A stretch of DNA of 64,000 nucleotides from Perna viridis. Its lineage: Eukaryota. A model generated the notes under the pieces. That model did not search any database and had not been told where the DNA came from. It saw only the letters and a list, made by a program, of their open reading frames with translations. The stretch is taken from the NCBI GenBank assembly GCA_037379345.1, contig CM074521.1, forward strand, positions 26,002,704 to 26,066,703, in the 5' to 3' direction. Both the position numbers and the translations under genes were made by a program. This document shows, one piece after another, positions 1 to 64,000 of the stretch (its first letter is position 1; every line of letters starts with the position of its first letter).

Positions 1-337
1 CTAGAATGTTAGATTAGCAACAATTTCAACTGCTTTTAAATGGATATGTAGATTTTATGTTAATTGAAAAAAAAAACTACAAATAAACAACAAAAACACA
101 TACAACATGAGAAAGAATTGGTGAGACGAGTAGCAGTAAGTTCAAAAAGACAACAATCACATAAACAACAAAACAAATTAAAAAGTTTCAAATCTCCATA
201 AAAATGACAAAAAAACTCATTGAGGAATAACATTTATGAGGAGCTGTACTTGGCTTCTCTTTGACATGTATGCCTGTTTAGTTTGGGCAAAATATTTTTG
301 AAATGTTCTCAATCTGCTGATGAAAAAAATCACTTAC

Positions 338-1501
338 CCGTTGATTGTGTTATTAAAGATGTTGTTCCTGTAGGTGTTTGACCAGTTGGTGGGGTAGTAG
401 CTGATGTTGTAGCAGAAACAGTAGCAGTTGTGGTCAGACTAACAGTTGTTGTAGGTGGAGCAGTAGTACCTGATGTAGTCTGGCTGGCTGTTGAACCAGT
501 TGTAGTACCTTGTGTGGTTGGTGGTGCAGTGGTACCTGATGTAGTCTGACTAACTGTTGTACCAGATGTAGTACCTTGTGTGGTTGGTGATGCAGGAGTT
601 CCTGATGTGGTCTGACTAGCTGTTGTTCCAGAAGTAGTTCCTTGTGTAGTTGGTGAAGCAGTGGTACCCGATGTGGTCTGACTAGCTGTTGTTCCAGATG
701 TAGAACTTTGTGTGGTAGTAGGAGGAGGTGTGGTTGGTGGAGCAGTGGTACCTGATGTAGTCTGACTAGCTGTTGTGCCAGATGTAGAACTTTGTGTGGT
801 AGTAGGAGGAGTGGTTCGTGGAGCAGTGGTACCTGATGTGGTTTGACTAGCTGTTGTGCCAGAAGTAGTTCCTTGTGTAGTTAGTGAAGCAGTGGTACCC
901 GATGTGGTCTGACTAGCTGTTGTGCCAGATGTAGAACTTTGTGTGGTAGTAGGAGGAGGAGTGGTTGGTGGAGCAGTGGTACCTGATGTGGTTTGACTAG
1001 CTGTTGTGCCAGAAGTAGTTCCTTGTGTAGTTGGTGAAGCAGTGGTACCCGATGTGGTCTGACTAGCTGTTGTGCCAGATGTAGAACTTTGTGTGGTAGT
1101 AGGAGGAGGAGTGGTTCGTGGAGCAGTGGTACCTGATGTGGTTTGACTAGCTGTTGTGCCAGAAGTAGTTCCTTGTGTAGTTGGTGAAGCAGTGGTACCC
1201 GATGTGGTCTGACTGGCTGTTGTGCCAGTTGTAGAACTTTGTGTGGTAGAACTTGGAGGAGTGGTTGGTGGAGCAGTGGTACCTGATGTAGTCAGACTAG
1301 CTGTTGTTCCAGAAGTAGTTCCTTGTGTAGTTTGTGGAGCAGTAGTTCCTGATGTGGTCTGACTAGCTGTTGTACCTGATGTAGAACCTGTAGTTGTTGT
1401 AACAGAGGTTGTACCTTGTGTGGTCGGAGGAGCAGTGGTACCAGATGTTGTCTCGCTAACTGTTGCAGTTGTGGTTCCTACAGTTGTTGTTGAAGGTGTA
1501 C
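338..1501 (-). CDS. PTS mucin exon (1164 nt, phase 1-1)
   Basis: TTTTAAG|GTACACCT acceptor and ACGG|GTAAGT donor; TTQGTTSGTTASQ/TTPPPPTTTQSST repeats; length divisible by 3. Confidence 0.85.
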
Positions 1502-4500
1502 CTTAAAAATGATGGTAAATTAAAGTAACTGACTTGGAGAGTAAAAAGAATAAATAAACTATTGTCATTTATAACAATAATTTCATCAGGTGAATTTGAA
1601 AAGAAAAAAATACATAGTTCAACACCAATATTTATAATTAATACGACAGTAGAACTGCCAAATTGTCAAAAAATTAAAAATGGGCTTCTTTCTTTTTTAA
1701 CTACAAGGTTGTATTAACAATCCTTATGTTTGGTTAATACTATGAACTACTTGACCTAATAACCAACAAGAAAATTGGTATTTAACCAGTAGTAAATACA
1801 GTAATGTCTTTGTTTCTTCATAAAGCCAAACAATCAAGCAAGGTTTCAACAAAATCCCATTTAGGGAGGATAATGATTTTTGATGTGCCAAATTATGAAA
1901 AAAAATATCTACTTTTTTTAAACATTGAACAATTGCAAAAGAACCTATACTGATTTTATCAAATAATGCTTTTACTGCAAGAAATAAAGTAAAAACATTT
2001 AAACAAATTATCCTCAATGCAGTCTCAGTTTTTCTTAATGCAACTTACTGAAATGGATTTGTGCATCTTACATTAAACCTTAATAAAATTTGTACAAATG
2101 ACAAATAAAAAAAAAACGTAAGCTGTATTTTCAGCTGTTACAACATTTACAAATCAATACTACATTATACTGTATCGCTTCTATTCACTTTCCATTAATT
2201 TCATCACGAAATTAAAAACTTTGCAGCTGTTTATTTTTATTTTGACATATGGGCCACGTGCTAAAAAAAAAAAAAAAATTTGTCAAAAAACGTCTTGATA
2301 TAATAGGCTTTTATGATTGGAATATTCGGATAGAATCTCCTGCTAAAAGAAATGCAATAAAATCAAGTGTGTTTGTCTAATTTGGCAGACTTTACACACT
2401 TTGCTCCATTTTGCATCCATGTTTCCATGTTATGCGTTGATGTTCTGCCAAAAACGTTTAGTTGGCAAATCAACATACATTTTAAAACAAAAAATATTAG
2501 AGACTATACATACTGATTCGAATAGTTTATTTGAAGGGTCGAATTTGATATAACAGCAGATACCCATTTGTATTTGCATTAAAAAGGAGTTATTACCTGT
2601 TGTAAAGCATGCTCTAACTTCAACATCTAATGAGTAATCCTTTGTTGCATCTTTCTTGCTCAGCACTTCAATAACTATTCCAACAGCACGTGTGTTAAAA
2701 TCAAATATGACTTCTTCATCCCCATTGAATACCTATTTATTAAGATGACATGTAAGTAAATATAAACGTAGACAACTTCCTTATAAATAATAATATACAC
2801 TTTAGTGTACAAAACACTATAATATACACTTTAGTGTACAAAACAATATAATATACACTTTAGTGTACAAAACACTATAATACACACTTTAGTGTACAAA
2901 ACACTACAATATTGCACATTTATTTAAATCTTTATCACAATGGAAAACTGTATTGGTCGAGCAGACATGCTGCAATTTTTTAATATGGGTACAATAAGGA
3001 TAAGTACATGTAATGTACACTATACTGTATTATAACCTATTTATTATACAGCTATCATTGAAAATATAAAGAGAGTAATTGCCTTGACATCTGTTTTAAA
3101 CAGTTATTAACGTCAACAAGCCAGTTTGTATGATCAATTTTGTTTGGACGGAAAAAACTCAAATCCAAAATGAAACTTCCAGCTATACCAAAACAGAAAG
3201 GTACAGAATGGTCATGTGACCTTAATAAAAGTTTTCCATAGTTTAAAGACATTTTTATTGACTTTGTAACAACTTACATTAAAATCATTACTGAAAAGTA
3301 TTATTTTCCGTTTATTCCACTACTAATTTATTGTGTAAGCTTTGAAAAATGTCATCACATTTCGTCAATGTGATAGACTTTGTAAGTATGACAACCCCAT
3401 ATATATTTGAAAAAAAATTGCTCTCTTCGTTCAAAATGTTTGAACAACAAAATGTTCATCACATTAACATGGACATTTGAGAGAGATGTCAGAATGATTA
3501 AGTGTTTTTTTTTTGGTTAACTTTTAATTTAAAACAGCACATTCTGTCTTAAGTTAATAAAATCGTTCATTTTAATACTTGCCTGACCATTTTTGTATTC
3601 AACTGGAGGTTTGCCTTCTTCGATAACCAACGAAATTGTAAAAGTTCCAACATTATTATCTTCTGGGTGCAAAAATTTAGTAGAACCAAGTTCTGTTTCT
3701 GTTTCAAATCCTATTTCTATTTTGACAGTATTAGTTGTTACAATCAGAGGTTCAGATTCAATTCCTGAGTCTGGACGCAATGCTTCACTATTTTTATTTC
3801 CATTGACTATCACAACTGGTGTAAAAACTGGATTCTGCATACCCTCATCATTGGTACAAACATTGGACACAGGTGTGGTTGTTTGCACTTTAATGTAAAA
3901 GAAACAAAATAAGATTATCATACCGGTTAACCTAAGGAACGTGTTATATTGTGGGATATTGTCCAAAATTGACCCTGTCTTGTGTGAGATATTAATTTAC
4001 CAAATTTTGTATGTAAGATTTCAATTATTTAGAACATTTTTCACAGATAATATAGTAATTTTAAGAAAAAAATATTCTACAAATCTTATATTTATATGTA
4101 AAAGATTCTGAAGTTTTCATTGATTTTGTCCACCTAAAGATGGAGGGTTAACAGACAGGGAATAGGTTCGATAATTGGTTGTAGTAACATGACCATTATA
4201 GAGTCTATCAAACACGCATGCACACACAAGCACTAGATTTTTTTGCCATCATTTGCCAGCTCATGAAAAAAAAATAATCAGACAAAAAACAAACAAAAAT
4301 AACCAAAAAACAAAAAAACAAAACAAAACAAAAAAAAAAACCCAAACAATTTTCAATGCATTTTTTATTTTCCACGTAAGATTAAACATTTTAGAAAAAT
4401 AGTTCTCGTCTTTATTTCTGATGATAATTTATGCTCTTTGGGCAGTTCTGAATTTAAATTTTATTTCAACATAAAAATAATGCATTTCTTGAAAAAGAGT

Positions 4501-7500
4501 GGATATAAAAGCTGAAAGAAAACAATCTTCATACGTATTATCACAAGTAGTTGGTCTTTGATAGCAGAATAAGATTTGCAAAACTAGAGAAAAATAAGCC
4601 TCTATTTACTATGTGAGATATAATTAACATGCAATAAACATTATTAAAGAAGATTCAAACTATTGATCAAACATTGACTAAAAATAGTAAAAAAATCTCG
4701 AAACGGTAATGCCATATTAAATTTCCCAAATGTATTTTTTAAATCGATTGGGCAAATTAAAATCTCATATACTGATTAAAGATTAGAATCATGATACCAA
4801 CTCATATATGAAAAAAATCCTTGAATAGATATAAATGTAACTCGTACGAAATAGTTTTTTACATGAAAATATGATATATATATATATATATATCTAAAGT
4901 AAGAATGACCTCGACTTCTTTAAAATCTTTTGCATACAAAAATAACAAGCAAATAAATATTGTAAAACATGGTATGCTGTACATCACTTTCAAGGAGTAA
5001 CCTCTTATCAGTAGCTTAAAAACCAAAATATAAGAGTTCAAGACCAAAAAATAACTTAAAACCATATCGAGTAAATATGAAAATAGGAACATAAATTCAG
5101 CATCGAGAATTAATTCAACTGTAAGTAAAACGAAGAAACCTCGATATTTTATGGTTATTGTATCATGTGCTATTGCAAATAATGTATAAAGATATAATTC
5201 AAGTCAGACAAGTCTGACTAATGACCTAAATTATACAGGGGTTATTTATTCTGTTCACCAATAATACTCCATAATGCAAAGTTGTTCTGTTGACATGCAA
5301 TACACAACTCTCTAGTAAGGAAATTAACAGACAAAATAAAATTTCAAATCCGTGTGTTTTTTTTCTCTAAACACGGAAATACATTCAATCAAACTTTCAT
5401 CTTCAGAATATGTTGACCTGAAGTTAAAACTTGAGGTCGTACCTTGAGTAGTTGATGGAACAGTTGTACCTGTTGCAGTTTGACTGATAGTTGTTCCAGA
5501 AGTAGTGCCCTGTGTGGTTGGTGGAGCCGGAGTACCTGATGTAGTTAGGCTAACTGTGGTTCCAGATGTAGTACCTTGTGTGGTTGGAGGAGCAGAAGTA
5601 CCTGAAACTGTCTGGCTAACTGTACTTCCTGATGTTGTACCCTGAGTGGTTGGTGAAGCAGGAGTACTTAAAGTGGTCTGACTTGCTGTTGTACCAGCAG
5701 TGGTACCTGATGTAGTCTGGCTTGCTGTTGTACCAGATGTAGTACCTTGTGTGGTTGATGGAGCAGGAGTACCTGATGTAGTCTGGCTGGCTGTTGAAAC
5801 AGATGAGGTACCTTGAGTGGTTGGTGGAGCAGTGGTACCTGAAGTCGTCTGACCAGCAGTTGTTCCAGCAGTTATACCTGATGTGGTTTGGCTGGCTGTT
5901 GTACCAGATGTAGTACCTTGTGTTGTTGGTGGAGCAGTTGTACCTGGTGTTGTCTGACTGGCAGTTGATCCAGAGGTAGTCTGACTAGTGGTTGATCCTG
6001 TTGGAGGTGCAGTTGGAGTTGTTTGTCCTGTTGTTGACTCTAAAGAAATTAATATTCAGTTATGCATGAACATTTTCAGGCCATTTCAAGATGCAATTTG
6101 TGCACGACATCTCAGAAACAACTTTGATTTCAAACTATATTATCCGGCACAATGAACACAATATTCATAATAACTTTGTGACAATTTACCTGTTGACTGT
6201 GTTGGTACAGTGACTGTGACTGTCGGCGTTTGACCAGTTACTGGAGTCGTAGCAGAGGTAGTGCCTGGTGTGGACTGACTTGCTGTTGTACCAGATGTAG
6301 TACCTTGTGTGGTTGGTGGAGCAGGAGTACCAGAAGTCGTCTGACTAGCTGTTGTTCCAGCAGTGGTACCTAATGTGGTTTGACTTGCTGTTGTACCAGA
6401 TGTAGTACTTTGTGTGGCTGATGGAGAAGTGGTACCTGATGTGGTCTGACTAGCAGTTGTGCCTGAAGTTGTCAGACTAGTCGTTGTTCCAGATGTAGTA
6501 CTTTGTGTGGTTGGTGAAGCAGGAGTACCTGATGTGGTCTGCCTAGCTGTTGTTCCAGATGTAGTACCTTGTGTGGTTGGTGGAGAAGTGGTACCTGATG
6601 TGGTCTGACCAGCTGTTGTTCCAGCAGTGGTACCTAATGTAGTTTGGCTCGCTGTTGTACCAGATGTAGTACTTTGTGTGGTTGGTGGAGAAGTGGTACC
6701 TGATGTGGTCTGACTAGCAGTTGTGCCTGAAGTGGTTCTTGAAGTTGTCAGACTAGTCGTTATTCCAGATGTAGTACTCTGTGTGGTTGGTGGAGCAGTG
6801 GTACTTGATGTGGTCTGACTAGCAGGTGTTCCAGCAGTGGTACCTAATGTGGTTTGGCTGGCTGTTGTAGCAGATGTAGTACTTTGTGTTGTTGGTGGAG
6901 CAGTTGTACCTGATGTGGTCTGGCTGATGGTTGATCCAGGAGTGGTTTGGCTAATGGTTGATCCTGTTGGAAATGAAGGTGGAGTTGTTTGTCCTGTTGT
7001 TAATTCTAATGAAATTAATATGCAGATTTGGCACTGTTTATTAATGTTTGAACAATCAAATGGCCTAGATTCAATTGCCTAATGTAAGAGTAAAAAAAAT
7101 CAGAAACTGTAAAAGAATCAAAAACGTAAATCACATGACTTTTAAAAAAATAAAAAAAACAGAAGAAAGAACAACTTTTGTTATATTGATTGTGCTCTAA
7201 CACAAGAAATGGTCTTCAGGTGTATCGAAGGAAAAACATTGTATTTTTACAGCCTTCCCAGCTTCTAAACAAACAAAACACAAGTCAAAAAACACACACC
7301 AACACTTGGAGAAAAAACTGCTTCCGACTAATACTGACTTAAATTTAAGATGGTGATATTAAGTTAAACGGGCACGATAGACATTGTTAAATGCGACAAA
7401 ATCTATATTTTAACACTTTCCATTAATAAACCTGAGTGCTAAAGCAAAATACTAAGAATGCTGAAAAGTAGCTCCTGAATATCAAAATATGGGGAAAATT

Positions 7501-10500
7501 GTTTATTTTACAACTGATTGAAAAGTTATAATTTTGCAATAACTTAACTAAGTCATGAATGAATATTTTTTCTGCCAATTTTATTTCCCTTTTGGTGGAT
7601 TTAAATATCATATAGACACATACGATATTATCATATGAACACATAATGTCTAAAAAGATTTCAAGGAGTAATTAATGCTTTTAACACAGATCTACAACTT
7701 TGATTTTATTCAACATAATTTACAAAATGTTCACAATAAATTTATGACAACTTACCTGTTGATTGTGTTTCTGATGTTGTCTGAATAGCCGTTGTTCCAG
7801 ATGTAGTACCTTGTGTGGTTGATGGAGCAGGAGTACTTGATGTAGTTTGGCTGACCGTTGTACCAGGTGTAGTACCTTGCGTGGTTGGTGGAGCAGTGGT
7901 ACCGGAGGTTGTCTGACTAGAAGTTGTACCTGAAGTGGTTCCTGATGTGGTTTGGCTGGCTGTAGTACCAGATGTTGTGCCTTGCGTGGTTGGTGGAGCA
8001 GTGGTTCCTGATGTTGTCTGACTGGCTGTTGTACCAGTAGTGGTTCCTGATGTGGTTTGGCTGGCTGTCGTACCAGATGTAATGCCTTGCGTGGTTGGTG
8101 GAGCAGTGGTACCGGAGGTTGTCTGACTAGAAGTTGTACCTGTAGTGGTTCCCGATGTGCTTTGGCTCACTGTTGTACCAGATGTAGTGCCTTGGGTGGT
8201 TGGTGGAGCAGTGGTACCAGACGTTGTCTGACTGGTAGTTGTTTCGGTTGGAGGTGCAGGAGTTGTTTGTCCTGTTGTTGATTCTAAAGAAAAAAATATT
8301 CATATTTTGAACTATAAATAAGTGTTTGAACAATCATTTCGCCCAGATTCAAATGCCTTGTGTGAGAACGAAAATAAAACAAAAAGAAAATCAAATGGCT
8401 TTTTAAAAACAAAAAAAACAAAACAAAAAAAACCCGATTTTTGTAGGTTTTGATTGTGGTCTAAGTTTAGTTTAAGTTGGAGATGTTAGGTTACACAATT
8501 AAGAAATAGAGTACGTGACGAATTCTATATTTTAACATATTTTCTATCCATTACCAAACCTGGGTGCTAAAGCAAAATACTGAATATACTATTAAGTCAC
8601 TCTTGAATATCAACCAAAATATGAGAAAAATATTTGTTTACCAGATGGTTGAATCATTTATATTTCTGCAACAACTTAATTATGTCATGTATGAACATAT
8701 TTCCGCCAGTTTTATTTCACAGTTTAAGACAATTAACCTGCTGATCGTGTTGGTACAATAACTGTTACTGTAAGCATTTGACCAGTTACTGGAGTTGTAA
8801 CAGAGGTGGTGCCGGAAATTTAATAAAAACTAAGTTTCAATTTAACATTTAAATTAAATTGAAAACAAAGCAGTAAGCTAAAGTACCTGTAGATTGTGTT
8901 CCAATTGTAGTAGTTCCTGTGGGTGTTTGGCCAGTTGGTGGAGCAGTGGTGCCAGATGTTGTCTGACTTACTGTTGTAACAGATGTAGTTACTTGAGTAG
9001 TTGATGGTGGAGCAGGGCTACCAGAAGTTGTCTGGCTAACTGTTGTACCAGTAGTGGTTCCTGATGTGGTTTGGCTGGCTGTCGTACCAGATGTAGTGCC
9101 TTGCGTGGTTGATGGAACAGTGGTACCGGAAGTTGTCTGACTAGAAGTTGTACCAGTAGTGGTTTCCAATGTGCTTTGGCTCACTGTCGTACCAGATGTA
9201 GTGCCTTGCGTGGTTGGTGGAGCAGGGGTACCAGACGTTGTCTGACTAGCAGTTGTACCAGTAGTGGTTCCTGATGTGGTTTGGCTGGCTGTTGTACCAG
9301 ATGTAGTGCCTTGCGTGGTTGGTGGAGCAGTGGTACCGGTGGTTGTCTGACTAGAAGTTGTACCTGTAGTGGTTCCCGATGTGCTTTGGCTGGCTGTCGT
9401 ACCAGATGTAGTGCCTTGGGTGGTTGGTGGAGCAGTGGTACCAGACGTTGTCTGACTAGCAGTTGTACCAGTAGTGGTTCCTGATGTGGTTTGGCTGGCT
9501 GTCGTACCAGATGTTGTGCCTTGCGTGGTTGGTGGAGCAGTGGTACCGGTGGTTGTCTGACTAGAAGTTGTACCTGTAGTGGTTTGGCTCACTGTCGTAA
9601 CAGATGTTGTGCCTTGGGTGGTTGGTGGAGTAGTGGTACCGGAGGTTGTCTGACTAGTTGTACCAGTAGTGGTTCCTGATGTGGTTTGGCTGGCTGTTGT
9701 ACCAGATGTAGTGCCTTGCGTGGTTGGTGGAGCAGTGGTACCAGACGTTGTCTGACTAGCAGTTGTACCAGTAGTGGTTCCTGATGTGGTTTGGCTGGCT
9801 GTCGTACCAGATGTGGTGCCTTGCGTGGTTGGTGGAGCAGTGGTACCGGAGGTTGTCTGACTAGAAGTTGTACCTGTAGTGGTTCCCGATGTGCTTTGGC
9901 TCACTGTTGTACCAGATGTAGTGCCTTGGGTGGTTGGTGGAGCAGTGGTACCAGACGTTGTCTGACTGGTAGTTGTTTCGGTTGGAGGTGCAGGAGTTGT
10001 TTGTCCTGTTGTTGATTCTAAAGAAAAAAATATTCAGATTTTAAACTATAAATAAATGTTTGAACAATTATTTCGCCCAAATTCAAATGCCTTGTGTGAG
10101 AACGAAAATAAAACAAAAAGAAAATCAAATGTTTTTTTAAAAACAAACAAAAAACAAAAAAAAACAAAACAAAAAAAACCCCCGATTTTTGTAGGTTTTG
10201 ATTGTGGTCTAAGTTTAGTTTAAGTTGGAGATGTTAGGTTCAACAATTAAGAAATAGAGTACGTGACGAATTCTATATTTTAACATATTTTCTATCCATT
10301 ATCAAACCTGGGTGCTAAAGCAAAATATTGAATATACTATTAAGTCGCTCTTGAATATCAACCAAAGTATGAGAAAAATATTTGTTTACCAGATGGTTGA
10401 ATCATTTATATTTCTGCAACAACTTAATTATGTCATGTATGAACATTTTTCCGCCAATTTTATTTCACAGTTTAAGACAATTAACCTGCTGATCGTGTTG

Positions 10501-13500
10501 GTACAATAACTGTTACTGTAAGCATTTGACCAGTTACTGGAGTTGTAACAGAGGTGGAACCGGAAATTTAATAAAAACTAAGTTTCAATTTAACATTTAA
10601 ATTAAATTGAAAACAAAGCAGTAAGCTAAAGTACCTGTAGATTGTGTTCCAATTGTAGTAGTTCCTGTGGGTGTTTGGCCAGTTGGTGGAGCAGTGGTGC
10701 CAGATGTTGTCTGACTTACTGTTGTAACAGATGTAGTTACTTGAGTAGTTGATGGTGGAGCAGGGCTACCAGAAGTTGTCTGGCTAACTGTTGTACCAGT
10801 AGTGGTTCCTGATGTGGTTTGGCTGGCTGTTGTACCAGATGTAGTGCCTTGCGTGGTTGGTGGAGCAGTGGTACCAGACGTTGTCTGACTAGCAGTTGTA
10901 CCAGTAGTGGTTCCTGATGTGGTTTGGCTGGCTGTTGTACCAGATGTAGTGCCTTGCGTGGTTGGTGGAGCAGTGGTACCAGACGTTGTCTGACTAGCAG
11001 TTGTACCAGTAGTGGTTCCTGATGTGGTTTGGCTGGCTGTCGTACCAGATGTGGTGCCTTGCGTGGTTGGTGGAGCAGTGGTACCGGACGTTGTCTGACT
11101 AGAAGTTGTACCTGTAGTGGTTCCCGATGTGCTTTGGCTCACTGTTGTACCAGATGTAGTGCCTTGGGTGGTTGGTGGAGCAGTGGTACCAGACGTTGTC
11201 TGACTGGTAGTTGTTTCGGTTGGAGGTGCAGGAGTTGTTTGTCCTGTTGTTGATTCTAAAGAAAAAAATATTCAGATTTTAAACTATAAATAAATGTTTG
11301 AACAATTATTTCGCCCAAATTCAAATGCCTTGTGTGAGAACGAAAATAAAACAAAAAGAAAATCAAATGTTTTTTTAAAAACAAACAAAAAACAAAAAAA
11401 AACAAAACAAAAAAAAACCCCGATTTTTGTAGGTTTTGATTGTGGTCTAAGTTTAGTTTAAGTTGGAGATGTTAGGTTACACAATTAAGAAATAGAGTAC
11501 GTGACGAATTCTATATTTTAACATATTTTCTATCCATTATCAAACCTGGGTGCTAAAGCAAAATATTGAATATACTATTAAGTCGCTCTTGAATATCAAC
11601 CAAAGTATGAGAAAAATATTTGTTTACCAGATGGTTGAATCATTTATATTTCTGCAACAACTTAATTATGTCATGTATGAACATTTTTCCGCCAATTTTA
11701 TTTCACAGTTTAAGACAATTAACCTGCTGATCGTGTTGGTACAATAACTGTTACTGTAAGCATTTGACCAGTTACTGGAGTTGTAACAGAGGTGGAACCG
11801 GAAATTTAATAAAAACTAAGTTTCAATTTAACATTTAAATTAAATTGAAAACAAAGCAGTAAGCTAAAGTACCTGTAGATTGTGTTCCAATTGTAGTAGT
11901 TCCTGTGGGTGTTTGGCCAGTTGGTGGAGCAGTGGTGCCAGATGTTGTCTGACTTACTGTTGTAACAGATGTAGTTACTTGAGTAGTTGATGGTGGAGCA
12001 GGGCTACCAGAAGTTGTCTGGCTAACTGTTGTACCAGTAGTGGTTCCTGATGTGGTTTGGCTGGCTGTCGTACCAGATGTAGTGCCTTGGGTGGTTGGTG
12101 GAGCAGTGGTACCGGACGTTGTCTGACTAGAAGTTGTACCTGTAGTGGTTCCCGATGTGCTTTGGCTCACTGTCGTACCAGATGTAGTGCCTTGGGTGGT
12201 TGGTGGAGCAGTGGTACCAGACGTTGTCTGACTAGCAGTTGTACCAGTAGTGGTTCCTGATGTGGTTTGGCTTGCTGTCGTACCAGATGTAGTGCCTTGG
12301 GTGGTTGGTGGCATAGTGGTACCGGAAGTTGTCTGACTAGAAGTTGTACCTGTAGTGGTTCCCGATGTGCTTTGGCTTACTGTCGTACCAGATGTAGTGC
12401 CTTGAGTGGTTGGTGGAGCAGTGGTACCAGACGTTGTCTGACTAGCAGTTGTACCGGTAGTTGTTCCTGATGTGGTTTGACTTACAGTTGTACCAGAAGT
12501 AGTAACTGGTGTGGTTGGTGGAGCAGTGGTACCTGATGTTGTACCTTGTGTGGTAGGTGGAGTAGTAGTACCTAATGTTGTTTGGCTTGCTGTTGTCTGT
12601 GTGGTTTCTGAGGGAGTACTGACCGAGGATGGTGGGGCTGGTGGAGGTGGTGTTGTACTTAGCGTTGTTCCTTGAAATATTGTTTATGATTAACTTTAAA
12701 GTTTAGCTCACCCTGCATCTTATAAATTTTTACATATCATTATTATTTGGCTTATTATTTTGTCAAAATATATTTTTGTTTTCAGAAGATGATTGATTGT
12801 GATTCCCTTTCTTCTTAAAAAGATTTAAAAGAAGGAATGCATTCATGGGATTTGTTTTGACTTAACTTTAAAATCCAGAATACATAAAAGTTTTCAATGA
12901 AAAGTCAAATAATGTACATTTTACCAGTTTCTTGTACTATAAACAAAGTAAATATGCTAATCAAACAGACTATTTTAGAAGATCAAAATTTTGCAATCAG
13001 TAGTCTAAAAACAATGACATCATATTTAATTGGCAGGGTATTCACCAACCCAGCACTCGGACTTGTATGATCTGAATTATATATCATATACTATATACCA
13101 AAAATTCCTATCTCATAAACCAATACCTGCTTCATTCTTTGTTTATTGTATTACACACGGGGCTACACTATTGTAGCTCCTTTGACCTAAATTGATTTCT
13201 TGGATTTGCTTGATTTTTATTTGTACTGCTTCCTACTTCGACAGTTTCGTATCTGGGTACCGTTCATATAAAATTTATTTTTAAATCATGACCTTCCTTA
13301 TTATTAAATTCTAATGTTGCTGATGAAATATTACTCCCGTAAAACATGTGTAGAGCATACCAAAATTTGCAATATTTATACAACTGTTTTTTTTTTTTTT
13401 TGCATTTATTTCAATTTGTACTGTACAAATATCTATTTATTCTAGTTTCTATCTTCATATCTGTTTCAATTATGACGCATGTAATACCCTGAAAGAGCGC

Positions 13501-16500
13501 CCTTGGTTCGAGTAATACAACATAAAATCAACATCAATCATTTCCTCACAATGGGGAAATAATGGGAATGTTTTCCTTTAATTAAGATCTTTCTTTTATG
13601 CATTCAGTGTGTCTTACCTAATGTGGTTGTTCCAGCAGTAGTTGAAGCTGTTGATACTGGGGTAGGTGCTTGAATTAAACAAAAAAGTTTCAATTAAAAA
13701 CTGCTAAACTATTAACATGGAAAGTTAAAGAAAATAGGAAAACAATACCATTAATTTGCAATAAAAAATATTTCATACAGAACTGAAGATATATATATTG
13801 TTAATTATCGTTGAATTAACCCAAAAAAAATGTTCATTATCTTTAGTAGTTTTAACTTACACATAAAGAAAACTAAGGCTTACCTGTTCCAGGTGTGTAA
13901 CAAACTCTGAAGAAAAGACTGCTAATACTTGGTGGAGATGATGTATTAATCTTGGGTTTAACAGTTAAACGCAATGTAGTGGCTTCTTTCATATAGAGAT
14001 TCTGAGTGAAGGTTTCTGATGTTGTTTTGCCTTCAAATGTTTTCTACAATGAAACATACACTTGTTAAAAGAAGTAGTTCTCTCTTTTTTAAAATCCAGT
14101 GAAAACAAAAATATTAATTCTATAAATTATTACAAAAGAATAGCACATCATTGCAATCCTATAATCAAGTAAACACATCTAAAATTACATTGTTTATACA
14201 CCTGTATAAATCAAAGGGACAGCCCGATAAGACAACTTACTGAGCAAAGAGACATTAATGCCAACTTTAAAAGCATCCTAACATATAATAGACAAGATTC
14301 ATTGCTAAATGTTAAGAATAAACAAGATTCCACCAGAAAATTGTAATTCCATCTCAATCAATCACTCCAAAAAAAAATAAATTAAAAGTATATCAAAACA
14401 TATCTAATTACAAAACATTTCAACTCAAAGAAGTCAACAGCAATATTTCTGTCAAAAACTATTAAAACAAATCATATTAAAGAAAAATAACCAATCTTTA
14501 TTTAACTTCAACCAATTAAATTCTCAAAGCAGTTTAAAAAAAAAATATCAAGAAGACTAAATGACGTGGACTAATGGGCAAGCACACTTTAGTATATACA
14601 GCTTATATTCTAAAGGCTTCAATCAATAGCAGATTAATATATCAATACTAGACTTACTGTATTTTCTGATACAATTTGGTCATTTTCATCAATTAGAGTA
14701 TAAGTAATCTTTTCGATGTTTACAACATTCAATGAAAGATCAACAAACGCCACTGGATTGTTATTGCCATTGACAGTGTATTCTATAACACTTCCACCCT
14801 CATTTGGTTCCCAAGACTGACTTGAACCTTCAAAAGCGTTCAAAACTTCTTCTCCGGGTTTGTTGTTCGTCACAGATACTTCAAGATCCTTGTCATCTTT
14901 CTTGCTGAAGTCAAAGGTTACTGGGTTCTCACACACAGCTGAATCATTAGATAGAAGTAACGCTTTTGAGACTGATATTACATATAGCACTGTATACATA
15001 AATTGTATATTCAAGCATGTTCATAATACATACAGTTTATTATGATGCTCCATAAAGAATATTTTTAAGTTCTGAAACAGATATATTGTGATGTATCCAT
15101 TTCTGTTGCTTCTATGGACCATTCAAATAAACAAAAAATTGAAATATAAATTTTCAACTTAAAATTTGAATATCAAATGAAAACCATGAATGTGTATTGA
15201 AAACTTAAAAATACAATTTTGGCACACCAAAAATATGTGTGAAATCTCAATATAAAGTTATTTAAGAAATAGCCAGAAATTTACTGAAGCAATTTTACTA
15301 TATTTTCATTCATGATGTCAACAGTAGACCAAACGAAACTCATTATCATATTTAAATACTGTTATGAGCAGTTTTGCCCATGTGATAATAGCTATTTTAT
15401 TCAGATTTGACTATACTATTGAAAGATGTAATATTGATTCTAGTTAACAAATATTGACTAATAATAACCCTATTGCAAGGTTGTAAAGATTGGTATGGCA
15501 GTCATGGTTTGAAATGTAAGAAAAAATTCAATGATTCTTTGTCGTCACATTTTAGAGTTATTCTACTTCTGTATGACTGAAATGGTTTGAATACAAGATT
15601 AAGAGTAATAAATTCAGATTCTTATATTTCAATGAATTCCACACTACCTGGTGTTGTTGCTGTAGTTGTTTCTGTAGTAGTTGGAACAGTCGTAGCCACA
15701 GAAGTTGTAACCAAAGGAGTAGTGGTGCCTAGAAAAAAGTGTTATCATTATAAAAATGATTGATAATTAATATCAAATAATAACATTTTGCATAACGAAA
15801 GTCTTGTTTCATGTCTGAGATATAAATTTTAAAATCGTATCCTTATATTTTTCAGCAATTTCTGTACGTTAGTTGATTCTATCAAGCTTTCTAATTAACA
15901 AGAAAGGTTGGGGTCTTCAATCTAATTTTTTTTCAATTGGAACTTTTAACTTAATACTTGCTAAAAGTTCTTGTCAGTCATGTTTGTTTTATCTAAAATT
16001 CCAAGCACATAAAATCTAAAAAGGATTTATTCCATTTCATTTTTGAAACGTACATTCAATGAAATTGATATTTCAAATGGCCACTCCAACCAACTGACAA
16101 GGTTGTTAATTTCAATATTTGAAGTAAAATATTTCAACTGTTGTTATGGTTAAACAATACTGAAAATGGGAGGACAAAGAATAAAGCAAAAATAGCATTT
16201 TGTTGTAAAAAGTGTGACAATGCAAGAAATAGTATATAAATATATCATGATGCATGAAAAGGACAAATACTAATAAAATTATATTATTAAACTATAATAA
16301 AAATCATATTATGTTGCTATCCTGGAAACCTTTTCCCTCAGGTATTCAAACTGCACAATGAGAATCAATTTGTTCAACGTGTCATATACTTTCTGTCCTT
16401 TTTTCGTCTACTCATATGTAACATTTTATAAACAACCTTGTAGGTGTTTCTAGAAAAGCAGAGGACAATCACTTTAGTGGAGTCTGGGTTTCCCATTTAC

Positions 16501-19500
16501 TTTTGTTTCTTTGTGTTTTTCCGACGCAGTTGGTATAGATTAGCTTTTTACCCTTTGACCTTAAGGACGCTTTTCCTTGGAAACACAAGTTACCTGATAG
16601 CAAATCTCTTTCCCGATTAGCAAAATACTTATAACTTAGTGGCGTTAAAAAAAATGGTATAGAAAATTTGAAATTGCATTCGAAAAAACTATATCGAAAA
16701 TTTGAAATTGCGTGTCATGTTATTTTCTTGAAAAAAATGTAGAAATTTAGAAGTAAAATTTTACTGCGTCGGCTATCTTTTAGTACTTTTTTTTATTTCA
16801 TGATCATTGTTGTGTGTGCCTGTTTCCCCTTGCTTATCTTTAACCTTGAAATATATTATTTTGATTTTTCTTGGATCCTTTAATTACTGCATTCTTCTGT
16901 GAAAATCATGCAGTTATGTTTTTATAACCATGTTTGAAAATATTAAAAAATTCATATTGTTTTCCCCATGGAAAATTACTTATACCTGTAGTGAAACAAG
17001 CTCTGACTTCAAGATCTAGTTGATAATCTTTAACAATGTCTACTTTGTTGAGAACTTCAATAACAAGTCCCACTGCTATTGTTCCAGCTTCAAATATTAC
17101 TTGTTCATCTCCACTGAAAATCTGAAATTTAATATAAATACAGTTACTTATACTAGGTTAAACATATTTCTTCCTTAATCTTGCCTAGCTCTCTATGATG
17201 GTCTACCTAAGAAGTATATTTTTATGCTTTTAAAACTTCAGCTTTTTAACATGTTATCAATAACTTTTAGGCCTTTCATAATTTCAAAATATTTTAGTAT
17301 AATGGGCAAGATATTCATCCATCTGACAGCGCCACCTCTCACATCTACCAATTATGCAGCAAGTTTTCATTAATTTTTACGTAAGGAAAGGAAGAAAAAG
17401 ATTTTAATATATGGAAACCTGCAAAACAAAACTCTGAATAAGCTAAAAAAAACTTGTCTTTCCCGGAGATATTCTGAAGATTTGAAATTGTGAAAACAGA
17501 AGAATATTATTTATATTACTAGTACATTCATTTTTCCCACATTCAAATAAGGCCAAATAAAATTGATAAATTACTTTTCAATGTCTAAATGTTACTGTTT
17601 TATTTTTACTTTTAAAATAATATCATTACAATCAAAATAAAAAAACAATACCAATCAGGTATACATTGTAAATTTTGGTATATGCTGTACGCATGTTTTA
17701 GGAGTAGCCTCTCATCAGAAGGTTACTCATATTATTATATTTTTCAGTCAAAGCATAATATAAATAACCCATAAAAATAATACTGCTTAGCATTTTTGTT
17801 TGCATTGAAACATATGTGTCTTTAAAATGAACAGCATGAACTGTGTTTTCATTAATATGAGATAATCTGGTTCAAAAAGATTGTATATGGTATGGTGTTT
17901 ATTCTTTTTGTTTGTGTTTTGCTGACCATGTTTCAGTAGTTGTTTCAGCTTCAAAAGTTTGAGTCACAAATATCAGATTCTGTTTAAACTAATGAAATTT
18001 GATTTTTTAATTAACGATATTTGGGAATTCATTCTTTAAGATGATTGACAATAATCTAATTGAAAATTAACCTTTAATGTGGCTCATATTCATGAATCTG
18101 TTTTTTTTTATATAGTTTTAATATTCTAGAAAATATTTTGAGTTTAATATGAATATATTTTGAGTTTACTCAGACCTTTCCTAAAAACAAAAAAAAAATA
18201 TATTCATTTTGTCTTATGACATGACTTTAAGTAGGATAATAATAAATGTTTATATACATTCCCAATAAACATTTCCTATGTAGATATTTGTATGTTCTAC
18301 ACTACTTGGTAATAGCCAAATGATTAAAAAGAAAAATGTCAACAATACTCTTTAAATATATATTCCTACTCCCCCATTCAATAAAATGCACATTTTATTT
18401 CCAAATTGATTTGGATCAAAATCTTAAATATAAGGTGCACAATGAGAATATGAAATAACGATTCTGAAAAAAAGTTTCATTAAATTCAATTGAGTGGTGT
18501 AAGTAGAGTAATGGATAGATATGGATAACCCTATGTTTCATTAAATTCAATTCAGTGGTGTAGGAGGAGTAATACGAGATGGGTACTCCTCTGTGCAGTG
18601 GAATGAAGGATAGACGGACACCTATATCACTTTGCAAATGGGAGTATAAACATCTAATTTTCTATTATTTGCAAACCCAGGAAATAATTACAATTTTAAA
18701 ACACAGGTTGAACTTTTCCATCATAGACCTGTTGACATACTCCTAGTCATTTTAACAAGTAGACAATCTAATTAGGAAGTATCATGAACGATTTCAGTTC
18801 ACTCGACTGAAAGAACTTGAAAAGAATGGGCAAAAATGAAACTTTTGGTTTAACATACCTCTCCATTTTTGTATTCAACTACTGGTTTGCCTTCTTCAGG
18901 TATAAGTGATATTTTAAAGTTGCCAACATTATTAACACTATTTGGGTTCAAAAACTTAGTAGCACCAAGCTCGGTTTTGGCTCCAAATCCAATTGTGATT
19001 GTAGCGGTATTATCAGAAACAGTAAATGGTTCGTCTCCTGGACGCAAGTTCTCTTCATTACCAGGCTTATCAACAGAAATATCGGGAATCAAAGCAGGAT
19101 TCTGCATTCCTTCTTCACTGGTACATAAATTTATAACCGTAGTAGTTGGAGGAGCAGTACTTGTGCTTTGAACTAGAAAATAAAATAAAATTGATTACAA
19201 CTGCTAGATTTATTGTTTTCATTAGTTTTGCTTCGTCTTGTTCTGTTTCAATCTTTTTTCAAGCTATTTTGTTTTTTTTGTATTATTATATACTAATACA
19301 ATACATCTGAAATAAACCACATAGTCACAAAATAACCTATTATGTATGGAATTAACATAACCTTAAAACTTGTTCAATAAAGCGATCTTATAATCACACA
19401 AACAAGAATCTTCAGTTGATATATAAGGAAATAGATCAAACATAATCTTTTGGTCAACAAGACTTTCTGCAAAAGATGGGGGAAAAATGAAGGTGCTGAA

Positions 19501-22500
19501 AATAGTCCCGTAGTGAACATGGTCTGATTAGTAGATCCATATGCAGTACCCTGTGTGGTAATTTAATCTGTTGTACCAGATGTAGTACCTTGTGTAGTTG
19601 TTGGTGGAACAGTGGTACCTGATGTTGTCTGGCTAGCTGTTGTACCAGATGTAGTACCTTGAGTTGTTGTTGGAGCAGGGGTACCAGATGTTGTCTGGCT
19701 AGCTGTTGTACCAGATGTAGTTCCTTGTGTAGTTGTTGGTGGAGCAGGGGTACCAGATGTTGTCTGGCTAGCTGTTGTACCAGATGTAGTACCTTGTGTG
19801 GTTGGTGGAGCAGTAGTTCCTGATGTTGATAGACTTATTGTTGTTTCTGATGTGGATTGACTTGTTGATCCTGTTGGTGGTGGTGGAGGTGTTGTCTGCC
19901 CAGTTGAAGAACCTACAGAAGTATAAAGTAATTCTCTTGATTTTGTATGACAATTCTAACTGCAGGTATTATTTCATATGCATTGCATTGCAGAATGGAT
20001 GTGTGTCATGGTGTCTTCACGTGGGATCACTCAGAAATATTAGGAAGACAGCTTTGGAAGATGAATTTTTATACATCACTGAATGAGAAAAACACCCATT
20101 TTATGTTATTGGCACAGCACACTCTAGGAAGACATAGTTTACTAATCAATTACGTACAGTTTCATTCAACTTTTTTTTTATTTTGGTATGCAACATTGGG
20201 TGTAGCATTTGCAGATCCTTGCTACACATTTGCATTGTTACTTGAAAGTCTATGCCAACACAAAAATGGCATAAAAACAAACAAAGTAAGTATTATTACA
20301 TTTAAGACGATTTTTTTAAAAATAGAACAAAAATGAATCACACAATCATACAGAATACTGAAAAAAAAACATAAGTTTTTATTCTTAGAAAATCAAGAAA
20401 TTTTACATTAGGATTAAAAAGATACTTCTTATAAAGTTTATAGTCGATCATCCAAATTGATTATCCACAACAGAAAATGTGACCTCAACATCTATCGCAT
20501 AATTTGATACACTTCCATTTTATTAGATTCTGTTTTTTTGAATATTTTAACACTTCAAATTAAAGAAGCTGAAACTGTTTTGTGAGAAAACATAATGCTA
20601 TGTAAACATGCATACCTCTGAAAATATGTAACAATATTCATTAAGGCAACCATGTAAAGACAACCATTTTTATCATTATTACTCACATAAATTGAAACAA
20701 GTGCATACTAAAAGTTACCGGTAATATCATAACAACTCCTTTCTAAAATTTCAATAAAACAGTAGCAAATTCGAAACTTTAGATCAAGTTAAGCAACCTA
20801 AAATTTAATAAAAACAAAGTTTCAATTGAACATTCGAATTGAAACAAAGCAGTAGGCTAAAGTACCAGTAGATTGTGTTCCAATTGTAGTAGTTCCTGTA
20901 GGTGTTTGGCCAGTAGGTGGAACTGTGGTGCCAGACGTTGTCGTACTAACTGTTGAACCAGATGTAGTTCCTTGTGTAGTTGTTGGTGGAACAGTGGTAC
21001 CTGATGTTGTCTGGCTAGCTGTAGTCCCAGATGTAGTTCCTTGTGTAGTTGTTGGTGGTACAGTGGTACCTGATGTGGTCTGGCTAGCTGTAGTACCAGA
21101 TGTAGTACCTTGTGTAGTTGATGGAGAAGCAGGGGTACCAGACGTAGTCTGGCTTACTGTTGAACCAGATGTAGTAATTGGTGTAGTTGATGGTGAAGCA
21201 GGGATACCAGATGTTGTCTGGCTAGCTGTAGTCCCAGATGTAGTTCCTTGTGTAGTTGTTGGTGGAACAGTGGTACCTGATGTTGTCTGGCTAGCTGTAG
21301 TCCCAGATGTAGTTACTTGTGTAGTTGTTGGTGGAACAGTGGTACCTGATGTTGTCTGGCTAGCTGTTGTACCAGATGTAGTACCTTGAGTTGTTGTTGG
21401 AGCAGGAGTACCTGATGTTGTCTGGCTACCTGTTGTACCAGCTGTAGTTACTTGTGTAGTTGTTGGTGGAACAGTGGTACCTGATGTTGTCTGGCTAGCT
21501 GTAGTCCCAGAGGTAGTAATTTGTGTAGTTGTTGGTGGAACAGTGGTACCTGATGTGGTCTGGCTAGCTGTGGAACCAGATGTAGTACCTTGTGTAGTTG
21601 ACGGAGAAGCAGGGGTACCAGATGTTGTCTGGCTAGCTGTAGTCCCAGATGTAGTTACTTGTGTAGTTGTTGGTGGAACAGTGGTACCTGATGTTGTCTG
21701 GCTAGCTGTAGTACCTTGAGTTGTTGGTGGAACAGTGGTACCAGATGTTGTCTGGCTAGCTGTTGTACCAGATGTAGTACCTTGAGTTGTTGTTGGAGCA
21801 GGAGTACCTGATGTGGTCTGGCTAGCTGTTGTACCAGATGTAGTACCTTGAGTTGTTGTTGGAGCAGGAGTACCTGATGTTGTCTGGCTACCTGTTGTAC
21901 CAGCTGTAGTTACTTGTGTAGTTGTTGGTGGAACAGTGGTACCTGATGTTGTCTGGCTAGCTGTTGTACCAGATGTAGTACCTTGTGTGGTTGGTGGAGC
22001 AGTAGTTCCTGATGTTGATAGACTTACTGTTGTTTCTGATGTGGATTGACTTGTTGATCCTGTTGGTGGTGGTGGAGGTGTTGTCTGCCCAGTTGAAGAA
22101 CCTACAGAAGTGTAAAGTAATTCTCTTGATTTTGTATGACAATTCTAACTGCGTGTATGATTTCATATGCATTGCATTGCAGAATGAATGTGTGTCATGG
22201 TGTCTTCACTTGGGATCGCTCACAAATATTAGGAGGACAACTTTGGAAGATGAATTTTTATACATCACTGAATGAGAAAAACACCCATTTTATGTTATTG
22301 GCACAGCACACTCCAGGAAGACATAGTTTACTAATCAATTACGTACAGTTTCATTCAACTTTTTTTTTATTTTGGTATGCAACATTGGGTGTAGCATTTG
22401 CAGATCCTTGCTACACATTTGCATTGTTACTTGAAAGTCTATGCCAACACAAAAATGGCATAAAAACAAAGAAAGTAAGTATTATTACATTTAAGACGAT

Positions 22501-25500
22501 TTTTTTTTTTTAAAATAGAACAAAAATGAATCACACAATCATACAGAATACTGAAAAAAAAAACATAAGTTTTTATTCTTAGAAAATCAAGAAATCTTAC
22601 ATTAGGATTAAAAAAAGATACTTATTGTAAAGTTTATAGTCGATCATCCAAATTGCTTATCCACAACAGAAAATATGACCTCAACATCTATCGCATAATT
22701 TGATACATTTCCATATTATTAGATTCTGGTTTTTTGAATATTTTTGCACTTCAAATTAAGGAAGCTTAAACTGTTTTGAGAGAAAACTTGATGCTATGTA
22801 AATATGCATACCTCTGAACATATGTAACAATATTCATTAAGGCAACCATGTAAAGACAACCATTTTTATCATTATTACACGCATAAATTAAAACAAGTGC
22901 ATACTAAAAGTTACCGGTAATATCATAACAACTCGTTTCTAAAATTTCAATAAAACAGTAGCAAATTCAAAACTTTAGATCAAGTTAAGCAACCTAAAAT
23001 TTAATAAAAACAAAGTTTCAATTGAACATTCAAATTGAAACAAAGCAGTAGGCTAAAGTACCAGTAGATTGTGTTCCAATTGTAGTAGTTCCTGTAGGTG
23101 TTTGGCCAGTAGGTGGAACTGTGGTGCCAGACGTTGTCGTACTAACTGTTGAACCAGATGTAGTTCCTTGTGTAGTTGTTGGTGGAACAGTGGTACCTAA
23201 TGTGGTCTGGCTAATTGTGGAACCAGATGTAGTACCTTGTGTAGTTGACGGAGAACCAGAGGTACCAGATGTTGTCTGGCTTACTGTTGAACCAGATGTA
23301 GTAATTGGTGTAGTTGATGGAGTAGCAGGGGTACCAGACGTTGTCTGGCTAGCTGTAGTCCCAGATGTAGTAACTTGTGTAGTTGTTGGTGGAACAGTGG
23401 TACCTAATGTGGTCTGGCTAATTGTGGAACCAGATGTAGTACCTTGTGTAGTTGACGGAGAACCAGAGGTACCAGATGTTGTCTGGCTAGCTGTAGTCCC
23501 AGATGTAGTTACTTGTGTAGTTGTTGGTGGAACAGTGGTACCTGATGTTGTCTGGCTAGCTGTTGTACCAGATGTAGTACCTTGAGTTGTTGTTGGAGCA
23601 GGGGTACCAGATGTTGTCTGGCTAGCTGTTGTACCAGATGTAGTTCCTTGTGTAGTTGTTGGTGGAGCAGGGGTACCTGATGTGGTCTGGCTAGCTGTTG
23701 TACCAGATGTAGTTCCTTGTGTAGTTGTTGGTGGAGCAGGGGTACCAGATGTTGTCTGGCTGGCTGTTGTACCAGATGTAGTACCTTGTGTGGTTGGTGG
23801 AGCAGTAGTTCCTGATGTTGATAGACTTATTGTTGTTTCTGATGTGGATTGACTTGTTGATCCTGTTGGTGGTGGTGGAGGTGTTGTCTGCCCAGTTGAA
23901 GAACCTACAGAAGTGTAAAGTAATTCTCTTGATTTTCTATGACAATTCTAACTGCATGTATTACTTCATATGCATTGCATTGCAGAATGGATGTGTGTCA
24001 TGGTGACTTCACTTGGGATCACTCAGAAATATTAGGAAGACAGCTTTGGAAGATGAATTTTTATACATCACTGAATGAGAAAAACACCCATTTTATGTTA
24101 TTGGCACAGCACACTCTAGGAAAACATAGTTTACTAATCACTTACATATAGTTTCATTCAACTTTATTTTTATTTTTGGTATGTATAAAAAAGTTGTAGA
24201 AATGTTACTCACAAAAAATATAACTGTAGCATTTACAGATCCTTGTTATACATTTGCATTGTTACTTGAAAGTCTATGCCAACACCAAAATGGCATTAAA
24301 CAAATTAAAATATTATTATAGTTGAGATTTTTTTTAGGTACGTCTTTATTCTTAGCAAATCAAATACTCTTACATTTGGATTAAAAAGATACTTCTTATA
24401 AAGATTATAGTCTATTATAAATTGATTATCCACAACAGAAAATGTGACAACATCTATCGCATAATTTGCTACACTTCCATGTTATTCACATTATTCTGTT
24501 TTTTTTAATATTTTTGCACTTAAAATTAAGGAAGCTTCAACTCTGTTGTGAGAAAACTTAATGCTATGTAAACATGCATACCTCTGAACATATGTAACAA
24601 TATTCATTAAGACAACCATGTAAAGACAACCATTTTTATCATTATTACACACATAAATTAAAATATATGCATACTAAAAGTTACCGTAATATCATAACAA
24701 GTCATTCCTAAAATTTCTATGAGACAGTAGCAAATTCGAAACTTTAGATCAAGTTAAGCAACCTAAAATTTAATAAAAACAAAGTTTCAATTGAACATTC
24801 AAATTGAAAAAAGCAGTAGGCTAAAGTACCAGTAGATTGTGTTCCAATTGTAGTAGTTCCTGTAGGTGTTTGGCCAGTAGGTGGAACTGTGGTGCCAGAC
24901 GTTGTCATACTAACTGTTGAACCAGATGTAGTTCCTTGTGTAGTTGTTGGTGGAACAGTGGTACCTGATGTGGTCTGGCTAGCTGTAGTACCAGATGTAG
25001 TACCTTGTGTAGTTGATGGAGAAGCAGGGGTACCAGACGTTGTCTGGCTTACTGTTGAACCAGATGTAGTAATTGGTGTAGTTGATGGTGAAGCAGGGGT
25101 ACCAGATGTTGTCTGGCTAGCTGTTGTACCAGATGTAGTTACTTGTGTAGTTGTTGGTGGAACAGTGGTACCTGATGTTGTCTGGGTAGCTGTAGTCCCA
25201 GATGTAGTTCCTTGTGTAGTTGTTGGTGGAACAGTGGTACCTGATGTTGTCTGGCTAGCTGTTGTACCAGATGTAGTTCCTTGTGTAGTTGTTGGTGGAG
25301 CAGGGGTACCAGATGTTGTCTGGCTGGCTGTTGTACCAGATGTAGTACCTTGTGTGGTTAATGGAGCAGTTGTTACTGATGTTGTTTGACTTATTGTTGT
25401 TTCTGATGTGGATTGACTTGTTGATCCTGTTGGTGGTGGTGGAGGTGTTGTCTGCCCAGTTGTAGAACCTACAGAAGTATAAAGTAATTCTCTTGATTTT

Positions 25501-28500
25501 TTAGGATAATTCAAACTGCATGTGTAATTTCATATGCATTGCATTGCAGAATGGATGTGTGTCATGGTGACTTCACTTGGGATCGCTCAGAAATATTAAG
25601 GAAGACAGCTTTGGAAGATGAATTTTTATACATCACTGAATGAGAAAAACACCCATTTTATGTTATTGGCACAGCACACTCTAGGAAAACATAGTTTACT
25701 AATCACTTACATATAGTTTCATTCAACTTTATTTTTATTTTTGGTATGCATAAAAGAGTTGTAGAAATGTTATTCACAAAAAATATAACTGTAGCATTTA
25801 CAGATCCTCGTTATACATTTGCATTGTTACTTGAAAGTCTATGCCAACACCAAAACGGCATTAAACAAATTAAAATATTATTATAGTTGAGATTTTTTTT
25901 AGGTACGTCTTTATTCTTAGCAAATCAAATACTCTTACATTTGGATTAAAAAGATACTTCTTATAAAGATTATAGTCTATTATAAATTGATTATCCACAA
26001 CAGAAAATGTGACAACATCTATCGCATAATTTGATACACTTCCATGTTATTCACATTATTCTGTTTTTTTGAATATTTTTGCACTTAAAATTAAGGAAGC
26101 TTCAACTCTGTTGTGAGAAAACTTAATGCTATGTAAACATGCATACCTCTGAACATATGTAACAATATTCATTAAGACAACCATGTAAAGACAACCATTT
26201 TTATCATTATTACACACATAAATTAAAATATATGCATACTAAAAGTTACCGTAATATCATAACAAGTCATTCCTAAAATTTCTATGAGACAGTAACAAAT
26301 TCGAAACTTTAGATCAAGTTAAGCAACCTAAAATTTAATAAAAACAAAGTTTCAATTGAACATTCAAATTGAAAAAAGCAGTAGGCTAAAGTACCAGTAG
26401 ATTGTGTTCCAATTGTAGTAGTTCCTGTAGGTGTTTGGCCAGTAGGTGGAACTGTGGTGCCAGACGTTGTCGTACTAACTGTTGAACCAGATGTAGTTCC
26501 TTGTGTAGTTGTTGGTGGTACAGTGGTACCTGATGTGGTCTGGCTAGCTGTAGTACCTGATGTAGTACCTTGTGTAGTTGATGGAGAAGCAGGGGTACCA
26601 GACGTTGTCTGGCTTACTGTTGAACCAGATGTAGTAATTGGTGTAGTTGATGGTGAAGCAGGGGTACCAGATGTTGTCTGGCTAGCTGTTGTACCAGATG
26701 TAGTTACTTGTGTAGTTGTTGGTGGAACAGTAGTACCTGATGTTGTCTGGGTAGCTGTAGTCCCAGATGTAGTTCCTTGTGTAGTTGTTGGTGGAATAGT
26801 GGTACCTGATGTGGTCTGGCTAGCTGTTGTACCAGATGTAGTTCCTTGTGTAGTTGTTGGTGGAGCAGGGGTACCAGATGTTGTCTGGCTGGCTGTTGTA
26901 CCAGATGTAGTACCTTGTGTGGTTAATGGAGCAGTTGTTACTGATGTTGTTTGACTTATTGTTGTTTCTGATGTGGATTGACTTGTTGATCCTGTTGGTG
27001 GTGGTGGAGGTGTTGTCTGCCCAGTTGTAGAACCTACAGAAGTATAAAGTAATTCTCTTGATTTTTTAGGATAATTCAAACTGCATGTGTAATTTCATAT
27101 GCATTGCATTGCAGAATGGATGTGTGTCATGGTGTCTTCACTTGGGATCGCTCAGAAATATTAAGGAAGACAGCTTTGGAAGATGAATTTTTATACATCA
27201 CTGAATGAGAAAAACACCCATTTTATGTTATTGGCACAGCACACTCTAGGAAAACATGGTTTACTAATCACTTACATATAGTTTCATTCAACTTTATTTT
27301 TATTTTTGGTATGCATAAAAGAGTTGTAGAAATGTTATTCACAAAAAATATAACTGTAGCATTTACAGATCCTTGTTATACATTTGCATTGTTACTTGAA
27401 AGTCTATGCCAACACCAAAATGGCATTAAACAAATTAAAATATTATTGTAGTTGAGATTTTTTTTAGGAACGTCTTTATTCTTAGCAAATCAAATACTCT
27501 TACATTTGGATTAAAAAGACACTTCTTATAAAGATTATAGTCTATTATAAATTGATTATCCACAACAGAAAATGTGACAACATCTATCGCATAATTTGCT
27601 ACACTTCCATGTTATTCACATTATTCTGTGTTTTTGAATATTTTTGCACTTAAAATTAAGGAAGCATCAACTCTGTTGTGAGAAACTTAATGCTATGTAA
27701 ACATGCATACCTCTGAACATATGTAACAATATTCATTAAGACAACCATGTAAAGACAACCATTTTTATCATTATTACACACATAAATTAAAATATATGCA
27801 TACTAAAAGTTACCGTAATATCATAACAAGTCATTCCTAAAATTTCTATGAGACAGTAGCAAATTCGAAACTTTAGATCAAGTTAAGCAACCTAAAATTT
27901 AATAAAAACAAAGTTTCAATTGAACATTCAAATTGAAAAAAGCAGTAGGCTAAAGTACCAGTAGATTGTGTTCCAATTGTAGTAGTTCCTGTAGGTGTTT
28001 GGCCAGTAGGTGGAACTGTGGTGCCAGACGTTGTCGTACTAACTGTTGAACCAGATGTAGTTCCTTGTGTAGTTGTTGGTGGTACAGTGGTACCTGATGT
28101 GGTCTGGCTAGCTGTAGTACCAGATGTAGTACCTTGTGTAGTTGATGGAGAAGCAGAGGTACCAGACGTTGTCTGGCTTACTGTTGAACCAGATGTAGTA
28201 ATTGGTGTAGTTGATGGTGAAGCAGGGGTACCAGATGTTGTCTGGCTAGCTGTTGTACCAGATGTAGTTACTTGTGTAGTTGTTGGTGGAACAGTGGTAC
28301 CTGATGTTGTCTGGGTAGCTGTAGTCCCAGATGTAGTTCCTTGTGTAGTTGTTGGTGGAACAGTGGTACCTGATGTTGTCTGGCTAGCTGTTGTACCAGA
28401 TGTAGTTCCTTGTGTAGTTGTTGGTGGAGCAGGGGTACCAGATGTTGTCTGGCTGGCTGTTGTACCAGATGTAGTACCTTGTGTGGTTAATGGAGCAGTT

Positions 28501-31500
28501 GTTACTGATGTTGTTTGACTTATTGTTGTTTCTGATGTGGATTGACTTGTTGATCCTGTTGGTGGTGGTGGAGGTGTTGTCTGCCCAGTTGTAGAACCTA
28601 CAGAAGTATAAAGTAATTCTCTTGATTTTTTAGGATAATTCAAACTGCATGTGTAATTTCATATGCATTGCATTGCAGAATGGATGTGTGTCATGGTGAC
28701 TTCACTTGGGATCGCTCAGAAATATTAAGGAAGACAGCTTTGGAAGATGAATTTTTATACATCACTGAATGAGAAAAACACCCATTTTATGTTATTGGCA
28801 CAGCACACTCTAGGAAAACATAGTTTACTAATCACTTACATATAGTTTCATTCAACTTTATTTTTATTTTTGGTATGCATAAAAGAGTTGTAGAAATGTT
28901 ATTCACAAAAAATATAACTGTAGCATTTACAGATCCTCGTTATACATTTGCATTGTTACTTGAAAGTCTATGCCAACACCAAAACGGCATTAAACAAATT
29001 AAAATATTATTATAGTTGAGATTTTTTTTAGGTACGTCTTTATTCTTAGCAAATCAAATACTCTTACATTTGGATTAAAAAGATACTTCTTATAAAGATT
29101 ATAGTCTATTATAAATTGATTATCCACAACAGAAAATGTGACAACATCTATCGCATAATTTGATACACTTCCATGTTATTCACATTATTCTGTTTTTTTG
29201 AATATTTTTGCACTTAAAATTAAGGAAGCTTCAACTCTGTTGTGAGAAAACTTAATGCTATGTAAACATGCATACCTCTGAACATATGTAACAATATTCA
29301 TTAAGACAACCATGTAAAGACAACCATTTTTATCATTATTACACACATAAATTAAAATATATGCATACTAAAAGTTACCGTAATATCATAACAAGTCATT
29401 CCTAAAATTTCTATGAGACAGTAACAAATTCGAAACTTTAGATCAAGTTAAGCAACCTAAAATTTAATAAAAACAAAGTTTCAATTGAACATTCAAATTG
29501 AAAAAAGCAGTAGGCTAAAGTACCAGTAGATTGTGTTCCAATTGTAGTAGTTCCTGTAGGTGTTTGGCCAGTAGGTGGAACTGTGGTGCCAGACGTTGTC
29601 GTACTAACTGTTGAACCAGATGTAGTTCCTTGTGTAGTTGTTGGTGGTACAGTGGTACCTGATGTGGTCTGGCTAGCTGTAGTACCTGATGTAGTACCTT
29701 GTGTAGTTGATGGAGAAGCAGGGGTACCAGACGTTGTCTGGCTTACTGTTGAACCAGATGTAGTAATTGGTGTAGTTGATGGTGAAGCAGGGGTACCAGA
29801 TGTTGTCTGGCTAGCTGTTGTACCAGATGTAGTTACTTGTGTAGTTGTTGGTGGAACAGTAGTACCTGATGTTGTCTGGGTAGCTGTAGTCCCAGATGTA
29901 GTTCCTTGTGTAGTTGTTGGTGGAATAGTGGTACCTGATGTGGTCTGGCTAGCTGTTGTACCAGATGTAGTTCCTTGTGTAGTTGTTGGTGGAGCAGGGG
30001 TACCAGATGTTGTCTGGCTGGCTGTTGTACCAGATGTAGTACCTTGTGTGGTTAATGGAGCAGTTGTTACTGATGTTGTTTGACTTATTGTTGTTTCTGA
30101 TGTGGATTGACTTGTTGATCCTGTTGGTGGTGGTGGAGGTGTTGTCTGCCCAGTTGTAGAACCTACAGAAGTATAAAGTAATTCTCTTGATTTTTTAGGA
30201 TAATTCAAACTGCATGTGTAATTTCATATGCATTGCATTGCAGAATGGATGTGTGTCATGGTGTCTTCACTTGGGATCGCTCAGAAATATTAAGGAAGAC
30301 AGCTTTGGAAGATGAATTTTTATACATCACTGAATGAGAAAAACACCCATTTTATGTTATTGGCACAGCACACTCTAGGAAAACATGGTTTACTAATCAC
30401 TTACATATAGTTTCATTCAACTTTATTTTTATTTTTGGTATGCATAAAAGAGTTGTAGAAATGTTATTCACAAAAAATATAACTGTAGCATTTACAGATC
30501 CTTGTTATACATTTGCATTGTTACTTGAAAGTCTATGCCAACACCAAAATGGCATTAAACAAATTAAAATATTATTGTAGTTGAGATTTTTTTTAGGAAC
30601 GTCTTTATTCTTAGCAAATCAAATACTCTTACATTTGGATTAAAAAGACACTTCTTATAAAGATTATAGTCTATTATAAATTGATTATCCACAACAGAAA
30701 ATGTGACAACATCTATCGCATAATTTGCTACACTTCCATGTTATTCACATTATTCTGTGTTTTTGAATATTTTTGCACTTAAAATTAAGGAAGCATCAAC
30801 TCTGTTGTGAGAAACTTAATGCTATGTAAACATGCATACCTCTGAACATATGTAACAATATTCATTAAGACAACCATGTAAAGACAACCATTTTTATCAT
30901 TATTACACACATAAATTAAAATATATGCATACTAAAAGTTACCGTAATATCATAACAAGTCATTCCTAAAATTTCTATGAGACAGTAGCAAATTCGAAAC
31001 TTTAGATCAAGTTAAGCAACCTAAAATTTAATAAAAACAAAGTTTCAATTGAACATTCAAATTGAAAAAAGCAGTAGGCTAAAGTACCAGTAGATTGTGT
31101 TCCAATTGTAGTAGTTCCTGTAGGTGTTTGGCCAGTAGGTGGAACTGTGGTGCCAGACGTTGTCGTACTAACTGTTGAACCAGATGTAGTTCCTTGTGTA
31201 GTTGTTGGTGGTACAGTGGTACCTGATGTGGTCTGGCTAGCTGTAGTACCAGATGTAGTACCTTGTGTAGTTGATGGAGAAGCAGAGGTACCAGACGTTG
31301 TCTGGCTTACTGTTGAACCAGATGTAGTAATTGGTGTAGTTGATGGTGAAGCAGGGGTACCAGATGTTGTCTGGCTAGCTGTTGTACCAGATGTAGTTAC
31401 TTGTGTAGTTGTTGGTGGAACAGTGGTACCTGATGTTGTCTGGGTAGCTGTAGTCCCAGATGTAGTTCCTTGTGTAGTTGTTGGTGGAACAGTGGTACCT

Positions 31501-34500
31501 GATGTGGTCTGGCTAGCTGTTGTACCAGATGTAGTTCCTTGTGTAGTTGTTGGTGGAGCAGGGGTACCAGATGTTGTCTGGCTGGCTGTTGTACCAGATG
31601 TAGTACCTTGTGTGGTTAATGGAGCAGTTGTTACTGATGTTGTTTGACTTATTGTTGTTTCTGATGTGGATTGACTTGTTGATCCTGTTGGTGGTGGTGG
31701 AGGTGTTGTCTGCCCAGTTGTAGAACCTACAGAAGCATAAAGTAATTCTCTTGATTTTTTAGGATAATTCAAACTGCATGTGTAATTTCATATGCATTGC
31801 ATTGCAGAATGGATGTGTGTCATGGTGACTTCACTTGGGATCGCTCAGAAATATTAAGGAAGACAGCTTTGGAAGATGAATTTTTATACATCACTGAATG
31901 AGAAAAACACCCATTTTATGTTATTGGCACAGCACACTCTAGGAAAACATGGTTTACTAATCACTTACATATAGTTTCATTCAACTTTATTTTTATTTTT
32001 GGTATGCATAAAAGAGTTGTAGAAATGTTATTCACAAAAAATATAACTGTAGCATTTACAGATCCTTGTTATACATTTGCATTGTTACTTGAAAGTCTAT
32101 GCCAACACCAAAATGGCATTAAACAAATTAAAATATTATTGTAGTTGAGATTTTTTTTAGGAACGTCTTTATTCTTAGCAAATCAAATACTCTTACATTT
32201 GGATTAAAAAGATACTTCTTATAAAGATTATAGTCTATTATAAATTGATTATCCACAACAGAAAATGTGACAACATCTATCGCATAATTTGATACACTTC
32301 CATGTTATTCACATTATTCTGTTTTTTTGAATATTTTTGCACTTAAAATTAAGGAAGCTTCAACTCTGTTGTGAGAAAACTTAATGCTATGTAAACATGC
32401 ATACCTCTGAACATATGTAACAATATTCATTAAGACAACCATGTAAAGACAACCATTTTTATCATTATTACACACATAAATTAAAATATATGCATACTAA
32501 AAGTTACCGTAATATCATAACAAGTCATTCCTAAAATTTCTATGAGACAGTAGCAAATTCGAAACTTTAGATCAAGTTAAGCAACCTAAAATTTAATAAA
32601 AACAAAGTTTCAATTGAACATTCAAATTGAAAAAAGCAGTAGGCTAAAGTACCAGTAGATTGTGTTCCAATTGTAGTAGTTCCTGTAGGTGTTTGGCCAG
32701 TAGGTGGAACTGTGGTGCCAGACGTTGTCGTACTAACTGTTGAACCAGATGTAGTTCCTTGTGTAGTTGTTGGTGGTACAGTGGTACCTGATGTGGTCTG
32801 GCTAGCTGTAGTACCTGATGTAGTACCTTGTGTAGTTGATGGAGAAGCAGGGGTACCAGACGTTGTCTGGCTTACTGTTGAACCAGATGTAGTAATTGGT
32901 GTAGTTGATGGTGAAGCAGGGGTACCAGATGTTGTCTGGCTAGCTGTTGTACCAGATGTAGTTACTTGTGTAGTTGTTGGTGGAACAGTGGTACCTGATG
33001 TTGTCTGGGTAGCTGTAGTCCCAGATGTAGTTCCTTGTGTAGTTGTTGGTGGAACAGTGGTACCTGATGTGGTCTGGCTAGCTGTTGTACCAGATGTAGT
33101 TCCTTGTGTAGTTGTTGGTGGAGCAGGGGTACCAGATGTTGTCTGGCTGGCTGTTGTACCAGATGTAGTACCTTGTGTGGTTAATGGAGCAGTTGTTACT
33201 GATGTTGTTTGACTTATTGTTGTTTCTGATGTGGATTGACTTGTTGATCCTGTTGGTGGTGGTGGAGGTGTTGTCTGCCCAGTTGTAGAACCTACAGAAG
33301 TATAAAGTAATTCTCTTGATTTTTTAGGATAATTCAAACTGCATGTGTAATTTCATATGCATTGCATTGCAGAATGGATGTGTATCATGGTGACTTCACT
33401 TGGGATCACTCAAAAATATTAGGAAGACAGCTTCGGAATATGAATTTTTATACATCACTGAATGAGAAAAACACCCAATATATGTTATTGCCACATTACA
33501 ATCTAGGAAAACATAGTTTACTAATCACTTACATACAGTTTCATTCAACTTTATTTTTATTTTTGGTATGCATAAAAGAGTTGTAGAAATGTTATTCACA
33601 AAAAATATAACTGTAGCATTTACAGATCCTTCTTATACATTTGCATTGTTACTTGAAAGTCTATGCCAACACCAAAATGGCATTAAACAAATTAAAATAT
33701 TATTATAGTTGAGATTTTTTTTAGGTACGTCTTTATTCTTAGCAAATCAAATACTCTTACATTTGGATTAAAAAGATACTTCTTATAAAGATTATAGTCC
33801 ATTATAAATTGACTATCCACAACAGAAAATGTGACAACATCTATCGCATAATTTGATACACTTCCATGTTATTCACATTATTCTGTTTTTTTTTAATATT
33901 TTTGCACTTAAAATTAAGGAAGCTTCAACTCTGTTGTGAGAAAACTTAATGCTATGTAAACATGCATACCTCTGAACATATGTGACAATATTCATTAAGA
34001 CAACCATGTAAAGACAACCATTTTTATCATTATTACACACATAAATTAAAATATATGCATACTAAAAGTTACCGTAATATCATAACAAGTCATTCCTAAA
34101 ATTTCTATGAGACAGTAGCAAATTCGAAACTTTAGATCAAGTTAAGCAACCTAAAATTTAATAAAAACAAAGTTTCAATTGAACATTCAAATTGAAAAAG
34201 CAGTAGGCTAAAGTACCAGTAGATTGTGTTCCAATTGTAGTAGTTCCTGTAGGTGTTTGGCCAGTAGGTGGAACTGTGGTGCCAGACATTGTCGTACTAA
34301 CTGTTGAACCAGATGTAGTTCCTTGTGTAGTTGTTGGTGGAACAGTGGTACCTGATGTTGTCTGGCTAGCTGTAGTCCCAGATGTAGTTCCTTGTGTAGT
34401 TGTTGGTGGTACAGTGGTACCTGATGTGGTCTGGCTAGCTGTTGTACCAGATGTAGTACCTTGTGTAGTTGATGGAGAAGCAGGGGTACCAGACGTTGTC

Positions 34501-37500
34501 TGGCTTACTGTTGAACCAGATGTAGTTACTTGTGTAGTTGTTGGTGGTACAGTGGTACCTGATGTGGTCTGGCTAGCTGTAGTACCAGATGTAGTACCTT
34601 GTGTAGTTGATGGAGAAGCAGGGGTACCAGACGTTGTCTGGCTTACTGTTGAACCAGATGTAGTAATTGGTGTAGTTGATGGTGAAGCAGGGGTACCAGA
34701 TGTTGTCTGGCTAGCTGTTGTACCAGATGTAGTTACTTGTGTAGTTGTTGGTGGAACAGTGGTACCTGATGTTGTCTGGGTAGCTGTAGTCCCAGATGTA
34801 GTAACTTGTGTAGTTGTTGGTGGAACAGTGGTACCTGATGTTGTCTGGCTAGCTGTTGTACCAGATGTAGTTCCTTGTGTAGTTGTTGGTGGAATAGGGG
34901 TACCAGATGTTGTCTGGCTGGCTGTTGTACCAGATGTAGTACCTTGTGTGGTTAATGGAGCAGTTGTTACTGATGTTGTTTGACTTGTTGATCCTGTTGG
35001 TGGTGGTGGAGGTGTTGTCTGCCCAGTTGTAGAACCTACAGAAGTATAAAGTAATTCTCTTGATTTTTTAGGATAATTCAAACTGCATGTGTAATTTCAT
35101 ATGCATTGCATTGCAGAATGGATGTGTGTCATGGTGACTTCACTTGGGATCACTCAGAAATATTATGAAGACAGCTTTGGAATATGAATTTTTATACATC
35201 ACTGAATGAGAAAAACACCCAATATATGTTATTGCCAAATTACACTCTAGGAAAACATAGTTTACTAATCACTTACATATAGTTTCAACTTTATTTTTAT
35301 TTTTGGTATGCATAAAAGAGTTGTAGAAATGTTATTCACAAAAAATATAACTGTAGCATTTACAGATCCTTGTTATACATTTGCATTGTTACTTAAAAGT
35401 CTATGCCAACACCAAAATGGCATTAAACAAATTAAAATATTATTATAGTTGAGATTTTTTAGGTACGTCTTTATTCTTAGCAAATCAAATACTCTTACAT
35501 TTGGATTAAAAAGATACTTCTTATAAAGATTATATTCTATTATAAATTGACTATCCACAACAGAAAATGTGATATCGCATAATTTGATACACTTCCATGT
35601 TGTTCTGTTTTTTTAATATTTTTGCACTTAAAATTAAGGAAGCTTCCACTCTATTGTGAGAAAACTTGATGCTATTTATACATGCATAACTCTGAACATA
35701 TGTAACAATATTCATTAAGACAACCATGTAAAGACAACCATTTTTATCATTATTACACACATAAATTAAAATAAGTGCATACTAAAAGTTACTGGTAATA
35801 TAACAACTCATTCCTAAAATTTCTATGAGACAGTAGCAAATTCAAAACTTTAGATCAAGTTAAGCAACCTAAAATTTAATAAAAACAAAGTTTCAATTGA
35901 ACATTCAAATTGAAACAAAGCAGTAGGCTAAAGTACCAGTAGATTGTGTTCCAATTGTAGTAGTTCCTGTAGGTGTTTGGCCAGTAGGTGGAACTGTGGT
36001 GCCAGACGTTGTCGTACTAACTGTTGAACCAGATGTAGTACCTTGTGTAGTTACTGGTGGAACAGTGGTACCTGATGTGGTCTGGCTAGCTGTAGTACCA
36101 GATGTAGTACCTTGGGTAATTGACGGAGAAGCAGGGGTACCAGACGTTGTCTGGCTTACTGTTGAACCAGATGTAGTAATTGGTGTAGTTGATGGTGAAG
36201 CAGGGGTACCAGATGTTGTCTGGCTAGCTGTAGTCCCAGATGTAGTTACTTGTGTAGTTGCTGGTGGAACAGTGGTACCTGATGTTGTCTGGCTAGCTGT
36301 AGTCCCAGATGTAGTTCCTTGTGTAGTTGTTGGTGGAACAGTGGTACCTGATGTTGTCTGGCTAGCTGTAGTCCCAGATGTAGTTCCTTGTGTAGTTGTT
36401 GGTGGAACAGTGGTACCTGATGTGGTCTGGCCAGCTGTAGTACCAGATGTAGTACCTTGTGTAGTTGATGGAGAAGCAGGGGTACCAGATGTTGTCTGGC
36501 TTACTGTTGAACCAGATGTAGTAATTAGTGTAGTTGATGGTGAAGCAGGGGTACCAGATGTTGTCTGGCTAGCTGTTGTACCAGATGTAGTTACTTGTGT
36601 AGTTGTTGGTGGAACAGTGGTACCTGATGTTGTCTGGCTAGCTGTAGTACCAGATGTTGTACCTTCTGTAGTTGATGGAGAAGCAGGGGTACCTGATGTG
36701 GTCTGGCTAGCTGTAGTCCCAGATGTGGTTCCTTGTGTAGTTGTTGGTGGAACAGTAGTACCTGATGTCTGGCTGGCTGTTGTACCAGATGTAGTACCTT
36801 GCGTGGTCAATGGAGCAGTTGTTTCTGATGTTTGACTTATTGTTGTTTCTGATGTGGTTTGACTTGTTGATCCTGTTGGTGGTGGTGGAGGTGTTGTTTG
36901 CCTGGTTGTAGAACCTACATAGGTATAAAGGCATACTTTTCATTTCATTAAATTATTTAAACTGCAAAAGTTATTTAAAAAAAAATCAGCAAATAAATGT
37001 GCTTGATGGTGACTTTGATACGTCTTTCTCAGAATGATCAAATAGATCGACACCACTAGAACTCTGACGTATGTAAGAATGTCACGCCTGTTACACCAAA
37101 TAAGAAGCAAAACAAAAGACTACGTTCATGTGTTATCAAATAACCAATCGCTTCATTTACTATTGTCTACTACTACAACGGAATTGACAGTTGCTCATGT
37201 GTAAATTATAATTAGCTGTTTTCAATTTTCCAGTTATGTTTTAGCTCCAATTCCACTTTATTTCAAATACATATTGGGTTTATATGATATTATATCAATT
37301 CCATGCTCACATAAGAAAAACATGGAAATTTGATCACAGCATAAGGATTTGACTGTCAATTAATTACTTGATAAAGAAATTTGTACAGGGTACACACTTC
37401 CTTCTTAGACCTGTTATTAACTAAATTATGTATTGGTGGTCAATCTGTTCATGGAAATACTACTTTATGCTATACTTTTAACATAATATGTATCAAAAAG

Positions 37501-40500
37501 ACTATAATGAAAGTCATGAGGCAGATAAATTAATTAAAATGTACTTAATAATTACACCAACACACGTTAAACAACTTATAGTGAACATGCAATAATTACA
37601 TATTCAGGTATCTCTTTGACTTGATTGGTAGGTAATTCATGGTCATCTGATTTACATGTACAAGTATTCAATATCCTTATGTAAAGCTGAAATGTGTTTT
37701 CATACCATACCGAATGACACAAACACTTAACCCATGTTATTGCCAGAGCACATACTAGGAATATAAAATTTAATAAACTGTATATATATAGTTTCATTAA
37801 AAAATTCCTTTTTTTTCTTTACATATGCAACATTGGATGCAAAAATACCATTTTTTCACTTTAACTTTAACTTTTACTATATCATTTAAAGATCACATTG
37901 CTAACATAACAAGTATTGTTATATTGGGATTATTGTCAGTTCACATTGAAACGATATTAAAAGTGTCATATTTTCCAATGAATTAAAGTTGCCCAAAATA
38001 ACTTTAAAGCTGAAATCATGTTTACCATGAAAGTACACATATATCAACAACTTTGGTATACAATATTACATACTTAACATTTGTGTTACAACAATTCACA
38101 GTTCCAATCTTTTACTTGAGTTCAAAATCTTCTTATCTTATTTGACACACAAATTTTGTTTTATAATTCCAATTGAAAGCATTTTGGAAGTACATGCAAA
38201 CTGTATTACAATTATAGTAGTTCCTGTGGGTGTTTGGCCAGTTAGTGGAACTGTGGTGCCAGACGTTGTCGTACTAACCAGATGCAGTACCTTGTGTAGT
38301 TGTTGGTGGAACAGTAGTACCTGATGTGATCTGGCCAGCTGTAGTACCAGATGTAGTACCTTGTGTAGTTGATGGAGAAGCAGGGGTGCCAGATGTTGTC
38401 TGGCTTACTGTTGAACCAGATGTAGTAATTGGTGTAGTTGACGGAGAAGCAGGGGTACCAGATGTTGTCTGGCTAGCTGTAGTCCCAGATGTAGTTACTT
38501 GTGTAGTTGTTGGTGGAACAGTGGTACCTGATGTGGTCTGGCTAGCTGTAGTACCAGATGTAGTACCTTGTGTAGTTGATGGAGAAGCAGGGGTACCAGA
38601 CGTAGTCTGGCTAGCTGTTGTACCAGATGTAGTACCTTGTGTAGTTGCAGTGGTACTAGATGTCATCTGACTTACTGTTGTATCTGATGGAGTGCCTTGT
38701 GTTGTTAGTGGAGCAGAGGTACCTGTTGTGGTCTGGCTCAACGTATACTAAAAGTAGTACTTCGTGTAGTTAAAGAAGCCGACATGTGGTCTGTTGTATG
38801 ACTTATTGTTGTAACAGATAAAGCACCTTGTGCAATTGTTGGGAGAAGCAGGATTTTATGTTGTTGTTCCCTGAGTGGTAGATAGCACCGACAGCACCTG
38901 GAGTAGTCTGACTCACCGTTATACTAGAAGTAATACCTTGTGTAGTTAAAAAAGGAGAAGTACCGGATGTTTATGGATAGACACTGTACTGGAAGTCACA
39001 CATTGTGAGGTTGGTGGAGTAATGGTTTCTGACGTGGTCTGACCTAATGTTGTTAGATCTGTAATACTTTGTGTAGTTTATGGAGCAGAGGAACCTGACA
39101 TTTCACTTTATGCAGTAGGTGGAGCAGTGGTGCCAGATGTTGTCTGACTTATTATTGTATCAGTTCTTGTACCTTCTGTGATTGTGGGAACAGAAGTACA
39201 AGACGTTGTACCTTGTGTAGTAGGTGGAGCAGTAGCTGGTGTGATCAGATCAGCAGTTGTTATAGATGTGGTACCTGCTGTTGTCTGGCTAGTTTGGTTG
39301 GTGTGGTTGGTGGTACAGTAGTACCTGATATTGCGTGACTTATTCCAGAACCGTAGTTGTAGAAGATGTTAACTGGCTAGTTGCAACAGATGTAGTCTGA
39401 CCTGTTGATCAAGTTGGTGGTGAAGGTAGTGCTGTTTATCCTGTTTTAGTACCTAGAAAGCTTATGATTTATTTCCTTTTAGATTAAGATACAATGCCGT
39501 TTACAAGTATCTTTATTCAATTATAACATAGCAAGAATTTGTAAAAAAAAATACTAAATTATATTAAATCCTTCCATACATAGTAATTTTTTCTTGTTTA
39601 TTAAAAAATTTAGCTTACCTGTAGAATGTGTTCCAATTGTGGTAGTTCCTGTAGGGGTTTGGCCAGTTCCAGGAGAAGTAGAAGTTGTTCCAGAAGTCAC
39701 ACCTTCAGTGGTTGACCAGTTCTCCATTGTAGTGGTTTCGACAGTGGTTGTTCCTTGTGTGGTTTGACTTACAGTTGTACCAGAAGTAGTAACTGGTGTG
39801 GTTGGTAAAGTGGTACCTGATGTTGTACCTTGTGTGGTAGGTGTAGTAGTACCTAATGTTGTTTGGCTTGCTGTTGTCTGTGTGGTTTCTGAGGGAGTAC
39901 TGACTGAGGATGGTGGGGCTGGTGGAGGAGGTGTTGTACTTAATGTTGTTCCTTCATTAAAGTTAATATAACTATTAAGTTGTTTGCAGGTAACATATTA
40001 GCGTGGAGAAAAGTGAAATAGTTTTAGGTAGATGTAAGGAGACAACTTGAATCAATATGATCATATATGATCAACATTTGAATTATGTTGACAATCAAGC
40101 ACAAATCTAAATAATGAAAACAATAAAACAGAAAAAGAAGACAATATTTATAACAAGACAATCTTTACCTACCTGTAGAACTGCTGTAAGTTGTAGATGA
40201 CACAGTTGATCCTGAAAAACAAAAATAAAATTAAATCATGCTTCTAACAAAATGGTTATATTGAATGTTGTAGATGATCCTAAAAAAAGCCAAAAACATC
40301 TAATTATAAAGTTTGCAAAAAAGGATAAAAACCAGAATACTTCTGTATTGGAATTCAATACTATACATTAATAACTTCTATTGTTTCTCCATTTTAACAG
40401 TAAAACTGAAAAATATAATCAAATAAAAAAAATCTTCATTCGGTAGAAAAAAATGTGCATAGTTTAAAAACATTACACAATAAGGTTTTAGGTAGCACTT

Positions 40501-43500
40501 ATACTGGAATATGGTTGTATCATTCTTACCAGGTGCATAACAGACTCTGAACTGAACATTTCCAACACTAGGTGGTGTCGACTGATTGATTTTTGGTTTT
40601 GCTGAAATCTTAAGTACATCTGCATCTTTCATGTTGAAATTGATTGTAACAGTTGGTGAAGTCTCTTTACCAGTAAATGTTTTCTGAAAAGTATATTTGT
40701 TTGAAACATAAAATATCACCCACAAAATTTGCATTTTCTTATAAAGCTCTTTCTACTACAAAATGCATTTGTAAACTCCCTTACTCATTTCTTTTAATTT
40801 TCTTTGTTTTTATCACTATGTGAAGATTATGATTTTAAAAATTAAACAGTAGACATGTTTAAAATATTTTCTTTTGAATACTGTTTAAACTGCATATTTG
40901 ATAAGTAGATATGTAATCAATTTTTTAAACAGACAAAAATCTGATTGTTAAATATCTAAAAATATATACATTAATATTTAAATAGTCAAAACTGCTAATA
41001 AAACAAATACTTCTTTGGCTGAGAGTTTGTATGGTTTATACGTGTGTTCTTTTATAAAGTTCTCATAGAAATTGTTATGAAGGGACTTTTGAAGATGTAC
41101 AGTTTAGAAAGATAAGAAATATTTCAGTGATGTAAGCCAACAAGATACATACTATTTCTTCTGTAACAACGTTACCAGTATCGTCAACAAGTGTAATTGT
41201 AAGCTCATCTATGCTGACTACATCTAACGTAATGTCTACAAATGTCACAGGATTGCCTTTACCATTGACTATATATTCAACAGAGCTACCATCTTCATTG
41301 GGTGTCCAAGTATTACCAGATCCCTTCAGGGTGTTTATAACATCCTCTCCTTCTTTGTTGTTGATACCTTCTACTTGAAGTTGAGTGTCATCTTTCTTTC
41401 CATAGTCAAATGTTACAGGATTCTCACAGATTTTAGCTGTAAAAAAACTGATTTTCAGTTTGTAGTTTTTATACACCTATATTCCAATGTTCAAATTATA
41501 AAGTTTTAGGAAGATACATACTTTCGTGATTTTAACAATATAATCATCCAGTTTAACTGATCAATTCCACTGTGCATGTACTCACTCTGTGGGTTTTCTC
41601 TTGAATTCTCTTTTTGGAGGTTATTTCTGTTTATATTTTCTTTTTTCTTTTTTTTATTTTTAATTACTTTCCAATTACTTATATTGTTCGAACAATGCAT
41701 TGATTTCTCCTGAAATTATTTCTTAATTAATGAGAATTATTTGGAATCCATTGCCGCAGCCTTACTTTCACAAAGTAATGATATGCACAACTTTTACTAA
41801 AAGTTATCTAAAAGTTATATTCAAATTGAGCTGGTGACCATGGTTATCCCATTATTCTAATTTTTCAGTGGTGAAAAGCTATAACACATGAGCATCAAAA
41901 TTTAAAAAAAAATAATAACACTGTAATCAAGTATTTGTTAATTTTTGTTTAAATCATCTGAAAACCAGAAGTGTGACAAACAAACAAATCAAAGGACATA
42001 TGGACCACACATACCCAACAAACATTAATAAAAGTTAAAAGTAAAATAAGATGAATTAATTGAAGAATTTACCTGTAGTAGTTGTTAATGGTTGTGTAGT
42101 TACAGATGTTATCATACTTGTTGTAGCTAGAATAAAAGATTATTATATTTATTTAATCAGCAAAAAGCACATCAAACTTTTGTAGAAGGATCTAAAAAAT
42201 ACTTTCATGTACACACTTCAAAATTTCTATAAATTCACTTTTTATCTTTTGAACGACCTCTTAAGTGATATTGTTAAATTAAACTATCAATAACATATGC
42301 CCATTTGAAGTTAAATCAAATATACCTGTTGTAACTGTCACAGTTGGTGTAGTTGTAGCAGCAGTAGACGTGGACAATACTGAAATAAGATTTCAACAAC
42401 TCAATATGTTACAACTTTTCTTTTATTGCCAATAACAGGCAATATTGACATAATATCATATTGAAAAGTGAAGTAGTACATAGAGAAAAAAGCATGGTAT
42501 TCTGTTTATCCCATGTTTTTAATAGTAACTGTTCTACACGATACTTGGTAGGCCTTGTTGATGTTATCTATATAATAAAATGGATAGTTGTGACAAATAT
42601 AAACATATCATAAAAACTTGAAACAGCCCTTATTTTGGATTGTCAATAAATTTTTGACAAGATTCAGACCTGAATGAAAGGGTTAAAATTTGCAGTTTGA
42701 TGTAAGGAAAAAGCAATTTCCACAAATTTAAAGCAGATGAGCTAAAAACTGCATGGCTAAGAAAAGTAAGAATAAACAAATCTGTTCTACAACAAACTTA
42801 CTTTCAGCACATCCAACTATTTCGAATCTGAGTTCAATAGGAACCATTTGTGAAATAGGGAAGATGGTGATACTTCTCAGCCTGATGTTCTTAAAAGCTT
42901 CAGGCATATCAACCATTACTTTACCGGTGTTATCAGTATTGCCTTCAAATACCTGGAAAATTTAAGGTGTCTTATTTATCACTACATATTCAACTCTAGA
43001 ATAAGTGGCCCTAATTACAACACTGATGATGCGAATAACATACTAGATAGGTAAATCAATCATACAAAAAAAGATAAAATTACTGTATGCATAGCTAATG
43101 AAAAATACCTGCTATGCACCACTATGTCATGTATGTATGCAAATACATCATAAATTTTATAGGATTCTTAAGTTTTGATATAACTAAATACTTATGTCCT
43201 AATCAAGATGCACAAATACATTACTAATTACAGAATAGATACCTAATTGTAGGTGCACTTAGGCACCAATAAGACTATAATAAAAAAAGTCACTAGATGA
43301 GCATATATAAAAGAATTTGTACACAACAGATGAATCATTCAAATATTTAAATGTATAAATTAGAATAACCTGTTTTTGGAAAAAATACACATCAAGAGTA
43401 ATCAAGGGAACCAAGGTTATAGCGGTAATCAAAAGAATGTAATCCAGGGACAAAGACCAAACACGGAAAACAGACACACACACAACAAAGAACACAAAGC

Positions 43501-46500
43501 AACTAAAATCATACATGCAAAGCAACAAAAGTAAATGAGCAACTCGGACTCCACTAAAAACTGGGAGCATGGACCAGGTGCACCGGTAGGGTAAGCGTCC
43601 TCTGCTTTTCTAGAAACACCCGCCGAGTTGCTCATCTACCATCAAGTCCATGGTAGACAAACGAGGAAAAGTAAACTATGACCCGTTGAATAAATCAGTT
43701 TTCATGGTGCTGATGGATACATCATAATGATTCACGAGTTCATGATGACGACCATAAAGCTTCTGTAGTGATGACTTCAATCTTGTAGCAACATAACTCT
43801 GTTCCAGAAGCCTATTTGTTAGAGTTCTAGCGCGATACAAAAAGTCTGCGTAGTTTCGGCAAGCTCAGGCATAACGTATGAGTTGTGATATGAACACTCC
43901 ATACGCAGGAGCCAAAGGGATGTTGCCACAGATGAAAGGAAAGTTGATAATTCTGAATGAAAAGTCATCACGTTTGTCGTAAAATTTGGTCAATAGTTTT
44001 CCTTTACCATCGATTTCTAAGTGTAGGTCAAGATATGAGGCTGACTTCACAATGTCTGTAGTATCTTTTATCTCAAGTACTTTTGGGTAGATGTGATATA
44101 TCAAATCCCCAAAATTAGGATTGTTTAAAGATAATACGTCATCTATATAGCGGAAACTGAGATTGAAGGATCTAGCCAAACAATATTCTTTCTTTCTGAT
44201 CAAATCAGCTATAAAGTCAGCCTCATAAGAGTGAAGAAATAGGTCAGCAAGTACATGAGCACAATTTGTTCCCATTGGAATGCCAACCGTTTGTTAAAAA
44301 GCACGTCCACCACACTGGACAAATATGTTGTCGATTAAAAACTCCAGCATTTTGTAAACATCTTCCTCTGTATATTTGGAAGATGATTTGGAATTATTTC
44401 TTACAAAGTATGAGGAATCTCTACCAAGAACTATATATTTGTATCTAGGTGTACCATCTTTTTTTGTATAATGTTTTTAAGTAGGGATTTTAACTGAGTA
44501 TGGGGAATAGAAGTATACAGTGTTGAAAAATCATAGGTTTTAATGATATTATATTCAGATAATAGTCTTGAACTGATTGTCTCCAAAAGATCTTTCGAAT
44601 TTTTCAGGATCCACATTGATTTAATACCACTACGGGAGTAACAAGTGTTGTGGTAGGACTGCAGACCCTCTTTGACAGTTGTTAGTATAGAAGTTAAAAG
44701 TTTTGAAAGAGGTTTGGTGATACATTTTGCAGATCCAGCTATGAAACGTTGTTTGTATGGATTCTATGATATATGATTCTTGCAAATATGCTTTTTGGAA
44801 AGATACACATCAATGTTATATGATTCCTGCAACCCACAAATAGTTCTGTGGCATTTTCAATTTGACTTAATCGAATTCAGAAAATTGCTTCTAAGTAAAA
44901 AGTCATGCTCAAATTGGAAGGTACATATATACTGATACTTAACAAAAAGGAATATTCTCACACTCAAAATTTAAAACTCAATATGTCTCCAAATAAAAAC
45001 AAAAAGAGCCTCACCACAATGTTATGGTCGTCATCTCTGATATATTGGAACTCTTCGGGGGTCTCTTTGTAACCAACTTGGAATTTCTGAACAAATCCAG
45101 TGCTACCACCTTGGAGTATGATGGCTGTTACTTGAGCAGTTGTTGGAAATGATATGACAACAGATGGTTTTTGATCATTCATAGAAGGAGACCATGCTTG
45201 ACCATCAATTTGACCAATTCCAGATTCTTGATTGCTGCTGTATTTTATCAAACTGTCATCAATAATTCCAATCTTTCTCATTTCATCAGCACATTCACCT
45301 AGTTAAAACAATTATTCAAGTAAGGCAAGAAATTTTGTATCGACTAAAATTTCAAAAACTTCAGGTCAATTTTATTATATATGTATTCAGACCAAACTTT
45401 AGTGAATGAAATAAAAAGTTTAAGTGATGAAAGACAAAATTGTATATTGATTGTCTCCCTTTAAATTACACAATTTAAAGAAAGTGCTAAAACAAAAACA
45501 TCTTACTCTTTAGGAATCATTTTGTGGAAACAATCATGACTCACCTCTTGTTGTGGTAGAAGCTGTAGTTGTAGGTGTCGGTGTAGATGTTACCGTTGGT
45601 GATGTACTCGTAATTGTAGCTAAAAATATTAACAAAATTATAAGATTTTGTATTGCATTTCTTTCTATATCTGCTATTAAATGATGAAGGAATTGATGGA
45701 ATCAGTAAATATAAATATTGCATTAAGCTTTCTATACACAACAACCCATGACCTATAAAATCCATATAAAAGTAATGAAAATGTATAATGTTCAGAAGCA
45801 ATACGTTCCTCAATATTGTTATATTTATTCATTACAAAATACTTGTGAGGCTCATACAGTATTGAATGAACGTGTTGCCTCAGAACCATCAGGCAGGAAA
45901 ATTCATACATTGGTACTAAAACAAAAAGACTTGAAAAATCTACAAGGAATATGTCAATATGACAAAATGCATTTGCAATATAAAGGTTGAATATCAATCT
46001 GCATTAAAATACACATGGATAGTTTGTAGGATTATCTGACTGGAACACTCATGCAAAGGAATTAGGATCTGCCTTGTCCAAAGGTTCCGTGGGGTCAGTA
46101 TATTTGGGCAAAAGCGTATCTGAAAAAAGAACAGATCAGATTTAACAGAAGATATTTCATGCTTAACTTATATTGAAATACTACTGAACTTTCCAAAATT
46201 GTGAATCGTAGAACAACATCTCGGAAAAAATAGTTCACCAAAAGATATTTTATAATTTTCAGCCAGACCCGATATCATCAATTAAAAAGTAATTTGAGTT
46301 GGAAAAAGAAATAAGTTCCAATATAGATTCAAGTTCATAACACAATTATTTACTATTTCAAAAGAATGAATCCTTTATTTGACCCTGCATCCAATCTTTC
46401 ATAGTAACTTAATAGATCAATGTACAAACACCTACCTGTCCCTGTTGATGTTATAGCTGAAAAGACAAAAAATAACATGTTCATCTTTATGGCATATGAT

Positions 46501-49500
46501 TCTATTTTTAATTGTCACAGATAACATGTAAACATATTTCAAATTAACCTAGTAGGTCAGTTAAATACAAACAATTTTTAAACAGGAGCATTTTAAACAT
46601 AAATTATTTCATCTTTTACTGTGCATTTTAGTATCAACATGTACATGCACAAAAAGAAACTAAATCAATTAAACTTGATTCAAACACTAAATCTAAAAAT
46701 TGAAAACCAATTCAAAAAAATCATCTTCTTATTCAAAGAAAAAACTCATTGATATTCAAAAACTTACGGAACATGCATCCAAAGAGTTCAAAGCTGAACA
46801 ATGGCCTATTTTGCCAAGACAGTGGGAATATTCTAACGCCATTTCCTTTTGCCATTGGATAAATACGTTTGTTTGATACTTGATTAATACCATTGTTTCC
46901 TTTGAATATCTAAAATGAAAGGCAAATATATGTCTACAAAAATTTAATGAGAAATGAGAAAAAAAATACATGCTGTCAGCGAATTTGATTAAACATTGAA
47001 ATATATGAAGTTTTCAAGTCCAGTGTTAAAAAAGAAACACGCATTTAATGATACTTTATCTTCCACTGTTACTTTTCTCATATCTGCAAATGATAATAAC
47101 AGCTTGTCTCCCTTAACAAGCATCCAGCAATTTTTTCTTATCATACACATGCTTAAGGGGATCATTTTTCATTGATTCTTTAAAACTATAATCATATTTT
47201 AATTGAAAAAAAATCTGCTGTGATTTCAAAATTCTGGTTCCACCAAACCACAAACATCCCTAAATTTTTTTGTACAACACAAAAACATTCTACGGTATTA
47301 AAACTCAACATCATTATAACAACTTACACCTTTCACTGGTTCCCAGTTTCCATTTTCTGTGTGAACTTCTATCCTGAAAGATTTGACAAAACCAGAACCA
47401 ACACCTGAAATACTACCACCATGGAAATGTATTTTAGAGAAGGCCCCTGTTTGTCCATTGAACAACACCTCTATAAATGACCCATTCTCTAAGCCTTTCA
47501 CAGGAACCCATGGTTTTTCATTTATTACACCATTGCCACTATCACTGTCCTTTGTAGAAAATTTGATAGTTTGGCCTTTTATTTCAGTCAGTACATAATC
47601 ACAAGAACCTGTAAATAAAAAAAAAACATTAAAATAATTACAAATATAATCACCTCCACTACAGCAAGGCTAAAAAAAGACATATCTCTGCAAAAATGCA
47701 AATAAATTATACACAACGATGATAAGTATCTCCCAAAATACAAATACAAAATGCTTCCACTTCAAACAGTCCTTAATTGTATGCCAAGTAAAAACACTTT
47801 AATTCATCAGAAGAACCAAAATACCCATTTACAAGAAGTCCACTTCTCATTATTTCAAGACATTCTGAGTAAAAAAGACATGCTACTATTGTATGTAACT
47901 AAACCCATGTTCCTTCATATTTGATTCATTTTTTATATAGTCCTCTTTTCCCCTATATTTCATAAGTATTATTAAATTCTACATTTACACATAATAGTTA
48001 ATATTCAGACATACCAGCAGTGGTAGTGCTCGGTGATGTTCCAGTAGATACCACTGAAGTTAATTCTATAATAAACACAAAAATAAAATCTATAATTAAG
48101 CAGAAAAAATTGTAAATACATAGGAATGAAAACTTAGAAACAGACATAAAAAAATCATGTCTTTAAATAATAAGTCACTGAAGTCAAAAATAAACTAAAT
48201 AAATAGTATGAAAACTATGATCTTACCAATTTCAAAACAAGCATGGATCTGTACTTGGAGCTTGACTGGTTTGTAGGCATCAATCTTATCTTGAGGAGTT
48301 ATGATGATTTCAACTTTCTTCACATCTGGTTCAGTTCCTACATTTGTTGCTACTTCATTCACAGGAACCTGAAATAAGGCAATATGATTTCAATCCACAA
48401 AAAATGGCAAATCATGCTCACTACCACCACATTCAATTGCACAAAAATACACAGACAAACATCTTTCAATTTATTTGGTATGAACACTCATGAAAAAATA
48501 CAGATACAAACACGACAAAAGTTCAATATCCTACCTGTTTTGTTGTCACAGTGCCATCAGGAGCAGTGAATTTCACAGTGAATGATTTAATGTTATCAGT
48601 TGAAACCAATTTCACTTCTTTTATAGGTCTCTCCTCTGAAGGTGTGTATTCCACAGAAAGTGTTGGTTGGGAACTTTCAAATGGGGTCATGGATGTTGGT
48701 CTCAAGTCTTCAACATTTCCTGTACTATCACTAACAGACAATTCACTACTTGGAATAAATGTTGGTGACTCCATACCATCTGTTATTTCGCAAACAGGAG
48801 TTGTACTGGCAGTTCCTGTAAAGCAACAAAAACTCCAATCAATATCAGCTGCTGTAAGTTCTGTTTGCCAGAAATATTTCTCAACAAAACATGTTCTGTT
48901 GACTCAAAAAGTGATGGTCCACATTTTTATACAGATGTAAGGGATATAACAAAACGTACCTGTAGTAGTAATGCCTGGTGGTGTGGCTGTACTTGAAACT
49001 TTCTCTGAGGTTGAACTTACAGCAGTGGTTACTGTAGTTGTTGATTCTATGAAAGAAAACCAATAGACACTGTAACTACATAGATCAAATTAATAGACTG
49101 ATACCTACATTACAAATCAGATTTATAACAGAATTAAACACTGACTGCATGTTCAGGAAAAGATTGTGTATTCAAAACAAAGCAAAAAAAGAACAGATGA
49201 CTGGAAAATAATCAAATGACTTATTATCTAATCTCGGCAATTAGTATTCTTCAAGAAAACAATTTTTAACAACTGATTTGATACTGCCAACATTATTCAC
49301 TGAAACACCAATCAAACTGATCACTGATGTTTTGGTATATTCATTCAACCACAATAAGGCATTCACATACGTACCAACTTCAAAGCAAGCATGTATCTGT
49401 ATTTGGAGTTTGACTGGTTTGTAAGCGTCAATTTTGTCCTCAGGTGTTACAATAATTTCAACTTTCTTTACAAATGGTCTTGTTCCAACACTTGTTGCAA

Positions 49501-52500
49501 CCTCATCCACAGGTACCTGTACAAAAATCAAAAACATGTATATACAACCTTTCTACATGTAGCAATCAAAGCATAACCATAATCACAATATTAGTTATGG
49601 AAAATGTCTAGGATTTATGAGTCATTCACTGTACGGTTTATTTGAATTGCAAAGAAAAACTCTAACATGATAACTGCGAAGAAAGCATACCTGTTTTGTT
49701 GTCACTGAACCATCGGGATTAGTGAATTTCACTGTAAATGATTTAATGTTGTCCGTTGACACCAGCTTAACTTCTTTTACAGGTCTTTCTTCTGACGGTG
49801 TGTATACTATGGAAAGTGTTGGTTCAGAACTTTCAAATGGAGTATCAGAGGTTGGTCTCAGGTTCTCAATATTTCCTGTTTTGTCACTCACAGATAATTC
49901 ACTACTTGGAATAAATGTAGGTGACTCCATACCATCTGTTATTTCACAAAGAGGAGTTGTACTGGCTGTTCCTGTAAAACAATCAGGTCACTCTCGTCAT
50001 TACATGCAAAGAAAACATAATTTGTTATTTCTCGAACCATTTTAAGTTGACAAAATCAATTGAATTTTTAGACAAGTGTATCATCTCTTCCAACAGAACT
50101 TTTGTACTTGACAGTTGCATAAACAGTATCAAATATTTCTGAACTAACCTGTACTTGATGTACTTGGTGGTGCAGTTGTACTGGTTACTTTCTTTGAGAC
50201 AGAAGAAACAGGTGTGGTAGCAGTTGTTGTTGATTCTGCAAAATAATTAAGAATATCAATTGTTTGTGACAAAGATAAAAGATTATTGCACAACAAATGT
50301 TATGAAAACCAAAATCTTTAAAAGTATTAAAAGTATTGTCACATAACTACAATGCACAAACTGATGTCTACCAAAAATGATGCTAAGGTATTGTTTTGTT
50401 GATTTCCACTGTTCTTAACAAATAAAATAATTAATATTCCATCATATAAAAGTCACATACCAAGTTCAAAGCAAGCATGGATCTGTACTTGGAGCTTGAC
50501 TGGTTGGTAGGCATCAATCTTATCTTGAGGAGTTATGATGATTTCAACTTTCTTCACATCTGGTTCAGTTCCTACATTTGTTGCTACTTCATTCACAGGA
50601 ACCTGAAATAAGGCAATATGATTTTAATCAACTACCAAATGGCAGATCATGCTCACTACCACCACATTCAATTGCACAAAAATACACAGACAAACATCTT
50701 TCAATTTATTTGGTATGAACACTCATGAAAAAATACAGATACAAACACGACAAAAGTTCAATATCCTACCTGTTTTGTTGTCACAGTGCCATCAGGAGCA
50801 GTGAATTTCACAGTGAATGATTTAATGTTATCAGTTGAAACCAATTTCACTTCTTTTATAGGTCTCTCCTCTGAAGGTGTGTATTCCACAGAAAGTGTTG
50901 GTTGGGAACTTTCAAATGGGGTCTTAGATGTTGGTCTCAAGTCTTCAACATTTCCTGTACTATCACTAACAGACAATTCACTACTTGGAATAAATGTTGG
51001 TGACTCCATACCATCTGTTATTTCGCAAACAGGAGTTGTACTGGCAGTTCCTGTAAAGCAACAAAAACTCCAATCAATATCAGCTGCTGTAAGTTCTGTT
51101 TGCCAGAAATATTTCTCAACAAAACATGTTCTGTTGACTCAAAAAGTGATGGTCCACATTTTTATACAGATGTAAGGGATATAACAAAACGTACCTGTAG
51201 TAGTAATGCCTGGTGGTGTGGCTGTACTTGAAACTTTCTCTGAGGTTGAACTTACAGCAGTGGTTACTGTAGTTGTTGATTCTATGAAAGAAAACCAATA
51301 GACACTGTAACTACATAGATCAAATTAATAGACTGATACCTACATTACAAATCAGATTTATAACAGAATTTAACACTGACTGCATGTTCAGGAAAAGATT
51401 GTGTATTCAAAACAAAGCAAAAAAAAGAACAGATGACTGGAAAATAATCAAATGACTTATTATCTAATTTCGGCAATTAGTATTCTTCAAGAAAACAATT
51501 TTTAACAACTGATTTGATACTGCCAACATTATTCACTGAAACACCAATCAAACTGATCACTGATGTTTTGGTATATTCATTCAACCACAATAAGGCATTC
51601 ACATACGTACCAACTTCAAAGCAAGCATGTATCTGTATTTGGAGTTTGACTGGTTTGTAAGCGTCAATTTTGTCCTCAGGTGTTACAATAATTTCAACTT
51701 TCTCTACAAATGGTCTTGTTCCAACACTTGTTGCAACCTCATCCACAGGTACCTGTACAAAAATCAAAACCATGTATATACAACCTTTCTACATGTAGCA
51801 ATCAAAGCATAACCATAATCACAATATTAGTTATGCAAAATGTCTAGGATTTACGAGTCATTCACTGTACGGTTTATTTGAATTGCAAAGAAAAAATCTA
51901 ATATGATAACTGCGAAGAAAGCATACCTGTTTTGTTGTCACTGAACCATCGGGATTAGTGAATTTCACTGTAAATGATTTAATGTTGTCCGTTGACACCA
52001 GCTTAACTTCTTTTACAGGTCTTTCTTCTGACGGTGTGTATACTATGGAAAGTGTTGGTTCAGAACTTTCAAATGGAGTATCAGAGGTTGGTCTCAGGTT
52101 CTCAATATTTCCTGTTTTGTCACTCACAGATAATTCACTACTTGGAATAAATGTAGATGACTCCATACCATCTGTTATTTCACAAAGAGGAGTTGTACTG
52201 GCTGTTCCTGTAAAACAATCAGGTCACTCTCGTCATTACATGCAAAGAAAACATAATTTGTTATTTCTCGAACCATTTTAAGTTGACAAAATCAATTGAA
52301 TTTTCAGACAAGTGTATCATCTCTTCCAACAGAACTTTTGTACTTGACAGTTGCATAAACAGTATCAAATATTTCTGAACTAACCTGTACTTGATGTACT
52401 TGGTGGTGCAGTTGTACTGGTTACTTTCTTTGAGACAGAAGAAACAGGTGTGGTAGCAGTTGTTGTTGATTCTGCAAAATAATTAAGAATATCAATTGTT

Positions 52501-55500
52501 TGTGACAAAGATAAAAGATTATTGCACAACAAATGTTATGAAAACCAAAATCTTTAAAAGTATTAAAAGTATTGTCACATAACTACAATGCACAAACTGA
52601 TGTCTACCAAAAATGATGCTAAGGTATTGTTTTGTTGATTTCCACTGTTCTTAACAAATAAAATAATTAATATTCCATCATATAAAAGTCACATACTAAG
52701 TTCAAAGCAAGCATGGATCTGTACTTGGAGCTTGACTGGTTTGTAGGCATCAATCTTATCTTGAGGAGTTATGATGATTTCAACTTTCTTCACATCTGGT
52801 TCAGTTCCTACATTTGTTGCTACTTCATTCACAGGAACCTGAAATAAGGCAATATGATTTTAATCAACTACCAAATGGCAAATCATGCTCACTACCACCA
52901 CATTCAATTGCACAAAAATACACAGACAAACATTTTTCAATTTATTTGGTATGAACACTCATGAAAAAATACAGATACAAACACGACAAAAGTTCAATAT
53001 CCTACCTGTTTTGTTGTCACAGTGCCATCAGGAGCAGTGAATTTCACAGTGAATGATTTAATGTTATCAGTTGAAACCAATTTCACTTCTTTTATAGGTC
53101 TCTCCTCTGAAGGTGTGTATTCCACAGAAAGTGTTGGTTGGGAACTTTCAAATGGGGTCTTAGATGTTGGTCTCAAGTCTTCAACATTTCCTGTACTATC
53201 ACTAACAGACAATTCACTACTTGGAATATATGTTGGTGACTCCATACCATCTGTTATTTCGCAAACAGGAGTTGTACTGGCAGTTCCTGTAAAGCAACAA
53301 AAACTCCAATCAATATCAGCTGCTGTAAGTTCTGTTTGCCAGAAATATTTCTCAACAAAACATGTTCTGTTGACTCAAAAAGTGATGGTTCACATTTTTA
53401 TACAGATGTAAGGGATATAACAAAACGTACCTGTAGTAGTAATGCCTGGTGGTGTGGCTGTACTTGAAACTTTCTCTGAGGTTGAACTTACAGCAGTGGT
53501 TACTGTAGTTGTTGATTCTATGAAAGAAAACCAATAGACACTGTAACTACATAGATCAAATTAATAGACTGATACCTACATTACAAATCAGATTTATAAA
53601 AGAATTTAACACTGACTGCATGTTCAGGAAAAGATTGTGTATTCAAAACAAAGCAAAAAAAGAACAGATGACTGGAAAATAATCAAATGACTTATTATCT
53701 AATCTCGGCAATTAGTATTCTTCAAGAAAACAATTTTAAACAACTGATTTGATACTGCCAACATTATTCACTGAAACACCAATCAAACTGATCACTGATG
53801 TTTTGGTATATTCATTCAACCACAATAAGGCATTCACATACGTACCAACTTCAAAGCAAGCATGTATCTGTATTTGGAGTTTGACTGGTTTGTAAGCGTC
53901 AATTTTGTCCTCAGGTGTTACAATAATTTCAACTTTCTTTACAAATGGTCTTGTTCCAACACTTGTTGCAACCTCATCCACAGGTACCTGTACAAAAATC
54001 AAAACCATGTATATACAACCTTTCTACATGTAGCAATCAAAGCATAACCATAATCACAATATTAGTTATGCAAAATGTCTAGGATTTACGAGTCATCCAC
54101 TGTACGGTTTATTTGAATTGCAAAGAAAAAATCTAATATGATAACTGCGAAGAAAGCATACCTGTTTTGTTGTCACTGAACCATCGGGATTAGTGAATTT
54201 CACTGTAAATGATTTAATGTTGTCCGTTGACACCAGCTTAACTTCTTTTACAGGTCTTTCTTCTGACGGTGTGTATACTATGGAAAGTGTTGGTTCAGAA
54301 CTTTCAAATGGAGTATCAGAGGTTGGTCTCAGGTTCTCAATATTTCCTGTTTTGTCACTCACAGATAATTCACTACTTGGAATAAATGTAGGTGACTCCA
54401 TACCATCTGTTATTTCACAAAGAGGAGTTGTACTGGCTGTTCCTGTAAAACAATCAGGTCACTCTCGTCATTACATGCAAAGAAAACATAATTTGTTATT
54501 TCTCGAACCATTTTAAGTTGACAAAATCAATTGAATTTTTAGACAAGTGTATCATCTCTTCCAACAGAACTTTTGTACTTGACAGTTGCATAAACAGTAT
54601 CAAATATTTCTGAACTAACCTGTACTTGATGTACTTGGTGGTGCAGTTGTACTGGTTACTTTCTTTGAGACAGAAGAAACAGGTGTGGTAGCAGTTGTTG
54701 TTGATTCTGCAAAATAATTAAGAATATCAATTGTTTGTGACAAAGATAAAAGATTATTGCACAACAAATGTTATGAAAACCAAAATCTTTAAAAGTATTA
54801 AAAGTATTGTCACATAACTACAATGCACAAACTGATGTCTACCAAAAATGATGCTAAGGTATTGTTTTGTTGATTTCCACTGTTCTTAACAAATAAAATA
54901 ATTAATATTCCATCATATAAAAGTCACATACCAAGTTCAAAGCAAGCATGGATCTGTACTTGGAGCTTGACTGGTTTGTAGGCATCAATCTTATCTTGAG
55001 GAGTTATGATGATTTCAACTTTCTTCACATCTGGTTCAGTTCCTACATTTGTTGCTACTTCATTCACAGGAACCTGAAATAAGGCAATATGATTTTAATC
55101 AACTACCAAATGGCAAATCATGCTCACTACCACCACATTCAATTGCACAAAAATACACAGACAAACATTTTTCAATTTATTTGGTATGAACACTCATGAA
55201 AAAATACAGATACAAACACGACAAAAGTTCAATATCCTACCTGTTTTGTTGTCACAGTGCCATCAGGAGCAGTGAATTTCACAGTGAATGATTTAATGTT
55301 ATCAGTTGAAACCAATTTCACTTCTTTTATAGGTCTCTCCTCTGAAGGTGTGTATTCCACAGAAAGTGTTGGTTGGGAACTTTCAAATGGGGTCTTAGAT
55401 GTTGGTCTCAAGTCTTCAACATTTCCTGTACTATCACTAACAGACAATTCACTACTTGGAATATATGTTGGTGACTCCATACCATCTGTTATTTCGCAAA

Positions 55501-58500
55501 CAGGAGTTGTACTGGCAGTTCCTGTAAAGCAACAAAAACTCCAATCAATATCAGCTGCTGTAAGTTCTGTTTGCCAGAAATATTTCTCAACAAAACATGT
55601 TCTGTTGACTCAAAAAGTGATGGTTCACATTTTTATACAGATGTAAGGGATATAACAAAACGTACCTGTAGTAGTAATGCCTGGTGGTGTGGCTGTACTT
55701 GAAACTTTCTCTGAGGTTGAACTTACAGCAGTGGTTACTGTAGTTGTTGATTCTATGAAAGAAAACCAATAGACACTGTAACTACATAGATCAAATTAAT
55801 AGACTGATACCTACATTACAAATCAGATTTATAACAGAATTTAACACTGACTGCATGTTCAGGAAAAGATTGTGTATTAAAAACAAAGCAAAAAAAGAAC
55901 AGATGACTGGAAAATAATCAAATGACTTATTATCTAATCTCGGCAATTAGTATTCTTCAAGAAAACAATTTTAAACAACTGATTTGATACTGCCAACATT
56001 ATTCACTGAAACACCAATCAAACTGATCACTGATGTTTTGGTATATTCATTCAACCACAATAAGGCATTCACATACGTACCAACTTCAAAGCAAGCATGT
56101 ATCTGTATTTGGAGTTTGACTGGTTTGTAAGCGTCAATTTTGTCCTCAGGTGTTACAATAATTTCAACTTTCTTTACAAATGGTCTTGTTCCAACACTTG
56201 TTGCAACCTCATCCACAGGTACCTGTACAAAAATCAAAACCATGTATATACAACCTTTCTACATGTAGCAATCAAAGCATAACCATAATCACAATATTAG
56301 TTATGCAAAATGTCTAGGATTTACGAGTCATTCACTGTACGGTTTATTTGAATTGCAAAGAAAAAATCTAATATGATAACTGCGAAGAAAGCATACCTGT
56401 TTTGTTGTCACTGAACCATCGGGATTAGTGAATTTCACTGTAAATGATTTAATGTTGTCCGTTGACACCAGCTTAACTTCTTTTACAGGTCTTTCTTCTG
56501 ACGGTGTGTATACTATGGAAAGTGTTGGTTCAGAACTTTCAAATGGAGTATCAGAGGTTGGTCTCAGGTTCTCAATATTTCCTGTTTTGTCACTCACAGA
56601 TAATTCACTACTTGGAATAAATGTAGGTGACTCCATACCATCTGTTATTTCACAAAGAGGAGTTGTACTGGCTGTTCCTGTAAAACAATCAGGTCACTCT
56701 CGTCATTACATGCAAAGAAAACATAATTTGTTATTTCTCGAACCATTTTAAGTTGACAAAATCAATTGAATTTTTAGACAAGTGTATCATCTCTTCCAAC
56801 AGAACTTTTGTACTTGACAGTTGCATAAACAGTATCAAATATTTCTGAACTAACCTGTACTTGATGTACTTGGTGGTGCAGTTGTACTGGTTACTTTCTT
56901 TGAGACAGAAGAAACAGGTGTGGTAGCAGTTGTTGTTGATTCTGCAAAATAATTAAGAATATCAATTGTTTGTGACAAAGATAAAAGATTATTGCACAAC
57001 AAATGTTATGAAAACCAAAATCTTTAAAAGTATTAAAAGTATTGTCACATAACTACAATGCACAAACTGATGTCTACCAAAAATGATGCTAAGGTATTGT
57101 TTTGTTGATTTCCACTGTTCTTAACAAATAAAATAATTAATATTCCATCATATAAAAGTCACATACCAAGTTCAAAGCAAGCATGGATCTGTACTTGGAG
57201 CTTGACTGGTTTGTAGGCATCAATCTTATCTTGAGGAGTTATGATGATTTCAACTTTCTTCACATCTGGTTCAGTTCCTACATTTGTTGCTACTTCATTC
57301 ACAGGAACCTGAAATAAGGCAATATGATTTTAATCAACTACCAAATGGCAAATCATGCTCACTACCACCACATTCAATTGCACAAAAATACACAGACAAA
57401 CATCTTTCAATTTATTTGGTATGAACACTCATGAAAAAATACAGATACAAACACGACAAAAGTTCAATATCCTACCTGTTTTGTTGTCACAGTGCCATCA
57501 GGAGCAGTGAATTTCACAGTGAATGATTTAATGTTATCAGTTGAAACCAATTTCACTTCTTTTATAGGTCTCTCCTCTGAAGGTGTGTATTCCACAGAAA
57601 GTGTTGGTTGGGAACTTTCAAATGGGGTCTTAGATGTTGGTCTCAAGTCTTCAACATTTCCTGTACTATCACTAACAGACAATTCACTACTTGGAATAAA
57701 TGTTGGTGACTCCATACCATCTGTTATTTCGCAAACAGGAGTTGTACTGGCAGTTCCTGTAAAGCAACAAAAACTCCAATCAATATCAGCTGCTGTAAGT
57801 TCTGTTTGCCAGAAATATTTCTCAACAAAACATGTTCTGTTGACTCAAAAAGTGATGGTCCACATTTTTATACAGATGTAAGGGATATAACAAAACGTAC
57901 CTGTAGTAGTAATGCCTGGTGGTGTGGCTGTACTTGAAACTTTCTCTGAGGTTGAACTTACAGCAGTGGTTACTGTAGTTGTTGATTCTATGAAAGAAAA
58001 CCAATAGACACTGTAACTACATAGATCAAATTAATAGACTGATACCTACATTACAAATCAGATTTATAACAGAATTTAACACTGACTGCATGTTCAGGAA
58101 AAGATTGTGTATTCAAAACAAAGCAAAAAAAAGGACAGATGACTGGAAAATAATCAAATGACTTATTATCTAATCTCGGCAATTAGTATTCTTCAAGAAA
58201 ACAATTTTTAACAACTGATTTGATACTGCCAACATTATTCACTGAAACACCAATCAAACTGATCACTGATGTTTTGGTATATTCATTCAACCACAATAAG
58301 GCATTCACATACGTACCAACTTCAAAGCAAGCATGTATCTGTATTTGGAGTTTGACTGGTTTGTAAGCGTCAATTTTGTCCTCAGGTGTTACAATAATTT
58401 CAACTTTCTTTACAAATGGTCTTGTTCCAACACTTGTTGCAACCTCATCCACAGGTACCTGTACAAAAATCAAAACCATGTATATACAACCTTTCTACAT

Positions 58501-61500
58501 GTAGCAATCAAAGCATAACCATAATCACAATATTAGTTATGCAAAATGTCTAGGATTTACGAGTCATTCACTGTACGGTTTATTTGAATTGCAAAGAAAA
58601 ACTCTAATATGATAACTGCGAAGAAAGCATACCTGTTTTGTTGTCACTGAACCATCGGGATTAGTGAATTTCACTGTAAATGATTTAATGTTGTCCGTTG
58701 ACACCAGCTTAACTTCTTTTACAGGTCTTTCTTCTGACGGTGTGTATACTATGGAAAGTGTTGGTTCAGAACTTTCAAATGGAGTATCAGAGGTTGGTCT
58801 CAGGTTCTCAATATTTCCTGTTTTGTCACTCACAGATAATTCACTACTTGGAATAAATGTAGGTGACTCCATACCATCTGTTATTTCACAAAGAGGAGTT
58901 GTACTGGCTGTTCCTGTAAAACAATCAGGTCACTCTCGTCATTACATGCAAAGAAAACATAATTTGTTATTTCTCGAACCATTTTAAGTTGACAAAATCA
59001 ATTGAATTTTTAGACAAGTGTATCATCTCTTCCAACAGAACTTTTGTACTTGACAGTTGCATAAACAGTATCAAATATTTCTGAACTAACCTGTACTTGA
59101 TGTACTTGGTGGTGCAGTTGTACTGGTTACTTTCTTTGAGACAGAAGAAACAGGTGTGGTAGCAGTTGTTGTTGATTCTGCAAAATAATTAAGAATATCA
59201 ATTGTTTGTGACAAAGATAAAAGATTATTGCACAACAAATGTTATGAAAACCAAAATCTTTAAAAGTATTAAAAGTATTGTCACATAACTACAATGCACA
59301 AACTGATGTCTACCAAAAATGATGCTAAGGTATTGTTTTGTTGATTTCCACTGTTCTTAACAAATAAAATAATTAATATTCCATCATATAAAAGTCACAT
59401 ACCAAGTTCAAAGCAAGCATGGATCTGTACTTGGAGCTTGACTGGTTTGTAGGCATCAATCTTATCTTGAGGAGTTATGATGATTTCAACTTTCTTCACA
59501 TCTGGTTCAGTTCCTACATTTGTTGCTACTTCATTCACAGGAACCTGAAATAAGGCAATATGATTTTAATCAACTACCAAATGGCAAATCATGCTCACTA
59601 CCACCACATTCAATTGCACAAAAATACACAGACAAACATCTTTCAATTTATTTGGTATGAACACTCATGAAAAAATACAGATACAAACACGACAAAAGTT
59701 CAATATCCTACCTGTTTTGTTGTCACAGTGCCATCAGGAGCAGTGAATTTCACAGTGAATGATTTAATGTTATCAGTTGAAACCAATTTCACTTCTTTTA
59801 TAGGTCTCTCCTCTGAAGGTGTGTATTCCACAGAAAGTGTTGGTTGGGAACTTTCAAATGGGGTCTTAGATGTTGGTCTCAAGTCTTCAACATTTCCTGT
59901 ACTATCACTAACAGACAATTCACTACTTGGAATAAATGTTGGTGACTCCATACCATCTGTTATTTCGCAAACAGGAGTTGTACTGGCAGTTCCTGTAAAG
60001 CAACAAAAACTCCAATCAATATCAGCTGCTGTAAGTTCTGTTTGCCAGAAATATTTCTCAACAAAACATGTTCTGTTGACTCAAAAAGTGATGGTCCACA
60101 TTTTTATACAGATGTAAGGGATATAACAAAACGTACCTGTAGTAGTAATGCCTGGTGGTGTGGCTGTACTTGAAACTTTCTCTGAGGTTGAACTTACAGC
60201 AGTGGTTACTGTAGTTGTTGATTCTATGAAAGAAAACCAATAGACACTGTAACTACATAGATCAAATTAATAGACTGATACCTACATTACAAATCAGATT
60301 TATAACAGAATTTAACACTGACTGCATGTTCAGGAAAAGATTGTGTATTCAAAACAAAGCAAAAAAAAGAACAGATGACTGGAAAATAATCAAATGACTT
60401 ATTATCTAATTTCGGCAATTAGTATTCTTCAAGAAAACAATTTTAAACAACTGATTTGATACTGCCAACATTATTCACTGAAACACCAATCAAACTGATC
60501 ACTGATGTTTTGGTATATTCATTCAACCACAATAAGGCATTCACATACGTACCAACTTCAAAGCAAGCATGTATCTGTATTTGGAGTTTGACTGGTTTGT
60601 AAGCGTCAATTTTGTCCTCAGGTGTTACAATAATTTCAACTTTCTTTACAAATGGTCTTGTTCCAACACTTGTTGCAACCTCATCCACAGGTACCTGTAC
60701 AAAAATCAAAACCATGTATATACAACCTTTCTACATGTAGCAATCAAAGCATAACCATAATCACAATATTAGTTATGCAAAATGTCTAGGATTTACGAGT
60801 CATCCACTGTACGGTTTATTTGAATTGCAAAGAAAAAATCTAATATGATAACTGCGAAGAAAGCATACCTGTTTTGTTGTCACTGAACCATCGGGATTAG
60901 TGAATTTCACTGTAAATGATTTAATGTTGTCCGTTGACACCAGCTTAACTTCTTTTACAGGTCTTTCTTCTGACGGTGTGTATACTATGGAAAGTGTTGG
61001 TTCAGAACTTTCAAATGGAGTATCAGAGGTTGGTCTCAGGTTCTCAATATTTCCTGTTTTGTCACTCACAGATAATTCACTACTTGGAATAAATGTAGGT
61101 GACTCCATACCATCTGTTATTTCACAAAGAGGAGTTGTACTGGCTGTTCCTGTAAAACAATCAGGTCACTCTCGTCATTACATGCAAAGAAAACATAATT
61201 TGTTATTTCTCGAACCATTTTAAGTTGACAAAATCAATTGAATTTTTAGACAAGTGTATCATCTCTTCCAACAGAACTTTTGTACTTGACAGTTGCATAA
61301 ACAGTATCAAATATTTCTGAACTAACCTGTACTTGATGTACTTGGTGGTGCAGTTGTACTGGTTACTTTCTTTGAGACAGAAGAAACAGGTGTGGTAGCA
61401 GTTGTTGTTGATTCTGCAAAATAATTAAGAATATCAATTGTTTGTGACAAAGATAAAAGATTATTGCACAACAAATGTTATGAAAACCAAAATCTTTAAA

Positions 61501-64000
61501 AGTATTAAAAGTATTGTCACATAACTACAATGCACAAACTGATGTCTACCAAAAATGATGCTAAGGTATTGTTTTGTTGATTTCCACTGTTCTTAACAAA
61601 TAAAATAATTAATATTCCATCATATAAAAGTCACATACCAAGTTCAAAGCAAGCATGGATCTGTACTTGGAGCTTGACTGGTTTGTAGGCATCAATCTTA
61701 TCTTGAGGAGTTATGATGATTTCAACTTTCTTCACATCTGGTTCAGTTCCTACATTTGTTGCTACTTCATTCACAGGAACCTGAAATAAGGCAATATGAT
61801 TTTAATCAACTACCAAATGGCAAATCATGCTCACTACCACCACATTCAATTGCACAAAAATACACAGACAAACATTTTTCAATTTATTTGGTATGAACAC
61901 TCATGAAAAAATACAGATACAAACACGACAAAAGTTCAATATCCTACCTGTTTTGTTGTCACAGTGCCATCAGGAGCAGTGAATTTCACAGTGAATGATT
62001 TAATGTTATCAGTTGAAACCAATTTCACTTCTTTTATAGGTCTCTCCTCTGAAGGTGTGTATTCCACAGAAAGTGTTGGTTGGGAACTTTCAAATGGGGT
62101 CTTAGATGTTGGTCTCAAGTCTTCAACATTTCCTGTACTATCACTAACAGACAATTCACTACTTGGAATATATGTTGGTGACTCCATACCATCTGTTATT
62201 TCGCAAACAGGAGTTGTACTGGCAGTTCCTGTAAAGCAACAAAAACTCCAATCAATATCAGCTGCTGTAAGTTCTGTTTGCCAGAAATATTTCTCAACAA
62301 AACATGTTCTGTTGACTCAAAAAGTGATGGTTCACATTTTTATACAGATGTAAGGGATATAACAAAACGTACCTGTAGTAGTAATGCCTGGTGGTGTGGC
62401 TGTACTTGAAACTTTCTCTGAGGTTGAACTTACAGCAGTGGTTACTGTAGTTGTTGATTCTATGAAAGAAAACCAATAGACACTGTAACTACATAGATCA
62501 AATTAATAGACTGATACCTACATTACAAATCAGATTTATAACAGAATTTAACACTGACTGCATGTTCAGGAAAAGATTGTGTATTCAAAACAAAGCAAAA
62601 AAAAGAACAGATGACTGGAAAATAATCAAATGACTTATTATCTAATTTCGGCAATTAGTATTCTTCAAGAAAACAATTTTAAACAACTGATTTGATACTG
62701 CCAACATTATTCACTGAAACACCAATCAAACTGATCACTGATGTTTTGGTATATTCATTCAACCACAATAAGGCATTCACATACGTACCAACTTCAAAGC
62801 AAGCATGTATCTGTATTTGGAGTTTGACTGGTTTGTAAGCGTCAATTTTGTCCTCAGGTGTTACAATAATTTCAACTTTCTTTACAAATGGTCTTGTTCC
62901 AACACTTGTTGCAACCTCATCCACAGGTACCTGTACAAAAATCAAAACCATGTATATACAACCTTTCTACATGTAGCAATCAAAGCATAACCATAATCAC
63001 AATATTAGTTATGCAAAATGTCTAGGATTTACGAGTCATCCACTGTACGGTTTATTTGAATTGCAAAGAAAAAATCTAATATGATAACTGCGAAGAAAGC
63101 ATACCTGTTTTGTTGTCACTGAACCATCGGGATTAGTGAATTTCACTGTAAATGATTTAATGTTGTCCGTTGACACCAGCTTAACTTCTTTTACAGGTCT
63201 TTCTTCTGACGGTGTGTATACTATGGAAAGTGTTGGTTCAGAACTTTCAAATGGAGTATCAGAGGTTGGTCTCAGGTTCTCAATATTTCCTGTTTTGTCA
63301 CTCACAGATAATTCACTACTTGGAATAAATGTAGGTGACTCCATACCATCTGTTATTTCACAAAGAGGAGTTGTACTGGCTGTTCCTGTAAAACAATCAG
63401 GTCACTCTCGTCATTACATGCAAAGAAAACATAATTTGTTATTTCTCGAACCATTTTAAGTTGACAAAATCAATTGAATTTTTAGACAAGTGTATCATCT
63501 CTTCCAACAGAACTTTTGTACTTGACAGTTGCATAAACAGTATCAAATATTTCTGAACTAACCTGTACTTGATGTACTTGGTGGTGCAGTTGTACTGGTT
63601 ACTTTCTTTGAGACAGAAGAAACAGGTGTGGTAGCAGTTGTTGTTGATTCTGCAAAATAATTAAGAATATCAATTGTTTGTGACAAAGATAAAAGATTAT
63701 TGCACAACAAATGTTATGAAAACCAAAATCTTTAAAAGTATTAAAAGTATTGTCACATAACTACAATGCACAAACTGATGTCTACCAAAAATGATGCTAA
63801 GGTATTGTTTTGTTGATTTCCACTGTTCTTAACAAATAAAATAATTAATATTCCATCATATAAAAGTCACATACCAAGTTCAAAGCAAGCATGGATCTGT
63901 ACTTGGAGCTTGACTGGTTTGTAGGCATCAATCTTATCTTGAGGAGTTATGATGATTTCAACTTTCTTCACATCTGGTTCAGTTCCTACATTTGTTGCTA
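338..64000 (-). CDS. Giant multi-exon mucin-like protein with PTS repeats and >=20 discoidin/FA58C-like domains (partial; extends beyond both window ends)
   Basis: About 82 exons bounded by AG and GT (one GC) with mutually compatible phases; summed length ~24.3 kb; Thr/Ser-rich repeats; FA58C motifs in the 42.8-47.6 kb exons. Confidence 0.85.
2597..2732 (-). CDS. Domain A copy 2, C-terminal exon (VFNGDEEVIF...LDVEVRACFTTG)
   Basis: 136 nt, phase 0-1, AG/GT; paralogue of 16986-17121. Confidence 0.85.
2792..2910. repeat. 29-bp intronic minisatellite, 4 copies
   Basis: aatatacactttagtgtacaaaacactat repeated four times with single changes. Confidence 0.9.
3583..3887 (-). CDS. Domain A copy 2, N-terminal exon (CTNDEGMQNP...EYKNGQ), GC donor
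   Basis: 305 nt, phase 1-0; ends CAG|GCAAGT; paralogue of 18859-19172. Confidence 0.8.
5443..6039 (-). CDS. PTS mucin exon (597 nt)
   Basis: Acceptor TTCTTTAG is clear; donor CAAG|GTACGA is the best phase-1 candidate. Confidence 0.7.
6190..7005 (-). CDS. PTS mucin exon (816 nt)
   Basis: AG / GTAAAT boundaries, phase 1-1. Confidence 0.85.
7756..8283 (-). CDS. PTS mucin exon (528 nt)
   Basis: AG / GTAAGT boundaries, phase 1-1; overlaps ORF 7742..8170. Confidence 0.85.
8887..10017 (-). CDS. PTS mucin exon (1131 nt)
   Basis: AG / GTACTT boundaries, phase 1-1; overlaps ORF 8849..9904. Confidence 0.85.
10635..11255 (-). CDS. PTS mucin exon (621 nt)
   Basis: Same boundaries as its neighbour; phase 1-1. 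Confidence 0.85.
11873..12670 (-). CDS. PTS mucin exon (798 nt; begins GTTLSTTPPPPAPPSS)
   Basis: TTCAAG|GA acceptor; 5' part nearly identical to exon 39619-39951. Confidence 0.85.
13618..13668 (-). CDS. Thr-rich linker micro-exon (51 nt)
   Basis: CAAG acceptor, GTAAGA donor; PTPVSTASTTAGTTTL. Confidence 0.75.
   Translation of the reverse strand, partial: HLPQYQQLQLLLEQPH
13884..14043 (-). CDS. Domain B copy 2, C-terminal exon (KTFEGK...FFRVCYTPGTG)
   Basis: 160 nt, phase 0-1; paralogue of 40530-40683. Confidence 0.85.
14658..14938 (-). CDS. Domain B copy 2, N-terminal exon (VCENPVTFDF...VSENT)
   Basis: 281 nt, phase 1-0; paralogue of 41153-41436. Confidence 0.85.
15648..15728 (-). CDS. 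Thr-rich linker exon (81 nt)
   Basis: TTTTCTAG acceptor, GTAGTG donor, phase 1-1. Confidence 0.8.
16986..17121 (-). CDS. Domain A copy 1, C-terminal exon (IFSGDEQVIF...LDLEVRACFTTG)
   Basis: 136 nt, phase 0-1. Confidence 0.85.
18859..19172 (-). CDS. Domain A copy 1, N-terminal exon (CTSEEGMQNP...EYKNGE)
   Basis: 314 nt, phase 1-0, donor GAG|GTATGT. Confidence 0.85.
19589..19912 (-). CDS. PTS mucin exon, last of array 2 (donor uncertain)
   Basis: Acceptor TTCTGTAG is clear; the frame meets TAA near 19563, so a G|GTAC donor inside the repeat must be used or the exon is skipped. Confidence 0.55.
20866..22101 (-). CDS. PTS mucin exon (1236 nt)
   Basis: Array-2 acceptor and donor; phase 1-1. 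Confidence 0.85.
23062..23904 (-). CDS. PTS mucin exon (843 nt)
   Basis: Array-2 acceptor and donor; phase 1-1. Confidence 0.85.
24830..25468 (-). CDS. PTS mucin exon (639 nt)
   Basis: Inside ORF 24744..25514; AG / GTACTT boundaries. Confidence 0.85.
26395..27033 (-). CDS. PTS mucin exon (639 nt)
   Basis: Tandem copy. Confidence 0.85.
27959..28597 (-). CDS. PTS mucin exon (639 nt)
   Basis: Tandem copy. Confidence 0.85.
29524..30162 (-). CDS. PTS mucin exon (639 nt)
   Basis: Tandem copy. Confidence 0.85.
31088..31726 (-). CDS. PTS mucin exon (639 nt)
   Basis: Tandem copy. Confidence 0.85.
32653..33291 (-). CDS. PTS mucin exon (639 nt)
   Basis: Tandem copy. Confidence 0.85.
34217..35035 (-). 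CDS. PTS mucin exon (819 nt)
   Basis: Inside ORF 34158..35081; same splice sites. Confidence 0.85.
35937..36914 (-). CDS. PTS mucin exon (978 nt), first of array 2
   Basis: TATGTAG|GT acceptor and array-2 donor. Confidence 0.85.
38194..39452 (-). pseudogene. Decayed PTS pseudo-exon
   Basis: Acceptor CTAG|GT ACT AAA ACA GGA TAA gives an immediate stop; frameshifts; 8-nt deletion near 38277; eroded donor context. Confidence 0.8.
39619..39951 (-). CDS. PTS exon (333 nt; begins GTTLSTTPPPPAPPSS)
   Basis: Phase 1-1, donor GTAAGC. Confidence 0.8.
40173..40211 (-). CDS. Linker micro-exon (39 nt)
   Basis: TTTTCAG acceptor, GTAGGT donor; STVSSTTYSSST. Confidence 0.75.
40530..40683 (-). CDS. Domain B copy 1, C-terminal exon (KTFTGK...QFRVCYAPG)
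   Basis: 154 nt, phase 0-1. Confidence 0.85.
41153..41436 (-). CDS. Domain B copy 1, N-terminal exon (KICENPVTFDY...TEEI)
   Basis: 284 nt, phase 1-0. Confidence 0.85.
42073..42126 (-). CDS. Thr-rich linker micro-exon (54 nt)
   Basis: AG/GT, phase 1-1. Confidence 0.75.
42326..42379 (-). CDS. Thr-rich linker micro-exon (54 nt)
   Basis: AG/GT, phase 1-1. Confidence 0.75.
42802..42952 (-). CDS. FA58C/discoidin domain 2, C-terminal exon (VFEGNTD...ELRFEIVGCAE)
   Basis: F-x-GN-x-D and LRFE-x-x-GC motifs; 151 nt, phase 0-1. Confidence 0.85.
43396..44765 (-). mobile_element. 5'-truncated, disabled Penelope-like retroelement (RT core + 3' UTR) in an intron
   Basis: NPYKQRFIAGS, IKTYDFSTLYT, MGTNCA-x-x-LADLFL, FRYIDD, YLDL and YDKRDDF motifs; frameshifts and an in-frame TGA; frame ends near 43677. 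Confidence 0.9.
45015..45298 (-). CDS. FA58C/discoidin domain 2, N-terminal exon (ECADEM...AWSP...VTAIILQGG...FVQKFQVGY)
   Basis: AW, VTAI-x-x-QG and FV-x-x-F-x-V-x-Y discoidin motifs; 284 nt, phase 1-0. Confidence 0.85.
45545..45619 (-). CDS. Thr-rich linker exon (75 nt)
   Basis: TTTTAG acceptor, GTGAGT donor, phase 1-1. Confidence 0.8.
46436..46456 (-). CDS. 21-nt micro-exon (ITSTGT)
   Basis: TCTTTTCAG|CT ATA ACA TCA ACA GGG ACA G|GTAGGT; phase 1-1. Confidence 0.6.
46768..46909 (-). CDS. FA58C/discoidin domain 1, C-terminal exon (IFKGNNG...VRIFPLSW...FELFGCMF)
   Basis: VRI-x-P-x-x-W and FELFGC motifs; 142 nt, phase 0-1; different frame from the ORF-track call. Confidence 0.88.
47328..47608 (-). 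CDS. FA58C/discoidin domain 1, N-terminal exon (SCDYVL...PWVP...FVKSFRIEV)
   Basis: 281 nt, phase 1-0, donor GGT|GTAAGT. Confidence 0.85.
48015..48065 (-). CDS. Linker micro-exon (51 nt)
   Basis: AG / GTATGT, phase 1-1. Confidence 0.75.
48227..50235 (-). CDS. Macro-repeat unit: two discoidin-like domains + two linkers (340 aa)
   Basis: Exons 50149-50235, 49691-49971, 49375-49516, 48960-49046, 48535-48815, 48227-48368 (87/281/142 nt, twice). Confidence 0.85.
50461..52471 (-). CDS. Macro-repeat unit (6 exons, 340 aa)
   Basis: Exons 52385-52471, 51927-52207, 51611-51752, 51195-51281, 50770-51050, 50461-50602. Confidence 0.85.
52697..54706 (-). CDS. Macro-repeat unit (6 exons, 340 aa)
   Basis: Exons 54620-54706, 54162-54442, 53846-53987, 53431-53517, 53006-53286, 52697-52838. 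Confidence 0.85.
54932..56941 (-). CDS. Macro-repeat unit (6 exons, 340 aa)
   Basis: Exons 56855-56941, 56397-56677, 56081-56222, 55666-55752, 55241-55521, 54932-55073. Confidence 0.85.
57167..59177 (-). CDS. Macro-repeat unit (6 exons, 340 aa)
   Basis: Exons 59091-59177, 58633-58913, 58317-58458, 57901-57987, 57476-57756, 57167-57308. Confidence 0.85.
59403..61413 (-). CDS. Macro-repeat unit (6 exons, 340 aa)
   Basis: Exons 61327-61413, 60869-61149, 60553-60694, 60137-60223, 59712-59992, 59403-59544. Confidence 0.85.
61639..63649 (-). CDS. Macro-repeat unit (6 exons, 340 aa)
   Basis: Exons 63563-63649, 63105-63385, 62789-62930, 62373-62459, 61948-62228, 61639-61780. Confidence 0.85.
63875..64000 (-). 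CDS. Partial C-terminal domain exon of the next upstream unit
   Basis: ...KLQVQIHACFEL G|GTATGT; cut by the window edge. Confidence 0.85.

Follow-up and report, generated by a model that had tools for sequence, protein, structure and literature searches.

The 64-kb stretch of Perna viridis DNA analysed here (the window) has coding sense on the minus strand only, and 87 GT-AG exons on that strand could be joined into a frame of 25,131 nt and 8,376 aa with no in-frame stops, in which both the start and the end of the gene fall outside the window. Exons were chained by a script using canonical GT/AG sites and corrected by transcript joints; as the script was designed to seek in-frame chains, an open chain taken alone gives weak support, and one 142-nt exon (46768-46909) that it missed was added from the joints. 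Long ORFs also occur on the plus strand, but these only mirror the frames of the T/S/P-rich (PTS) repeats. The composition of the model is 32% T, 14% S and 9% P. A sequence-only reading of the same DNA had proposed one beads-on-a-string mucin-type frame with discoidin-like modules, consisting of ~82 exons (~24.3 kb of CDS) with neither start nor end, 20 complete two-Cys domains and about 4,700 aa of PTS sequence. Our model supports such a frame and gives the same count of complete domains, while the PTS total, a figure that varies with definition, comes to 5,425 aa in the 46 window exons with at least 50% T+S+P, with further PTS on either side. The features are listed from 3' to 5' of the gene.

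338..1501, minus strand: PTS exon of 1,164 nt, the most 3' in the model (T/S/P-rich frame, ORF 333-1502; chain model; 66/150-nt tandem repeats)
2597..3887, minus strand: 'EGMQNP'-type two-Cys module, exons 3541-3887 and 2597-2732 (ORFs, chain model)
5431-6039, 6190-7005, 7756-8283, 8887-10017, 10635-11255 and 11873-12670, minus strand: six large PTS exons of 105-nt repeats (ORFs, chain model)
13884..14938, minus strand: 'CENPVTF'-type two-Cys module, exons 14658-14938 and 13884-14043 (ORFs, chain model)
16980..19172, minus strand: second 'EGMQNP'-type two-Cys module, exons 18859-19172 and 16980-17121 (ORFs, chain model)
19577..39951, minus strand: PTS exon arrays of 69-nt (23-aa) repeats (repeats, chain model)
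24830-33291, minus strand: six 1,565-bp units with one 639-nt exon apiece, within the 69-nt-repeat PTS arrays
40530..41436, minus strand: other 'CENPVTF'-type two-Cys module, exons 41153-41436 and 40530-40683 (ORFs, chain model)
42802..45298, minus strand: canonical F5/8 type C domain no. 2, exons 45015-45298 and 42802-42952 (Pfam PF00754, joints, open frame)
43262..44800, minus strand: dispersed repeat with broken ORFs inside the domain no. 2 intron (ORF fragments, contig depth)
45545..45619, minus strand: PTS linker mini-exon between the canonical F5/8 type C domains (joints, translation)
46436-46456, minus strand: 21-nt mini-exon (joints, translation)
46768..47608, minus strand: canonical F5/8 type C domain no. 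1, exons 47328-47608 (281 nt) and 46768-46909 (142 nt) (joints, Pfam below cut-off)
48015..48065, minus strand: linker mini-exon from the array to F5/8 type C domain no. 1 (joints 47606>48013 and 48065>48227)
48227..64000, minus strand: 3' end of the 2.2-kb A/B dimer array, with 14 whole modules and one cut by the window edge (ORFs, chain model, joints)

The PTS repeats of 66, 69 and 105 nt and the super-repeats of 1,565 bp and 2,235 bp are real, and they form a long central PTS domain, a mark of gel-forming mucins, which by its sequence could be O-glycosylated.

Splicing was examined in contigs from four public runs (four studies), from which eight predicted introns were found to be absent, their plus-strand ends CT..AC corresponding to GT..AG on the minus strand. 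The RNA label of these runs is a guess, although intron-less GT-AG joints are otherwise hard to explain. The eight joined exons keep an open frame through 381 aa, and a single 1,631-nt contig (42802 to the array) connects the 2.2-kb array with both canonical F5/8 type C domains. All joints lie in 42.8-48.7k. Those across domain no. 1 (46909>47328 and 47606>48013) were present in all four runs and place the whole C...GC module in frame, as was the joint 42950>45013, which removes the 2,062-nt intron interrupting domain no. 2. The repeat within this intron is outside the gene product; it reached contig depths of 10^3-10^5, with many variant contigs, in every one of the four runs, and its ORFs, which gave no Pfam match, may be putative reverse-transcriptase remnants.

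Two-Cys modules and the 2.2-kb array

The 20 complete modules in the window comprise 14 of the array type, two canonical F5/8 type C domains, two 'EGMQNP' and two 'CENPVTF' modules, with one more cut by the window edge. They are ~135 aa long and begin and end with Cys in every case (20/20). Pfam recognises just two of the 20, one of them below the cut-off of 28.2 bits: PF00754 matched domain no. 2 (44967-45302) with an E value of 5.1e-7 and 30.3 bits, and domain no. 1 (47301-47669) with 0.0026 and 18.3 bits. A genome-wide PF00754 scan gave a sole match in the locus, the exon at C11:26,047,736 (window ~45,033). The array, 'EGMQNP' and 'CENPVTF' exons had no Pfam match when searched singly, which lowers scores. 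The window model contains seven Trp residues and the array bead none, so that the bead is without the conserved Trp of the F5/8 type C family. Profile comparison of array N-parts with canonical F5/8 type C N-parts by hhalign gave 1.6%, and the 'CENPVTF' type gave 5.5% against the array type and 9.8% against canonical F5/8 type C, all from shallow, half-domain alignments. A profile of the array-bead alignment found no match among PDB sequences. Neither Pfam, the PDB profile nor hhalign linked the array bead to F5/8 type C at the level of sequence.

In profile-profile comparison, the 'EGMQNP' N-part proved to be a homologue of the array module (probability 96.8%, E 2.9e-10). Exon structure gave a further point of likeness, as the 281 + 142 nt that the transcript joints give for domain no. 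1 are also the exon sizes of the array bead, with phases 1-0-1 in both; those of domain no. 2 are 284 + 151 nt and those of the 'CENPVTF' type 284 + 154 nt. The 'CENPVTF' exon had no usable match in the protein atlas and no fold or profile evidence. The Arg of an 'LRP' motif and one Asn are invariant in 27 bead sequences, which hints at a candidate conserved site. A word-index protein search with a 1,518-aa exon from upstream of the window, in which PTS and bead share one reading frame, gave no match when scored on the bead part alone. Bacterial matches (a Providencia invasin, a Citrobacter YadA-like protein, and FN3-rich and PKD-rich proteins) were rejected as relatives, because short T/S/P-rich beta-strand stretches had been summed across many Ig-like repeats.

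The fold of the array bead was approached through models predicted for annotated relatives (up to ~60% identity) rather than for the spliced P. viridis module. The AF2 model of a Mytilus coruscus relative has a pLDDT of 85-96 across the domain, and Foldseek placed factor V/VIII C domains, neuropilin b1b2 and DDR2 at the top for the Mytilus relative. Residues 187-321 of Mytilus P0002 matched neuropilin b1, factor VIII C2, discoidin II and DDR1 (VIA Z 12.0-12.8, rmsd 2.6-3.1 A over 123-129 residues), and Patella P0044 matched CBM32, neuropilin and factor VIII (Z 11-12.9) as well as DOC/APC10 and IFT25, members of the same superfold. The alignments run from Cys to Cys of the model, in keeping with a predicted barrel-closing disulfide. 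In the relatives, the array bead is therefore predicted to be an eight-stranded discoidin-type (galactose-binding-domain-like) barrel. The label of discoidin-like, which had been given to all of these modules, stands for the two canonical domains, which pass or approach the Pfam cut-off; for the array modules it is carried only by the fold of relatives, the exon structure and the Cys pair, and it does not extend to the two 'CENPVTF' modules, which remain unclassified.

The array monomer consists of three exons of 87, 281 and 142 nt (510 nt, 170 aa). The joint 48366>48533 lies in the array, and a contig passes from one monomer into the next. Over ~79 kb, 71 monomers are 99.8% identical in exons and 99.2% in introns, which indicates very recent amplification or homogenization; all 71 retain open frames and splice sites, and the region contains no gaps or N. 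The first bead exon had 91 matches on one strand in C11:26,051,229-26,216,443 and one elsewhere, giving at least 91 copies of the array module, a number that depends on the assembly of 99%-identical units. Because the bead is a two-exon unit with intron phases 1-0-1 and the linker a phase 1-1 exon, duplicating such units leaves the frame intact.

The gene beyond the window and its relatives

The locus extends over ~310 kb, with ~43 kb below the window and at least 204 kb above it, and the window represents about a quarter of the gene, from its middle to its 3' part. The parts fetched model to at least 29,700 aa, a figure that leaves out 60 kb of the locus (144-174k and 184-214k), with no stop, start or terminal domain inside. 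The earlier figures (>8,000 aa, >=20 domains) are hence a large underestimate of the gene, whose extent outside the window had been understated.

Upstream, in window coordinates and on the same strand, Pfam identified VWD exons at 266.7k/265.0k, 261.0k and 254.4k, TIL at 262.2k and LDLa at 249.8k; an EGF exon is also present. Cys-rich ORFs that appeared TIL-like (258.2k and 251.2k) or LDLa-like (220-224k and 247k) were recognized by eye, and another bead type occurs with more LDLa at 214-248k. C8 was not recovered from single exons of the head, the ORF upstream of the first VWD had no Pfam match, no EMI domain was found, and a scan of 267-278k for a signal peptide yielded no convincing first exon with Met and a hydrophobic stretch. 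Downstream, the tail contains five TSP1 domains, two TIL, VWC (23.4 bits, under the cut-off of 27.6) and Cys_knot/DAN, the last exon scoring 24.9 bits for Cys_knot (cut-off 24) and 33.8 bits for DAN and ending in a stop at ~-42.8k. VWD/TIL on one side and a cystine knot on the other had been suggested as flanks worth looking for, and their presence places the gene among secreted gel-forming mucin or SCO-spondin-like proteins. Three VWD(-C8)-TIL assemblies, PTS and a C-terminal VWC with cystine knot are the features of a gel-forming mucin, and LDLa after the VWD head, with TSP1 and TIL before the knot, those of SCO-spondin.

The nearest proteins are from Mytilus, and both Mytilus and Patella have arrays comparable to that of P. 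viridis. A 'mucin-2-like' model of Lineus longissimus combines three VWD, C8, TIL and seven LDLa with 13 beads, and the one of Patella vulgata combines three VWD, two C8, two TIL and five LDLa with beads. The Lineus model begins inside the EGF region. The expectation that automated annotation would fragment such genes was confirmed: at the Patella vulgata locus (OW026356.2, ~11.3 Mb), three identical 376-aa models come after a 4,007-aa 'mucin-2-like' model, separated by gaps of 9 bp and annotated as 'RNA polymerase II subunit rpb1-like', and in Mytilus californianus a 4,412-aa 'mucin-17-like' model consists of 21 repeats and nothing else. Lang et al. (2016, PMC4948705) described the F5_F8 domain as typical of lophotrochozoan mucin-like proteins, with CysD domains inside the F5_F8 region, and found invertebrate mucins to be nearest to SCO-spondin. 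In the pedal adhesive mucus of the limpet, Kang et al. (2020, PMC7333891) reported P-vulgata_3 (two C8, three VWD, two TIL, five LDLa) and P-vulgata_6 (four TSP1 and a cystine knot); these were published as separate, incomplete proteins, and neither has PTS or bead arrays. The domain list of P-vulgata_3 is that of the Patella 'mucin-2-like' model, which runs on into beads of the array family, and P-vulgata_6 resembles the P. viridis tail. These domain lists suggest that the two may be the ends of one orthologue.

Competing explanations of the locus

Taken together, this evidence makes it probable that the window is part of one very large minus-strand gene for an SCO-spondin-like gel-forming mucin of a bivalve-like mollusc. 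This kind of protein is already described for Lophotrochozoa and is seen here in an extreme form. Its order is EGF and three VWD(-C8)-TIL assemblies, then LDLa, a centre of PTS and beads, and finally TSP1 x5, TIL x2, VWC and the cystine knot. From what is known of these domain families, tails may dimerize through the cystine knot and heads may link through VWD, giving disulfide-bonded polymers, in which glycosylated PTS threads would retain water and hold the chain extended. The discoidin-type beads would break up the threads every 170 aa in the main array and are predicted to provide numerous sites of weak binding or cross-linking, whether to glycans, lipids, collagen-like partners or other beads. 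Such a protein may form a mucus or temporary adhesive. A more specific proposal, in which a single mRNA from the 310-kb locus encodes a secreted protein of ~30,000-35,000 aa whose discoidin-fold beads number 110 or more, and in which the Trp-free, Pfam-invisible bead defines a spiralian-specific branch of the discoidin superfamily and serves as a multivalent cross-linker with regular spacing, is put forward tentatively, at somewhat less than an even chance.

We infer a single 310-kb transcription unit from strand, continuity and the architecture of orthologues. The locus might instead hold several adjacent genes on the same strand, or internal promoters or poly(A) sites, dividing it for example into a VWD/LDLa head, bead-linker arrays and a PTS/TSP1/knot tail. 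Such a division would be compatible with transcript joints restricted to 42.8-48.7k, with the separate models that public annotations give for relatives, and with the two entries for head-like and tail-like proteins of limpet mucus (PMC7333891). However, those separate models look artefactual, given the 9-bp gaps, the identical 376-aa models and a 21-repeat model without real ends, whereas models in Lineus and Patella unite head and beads. Moreover, the frame of the fetched parts has no stop, start or terminal domain inside, phase 1-1 is kept by every exon class, and one contig spans the array into the next domain class, and we consider separate genes unlikely. Still less probable, and in our judgement very unlikely, is that the 2.2-kb array is in large part an artefact of assembly, or else a recently amplified satellite without function, with few units in the real mRNA. 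Identities of 99.2-99.8% across ~79 kb are of the sort that assemblers mis-size, and the units collapse in short-read contigs, so that they are uncountable there; against this, open frames and splice sites persist in 71/71 monomers without gaps or N, contigs cross monomer borders at high depth, and comparable arrays exist in Mytilus and Patella.

The role of the beads is a closer question. Rather than lectins, they may be inert or self-associating spacers, like CysD of MUC2/MUC5, which set the spacing of the glycan brush or its mechanics. Ligand-binding F5/8 type C domains carry tryptophans and further sequence signatures that the array bead has lost, 71 near-identical copies would suit a mechanical or spacing role as much as binding, and CysD domains are inserted in the lophotrochozoan F5_F8 region (PMC4948705). 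Conversely, the closest solved folds to the predicted models (neuropilin b1, factor VIII C2, discoidin II and CBM32) bind ligands, and the invariant Arg of 'LRP' and Asn in 27 sequences may mark a site under constraint. We regard the spacer role as a respectable possibility that falls short of being the likelier one.

Relation to known mucins and adhesives, and significance

The F5_F8_type_C mucin-like proteins of Lophotrochozoa, the animal group shared with the P. viridis gene, have in common with it a VWD-C8-TIL head, PTS, central F5/8 type C domains and a cystine knot, and their nearest vertebrate protein is SCO-spondin (PMC4948705). The present gene differs in that nearly all of its central modules evade Pfam and number more than 100 rather than a few, in its TSP1 tail, and in a modelled length of at least 29,700 aa, several times that of the described mucins. 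Vertebrate SCO-spondin shares, in order, three VWD with TIL, LDLa, TSP1, F5/8 type C, VWC and a C-terminal knot. Its TSP1 domains number ~25 and its F5/8 type C domains one or two, and long PTS regions are absent, whereas here five TSP1 accompany huge PTS and bead arrays, and no EMI was found; the likeness is one of domain order, not of a tree. Insect hemolectin/hemocytin, a secreted clotting or adhesive protein, shares VWD-C8-TIL and F5/8 type C (PMC4948705). Its VWD layout, however, is 3 + 2, its canonical F5/8 type C domains are few, PTS is scarce or missing, and there is no TSP1 tail.

By functional analogy, the beads may be compared with the CysD domains of MUC2/MUC5AC/MUC5B, small disulfide-bonded globules that interrupt PTS at intervals. 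CysD is unrelated to the bead in fold and sequence and occurs in 2-9 copies. Echinoderm adhesives (sea star Sfp1 and sea urchin nectin) are large secreted proteins with discoidin domains and VWD, C8, TIL or EGF. Their discoidin domains are canonical and few, and they have neither mucin threads at this scale nor a tandem coding array. Sfp-1 is also cited in the limpet study (PMC7333891).

In summary, work on mollusc mucus and temporary adhesives treats them both as biomaterials and as a first barrier against microbes and particles, yet their main polymers are poorly known because assemblers and annotation pipelines break such genes. The locus provides a near-complete plan of such a polymer, with head, threads, beads and tail, and reveals a bead family that standard domain searches have overlooked and that is found in bivalve, gastropod and nemertean models. 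It suggests that the 'SCO-spondin-like' fragments published from the adhesive mucus of limpets are pieces of a single, far larger protein. Within the locus, a coding macrosatellite of 71 x 170 aa has a phase symmetry that allows the protein to grow through duplication of the unit. If the tentative single-mRNA proposal is true, this would be the largest mucin known, of a size comparable to titin, and P-vulgata_3 and P-vulgata_6 would be the two ends of its limpet orthologue.

Exon model and splicing of the window

The window is AT-rich (29–45 % GC, zero N; C11:26,002,704–26,066,703 of a 723 Mb assembly). A mechanical listing gave 79 ORFs of at least 80 aa on both strands. Those on the plus strand were mirror frames of repeats, and the minus strand carried Thr/Ser/Pro-rich frames together with short Cys-flanked domain pieces. 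The Pro/Thr/Ser-rich mucin threads (PTS) are encoded by exons built from tandem repeats of 66, 69 and 105 nt, and super-repeats of 1,565 bp and ~2,235 bp occupy 24.7–33.3k and 48.2–64k, respectively. An intronic stretch of ~190 bp (~13216–13407) looks like a short interspersed repeat, with at least 44 further matches of 72–87 % identity spread over many chromosomes.

Canonical AG/GT exons were chained on the minus strand by codon scores; scores trained on PTS alone mis-called the small domain exons, and retrained scores were used. This gave 86 exons, or 87 with one exon seen in transcript data. The chain covers 25,131 nt and encodes 8,376 aa, uninterrupted by any stop and with neither start nor end inside the window, an open frame that is not independent evidence because the chaining was built to seek in-frame paths. 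PTS-type exons numbered 46 and totalled 5,425 aa, and there were 20 complete two-Cys modules. The sequence-only reading had counted ~82 exons, 24.3 kb, 20 domains and ~4,700 aa of PTS, which agrees within counting error.

Fourteen public runs from six studies, which we guess to be RNA, contained 21–37 % of sampled words from 40.0–50.0k, approximately the exon share. Contigs of four runs from four studies, likewise presumed RNA, were aligned to 42,700–48,699 and skipped eight intervals, the ends of which read CT..AC on the plus strand and therefore GT..AG on the minus strand.

Intervals skipped by run contigs (minus strand, within cut ambiguity)
42951–45012, minus strand, skipped interval
45295–45540, minus strand, skipped interval
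45620–46435, minus strand, skipped interval
46457–46767, minus strand, skipped interval
46910–47327, minus strand, skipped interval
47607–48012, minus strand, skipped interval
48066–48226, minus strand, skipped interval
48367–48532, minus strand, skipped interval

A single contig of 1,631 nt ran from exon 42802–42950 through both canonical F5/8 type C domains into the dimer array. The joined exons were open over 381 aa, comprising an array C-part, a linker, the complete canonical domain no. 1, a PTS linker and the complete canonical domain no. 2. Another contig passed between adjacent array monomers, with 203 other letters in between, which sets the monomer at 510 nt (87 + 281 + 142), or 170 aa. 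With the eight joints and the 1,631-nt contig, the earlier proposal of one strand, splicing and junctions between module classes holds within 42,700–48,699.

The intron at 42951–45012 contains a dispersed repeat (43262–44800, minus strand) with broken ORFs, one with an ‘RYIDDVL’ motif. Thousands of variant contigs at a depth of 10^3–10^5 in all four runs place it in a very abundant transcribed repeat family. A retroelement origin stays a guess, as Pfam returned zero matches for the repeat ORFs.

Bead types and predicted fold

The modules, or beads, are domains of ~135 aa, each bounded by Cys at both ends and encoded by an N-part and a C-part exon.

Complete two-Cys modules of the window
Canonical F5/8 type C (no. 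1, 46768–47608; no. 2, 42802–45298), two, minus strand: PF00754 at 18.3 bits for no. 1 and 30.3 bits for no. 2 (cut-off 28.2), first exons alone
A/B array module (48.2k upward), 14, minus strand: Pfam blank
‘EGMQNP’ type, two, minus strand: N-part homologous to the array module (hhalign 96.8 %, E 2.9e-10)
‘CENPVTF’ type, two, minus strand: hhalign 5.5 % against the array type and 9.8 % against the canonical type

The array module contains no Trp, and neither Pfam, PDB profile search nor profile–profile comparison linked its sequence to F5/8 type C. Homologue searches used the first exon of the bead as the query, with exons taken singly rather than spliced. A word-index protein search with the array bead returned nothing, and an exhaustive search returned 49 proteins. 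The true relatives were Mytilus coruscus CAC5411568.1, M. californianus ‘mucin-17-like’ XP_052090872.1, Lineus longissimus ‘mucin-2-like’ XP_064639835.1, Patella vulgata XP_055959230.1–959233.1 and many unnamed fragments. The best protein matches point to a mussel-like bivalve as the source of the window. Bacterial FN3, PKD, invasin and YadA proteins were rejected as compositional matches.

The M. coruscus protein includes one complete module, and its fold was predicted from an alignment that included the window exons as separate rows (pLDDT 85–96 over residues 187–321). The top Foldseek matches of this model were factor V/VIII C domains, neuropilin b1b2 and the DDR2 discoidin domain (E 1e-6 to 2e-4), and VIA gave Z 12.0–12.8 and 2.6–3.1 A over 123–129 residues against neuropilin b1, factor VIII C2, discoidin II and DDR1. 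The model of the more distant Patella protein had the same superfold, scoring Z 11–12.9 against factor VIII, neuropilin, CBM32 and fucosidase C-terminal domains as well as against DOC/APC10 and IFT25. The exons of canonical domain no. 1 (281 + 142 nt, phases 1-0-1) have the sizes and phases of those of the array module, which, with the terminal Cys pair, supports common descent of the array module with F5/8 type C; in Patella also, the bead C-part is a separate exon. The fold of relatives, the Cys ends and the shared exon structure led us to accept the earlier ‘discoidin-like’ label for 18 of the 20 modules. The label was not extended to the two ‘CENPVTF’ modules, for which Pfam gave nothing, the protein atlas gave no lead and hhalign detected no relation to the array or canonical types.

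The gene beyond the window

Approximately 274 kb of flanks were read, and the VWD, TIL and cystine-knot domains sought there were found by Pfam-type matches, VWD/TIL upstream and the cystine knot downstream.

Features of the gene in the flanks (minus strand, window numbering; negative values lie downstream)
Down to ~-25k, minus strand: PTS arrays, including three further two-Cys modules
Downstream after the PTS, minus strand: TSP1 x5, TIL x2, VWC (under its cut-off)
~-42.8k, minus strand: stop; the last exon matches Cys_knot and DAN
Upstream to 127k, minus strand: 2.2-kb dimers, 71 monomers; 34 full dimers with 99.8 % exon and 99.2 % intron identity
Upstream beyond the dimers, minus strand: 1,787-bp unit
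~177.8–182.3k, minus strand: single 1,518-aa exon with a Gly/Ser/Pro/Thr-rich repeat (‘TTIGSTPGVTSPGG...’), intronless into a bead
214–248k, minus strand: LDLa exons
~226–246k, minus strand: some ten copies of another two-Cys type (‘CAEVENMSPLSENVK...’ to ‘...AEICVKPG’), two exons each, with short PTS linkers
249–268k, minus strand: three VWD domains with TIL, EGF and LDLa

The 1,518-aa exon spans both PTS repeat and bead and thus holds thread and bead in one frame without splicing, and as its repeat is unlike the other PTS repeats, PTS families vary strongly along the gene. The first exon of the array module had 91 same-strand matches within 48.5k–213.7k and one elsewhere in the genome (C10:40,618,258–40,618,467, plus strand; 56 % identity over 70 aa), which may be a stray copy or small paralogue. 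Chaining on the parts read gave 24,770 + 1,534 + 3,437 aa, with three stops in the 24,770-aa portion, where split codons had gone unchecked. The whole gene is thus modelled, rather than measured as a transcript, at no fewer than 29,700 aa and ~420 exons, a figure that leaves out 60 kb unread.

Two other loci were seen on C11. At C11:25,882,704–25,894,465 (window ~-108,239 to -119,998, minus strand), ~65 kb beyond the 3′ end of the mucin, an open frame of >3,361 aa, nearly all Pro/Val/Gly (‘PVPVVVGPVPVGVV...’), runs past the end of the stretch read; this is a further giant gene, or a satellite, of low complexity. A second mucin-like locus lies ~1 Mb away at C11:27,108,437–27,155,840 (plus strand). 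Several strong VWD matches there reach 114 bits, and eight F5/8 type C matches equal or exceed the Pfam cut-off, the best at 72 bits. This locus resembles the classic hemolectin or lophotrochozoan mucin type, whereas the gene studied here has cryptic beads.

Proposed role of the beads and kinship with known mucins

The analysis established the domain order, the reading frame, splicing within one region, repeat homogeneity and a predicted fold for relatives, and from the domain families we infer a mechanism for the remainder. By analogy, the cystine knot would form tail-to-tail dimers and the VWD assemblies head multimers, the PTS would be O-glycosylated brushes and the beads would provide binding or cross-linking points at regular spacing. 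That the beads are instead inert, CysD-like spacers is a genuine, if somewhat doubtful, possibility, since the sequence marks that ligand-binding discoidin domains carry have been lost from the array bead. One Arg (in an LRP motif) and one Asn were invariant across 27 sequences, and these residues are candidates for a conserved site.

The relatives have a comparable architecture. Lineus ‘mucin-2-like’ has VWD x3, C8, TIL and LDLa x7, with the module matched in 13 stretches, and Patella ‘mucin-2-like’ has VWD x3, C8 x2, TIL x2 and LDLa x5, then modules. Directly after the 4,007-aa Patella ‘mucin-2-like’ model lie three identical 376-aa models (OW026356.2:11,317,919–11,342,397), 4,479 bp each and 9 bp apart. 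Each consists of two beads and PTS linkers, so that their public name, ‘DNA-directed RNA polymerase II subunit rpb1-like’, is a mis-annotation, and the row is plainly a tandem array split by annotation. The M. californianus ‘mucin-17-like’ model has 21 repeats of 209 aa, with true ends absent.

According to Lang et al. 2016 (PMC4948705), mucin-like proteins of Lophotrochozoa are characterized by the F5_F8 domain, and invertebrate mucins come closest to SCO-spondin. Limpet pedal adhesive mucus contains P-vulgata_3 (C8 x2, VWD x3, TIL x2, LDLa x5), localized to the pedal sole by in situ hybridization, and the same study found P-vulgata_6 (TSP1 x4 and a cystine knot) (Kang et al. 2020, PMC7333891). 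Their domains match, respectively, the head (VWD/TIL/EGF/LDLa) and tail (TSP1/TIL/VWC/cystine-knot) of the gene studied here, and we infer that they are two ends of one orthologue. SCO-spondin-like gel-forming mucins with F5/8-type domains are already known from Lophotrochozoa, and this gene is of that kind. Its novelty lies in degree and form: a bead family beyond the Pfam model, >100 beads, a 79-kb near-identical coding array and a modelled length of close to 30,000 aa.

What the first reader, a model, noticed from the sequence alone, without database searches (positions are those of the whole stretch)
2597..64000. A cryptic domain family: all ~140-aa modules share the discoidin exon blueprint across a gradient of divergence
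Seen: every domain is a phase-1 / 281-314-nt exon / phase-0 intron / 136-160-nt exon / phase-1 pair with one Cys near each end (C-x4-GM...HACF, RACF, RVCY, FGC, VGC). The two at 42.8-47.6 kb keep clear FA58C motifs; types A, B and the macro-repeat type have lost most of them (types A and macro-repeat have no Trp) yet keep exon sizes, even exactly 281+142 nt. Inference: they are remote discoidin-fold derivatives closed by an N-to-C disulfide, probably missed by profile searches and possibly with new ligands or a purely structural role.
Basis: partly seen in the sequence, partly recalled or inferred. Interest (0 to 1): 0.75.

Follow-up and report, generated by a model that had tools for sequence, protein, structure and literature searches.

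The report
Hidden discoidin-like domains in mollusc mucin
A giant bivalve mucus-protein gene is built largely from a roughly 140-residue domain that standard family searches do not recognise but that folds like the sugar- and lipid-binding discoidin domain, so the unannotated cores of mollusc mucins can now be read.

Summary
All 20 modules in the window (14 macro-repeat "M", 2 A, 2 B, 2 Pfam-recognisable F) are minus-strand exon pairs: phase 1, then 281-314 nt, a phase-0 intron, 136-160 nt, phase 1. Each exon carries one Cys. Spliced contigs from four runs confirm the junctions of A1 and B2.

Pfam sees F5_F8_type_C only in the two F modules. A and M belong to one family: 79 hits among 1.84 billion representatives, with named members in Mytilus, Patella and a chiton, all labelled "mucin-like".

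I folded spliced database relatives instead. The better AlphaFold2 model (pLDDT 87) matches CBM32, factor V/VIII C, neuropilin b1 and DDR discoidin domains (Z 12-13.5). The model's aligned ends fall near its two terminal Cys.

Canonical FA58C genes of the same genome have the same phase-0 intron, directly before the (I/V/L)FxG motif. Profile comparisons link A/M to FA58C and B to A/M. B shows no direct signal to FA58C, and its fold is untested.

Verdict: a divergent, undescribed discoidin subfamily amplified in a mollusc mucin. First readers had already noted the same idea in overlapping and adjacent windows of this gene.

The parts
2597..2732 (-). Type A2 exon 2 (136 nt, phase 0 in, phase 1 out; VFNGDEE...VRACFTT)
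   Evidence: Splice sites read; no Pfam hit.
3583..3887 (-). Type A2 exon 1 (305 nt, phase 1 in, phase 0 out; needs a GC donor, CAG|GCAAGT)
   Evidence: Its open frame is in the protein library as P0001.
13884..14043 (-). Type B2 exon 2 (160 nt)
   Evidence: Junction 14043|14658 seen in contigs of 4 of 4 runs.
14658..14938 (-). Type B2 exon 1 (281 nt)
15648..15728 (-). 81-nt phase-1/phase-1 linker exon between A1 and B2
   Evidence: Seen only in the spliced contigs (joints 14938|15648 and 15727(+1)|16985(+1)).
16986..17121 (-). Type A1 exon 2 (136 nt)
18859..19172 (-). Type A1 exon 1 (314 nt)
   Evidence: BLASTP against M1 exon 1 gives E = 4e-9.
40530..40683 (-). Type B1 exon 2 (154 nt)
41153..41436 (-). 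Type B1 exon 1 (284 nt)
   Evidence: The A/M exon-1 HMM scores it 11.2 bits.
42802..42952 (-). F2 (Pfam-recognisable discoidin) exon 2 (151 nt; VFEGNTDN...EIVGC)
45015..45298 (-). F2 exon 1 (284 nt)
   Evidence: Pfam F5_F8_type_C, 30.7 bits, profile 15-82. The A/M exon-1 HMM scores it 14.4 bits.
46768..46909 (-). F1 exon 2 (142 nt; IFKGNNG...ELFGC)
47328..47608 (-). F1 exon 1 (281 nt)
   Evidence: Pfam F5_F8_type_C, 18.2 bits, under the cut-off, profile 23-82.
48227..48815 (-). M domain 14 (exon 1 48815..48535, exon 2 48368..48227)
49375..49971 (-). M domain 13 (exon 1 49971..49691, exon 2 49516..49375)
50461..51050 (-). M domain 12 (exon 1 51050..50770, exon 2 50602..50461)
51611..52207 (-). 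M domain 11 (exon 1 52207..51927, exon 2 51752..51611)
   Evidence: Exon 1 is 60% and exon 2 is 66% identical to abutting parts of Mytilus coruscus P0005.
52697..53286 (-). M domain 10 (exon 1 53286..53006, exon 2 52838..52697)
53846..54442 (-). M domain 9 (exon 1 54442..54162, exon 2 53987..53846)
54932..55521 (-). M domain 8 (exon 1 55521..55241, exon 2 55073..54932)
56081..56677 (-). M domain 7 (exon 1 56677..56397, exon 2 56222..56081)
57167..57756 (-). M domain 6 (exon 1 57756..57476, exon 2 57308..57167)
58317..58913 (-). M domain 5 (exon 1 58913..58633, exon 2 58458..58317)
59403..59992 (-). M domain 4 (exon 1 59992..59712, exon 2 59544..59403)
60553..61149 (-). M domain 3 (exon 1 61149..60869, exon 2 60694..60553)
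61639..62228 (-). M domain 2 (exon 1 62228..61948, exon 2 61780..61639)
62789..63385 (-). M domain 1 (exon 1 63385..63105, exon 2 62930..62789)
48960..63649 (-). Fourteen 87-nt phase-1/phase-1 Ser/Thr-rich linker exons, one before each M domain (first 63649..63563, last 49046..48960)

Best explanation
The window is the middle of one very large minus-strand mucin gene of a bivalve. Between its Ser/Thr/Pro-rich exons lie about 140-residue globular modules. Each module is a frame-symmetric two-exon cassette (phase 1, phase 0, phase 1), so it can be duplicated without breaking the frame.

Types A and M belong to a domain family that Pfam does not recognise. Its named members come from bivalves, a gastropod and a chiton. 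The family descends from the F5/8 type C (discoidin, CBM32-like) domain.

What the family keeps: the eight-stranded jelly-roll fold, the Cys at each end (inferred to form the canonical clamp disulfide), the N-terminal C-x4-GM...IP motif, an LRP block at the place of the CBM32 'NLRDGN..W' block, and the ancestral phase-0 intron. What the copies in this window have lost: the Trp residues and most Pfam-scoring positions.

Type B is a further diverged relative of A/M; its fold is inferred, not shown.

Likely function (inferred): beads between short glycosylated linkers that give the mucin filament lectin-like or self-associating contact points. This is the role CysD domains play in vertebrate MUC2/MUC5.
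For: Anatomy: 20 of 20 modules fit the cassette. The A1 and B2 junctions appear in spliced contigs of 4 of 4 runs.

A family of their own:
- The profile of A+M exon 1 found 79 proteins at E <= 1e-3 among 1.84 billion.
- Named members are Mytilus coruscus, M. californianus 'mucin-17-like', Patella vulgata 'mucin-2-like' and Liolophura sinensis 'mucin-2-like'.
- M1 exon 1 against A1 exon 1 gives BLASTP E = 4e-9.
- The window's M exon 1 and exon 2 match abutting residues 1-90 and 91-137 of a Mytilus protein slice.

Invisible to Pfam.

Fold:
- The AlphaFold2 model of a Patella domain has pLDDT 87.3 and pTM 0.83.
- Foldseek gave 112 PDB matches at E <= 1e-3. The top ones are NanJ CBM32 (6e-6), CpGH89 CBM32-4 and -6, factor VIII and V C domains, neuropilin b1 and lactadherin C2.
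- VIA-align gave 97 chains at Z >= 8: NRP2 13.5, CBM32-6 13.0 (rmsd 2.5 over 121 residues), NRP1 b1 12.9, DDR1 12.4, factor VIII 12.3, discoidin I 12.2.
- Aligned ranges 6..146 on NRP1 274..427, 5..145 on DDR2 29..188 and 5..146 on factor V C2 0..159 start and stop beside the model's Cys6 and Cys143.

Sequence:
- The family profile's best PDB hit is CBM32 4a42_A, with E = 0.054 for 11 full domains and E = 0.0077 for 56 exon-1 sequences, in register.
- hhalign, family against FA58C exons of this genome: exon 1 scores 23.3 and exon 2 scores 19.7. None of 100 column shuffles reached either score; the shuffle maxima were 15.1 and 16.0.
- The family exon-1 HMM scores the Pfam-positive F2 at 14.4 bits (E = 4.7e-5 among 17 targets).

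Intron:
- 17 of 53 PF00754 matches in this genome end at profile position 81-83, and 5 start at 84-86.
- 10 of 10 loci examined have a phase-0 donor candidate there.
- 5 of 5 second exons open in phase 0 directly before (I/V/L)FxG. 4 of 5 close in phase 1 after 139-157 nt, one after exactly 142 nt.

Type B to A/M:
- hhalign scores 25.9 (exon 1) and 20.3 (exon 2); 0 of 100 shuffles reached either.
- The B HMM scores Mytilus M exon 1 at 18.4 bits.
- The family HMM scores B2 at 17.8 bits.

Mucin context:
- Patella P0091 has VWD x3, C8 x2, TIL x3 and LDLa x5 ahead of an array of these domains.
- There are VWD matches on the same strand 41 kb upstream of the last M-like copy.
Against: - No model was made of the window's own domains, because I left out the joined step. 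The folded proteins are relatives: 60-66% identical for M, about 30% for A.
Its best VIA matches were HERC2 DOC (Z 8.6) and IFT25 (8.1), ahead of CBM32 (7.0).
- In the better model, IFT25 (12.9) and DOC (12.4) tie with discoidin domains. Fold alone therefore shows the galactose-binding-like superfold, not FA58C descent.
- Sequence signals are weak. hhalign probabilities are 27-47%.
- Shallow window-only profiles gave nothing.
- Full domains against the C-terminal two-thirds of FA58C aligned only over the last 22 columns (P = 0.026).
- The family HMM does not score F1 (0.9 bits).
- B against FA58C shows no signal: 22 of 100 and 56 of 100 shuffles reached the observed scores. The B profile finds nothing relevant in PDB sequences.
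- Most canonical FA58C genes here have an extra phase-1 intron near profile position 15-22, and other FA58C genes have different introns. The shared blueprint is the 82|83 intron plus the outer phases, not the whole exon pattern.
- The function is not tested at all.
Confidence: 0.8

Rival explanations
1. A, B and M are members of the galactose-binding-like superfold, but they do not descend from FA58C. They would come from another branch, or be convergent, and merely sit beside true discoidin modules.
For: VIA-align ties IFT25 and the DOC domains of HERC2 and APC10 with discoidin domains in both models. Pfam F5_F8_type_C does not score them. The Trp block is missing in A and M.
Against: - The best PDB sequence hit is a CBM32 module, twice and in register.
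- The family HMM hits the Pfam-positive F2 exon.
- hhalign to FA58C exons beats 100 of 100 shuffles for both exons.
- The intron has the same position and phase as in canonical FA58C of this genome.
- The domains are secreted and carry a terminal Cys pair. From recall, not from a call, that pair is typical of animal discoidin domains and absent from the cytosolic DOC and IFT25 domains.
- Many family members elsewhere keep PW, DDW and FxG at the FA58C positions.
Confidence: 0.1
2. Type B is an unrelated domain with another fold. It shares only the cassette format because exon shuffling in this gene favours 1-1 cassettes.
For: - There is no direct signal between B and FA58C.
- The B profile finds nothing relevant in PDB sequences.
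- No spliced B protein was found to fold.
- The look-alike domain in Patella P0091 is not significant (E = 0.71; 3.5 bits).
- ESM Atlas neighbours score only 0.84-0.85.
Against: - B links to A/M in both exons, each above 100 of 100 shuffles.
- The HMMs hit in both directions: 18.4 bits for the B HMM on a Mytilus M sequence and 17.8 bits for the family HMM on B2.
- The internal phase-0 intron is the same, and B1 and B2 exon 2 open with TFxG.
- Trp sits at the FA58C 'W-x-P' place in the window alignment.
- The named ESM Atlas neighbours are all F5/8 type C clusters (weak).
Confidence: 0.2
3. The modules are decaying or non-coding repeat copies, not parts of a working protein.
For: Copies in the macro-repeat are 98-100% identical among copies of one kind, so recent amplification alone could keep the frames open. 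A2 needs a rare GC donor.
Against: - 20 of 20 modules have open frames and intact splice sites.
- Spliced contigs at word depth 48-188 were found in four runs.
- Orthologous arrays exist in Mytilus, Patella and a chiton.
Confidence: 0.03

Closest known systems
F5/8 type C (discoidin, FA58C) domain, Pfam PF00754, including bacterial CBM32
   Same: - Predicted jelly-roll fold.
- About 140-150 residues, with a Cys at each end.
- N-terminal C-x4-GM...I motif. It is also present in a canonical exon of this genome, L020.
- The phase-0 intron before (I/V/L)FxG.
- It sits in the same gene as two Pfam-recognisable copies.
   Different: - It scores below every Pfam threshold.
- A and M in the window have no Trp.
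- Exon 2 of M has lost FxG.
- It is amplified to about 71 near-identical copies plus about 20 diverged ones in one locus.
- The ligand is unknown.
Hemolectin-type and lophotrochozoan VWD mucin-like proteins with F5_F8 domains (Lang et al. 2016, PMC4948705; passages read)
   Same: VWD-C8-TIL proteins of protostomes that carry discoidin domains. The paper states that the F5_F8 domain is characteristic of lophotrochozoan mucin-like proteins. This genome also has such a gene, with VWD followed by canonical FA58C, at C11:27.108-27.156 Mb.
   Different: That paper found domains with Pfam-type profiles, which miss this family. Here the domains form long arrays alternating with PTS linkers rather than a short central block. 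The paper's supplementary figure S4 was not available to me and might show such proteins.
CysD domain (Pfam Mucin2_WxxW) of vertebrate MUC2/MUC5
   Same: A small disulfide-stabilised globular domain interspersed in the PTS region of a gel-forming mucin (described in PMC4948705). The position in the molecule is analogous.
   Different: The fold and sequence are unrelated. CysD has many cysteines and a WxxW motif. This is an analogy of position only, and the function is not tested.
DOC/APC10 and IFT25 domains (galactose-binding-like superfold)
   Same: The structural scores are as high as for discoidin domains.
   Different: From recall: these are cytosolic, lack the terminal Cys pair and are not found in mucins. 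No sequence signal to them appeared.

Membership tests
F5/8 type C (PF00754) | Scores over the Pfam gathering cut-off (28.2 bits) | tested here: not met
   - A, B and M, exon by exon: no hit at E <= 10.
- Nine whole spliced relatives: no F5_F8_type_C hit at E <= 1.
- Patella P0091: none at E <= 0.01.
- F2 exon 1 meets the cut-off (30.7 bits). F1 exon 1 alone does not (18.2 bits).
F5/8 type C (PF00754) | Discoidin-type eight-stranded jelly-roll beta sandwich | tested here: met
   Met for spliced relatives of the A/M family only. The Patella domain model (pLDDT 87.3) matches CBM32, factor V/VIII C, NRP b1 and DDR domains at Z 11.9-13.5 and Foldseek E down to 6e-6. The Mytilus M-type model is weaker. 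The window's own joined domains and type B were not folded.
F5/8 type C (PF00754) | Cys near the N end and Cys near the C end joined by a disulfide | tested here: inconclusive
   The Cys pair is present in 20 of 20 modules. The model's Cys6 and Cys143 lie at the ends of the ranges aligned to NRP1 b1, DDR2 and factor V C2. No coordinates were available to measure the distance. The residue numbers of the reference disulfides are recalled, not taken from a call.
F5/8 type C (PF00754) | Conserved Trp-containing core block (W...(I/V)xVDL) and FxGN motif | tested here: not met
   - A and M in the window have no Trp (alignments).
- A keeps (V/I)FxGD at the start of exon 2; M does not.
- B and F keep the Trp.
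- Family members elsewhere keep PW, DDW and FxG.
F5/8 type C (PF00754) | Ligand binding by the loops at one end of the barrel (sugar, phospholipid, collagen) | not testable with these tools
   No binding assay or reliable loop model is available.
Gel-forming (VWD-type) mucin | [quoted passage not shown] | tested here: inconclusive
   There are VWD matches on the same strand at C11:26257142-26257489 (E = 1.4e-21) and 26269364-26269612, 41 kb upstream of the last M-like copy. One continuous transcript was not shown. Patella P0091 has VWD x3, C8 x2 and TIL x3 ahead of these domains.
Gel-forming (VWD-type) mucin | Long Pro/Thr/Ser-rich repeat regions | tested here: met
   There are open PTS exons at 0.3-1.5, 5.3-12.7 and 19.5-40 kb on the minus strand, and a 1467-aa PTS exon upstream in L001.

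The most novel reading that the evidence does not exclude
This family is the molluscan counterpart of the vertebrate CysD domain: a discoidin-derived lectin bead. Having lost the ancestral Trp-lined core positions, it would have gained a new ligand, either the mucin's own O-glycans or the surfaces of microbes and food particles. Its copy number (about 90 in this gene) would then set gel strength and particle capture in suspension-feeding molluscs. The family may extend to other Spiralia; an unnamed rotifer cluster was the second-nearest ESM Atlas neighbour.
Probability: 0.25. Interest if true: 0.7.

Novelty: new variant of a known kind. Interest (0 to 1): 0.5.

Why it matters
Current annotation labels the central thousands of residues of mollusc 'mucin-2-like' and 'mucin-17-like' proteins as nothing, or mislabels them. 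One Patella isoform is named after RNA polymerase II.

Recognising a discoidin-derived domain there does three things:
- It gives these mucins a readable architecture: VWD head, then beads of a lectin-type fold on glycosylated string.
- It supplies a seed for a new family profile.
- It turns a vague question, how invertebrate mucus gels cross-link and bind particles, into testable experiments on one small, expressible domain.

It is also a clean example of intron position and phase outliving detectable sequence similarity.

It is not a new kind of thing, however. Discoidin domains in lophotrochozoan mucin-like proteins are already in print (PMC4948705).

Tried and rejected
What led nowhere:
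- Window-only profile-profile comparisons (A+M against F, B against F, A+M against B) were too shallow to say anything: probabilities 0.3-2.7%.
- The search for homologous proteins returned only exon-sized fragments or the query itself. This held for the full-domain alignment, for B1 and for the B alignment. No spliced B protein was found, so B could not be folded.
- Eleven full domains against the single-exon C-terminal two-thirds of canonical FA58C aligned only over the last 22 columns (P = 0.026).
- The B profile against PDB sequences gave only chance hits to designed helical repeats.
- A domain in Patella P0091 (about residues 1578-1720) looked B-like by eye. It is not significant: BLASTP E = 0.71 and 0.21, and 3.5 bits from the B HMM.
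- The ESM Atlas gave only weak leads: scores 0.81-0.90, with the named neighbours being F5/8 type C or CBM32 clusters.
- The RT-like open frames in the F2 intron have no Pfam hit.

What I considered and rejected:
- The long plus-strand frames (VPDVVWLAVV...) are the antisense of the PTS repeats, not genes.
- P0039 and P0063 are repetitive proteins with no Cys...GM...ACFE pattern. I took them for false positives and dropped them from all alignments.

Literature. Four searches found no description of this domain: (terms: mucin/discoidin/mollusc; gel-forming mucin/discoidin/invertebrate; mucin/Mytilus/mucus/discoidin; mucin/bivalve/tandem repeat/novel domain/mucus). I saw only the listings, apart from passages of PMC4948705. 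Its supplementary figure S4 was not available.

The Cys-Cys distance could not be measured, because model coordinates are not exposed.
Full report
What is in the window. Six-frame reading shows one coding strand, the minus strand. Long Thr/Ser/Pro-rich open exons lie at 0.3-1.5, 5.3-12.7 and 19.5-40 kb. The long plus-strand frames (VPDVVWLAVV...) are the antisense of the PTS repeats.

Exon anatomy. I read every boundary and scanned the macro-repeat with splice-anchored patterns. All 20 of 20 modules enter in phase 1, have an internal phase-0 intron and leave in phase 1.
- Exon 1 sizes: 281 nt (14 M copies, F1, B2), 284 nt (F2, B1), 305 nt (A2), 314 nt (A1).
- Exon 2 sizes: 136 nt (A1, A2), 142 nt (14 M copies, F1), 151 nt (F2), 154 nt (B1), 160 nt (B2).
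- Each exon has one Cys. A and M have no Trp.
- A2 closes its frame only through a GC donor.
- The macro-repeat (period about 2236 nt, seven units in the window) is M1, an 87-nt linker exon, M2, an 87-nt linker exon.

Transcription and splicing. Fifteen runs that the tool guesses to be RNA held 15-24% of the sampled words of 13800-19300. The four module exons there make up 16% of that stretch. I laid four runs from four studies. Each has one contig (word depth 48-188) that joins 13884-14043, 14658-14938, 15648-15727/8, 16985/6-17121 and 18859-19174, and every skipped part ends CT..AC. This confirms my B2 and A1 boundaries to the base and adds an 81-nt linker exon. Contigs do not prove that the runs are RNA, but genomic DNA would not carry these joints.

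Extent of the gene.
- M exon 1 has 92 matches in the genome. 71 of them are 86-100% identical, at C11:26,051,238-26,129,630. 20 more diverged ones (45-64%) lie on the same strand up to 26,216,458. One lies on another contig.
- VWD matches lie on the same strand at 26,257,142 and 26,269,364.
- Type B exon 1 has only five copies.
- I infer, but did not show, one VWD-headed mucin gene of 270 kb or more.

What profile libraries see. Pfam, exon by exon at E <= 10, finds F5_F8_type_C only in F2 exon 1 (30.7 bits, profile 15-82) and F1 exon 1 (18.2 bits, under the cut-off, profile 23-82). It finds nothing in A, B, M or any exon 2.

The joined step. To study whole domains I used spliced proteins that the databases already hold.

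The A/M family.
- A profile of four exon-1 sequences (M1, M2, A2, A1) found 79 proteins at E <= 1e-3 among 1.84 billion representatives. Most are exon-sized open frames. Two (P0039, P0063) I dropped as false positives.
- Eleven hold whole spliced domains.
- Named members: Mytilus coruscus CAC5411568.1; M. californianus XP_052090872.1, 'mucin-17-like', 4412 aa, made of repeated M-type domains and PTS linkers; Liolophura sinensis XP_064614628.1, 'mucin-2-like'; Patella vulgata XP_055959230.1, 'mucin-2-like', 4007 aa.
- The window's M1 exon 1 and exon 2 match residues 1-90 (60% identity) and 91-137 (66%) of the Mytilus slice, abutting with no gap. The annotated protein therefore has the same junction.
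- M and A are clear homologues (BLASTP E = 4e-9).
- Many members elsewhere keep 'LRPxSxxPW', 'DDW' and 'FxG'.
- None of nine whole proteins scores F5_F8_type_C at E <= 1. In Patella P0091, Pfam sees VWD x3, C8 x2, TIL x3 and LDLa x5, and nothing in the roughly 2200-residue array of these domains.

Fold.
- Model 1 (Mytilus M type, 11-row alignment) was mediocre: pLDDT 71.8, pTM 0.68, with both termini under pLDDT 50. Foldseek put NRP2 b1, a pectin-binding CBM32, lactadherin C2 and factor VIII/V C2 on top, at E about 6e-4 and TM 0.43-0.50. VIA-align put HERC2 DOC (Z 8.6) and IFT25 (8.1) ahead of CBM32 (7.0) and discoidin I (6.4).
- Model 2 (a Patella domain with an A-like C-terminal half, 32-row alignment, 30% identical to the window's A1 exon 1) reached pLDDT 87.3 and pTM 0.83.
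- For model 2, Foldseek gave 112 matches at E <= 1e-3. They are headed by NanJ CBM32 (6e-6, TM 0.57/0.60), CpGH89 CBM32-4 and -6, AlyQ CBM32, factor VIII, factor V C2 and NRP2 b1. Nearly all of the 50 listed rows are CBM32, coagulation-factor C, neuropilin b, lactadherin or related lectin modules.
- For model 2, VIA-align gave 97 chains at Z >= 8: NRP2 13.5, CBM32-6 13.0 (rmsd 2.5 over 121), IFT25 12.9, NRP1 12.9, DDR1 12.4, HERC2 DOC 12.4, factor VIII 12.3, discoidin I 12.2, factor V C2 11.9.
- The fold is therefore a galactose-binding-like jelly roll. Discoidin/CBM32 is the best-represented family, but structural score alone does not separate it from DOC and IFT25.
- The model's Cys6 and Cys143 sit at the ends of the aligned ranges on NRP1 b1 (6..146 on 274..427), DDR2 (5..145 on 29..188) and factor V C2 (5..146 on 0..159). 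From recall, that is where those domains carry their clamp disulfide. I could not measure the distance, because no coordinates are exposed.

Sequence links to FA58C.
- A profile of 11 full domains has CBM32 4a42_A as its best hit among 177,635 PDB sequences (E = 0.054).
- A profile of 56 exon-1 sequences hits the same chain at E = 0.0077. The family's LRP block falls on 'NLRDGN..W', and the following strands are in register.
- I built FA58C exon alignments from this genome's PF00754 matches plus F1 and F2, and ran hhalign. Family against FA58C scores 23.3 for exon 1 (75 columns, P = 6.9e-4) and 19.7 for exon 2 (33 columns, P = 4.3e-4). None of 100 column shuffles reached either score; the maxima were 15.1 and 16.0.
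- The family exon-1 HMM scores the Pfam-positive F2 at 14.4 bits (E = 4.7e-5 among 17 targets). It scores F1 at only 0.9 bits.
- A canonical exon of another gene (L020) opens 'CMSRLGMSDSRIPDSALSVSS', which is the family's C-x4-GM...IP motif.

The intron.
- Of 53 PF00754 matches in this genome, 17 end at profile position 81-83 and 5 start at 84-86.
- 10 of 10 loci examined have a phase-0 donor candidate at that end.
- 5 of 5 second exons open with a phase-0 acceptor directly before (I/V/L)FxG. 4 of 5 have a phase-1 donor 139, 142, 145 or 157 nt later.
- The window's A exon 2 opens VFNGD/IFSGD, B1 and B2 open KTFxGK, and F opens VFEGN/IFKGN.
- So the 'blueprint' is real. Most canonical exon-1 regions here are split by one more phase-1 intron near profile position 15-22, and other FA58C genes use other positions (about 23-31 and about 60).
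- These canonical splice sites are consensus candidates. They are not verified by RNA.

Type B.
- B is tied to A/M. hhalign scores 25.9 (exon 1) and 20.3 (exon 2), and 0 of 100 shuffles reached either. The B exon-1 HMM scores Mytilus M sequences at up to 18.4 bits. The family HMM scores B2 at 17.8 and B1 at 11.2 bits.
- B shows no direct signal to FA58C: 22 of 100 and 56 of 100 shuffles reached the observed scores. Nothing relevant turned up in PDB sequences.
- ESM Atlas neighbours with a family name are all F5/8 type C clusters, but at scores of 0.84, which is only a lead.
- No spliced B protein was found, so B's fold stays inferred.

What is known. Lang et al. 2016 (PMC4948705, passages read) state that protostome mucin-like proteins of the hemolectin type carry F5_F8_type_C domains, and that this domain is characteristic of Lophotrochozoa. 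This genome has such a gene 1 Mb away: VWD at C11:27.108-27.118 Mb, followed by canonical FA58C at 27.125-27.156 Mb. What I did not find in Pfam or in four literature searches is this divergent family and its role as the main repeat of mollusc mucins.

Function. Nothing here tests it. From position I infer a cross-linking or lectin-like bead: globular beads between 27-29-residue glycosylated linkers, downstream of a VWD head in Patella. That is analogous to CysD in vertebrate MUC2/MUC5. The conserved residues (GM, LRP, N-V, ACFE) look like core positions, so they say nothing about a ligand.

Verdict. This is a new, Pfam-invisible variant of a known domain kind in a known protein class. It is useful for annotation and for a testable idea about mucus, but it is not a new category.

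Noticed in passing
window 3577-3590 (minus strand): Exon 1 of A2 keeps its frame only with a GC donor (CAG|GCAAGT after base 3583). The GT five bases upstream would shift the frame into a stop in exon 2. It is either a GC-AG intron or a first sign of decay in this copy.
   Followed up: partly
window 43262-44809 (minus strand), inside the F2 intron: Several open frames of 100-142 aa, one with a YIDDVL motif that recalls reverse transcriptases. This is probably a retroelement fragment inserted in the intron. Pfam finds nothing in two of the frames.
   Followed up: partly
L001 5483-9886 (G000:C11:26180482-26184885, minus strand): Upstream in the same locus, a single 1467-aa open exon runs from a long PTS repeat straight into an M-like exon 1 without the phase-1 intron. 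The internal phase-0 intron is kept.
   Followed up: partly
G000:C11:27108437-27155840 (plus strand): A second gene 1 Mb away has VWD exons followed by at least seven Pfam-positive FA58C exons with a different intron pattern: the last roughly 100 residues of each domain sit in one exon.
   Followed up: partly
window 16376-16927 and 18400-18590: Intron stretches are covered by many short contigs with loose ends and odd joints (16514 to 16805-16808) in the laid runs. These are probably transcribed dispersed repeats.
   Followed up: no
P0092 (cluster of P0072): A 145-aa protein with a whole domain of this family is filed in NCBI as a hypothetical protein of a 'Candidatus Omnitrophica' metagenome-assembled genome, on a 1.4-kb contig. 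More likely it is an animal contig binned by mistake than a bacterial member.
   Followed up: no
P0040: Three Patella vulgata isoforms made only of these domains and PT-rich linkers are named 'DNA-directed RNA polymerase II subunit rpb1-like'. This is presumably an automatic name triggered by the linker repeats.
   Followed up: no
P0005 residues 186-326: The second-nearest ESM Atlas cluster by features (0.86) is an unnamed eukaryotic cluster whose few recorded members are rotifers. This is a lead that the family may reach beyond molluscs.
   Followed up: no
window 20925-38670 (plus strand): Long plus-strand open frames (VPDVVWLAVV...) mirror the PTS exons. They are the antisense reading of the Thr/Ser/Pro repeats, not genes.
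   Followed up: yes

Follow-up and report, generated by a model that had tools for sequence, protein, structure and literature searches.

Concerted evolution of domain repeats is a known and uncommon process, enriched in host-pathogen proteins (PMC5100051). The closest systems, as described in the accessible portions of the papers cited here, are of two kinds. The first consists of coding exon-intron units amplified in tandem. In the Olduvai (DUF1220) domains of NBPF genes the unit is a 3-mer, with monomers about 18% apart, unit copies about 1-1.6% apart and 19 copies in NBPF20 (PMC9584774). The KIV-2 VNTR of LPA is a coding exon-intron unit of 5.6 kb, with up to about 40 copies and a polymorphic copy number (PMC11462820). 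The second kind consists of large secreted proteins. F5/8 domains have been reported to be characteristic of lophotrochozoan gel-forming mucins (Lang et al. 2016; PMC4948705), and the flatworm protein Mlig-ap2 (14,794 aa) combines VWD, C8, TIL and LDLa domains, repeats of 21x255 and 25x221 aa, and TIL/TSP1 (PMC6410801, PMC8621496, PMC9229212).

The locus described here lies in and beyond a 64,000-nucleotide stretch of the Perna viridis genome (contig CM074521.1, positions 26,002,704 to 26,066,703), hereafter the window. Like the Olduvai triplets, it has diverged exon-intron monomers amplified as a multi-domain unit of six exons; these belong to three monomers of two exons in NBPF, and to two domains (A and B) of three exons here. 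It differs from the published description of the triplets in its 35 copies, in its unrelated, secreted, putatively discoidin-like domain, in A and B introns that cannot be aligned and in an array that can be skipped in RNA. With LPA KIV-2 it shares highly homologous coding exon-intron units, a folded module gained per step and a similar scale; KIV-2, however, is described as one domain per 5.6 kb with proven copy-number polymorphism, whereas the present array is known from one assembly. The three VWD-C8-TIL units, PTS regions, F5/8 domains and C-terminal cystine knot of the host gene recall the lophotrochozoan mucins of PMC4948705. Unlike the proteins described there, it is predicted to encode about 31,000 aa, with TSP1 repeats and about 100 degenerate F5/8-like domains missed by Pfam, and the later VWD units were not found in it. 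The order VWD/C8/TIL/LDLa, large central tandem repeats, TIL/TSP1 is also that of Mlig-ap2 as published; this likeness is one of domain order, and the repeats here are multi-exon. A literature search with limited coverage of subscription journals found no paper on the host gene or the array. The repeat mechanism is already known; the new elements are the in-frame skip of 177.5 kb including the array, the size and the unnamed domain family.

The reading preferred here, with a probability of about 0.7, is that of a transcribed higher-order repeat in a giant mucin gene, in which a dimer was amplified 35-fold, likely by unequal crossing-over combined with purifying selection, within a cassette that is likely alternatively spliced.

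Extent and structure of the array

Self-comparison of the window shows repeats, 99.0-99.6% identical, with a period of 2,234-2,236 bp, which start at position 48,224 and reach the end of the window; matches at the half-period are restricted to exons. A flank of 400 kb around the window was fetched from the assembly (723 Mb, 46 contigs), and positions outside the window are given in these extended coordinates. The earlier note, made from the letters of the window, had placed a macrosatellite of 2.2-kb six-exon coding units at 48227..64000. The repeat is real, but the array extends past 64,000, to about 127,055 (contig position ~26,129,758), and spans 79 kb. Its formula in this one assembly, from which the unit number is taken, is A(BA)35, that is, 35 units and one extra A half, or 71 domains. 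Seven of the units are inside the window (48224..64000, minus strand).

Each unit contains six minus-strand exons with GT-AG ends, and the exon sizes (87, 281 and 142 nt) are the same in both halves. The exons next to the 3' end of the array, assigned from GT-AG ends and RNA joints, are as follows. Exon B1 (50149..50235, 87 nt) encodes a Thr/Ser/Pro linker and recurs every ~2,235 bp; B2 (49691..49971, 281 nt) encodes the N-terminal two thirds of domain B, and B3 (49375..49516, 142 nt) its C-terminal third. A1 (48960..49046, 87 nt) is again a Thr/Ser/Pro linker, A2 (48535..48815, 281 nt) encodes the N-terminal two thirds of domain A, and A3 (48227..48368, 142 nt) is the end of the last domain A.

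Once spliced, the six exons give 340 stop-free codons. The GT-AG splice sites of all six are intact, and stop codons absent, in 35 of 35 units. A contribution of exactly 340 aa per copy had been proposed, and 34 of the 35 units conform to it; the exception, unit 23, encodes 337 aa because of a 9-nt deletion, in frame, within a linker exon. This deletion is the sole length change among the array exons, which contain no frameshift. In unit 3, the last base of exon A3 (window 52,697) carries a G-to-A change at donor position -1, by which the split codon is altered too; from its position, the change may weaken splicing of this unit.

Divergence, selection and recombination

The very similar proteins of the two halves, remarked on together with their identical exon sizes in the earlier note, have 139 of 169 residues in common (dS 0.67, dN 0.11). 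The lack of similarity between their introns was confirmed: the three A/B intron pairs align no better than shuffles (z from -0.24 to 1.64, with 19-182 of 300 shuffles equalling the score). Divergence from unit to unit is below 1.5% (about 0.2-0.8%). The array is thus a higher-order coding repeat under concerted evolution, whose units are far closer to one another than the A and B monomers are, introns included.

Introns had also been held to be as homogeneous as exons. Whole units are indeed near-identical including their introns, but pi among units is 0.78% for introns against 0.21% for exons, in which synonymous sites reach 0.39% and replacement sites 0.14%, and variable columns number 53 of 1,219 in introns against 20 of 1,020 in exons (Fisher p=0.002). 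The introns are less homogeneous than the exons because replacement changes are depleted in the latter. Synonymous sites vary at 9 of ~246 positions and replacement sites at 11 of ~771 (one of the 11 being the split-codon change). Intron variability matches that of synonymous sites (p=0.73), while replacement sites differ from introns (p=0.0002) and from synonymous sites (p=0.036); as these tests assume independent sites and recombining copies are not independent, the p values serve as guides. Purifying selection acts on the array protein, and homogenisation of the exons carries the introns with it.

The distance between units grows with their separation (Mantel rho 0.63, reached by none of 2,000 permutations), neighbours being the most alike. 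The four-gamete test is failed by 88 of 666 informative site pairs, and the 3'-terminal unit is the most divergent, with 9 of the 36 singleton variants. Similarity between neighbours, incompatible sites and a divergent end unit are the traces that unequal crossing-over or local conversion should leave. The proposal that the domain was duplicated anciently, and the dimer amplified or homogenised recently, agrees with the A/B dS of 0.67 against 0.4-0.8% among units, with the likeness of neighbours and with the recombination signal; "ancient" holds in a relative sense only, the pair being lineage-specific on the tree described below.

In the first 30 codons of exon 2, dS between A and B is 0.38, against 0.69-0.85 elsewhere. 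Exon-limited conversion between A and B, which this low value suggested, was set aside as the sites are too few.

The repeated domain

A Pfam scan of exons A2, A3, B2 and B3 returned no family, and the intact Mytilus domain P0002, which is 60-62% identical to the array domain, has no Pfam F5/8 match. A word-index homologue search with exon A2 for longer proteins retained none of 341 candidates, and a PDB sequence search with the domain exon gave three chance-level matches only. A profile of exon 2 has one match in the PDB, to a CBM32 chain (E 0.11); its hhalign comparison with the canonical F5/8 exon of the host gene is not significant (probability 0.8%). A search of 1.84 billion representatives yielded 47 matches to the domain at E<=0.001. 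Ten of these were looked up; those with a species name belong to Mytilus, Liolophura, Lineus and Macrostomum and are mucin-like. The closest of them make a mytilid mussel the likely source of the DNA. Bacterial invasin/YadA-like matches (P0016, P0039) were set aside as repeat-driven chance.

The AlphaFold2 model of P0002 is an all-beta sandwich, with a pLDDT of 64-96 over ten-residue blocks of residues 191-320. Its best matches are neuropilin b, coagulation factor C, factor V/VIII C2, discoidin I and DDR1 domains (Foldseek best E 9e-8; VIA-align Z 12.8-11.7, rmsd ~3 Å, 3.1 Å for the best, over ~125 residues). CBM32 and DOC domains rank close behind, and Atlas structural neighbours at 0.81-0.82 are leads only. 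The array domain is thus predicted to have an F5/8 type C (discoidin)-like fold outside Pfam F5/8, as modelled on P0002 rather than on A or B, and no function follows from the fold. Exactly two cysteines are present per domain slice, at the first and second-last positions, and may form a disulfide. F5/8 type C domains have one cysteine near each domain end.

Host gene

The array belongs to a gene of about 311 kb with the domain order of gel-forming mucins, as read from Pfam matches on exons. It extends about 43 kb to the left of the window (TSP1, TIL, cystine knot) and about 204 kb to the right (EGF, VWD-C8-TIL, LDLa). Upstream exons encode EGF-like domains, three VWD-C8-TIL units and LDLa modules. 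The VWD, C8 and TIL matches fall on three successive exon groups at 267-251 kb; some of them score below the gathering threshold, the exons having been scanned one at a time. Between 129 and 214 kb there are 20 further, diverged copies of the repeated domain. Downstream exons encode a canonical F5/8 domain, long PTS stretches, TIL, TSP1 and, in the last exon, a cystine knot (DAN, E 3.5e-8; Cys_knot, E 2.7e-5). About 9,200 PTS-like codons are found 3' of the cassette, and open reading frames and Pfam place PTS exons and further degenerate domains of the gene at 1..43000 of the window (minus strand). On this domain order, the host is taken to be a giant gel-forming mucin gene. Predicted lengths of ~3,050 + 5,700 + 12,040 + 190 + 10,600 give ~31,500 aa for a long form and 13,700 aa for a short form; these come from a rough exon-chain script in which some exons are visibly wrong.

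Other features were observed in and around the gene. An intron contains a broken retroelement fragment (window 43,260-44,770, minus strand), which we take from its motifs to be reverse-transcriptase-like; two pieces of it scanned with Pfam gave zero matches. Close to their 3' ends, two PTS open frames (window 19,577 and 38,279) depart from the frame of sister exons; real frameshifts, alternative donors and errors of the assembly are all possible reasons. On the plus strand, at about -150,000 to -93,000 (extended coordinates), the host gene has a paralogous mucin as its tail-to-tail neighbour, which contains exons for TSP1, TIL, cystine-knot-like and same-family domains and a PTS open frame of 5,143 codons.

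Transcripts and the skipped cassette

Of the 24 listed sequencing runs, 14 hold at least half of the unit's words, and six more hold a fraction of 0.36-0.41, about the share of the exons. Joints were examined in four of these six (X15, X16, X19 and X20, from four studies), whose RNA nature is presumed and not recorded; there was one contig per run and joint, and expression cannot be read from contig depth. All four RNA-like runs contain the joint from unit to unit as well as the five joints inside the unit, and three of the four contain the exit joint from 48,227 to 48,065. RNA joints were observed between 42.9 and 50.2 kb, together with the one from 223,160 to 45,619; the link of the 5' end of the cassette to the VWD exons is predicted.

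Beyond the exit joint, the long form runs through four single-copy exons defined by RNA joints on the minus strand (48013-48065, 47328-47606, 46768-46909 and 46436-46456), a region (46436..48065) with a weak Pfam F5/8 match (E 0.0026). These are followed by a shared linker exon (45541..45619, minus strand), whose upstream joint is to 46,436 in the long form and to a 36-nt exon at 223,160-223,195 in the short form. The exon at 45013..45294 (minus strand; Pfam and RNA joints), downstream of the cassette, encodes the canonical F5/8 type C domain (PF00754, E 5e-7).

The joint of exon 45,541-45,619 to the 36-nt exon was found in three of the four runs (X15, X16 and X20). The letters of the 36-nt exon occur once in the genome, at 223,160-223,195; its phase is 1-1, and the joint is GT-AG and in frame. 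The resulting short form is without 177.5 kb, the whole array included. X15 carries both the skip and the long joints, and X19 the long joint only. The skip is likely to represent alternative splicing of the cassette.

Relatives and origin of the A/B pair

Amplification of the same domain family has occurred in parallel in three Mytilus species, a chiton and a nemertean. In M. californianus, the "mucin-17-like" protein XP_052090872 repeats a 209-aa monomer 21 times, the copies being 98.9% alike in the domain and showing no odd-even pattern; a M. galloprovincialis record has three copies that are 99-100% alike and 88% identical to those of M. californianus. The chiton protein (Liolophura) has several domain copies, and in Lineus eight near-identical copies are interleaved with another module. 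The Mytilus proteins resemble the present array in their domain family (60-62% identity) and in the homogenisation of the array within each species. They differ in having a one-domain 209-aa unit where the unit here has two domains and 340 aa, and A and B fall in a separate tree group. In that tree, a quick one from which long-branch outgroups were left out, A, B and the Logan exon P0001 group together (SH-aLRT 99), apart from the Mytilus units and from the upstream copies of the host gene. Judged by this grouping, the A/B pair appears to be lineage-specific.

P0001 is 88-90% identical to A2 and lies on a contig of 2,222 bp, approximately the length of a unit. Of 11 diagnostic sites, eight agree with A and one with B, and P0001 is absent from this assembly, where its best match is 85%. 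P0001 is possibly a collapsed unit of a related species. As A is near the ancestral state, the likeness of P0001 to A does not date the duplication. Metagenome contigs gave 315 pattern matches, none of which was confirmed, and the exon-intron unit of relatives was accordingly not seen there. One further domain exon copy, 45% identical to P0001, is located on another chromosome (G000:C10:40,618,225-40,618,470).

Amplification and possible role

Under the preferred reading, two diverged copies of a discoidin-fold domain, each with a short Thr/Ser linker, would have been amplified as one 2.2-kb unit. The modules appear to be in phase 1 at both ends, so that gain or loss of whole units would keep the frame. 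If A copies crossed over with one another at a shift of two domains, exons and introns would be copied together, and differences between units would be erased but not those between A and B. As the A and B introns have diverged, only two-domain register shifts should pair well, and the dimer would thereby become the unit of turnover. An array ending in A would agree with an origin in which two A-like copies on either side of B misaligned.

Relative to the short form (~14,000 aa), the long form (~31,000 aa) would gain about 92 folded domains. The least certain part of the reading, which we consider about an even bet, is that these domains make weak, multivalent, non-covalent contacts in the mucus gel, as the CysD domains of MUC2 do, for which non-covalent cross-links have been shown (PMC3195396). 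With similar uncertainty, isoform choice and unit number would tune the mesh of the gel.

Alternatively, the domains could be inert, protease-resistant spacers, the size of the array reflecting near-neutral turnover of a recombination-prone gene. The host gene does contain further exon-intron arrays, at least three and independent of this one, of which two are made up of PTS only, and relatives have amplified different units. The parallel amplification of one domain family in the molluscs and the nemertean listed above argues in the opposite direction, as does the skip joint bounding the cassette, which suggests a use for the long form; this alternative is rather unlikely, while keeping some weight.

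It has also to be considered that the domains are lectins, forming a multivalent surface for microbes or food particles whose avidity would be set by unit number, a reading that takes up the valency idea of the earlier note. The fold class includes discoidins and the CBM32 galactose-binding modules, and both the purifying selection on the array and the enrichment of concerted domain repeats in host-pathogen proteins (PMC5100051, in its accessible portions) are compatible with such a role. A shared fold, however, shows no function, and diversifying selection among units was not seen. Moreover, tryptophan is absent from the domain and there are only four tyrosines per 340-aa unit, while carbohydrate sites of discoidin/CBM32-like folds usually use aromatic stacking. 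A lectin function is accordingly regarded as improbable.

Instead of being alternatively spliced, the short transcript itself could come from an allele in which the cassette has been lost by genomic deletion, as a large structural polymorphism. Intronic breakpoints would yield the same spliced joint, tandem-rich genes are prone to such deletions, and X19 shows the long form alone. Contig depths of shared versus long-only exons are 505 vs ~3, 84 vs 6.4, 11 vs 5.1 and 124 vs 124; this spread between runs fits tissue regulation better than allele dosage, although depth is a poor measure and the samples are possibly pools. A deletion allele seems to be the source with only a small chance, and alternative splicing is retained.

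Inflation of the array by the assembly, through duplicated reads or merged haplotypes, is very unlikely: the units are more than 98.5% identical and 10 of the 35 fall into four groups of identical units, but 29 are distinct, 37 shared variants among units form a positional gradient, the only exon length change is in frame, there is no N in 364 kb, array contigs are 13-60x deeper than adjacent long-form exons in the four RNA-like runs (a weak hint), and the recombination footprint argues against duplication by assembly.

A more far-reaching proposal can be put forward tentatively, as one that we think could well be wrong. One splice choice over a 177.5-kb intron would switch between a mucin of ~14,000 aa and a titin-sized one of ~31,000 aa with about 92 extra discoidin-fold modules; these modules would be the spiralian counterpart of the CysD cross-linker, amplified independently in mussels, a chiton and a nemertean. 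Mucus mechanics could then be adjusted from tissue to tissue through splicing and from population to population through unit number. If true, this would imply an intact protein that is secreted and approaches the longest known proteins in size, a cassette of ~18,000 aa that can be switched on or off, and a discoidin-like domain family, as yet without a name, amplified in mucins by several spiralian lineages. As to the way in which filter-feeding bivalves produce mucus of differing properties, the host gene is a concrete candidate.

Other arrays of the host gene

Several further repeats were noted along the gene. The PTS exon-plus-intron array at window 23,330-34,775 has a period of ~1,565 bp, a 639-nt exon and about seven copies. 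Its alternate units (2/4, 3/5) differ by 0.0-0.2% and neighbours by ~1.0%, a pattern that reads as a nascent two-unit higher-order repeat. In extended coordinates, the skipped cassette includes a second homogenised array (136,845-145,778), with a one-domain, four-exon unit of ~1,787 bp in five copies at 99.5% and flanking copies that diverge. Eight modules of two types, in the order K Q Q K K Q K Q, occupy 228,237-242,387; their exons are 94-98% alike within a type and 85-88% between types, their introns mostly 25-60% (up to 91%), and they represent either a decayed dimer array or exon-limited conversion. The presence of such stages in one gene (monomer, nascent dimer, mature dimer and decayed dimer) would offer a single-locus test of the origin of higher-order repeats in coding DNA. 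Four domain copies at 154,825-167,408 show an X Y X' Y' pattern, that of an older two-domain duplication. Finally, a PTS exon-plus-intron array at -24,618 to -17,238 has a period of ~858 bp and about 8.6 copies that are 1-3% divergent.
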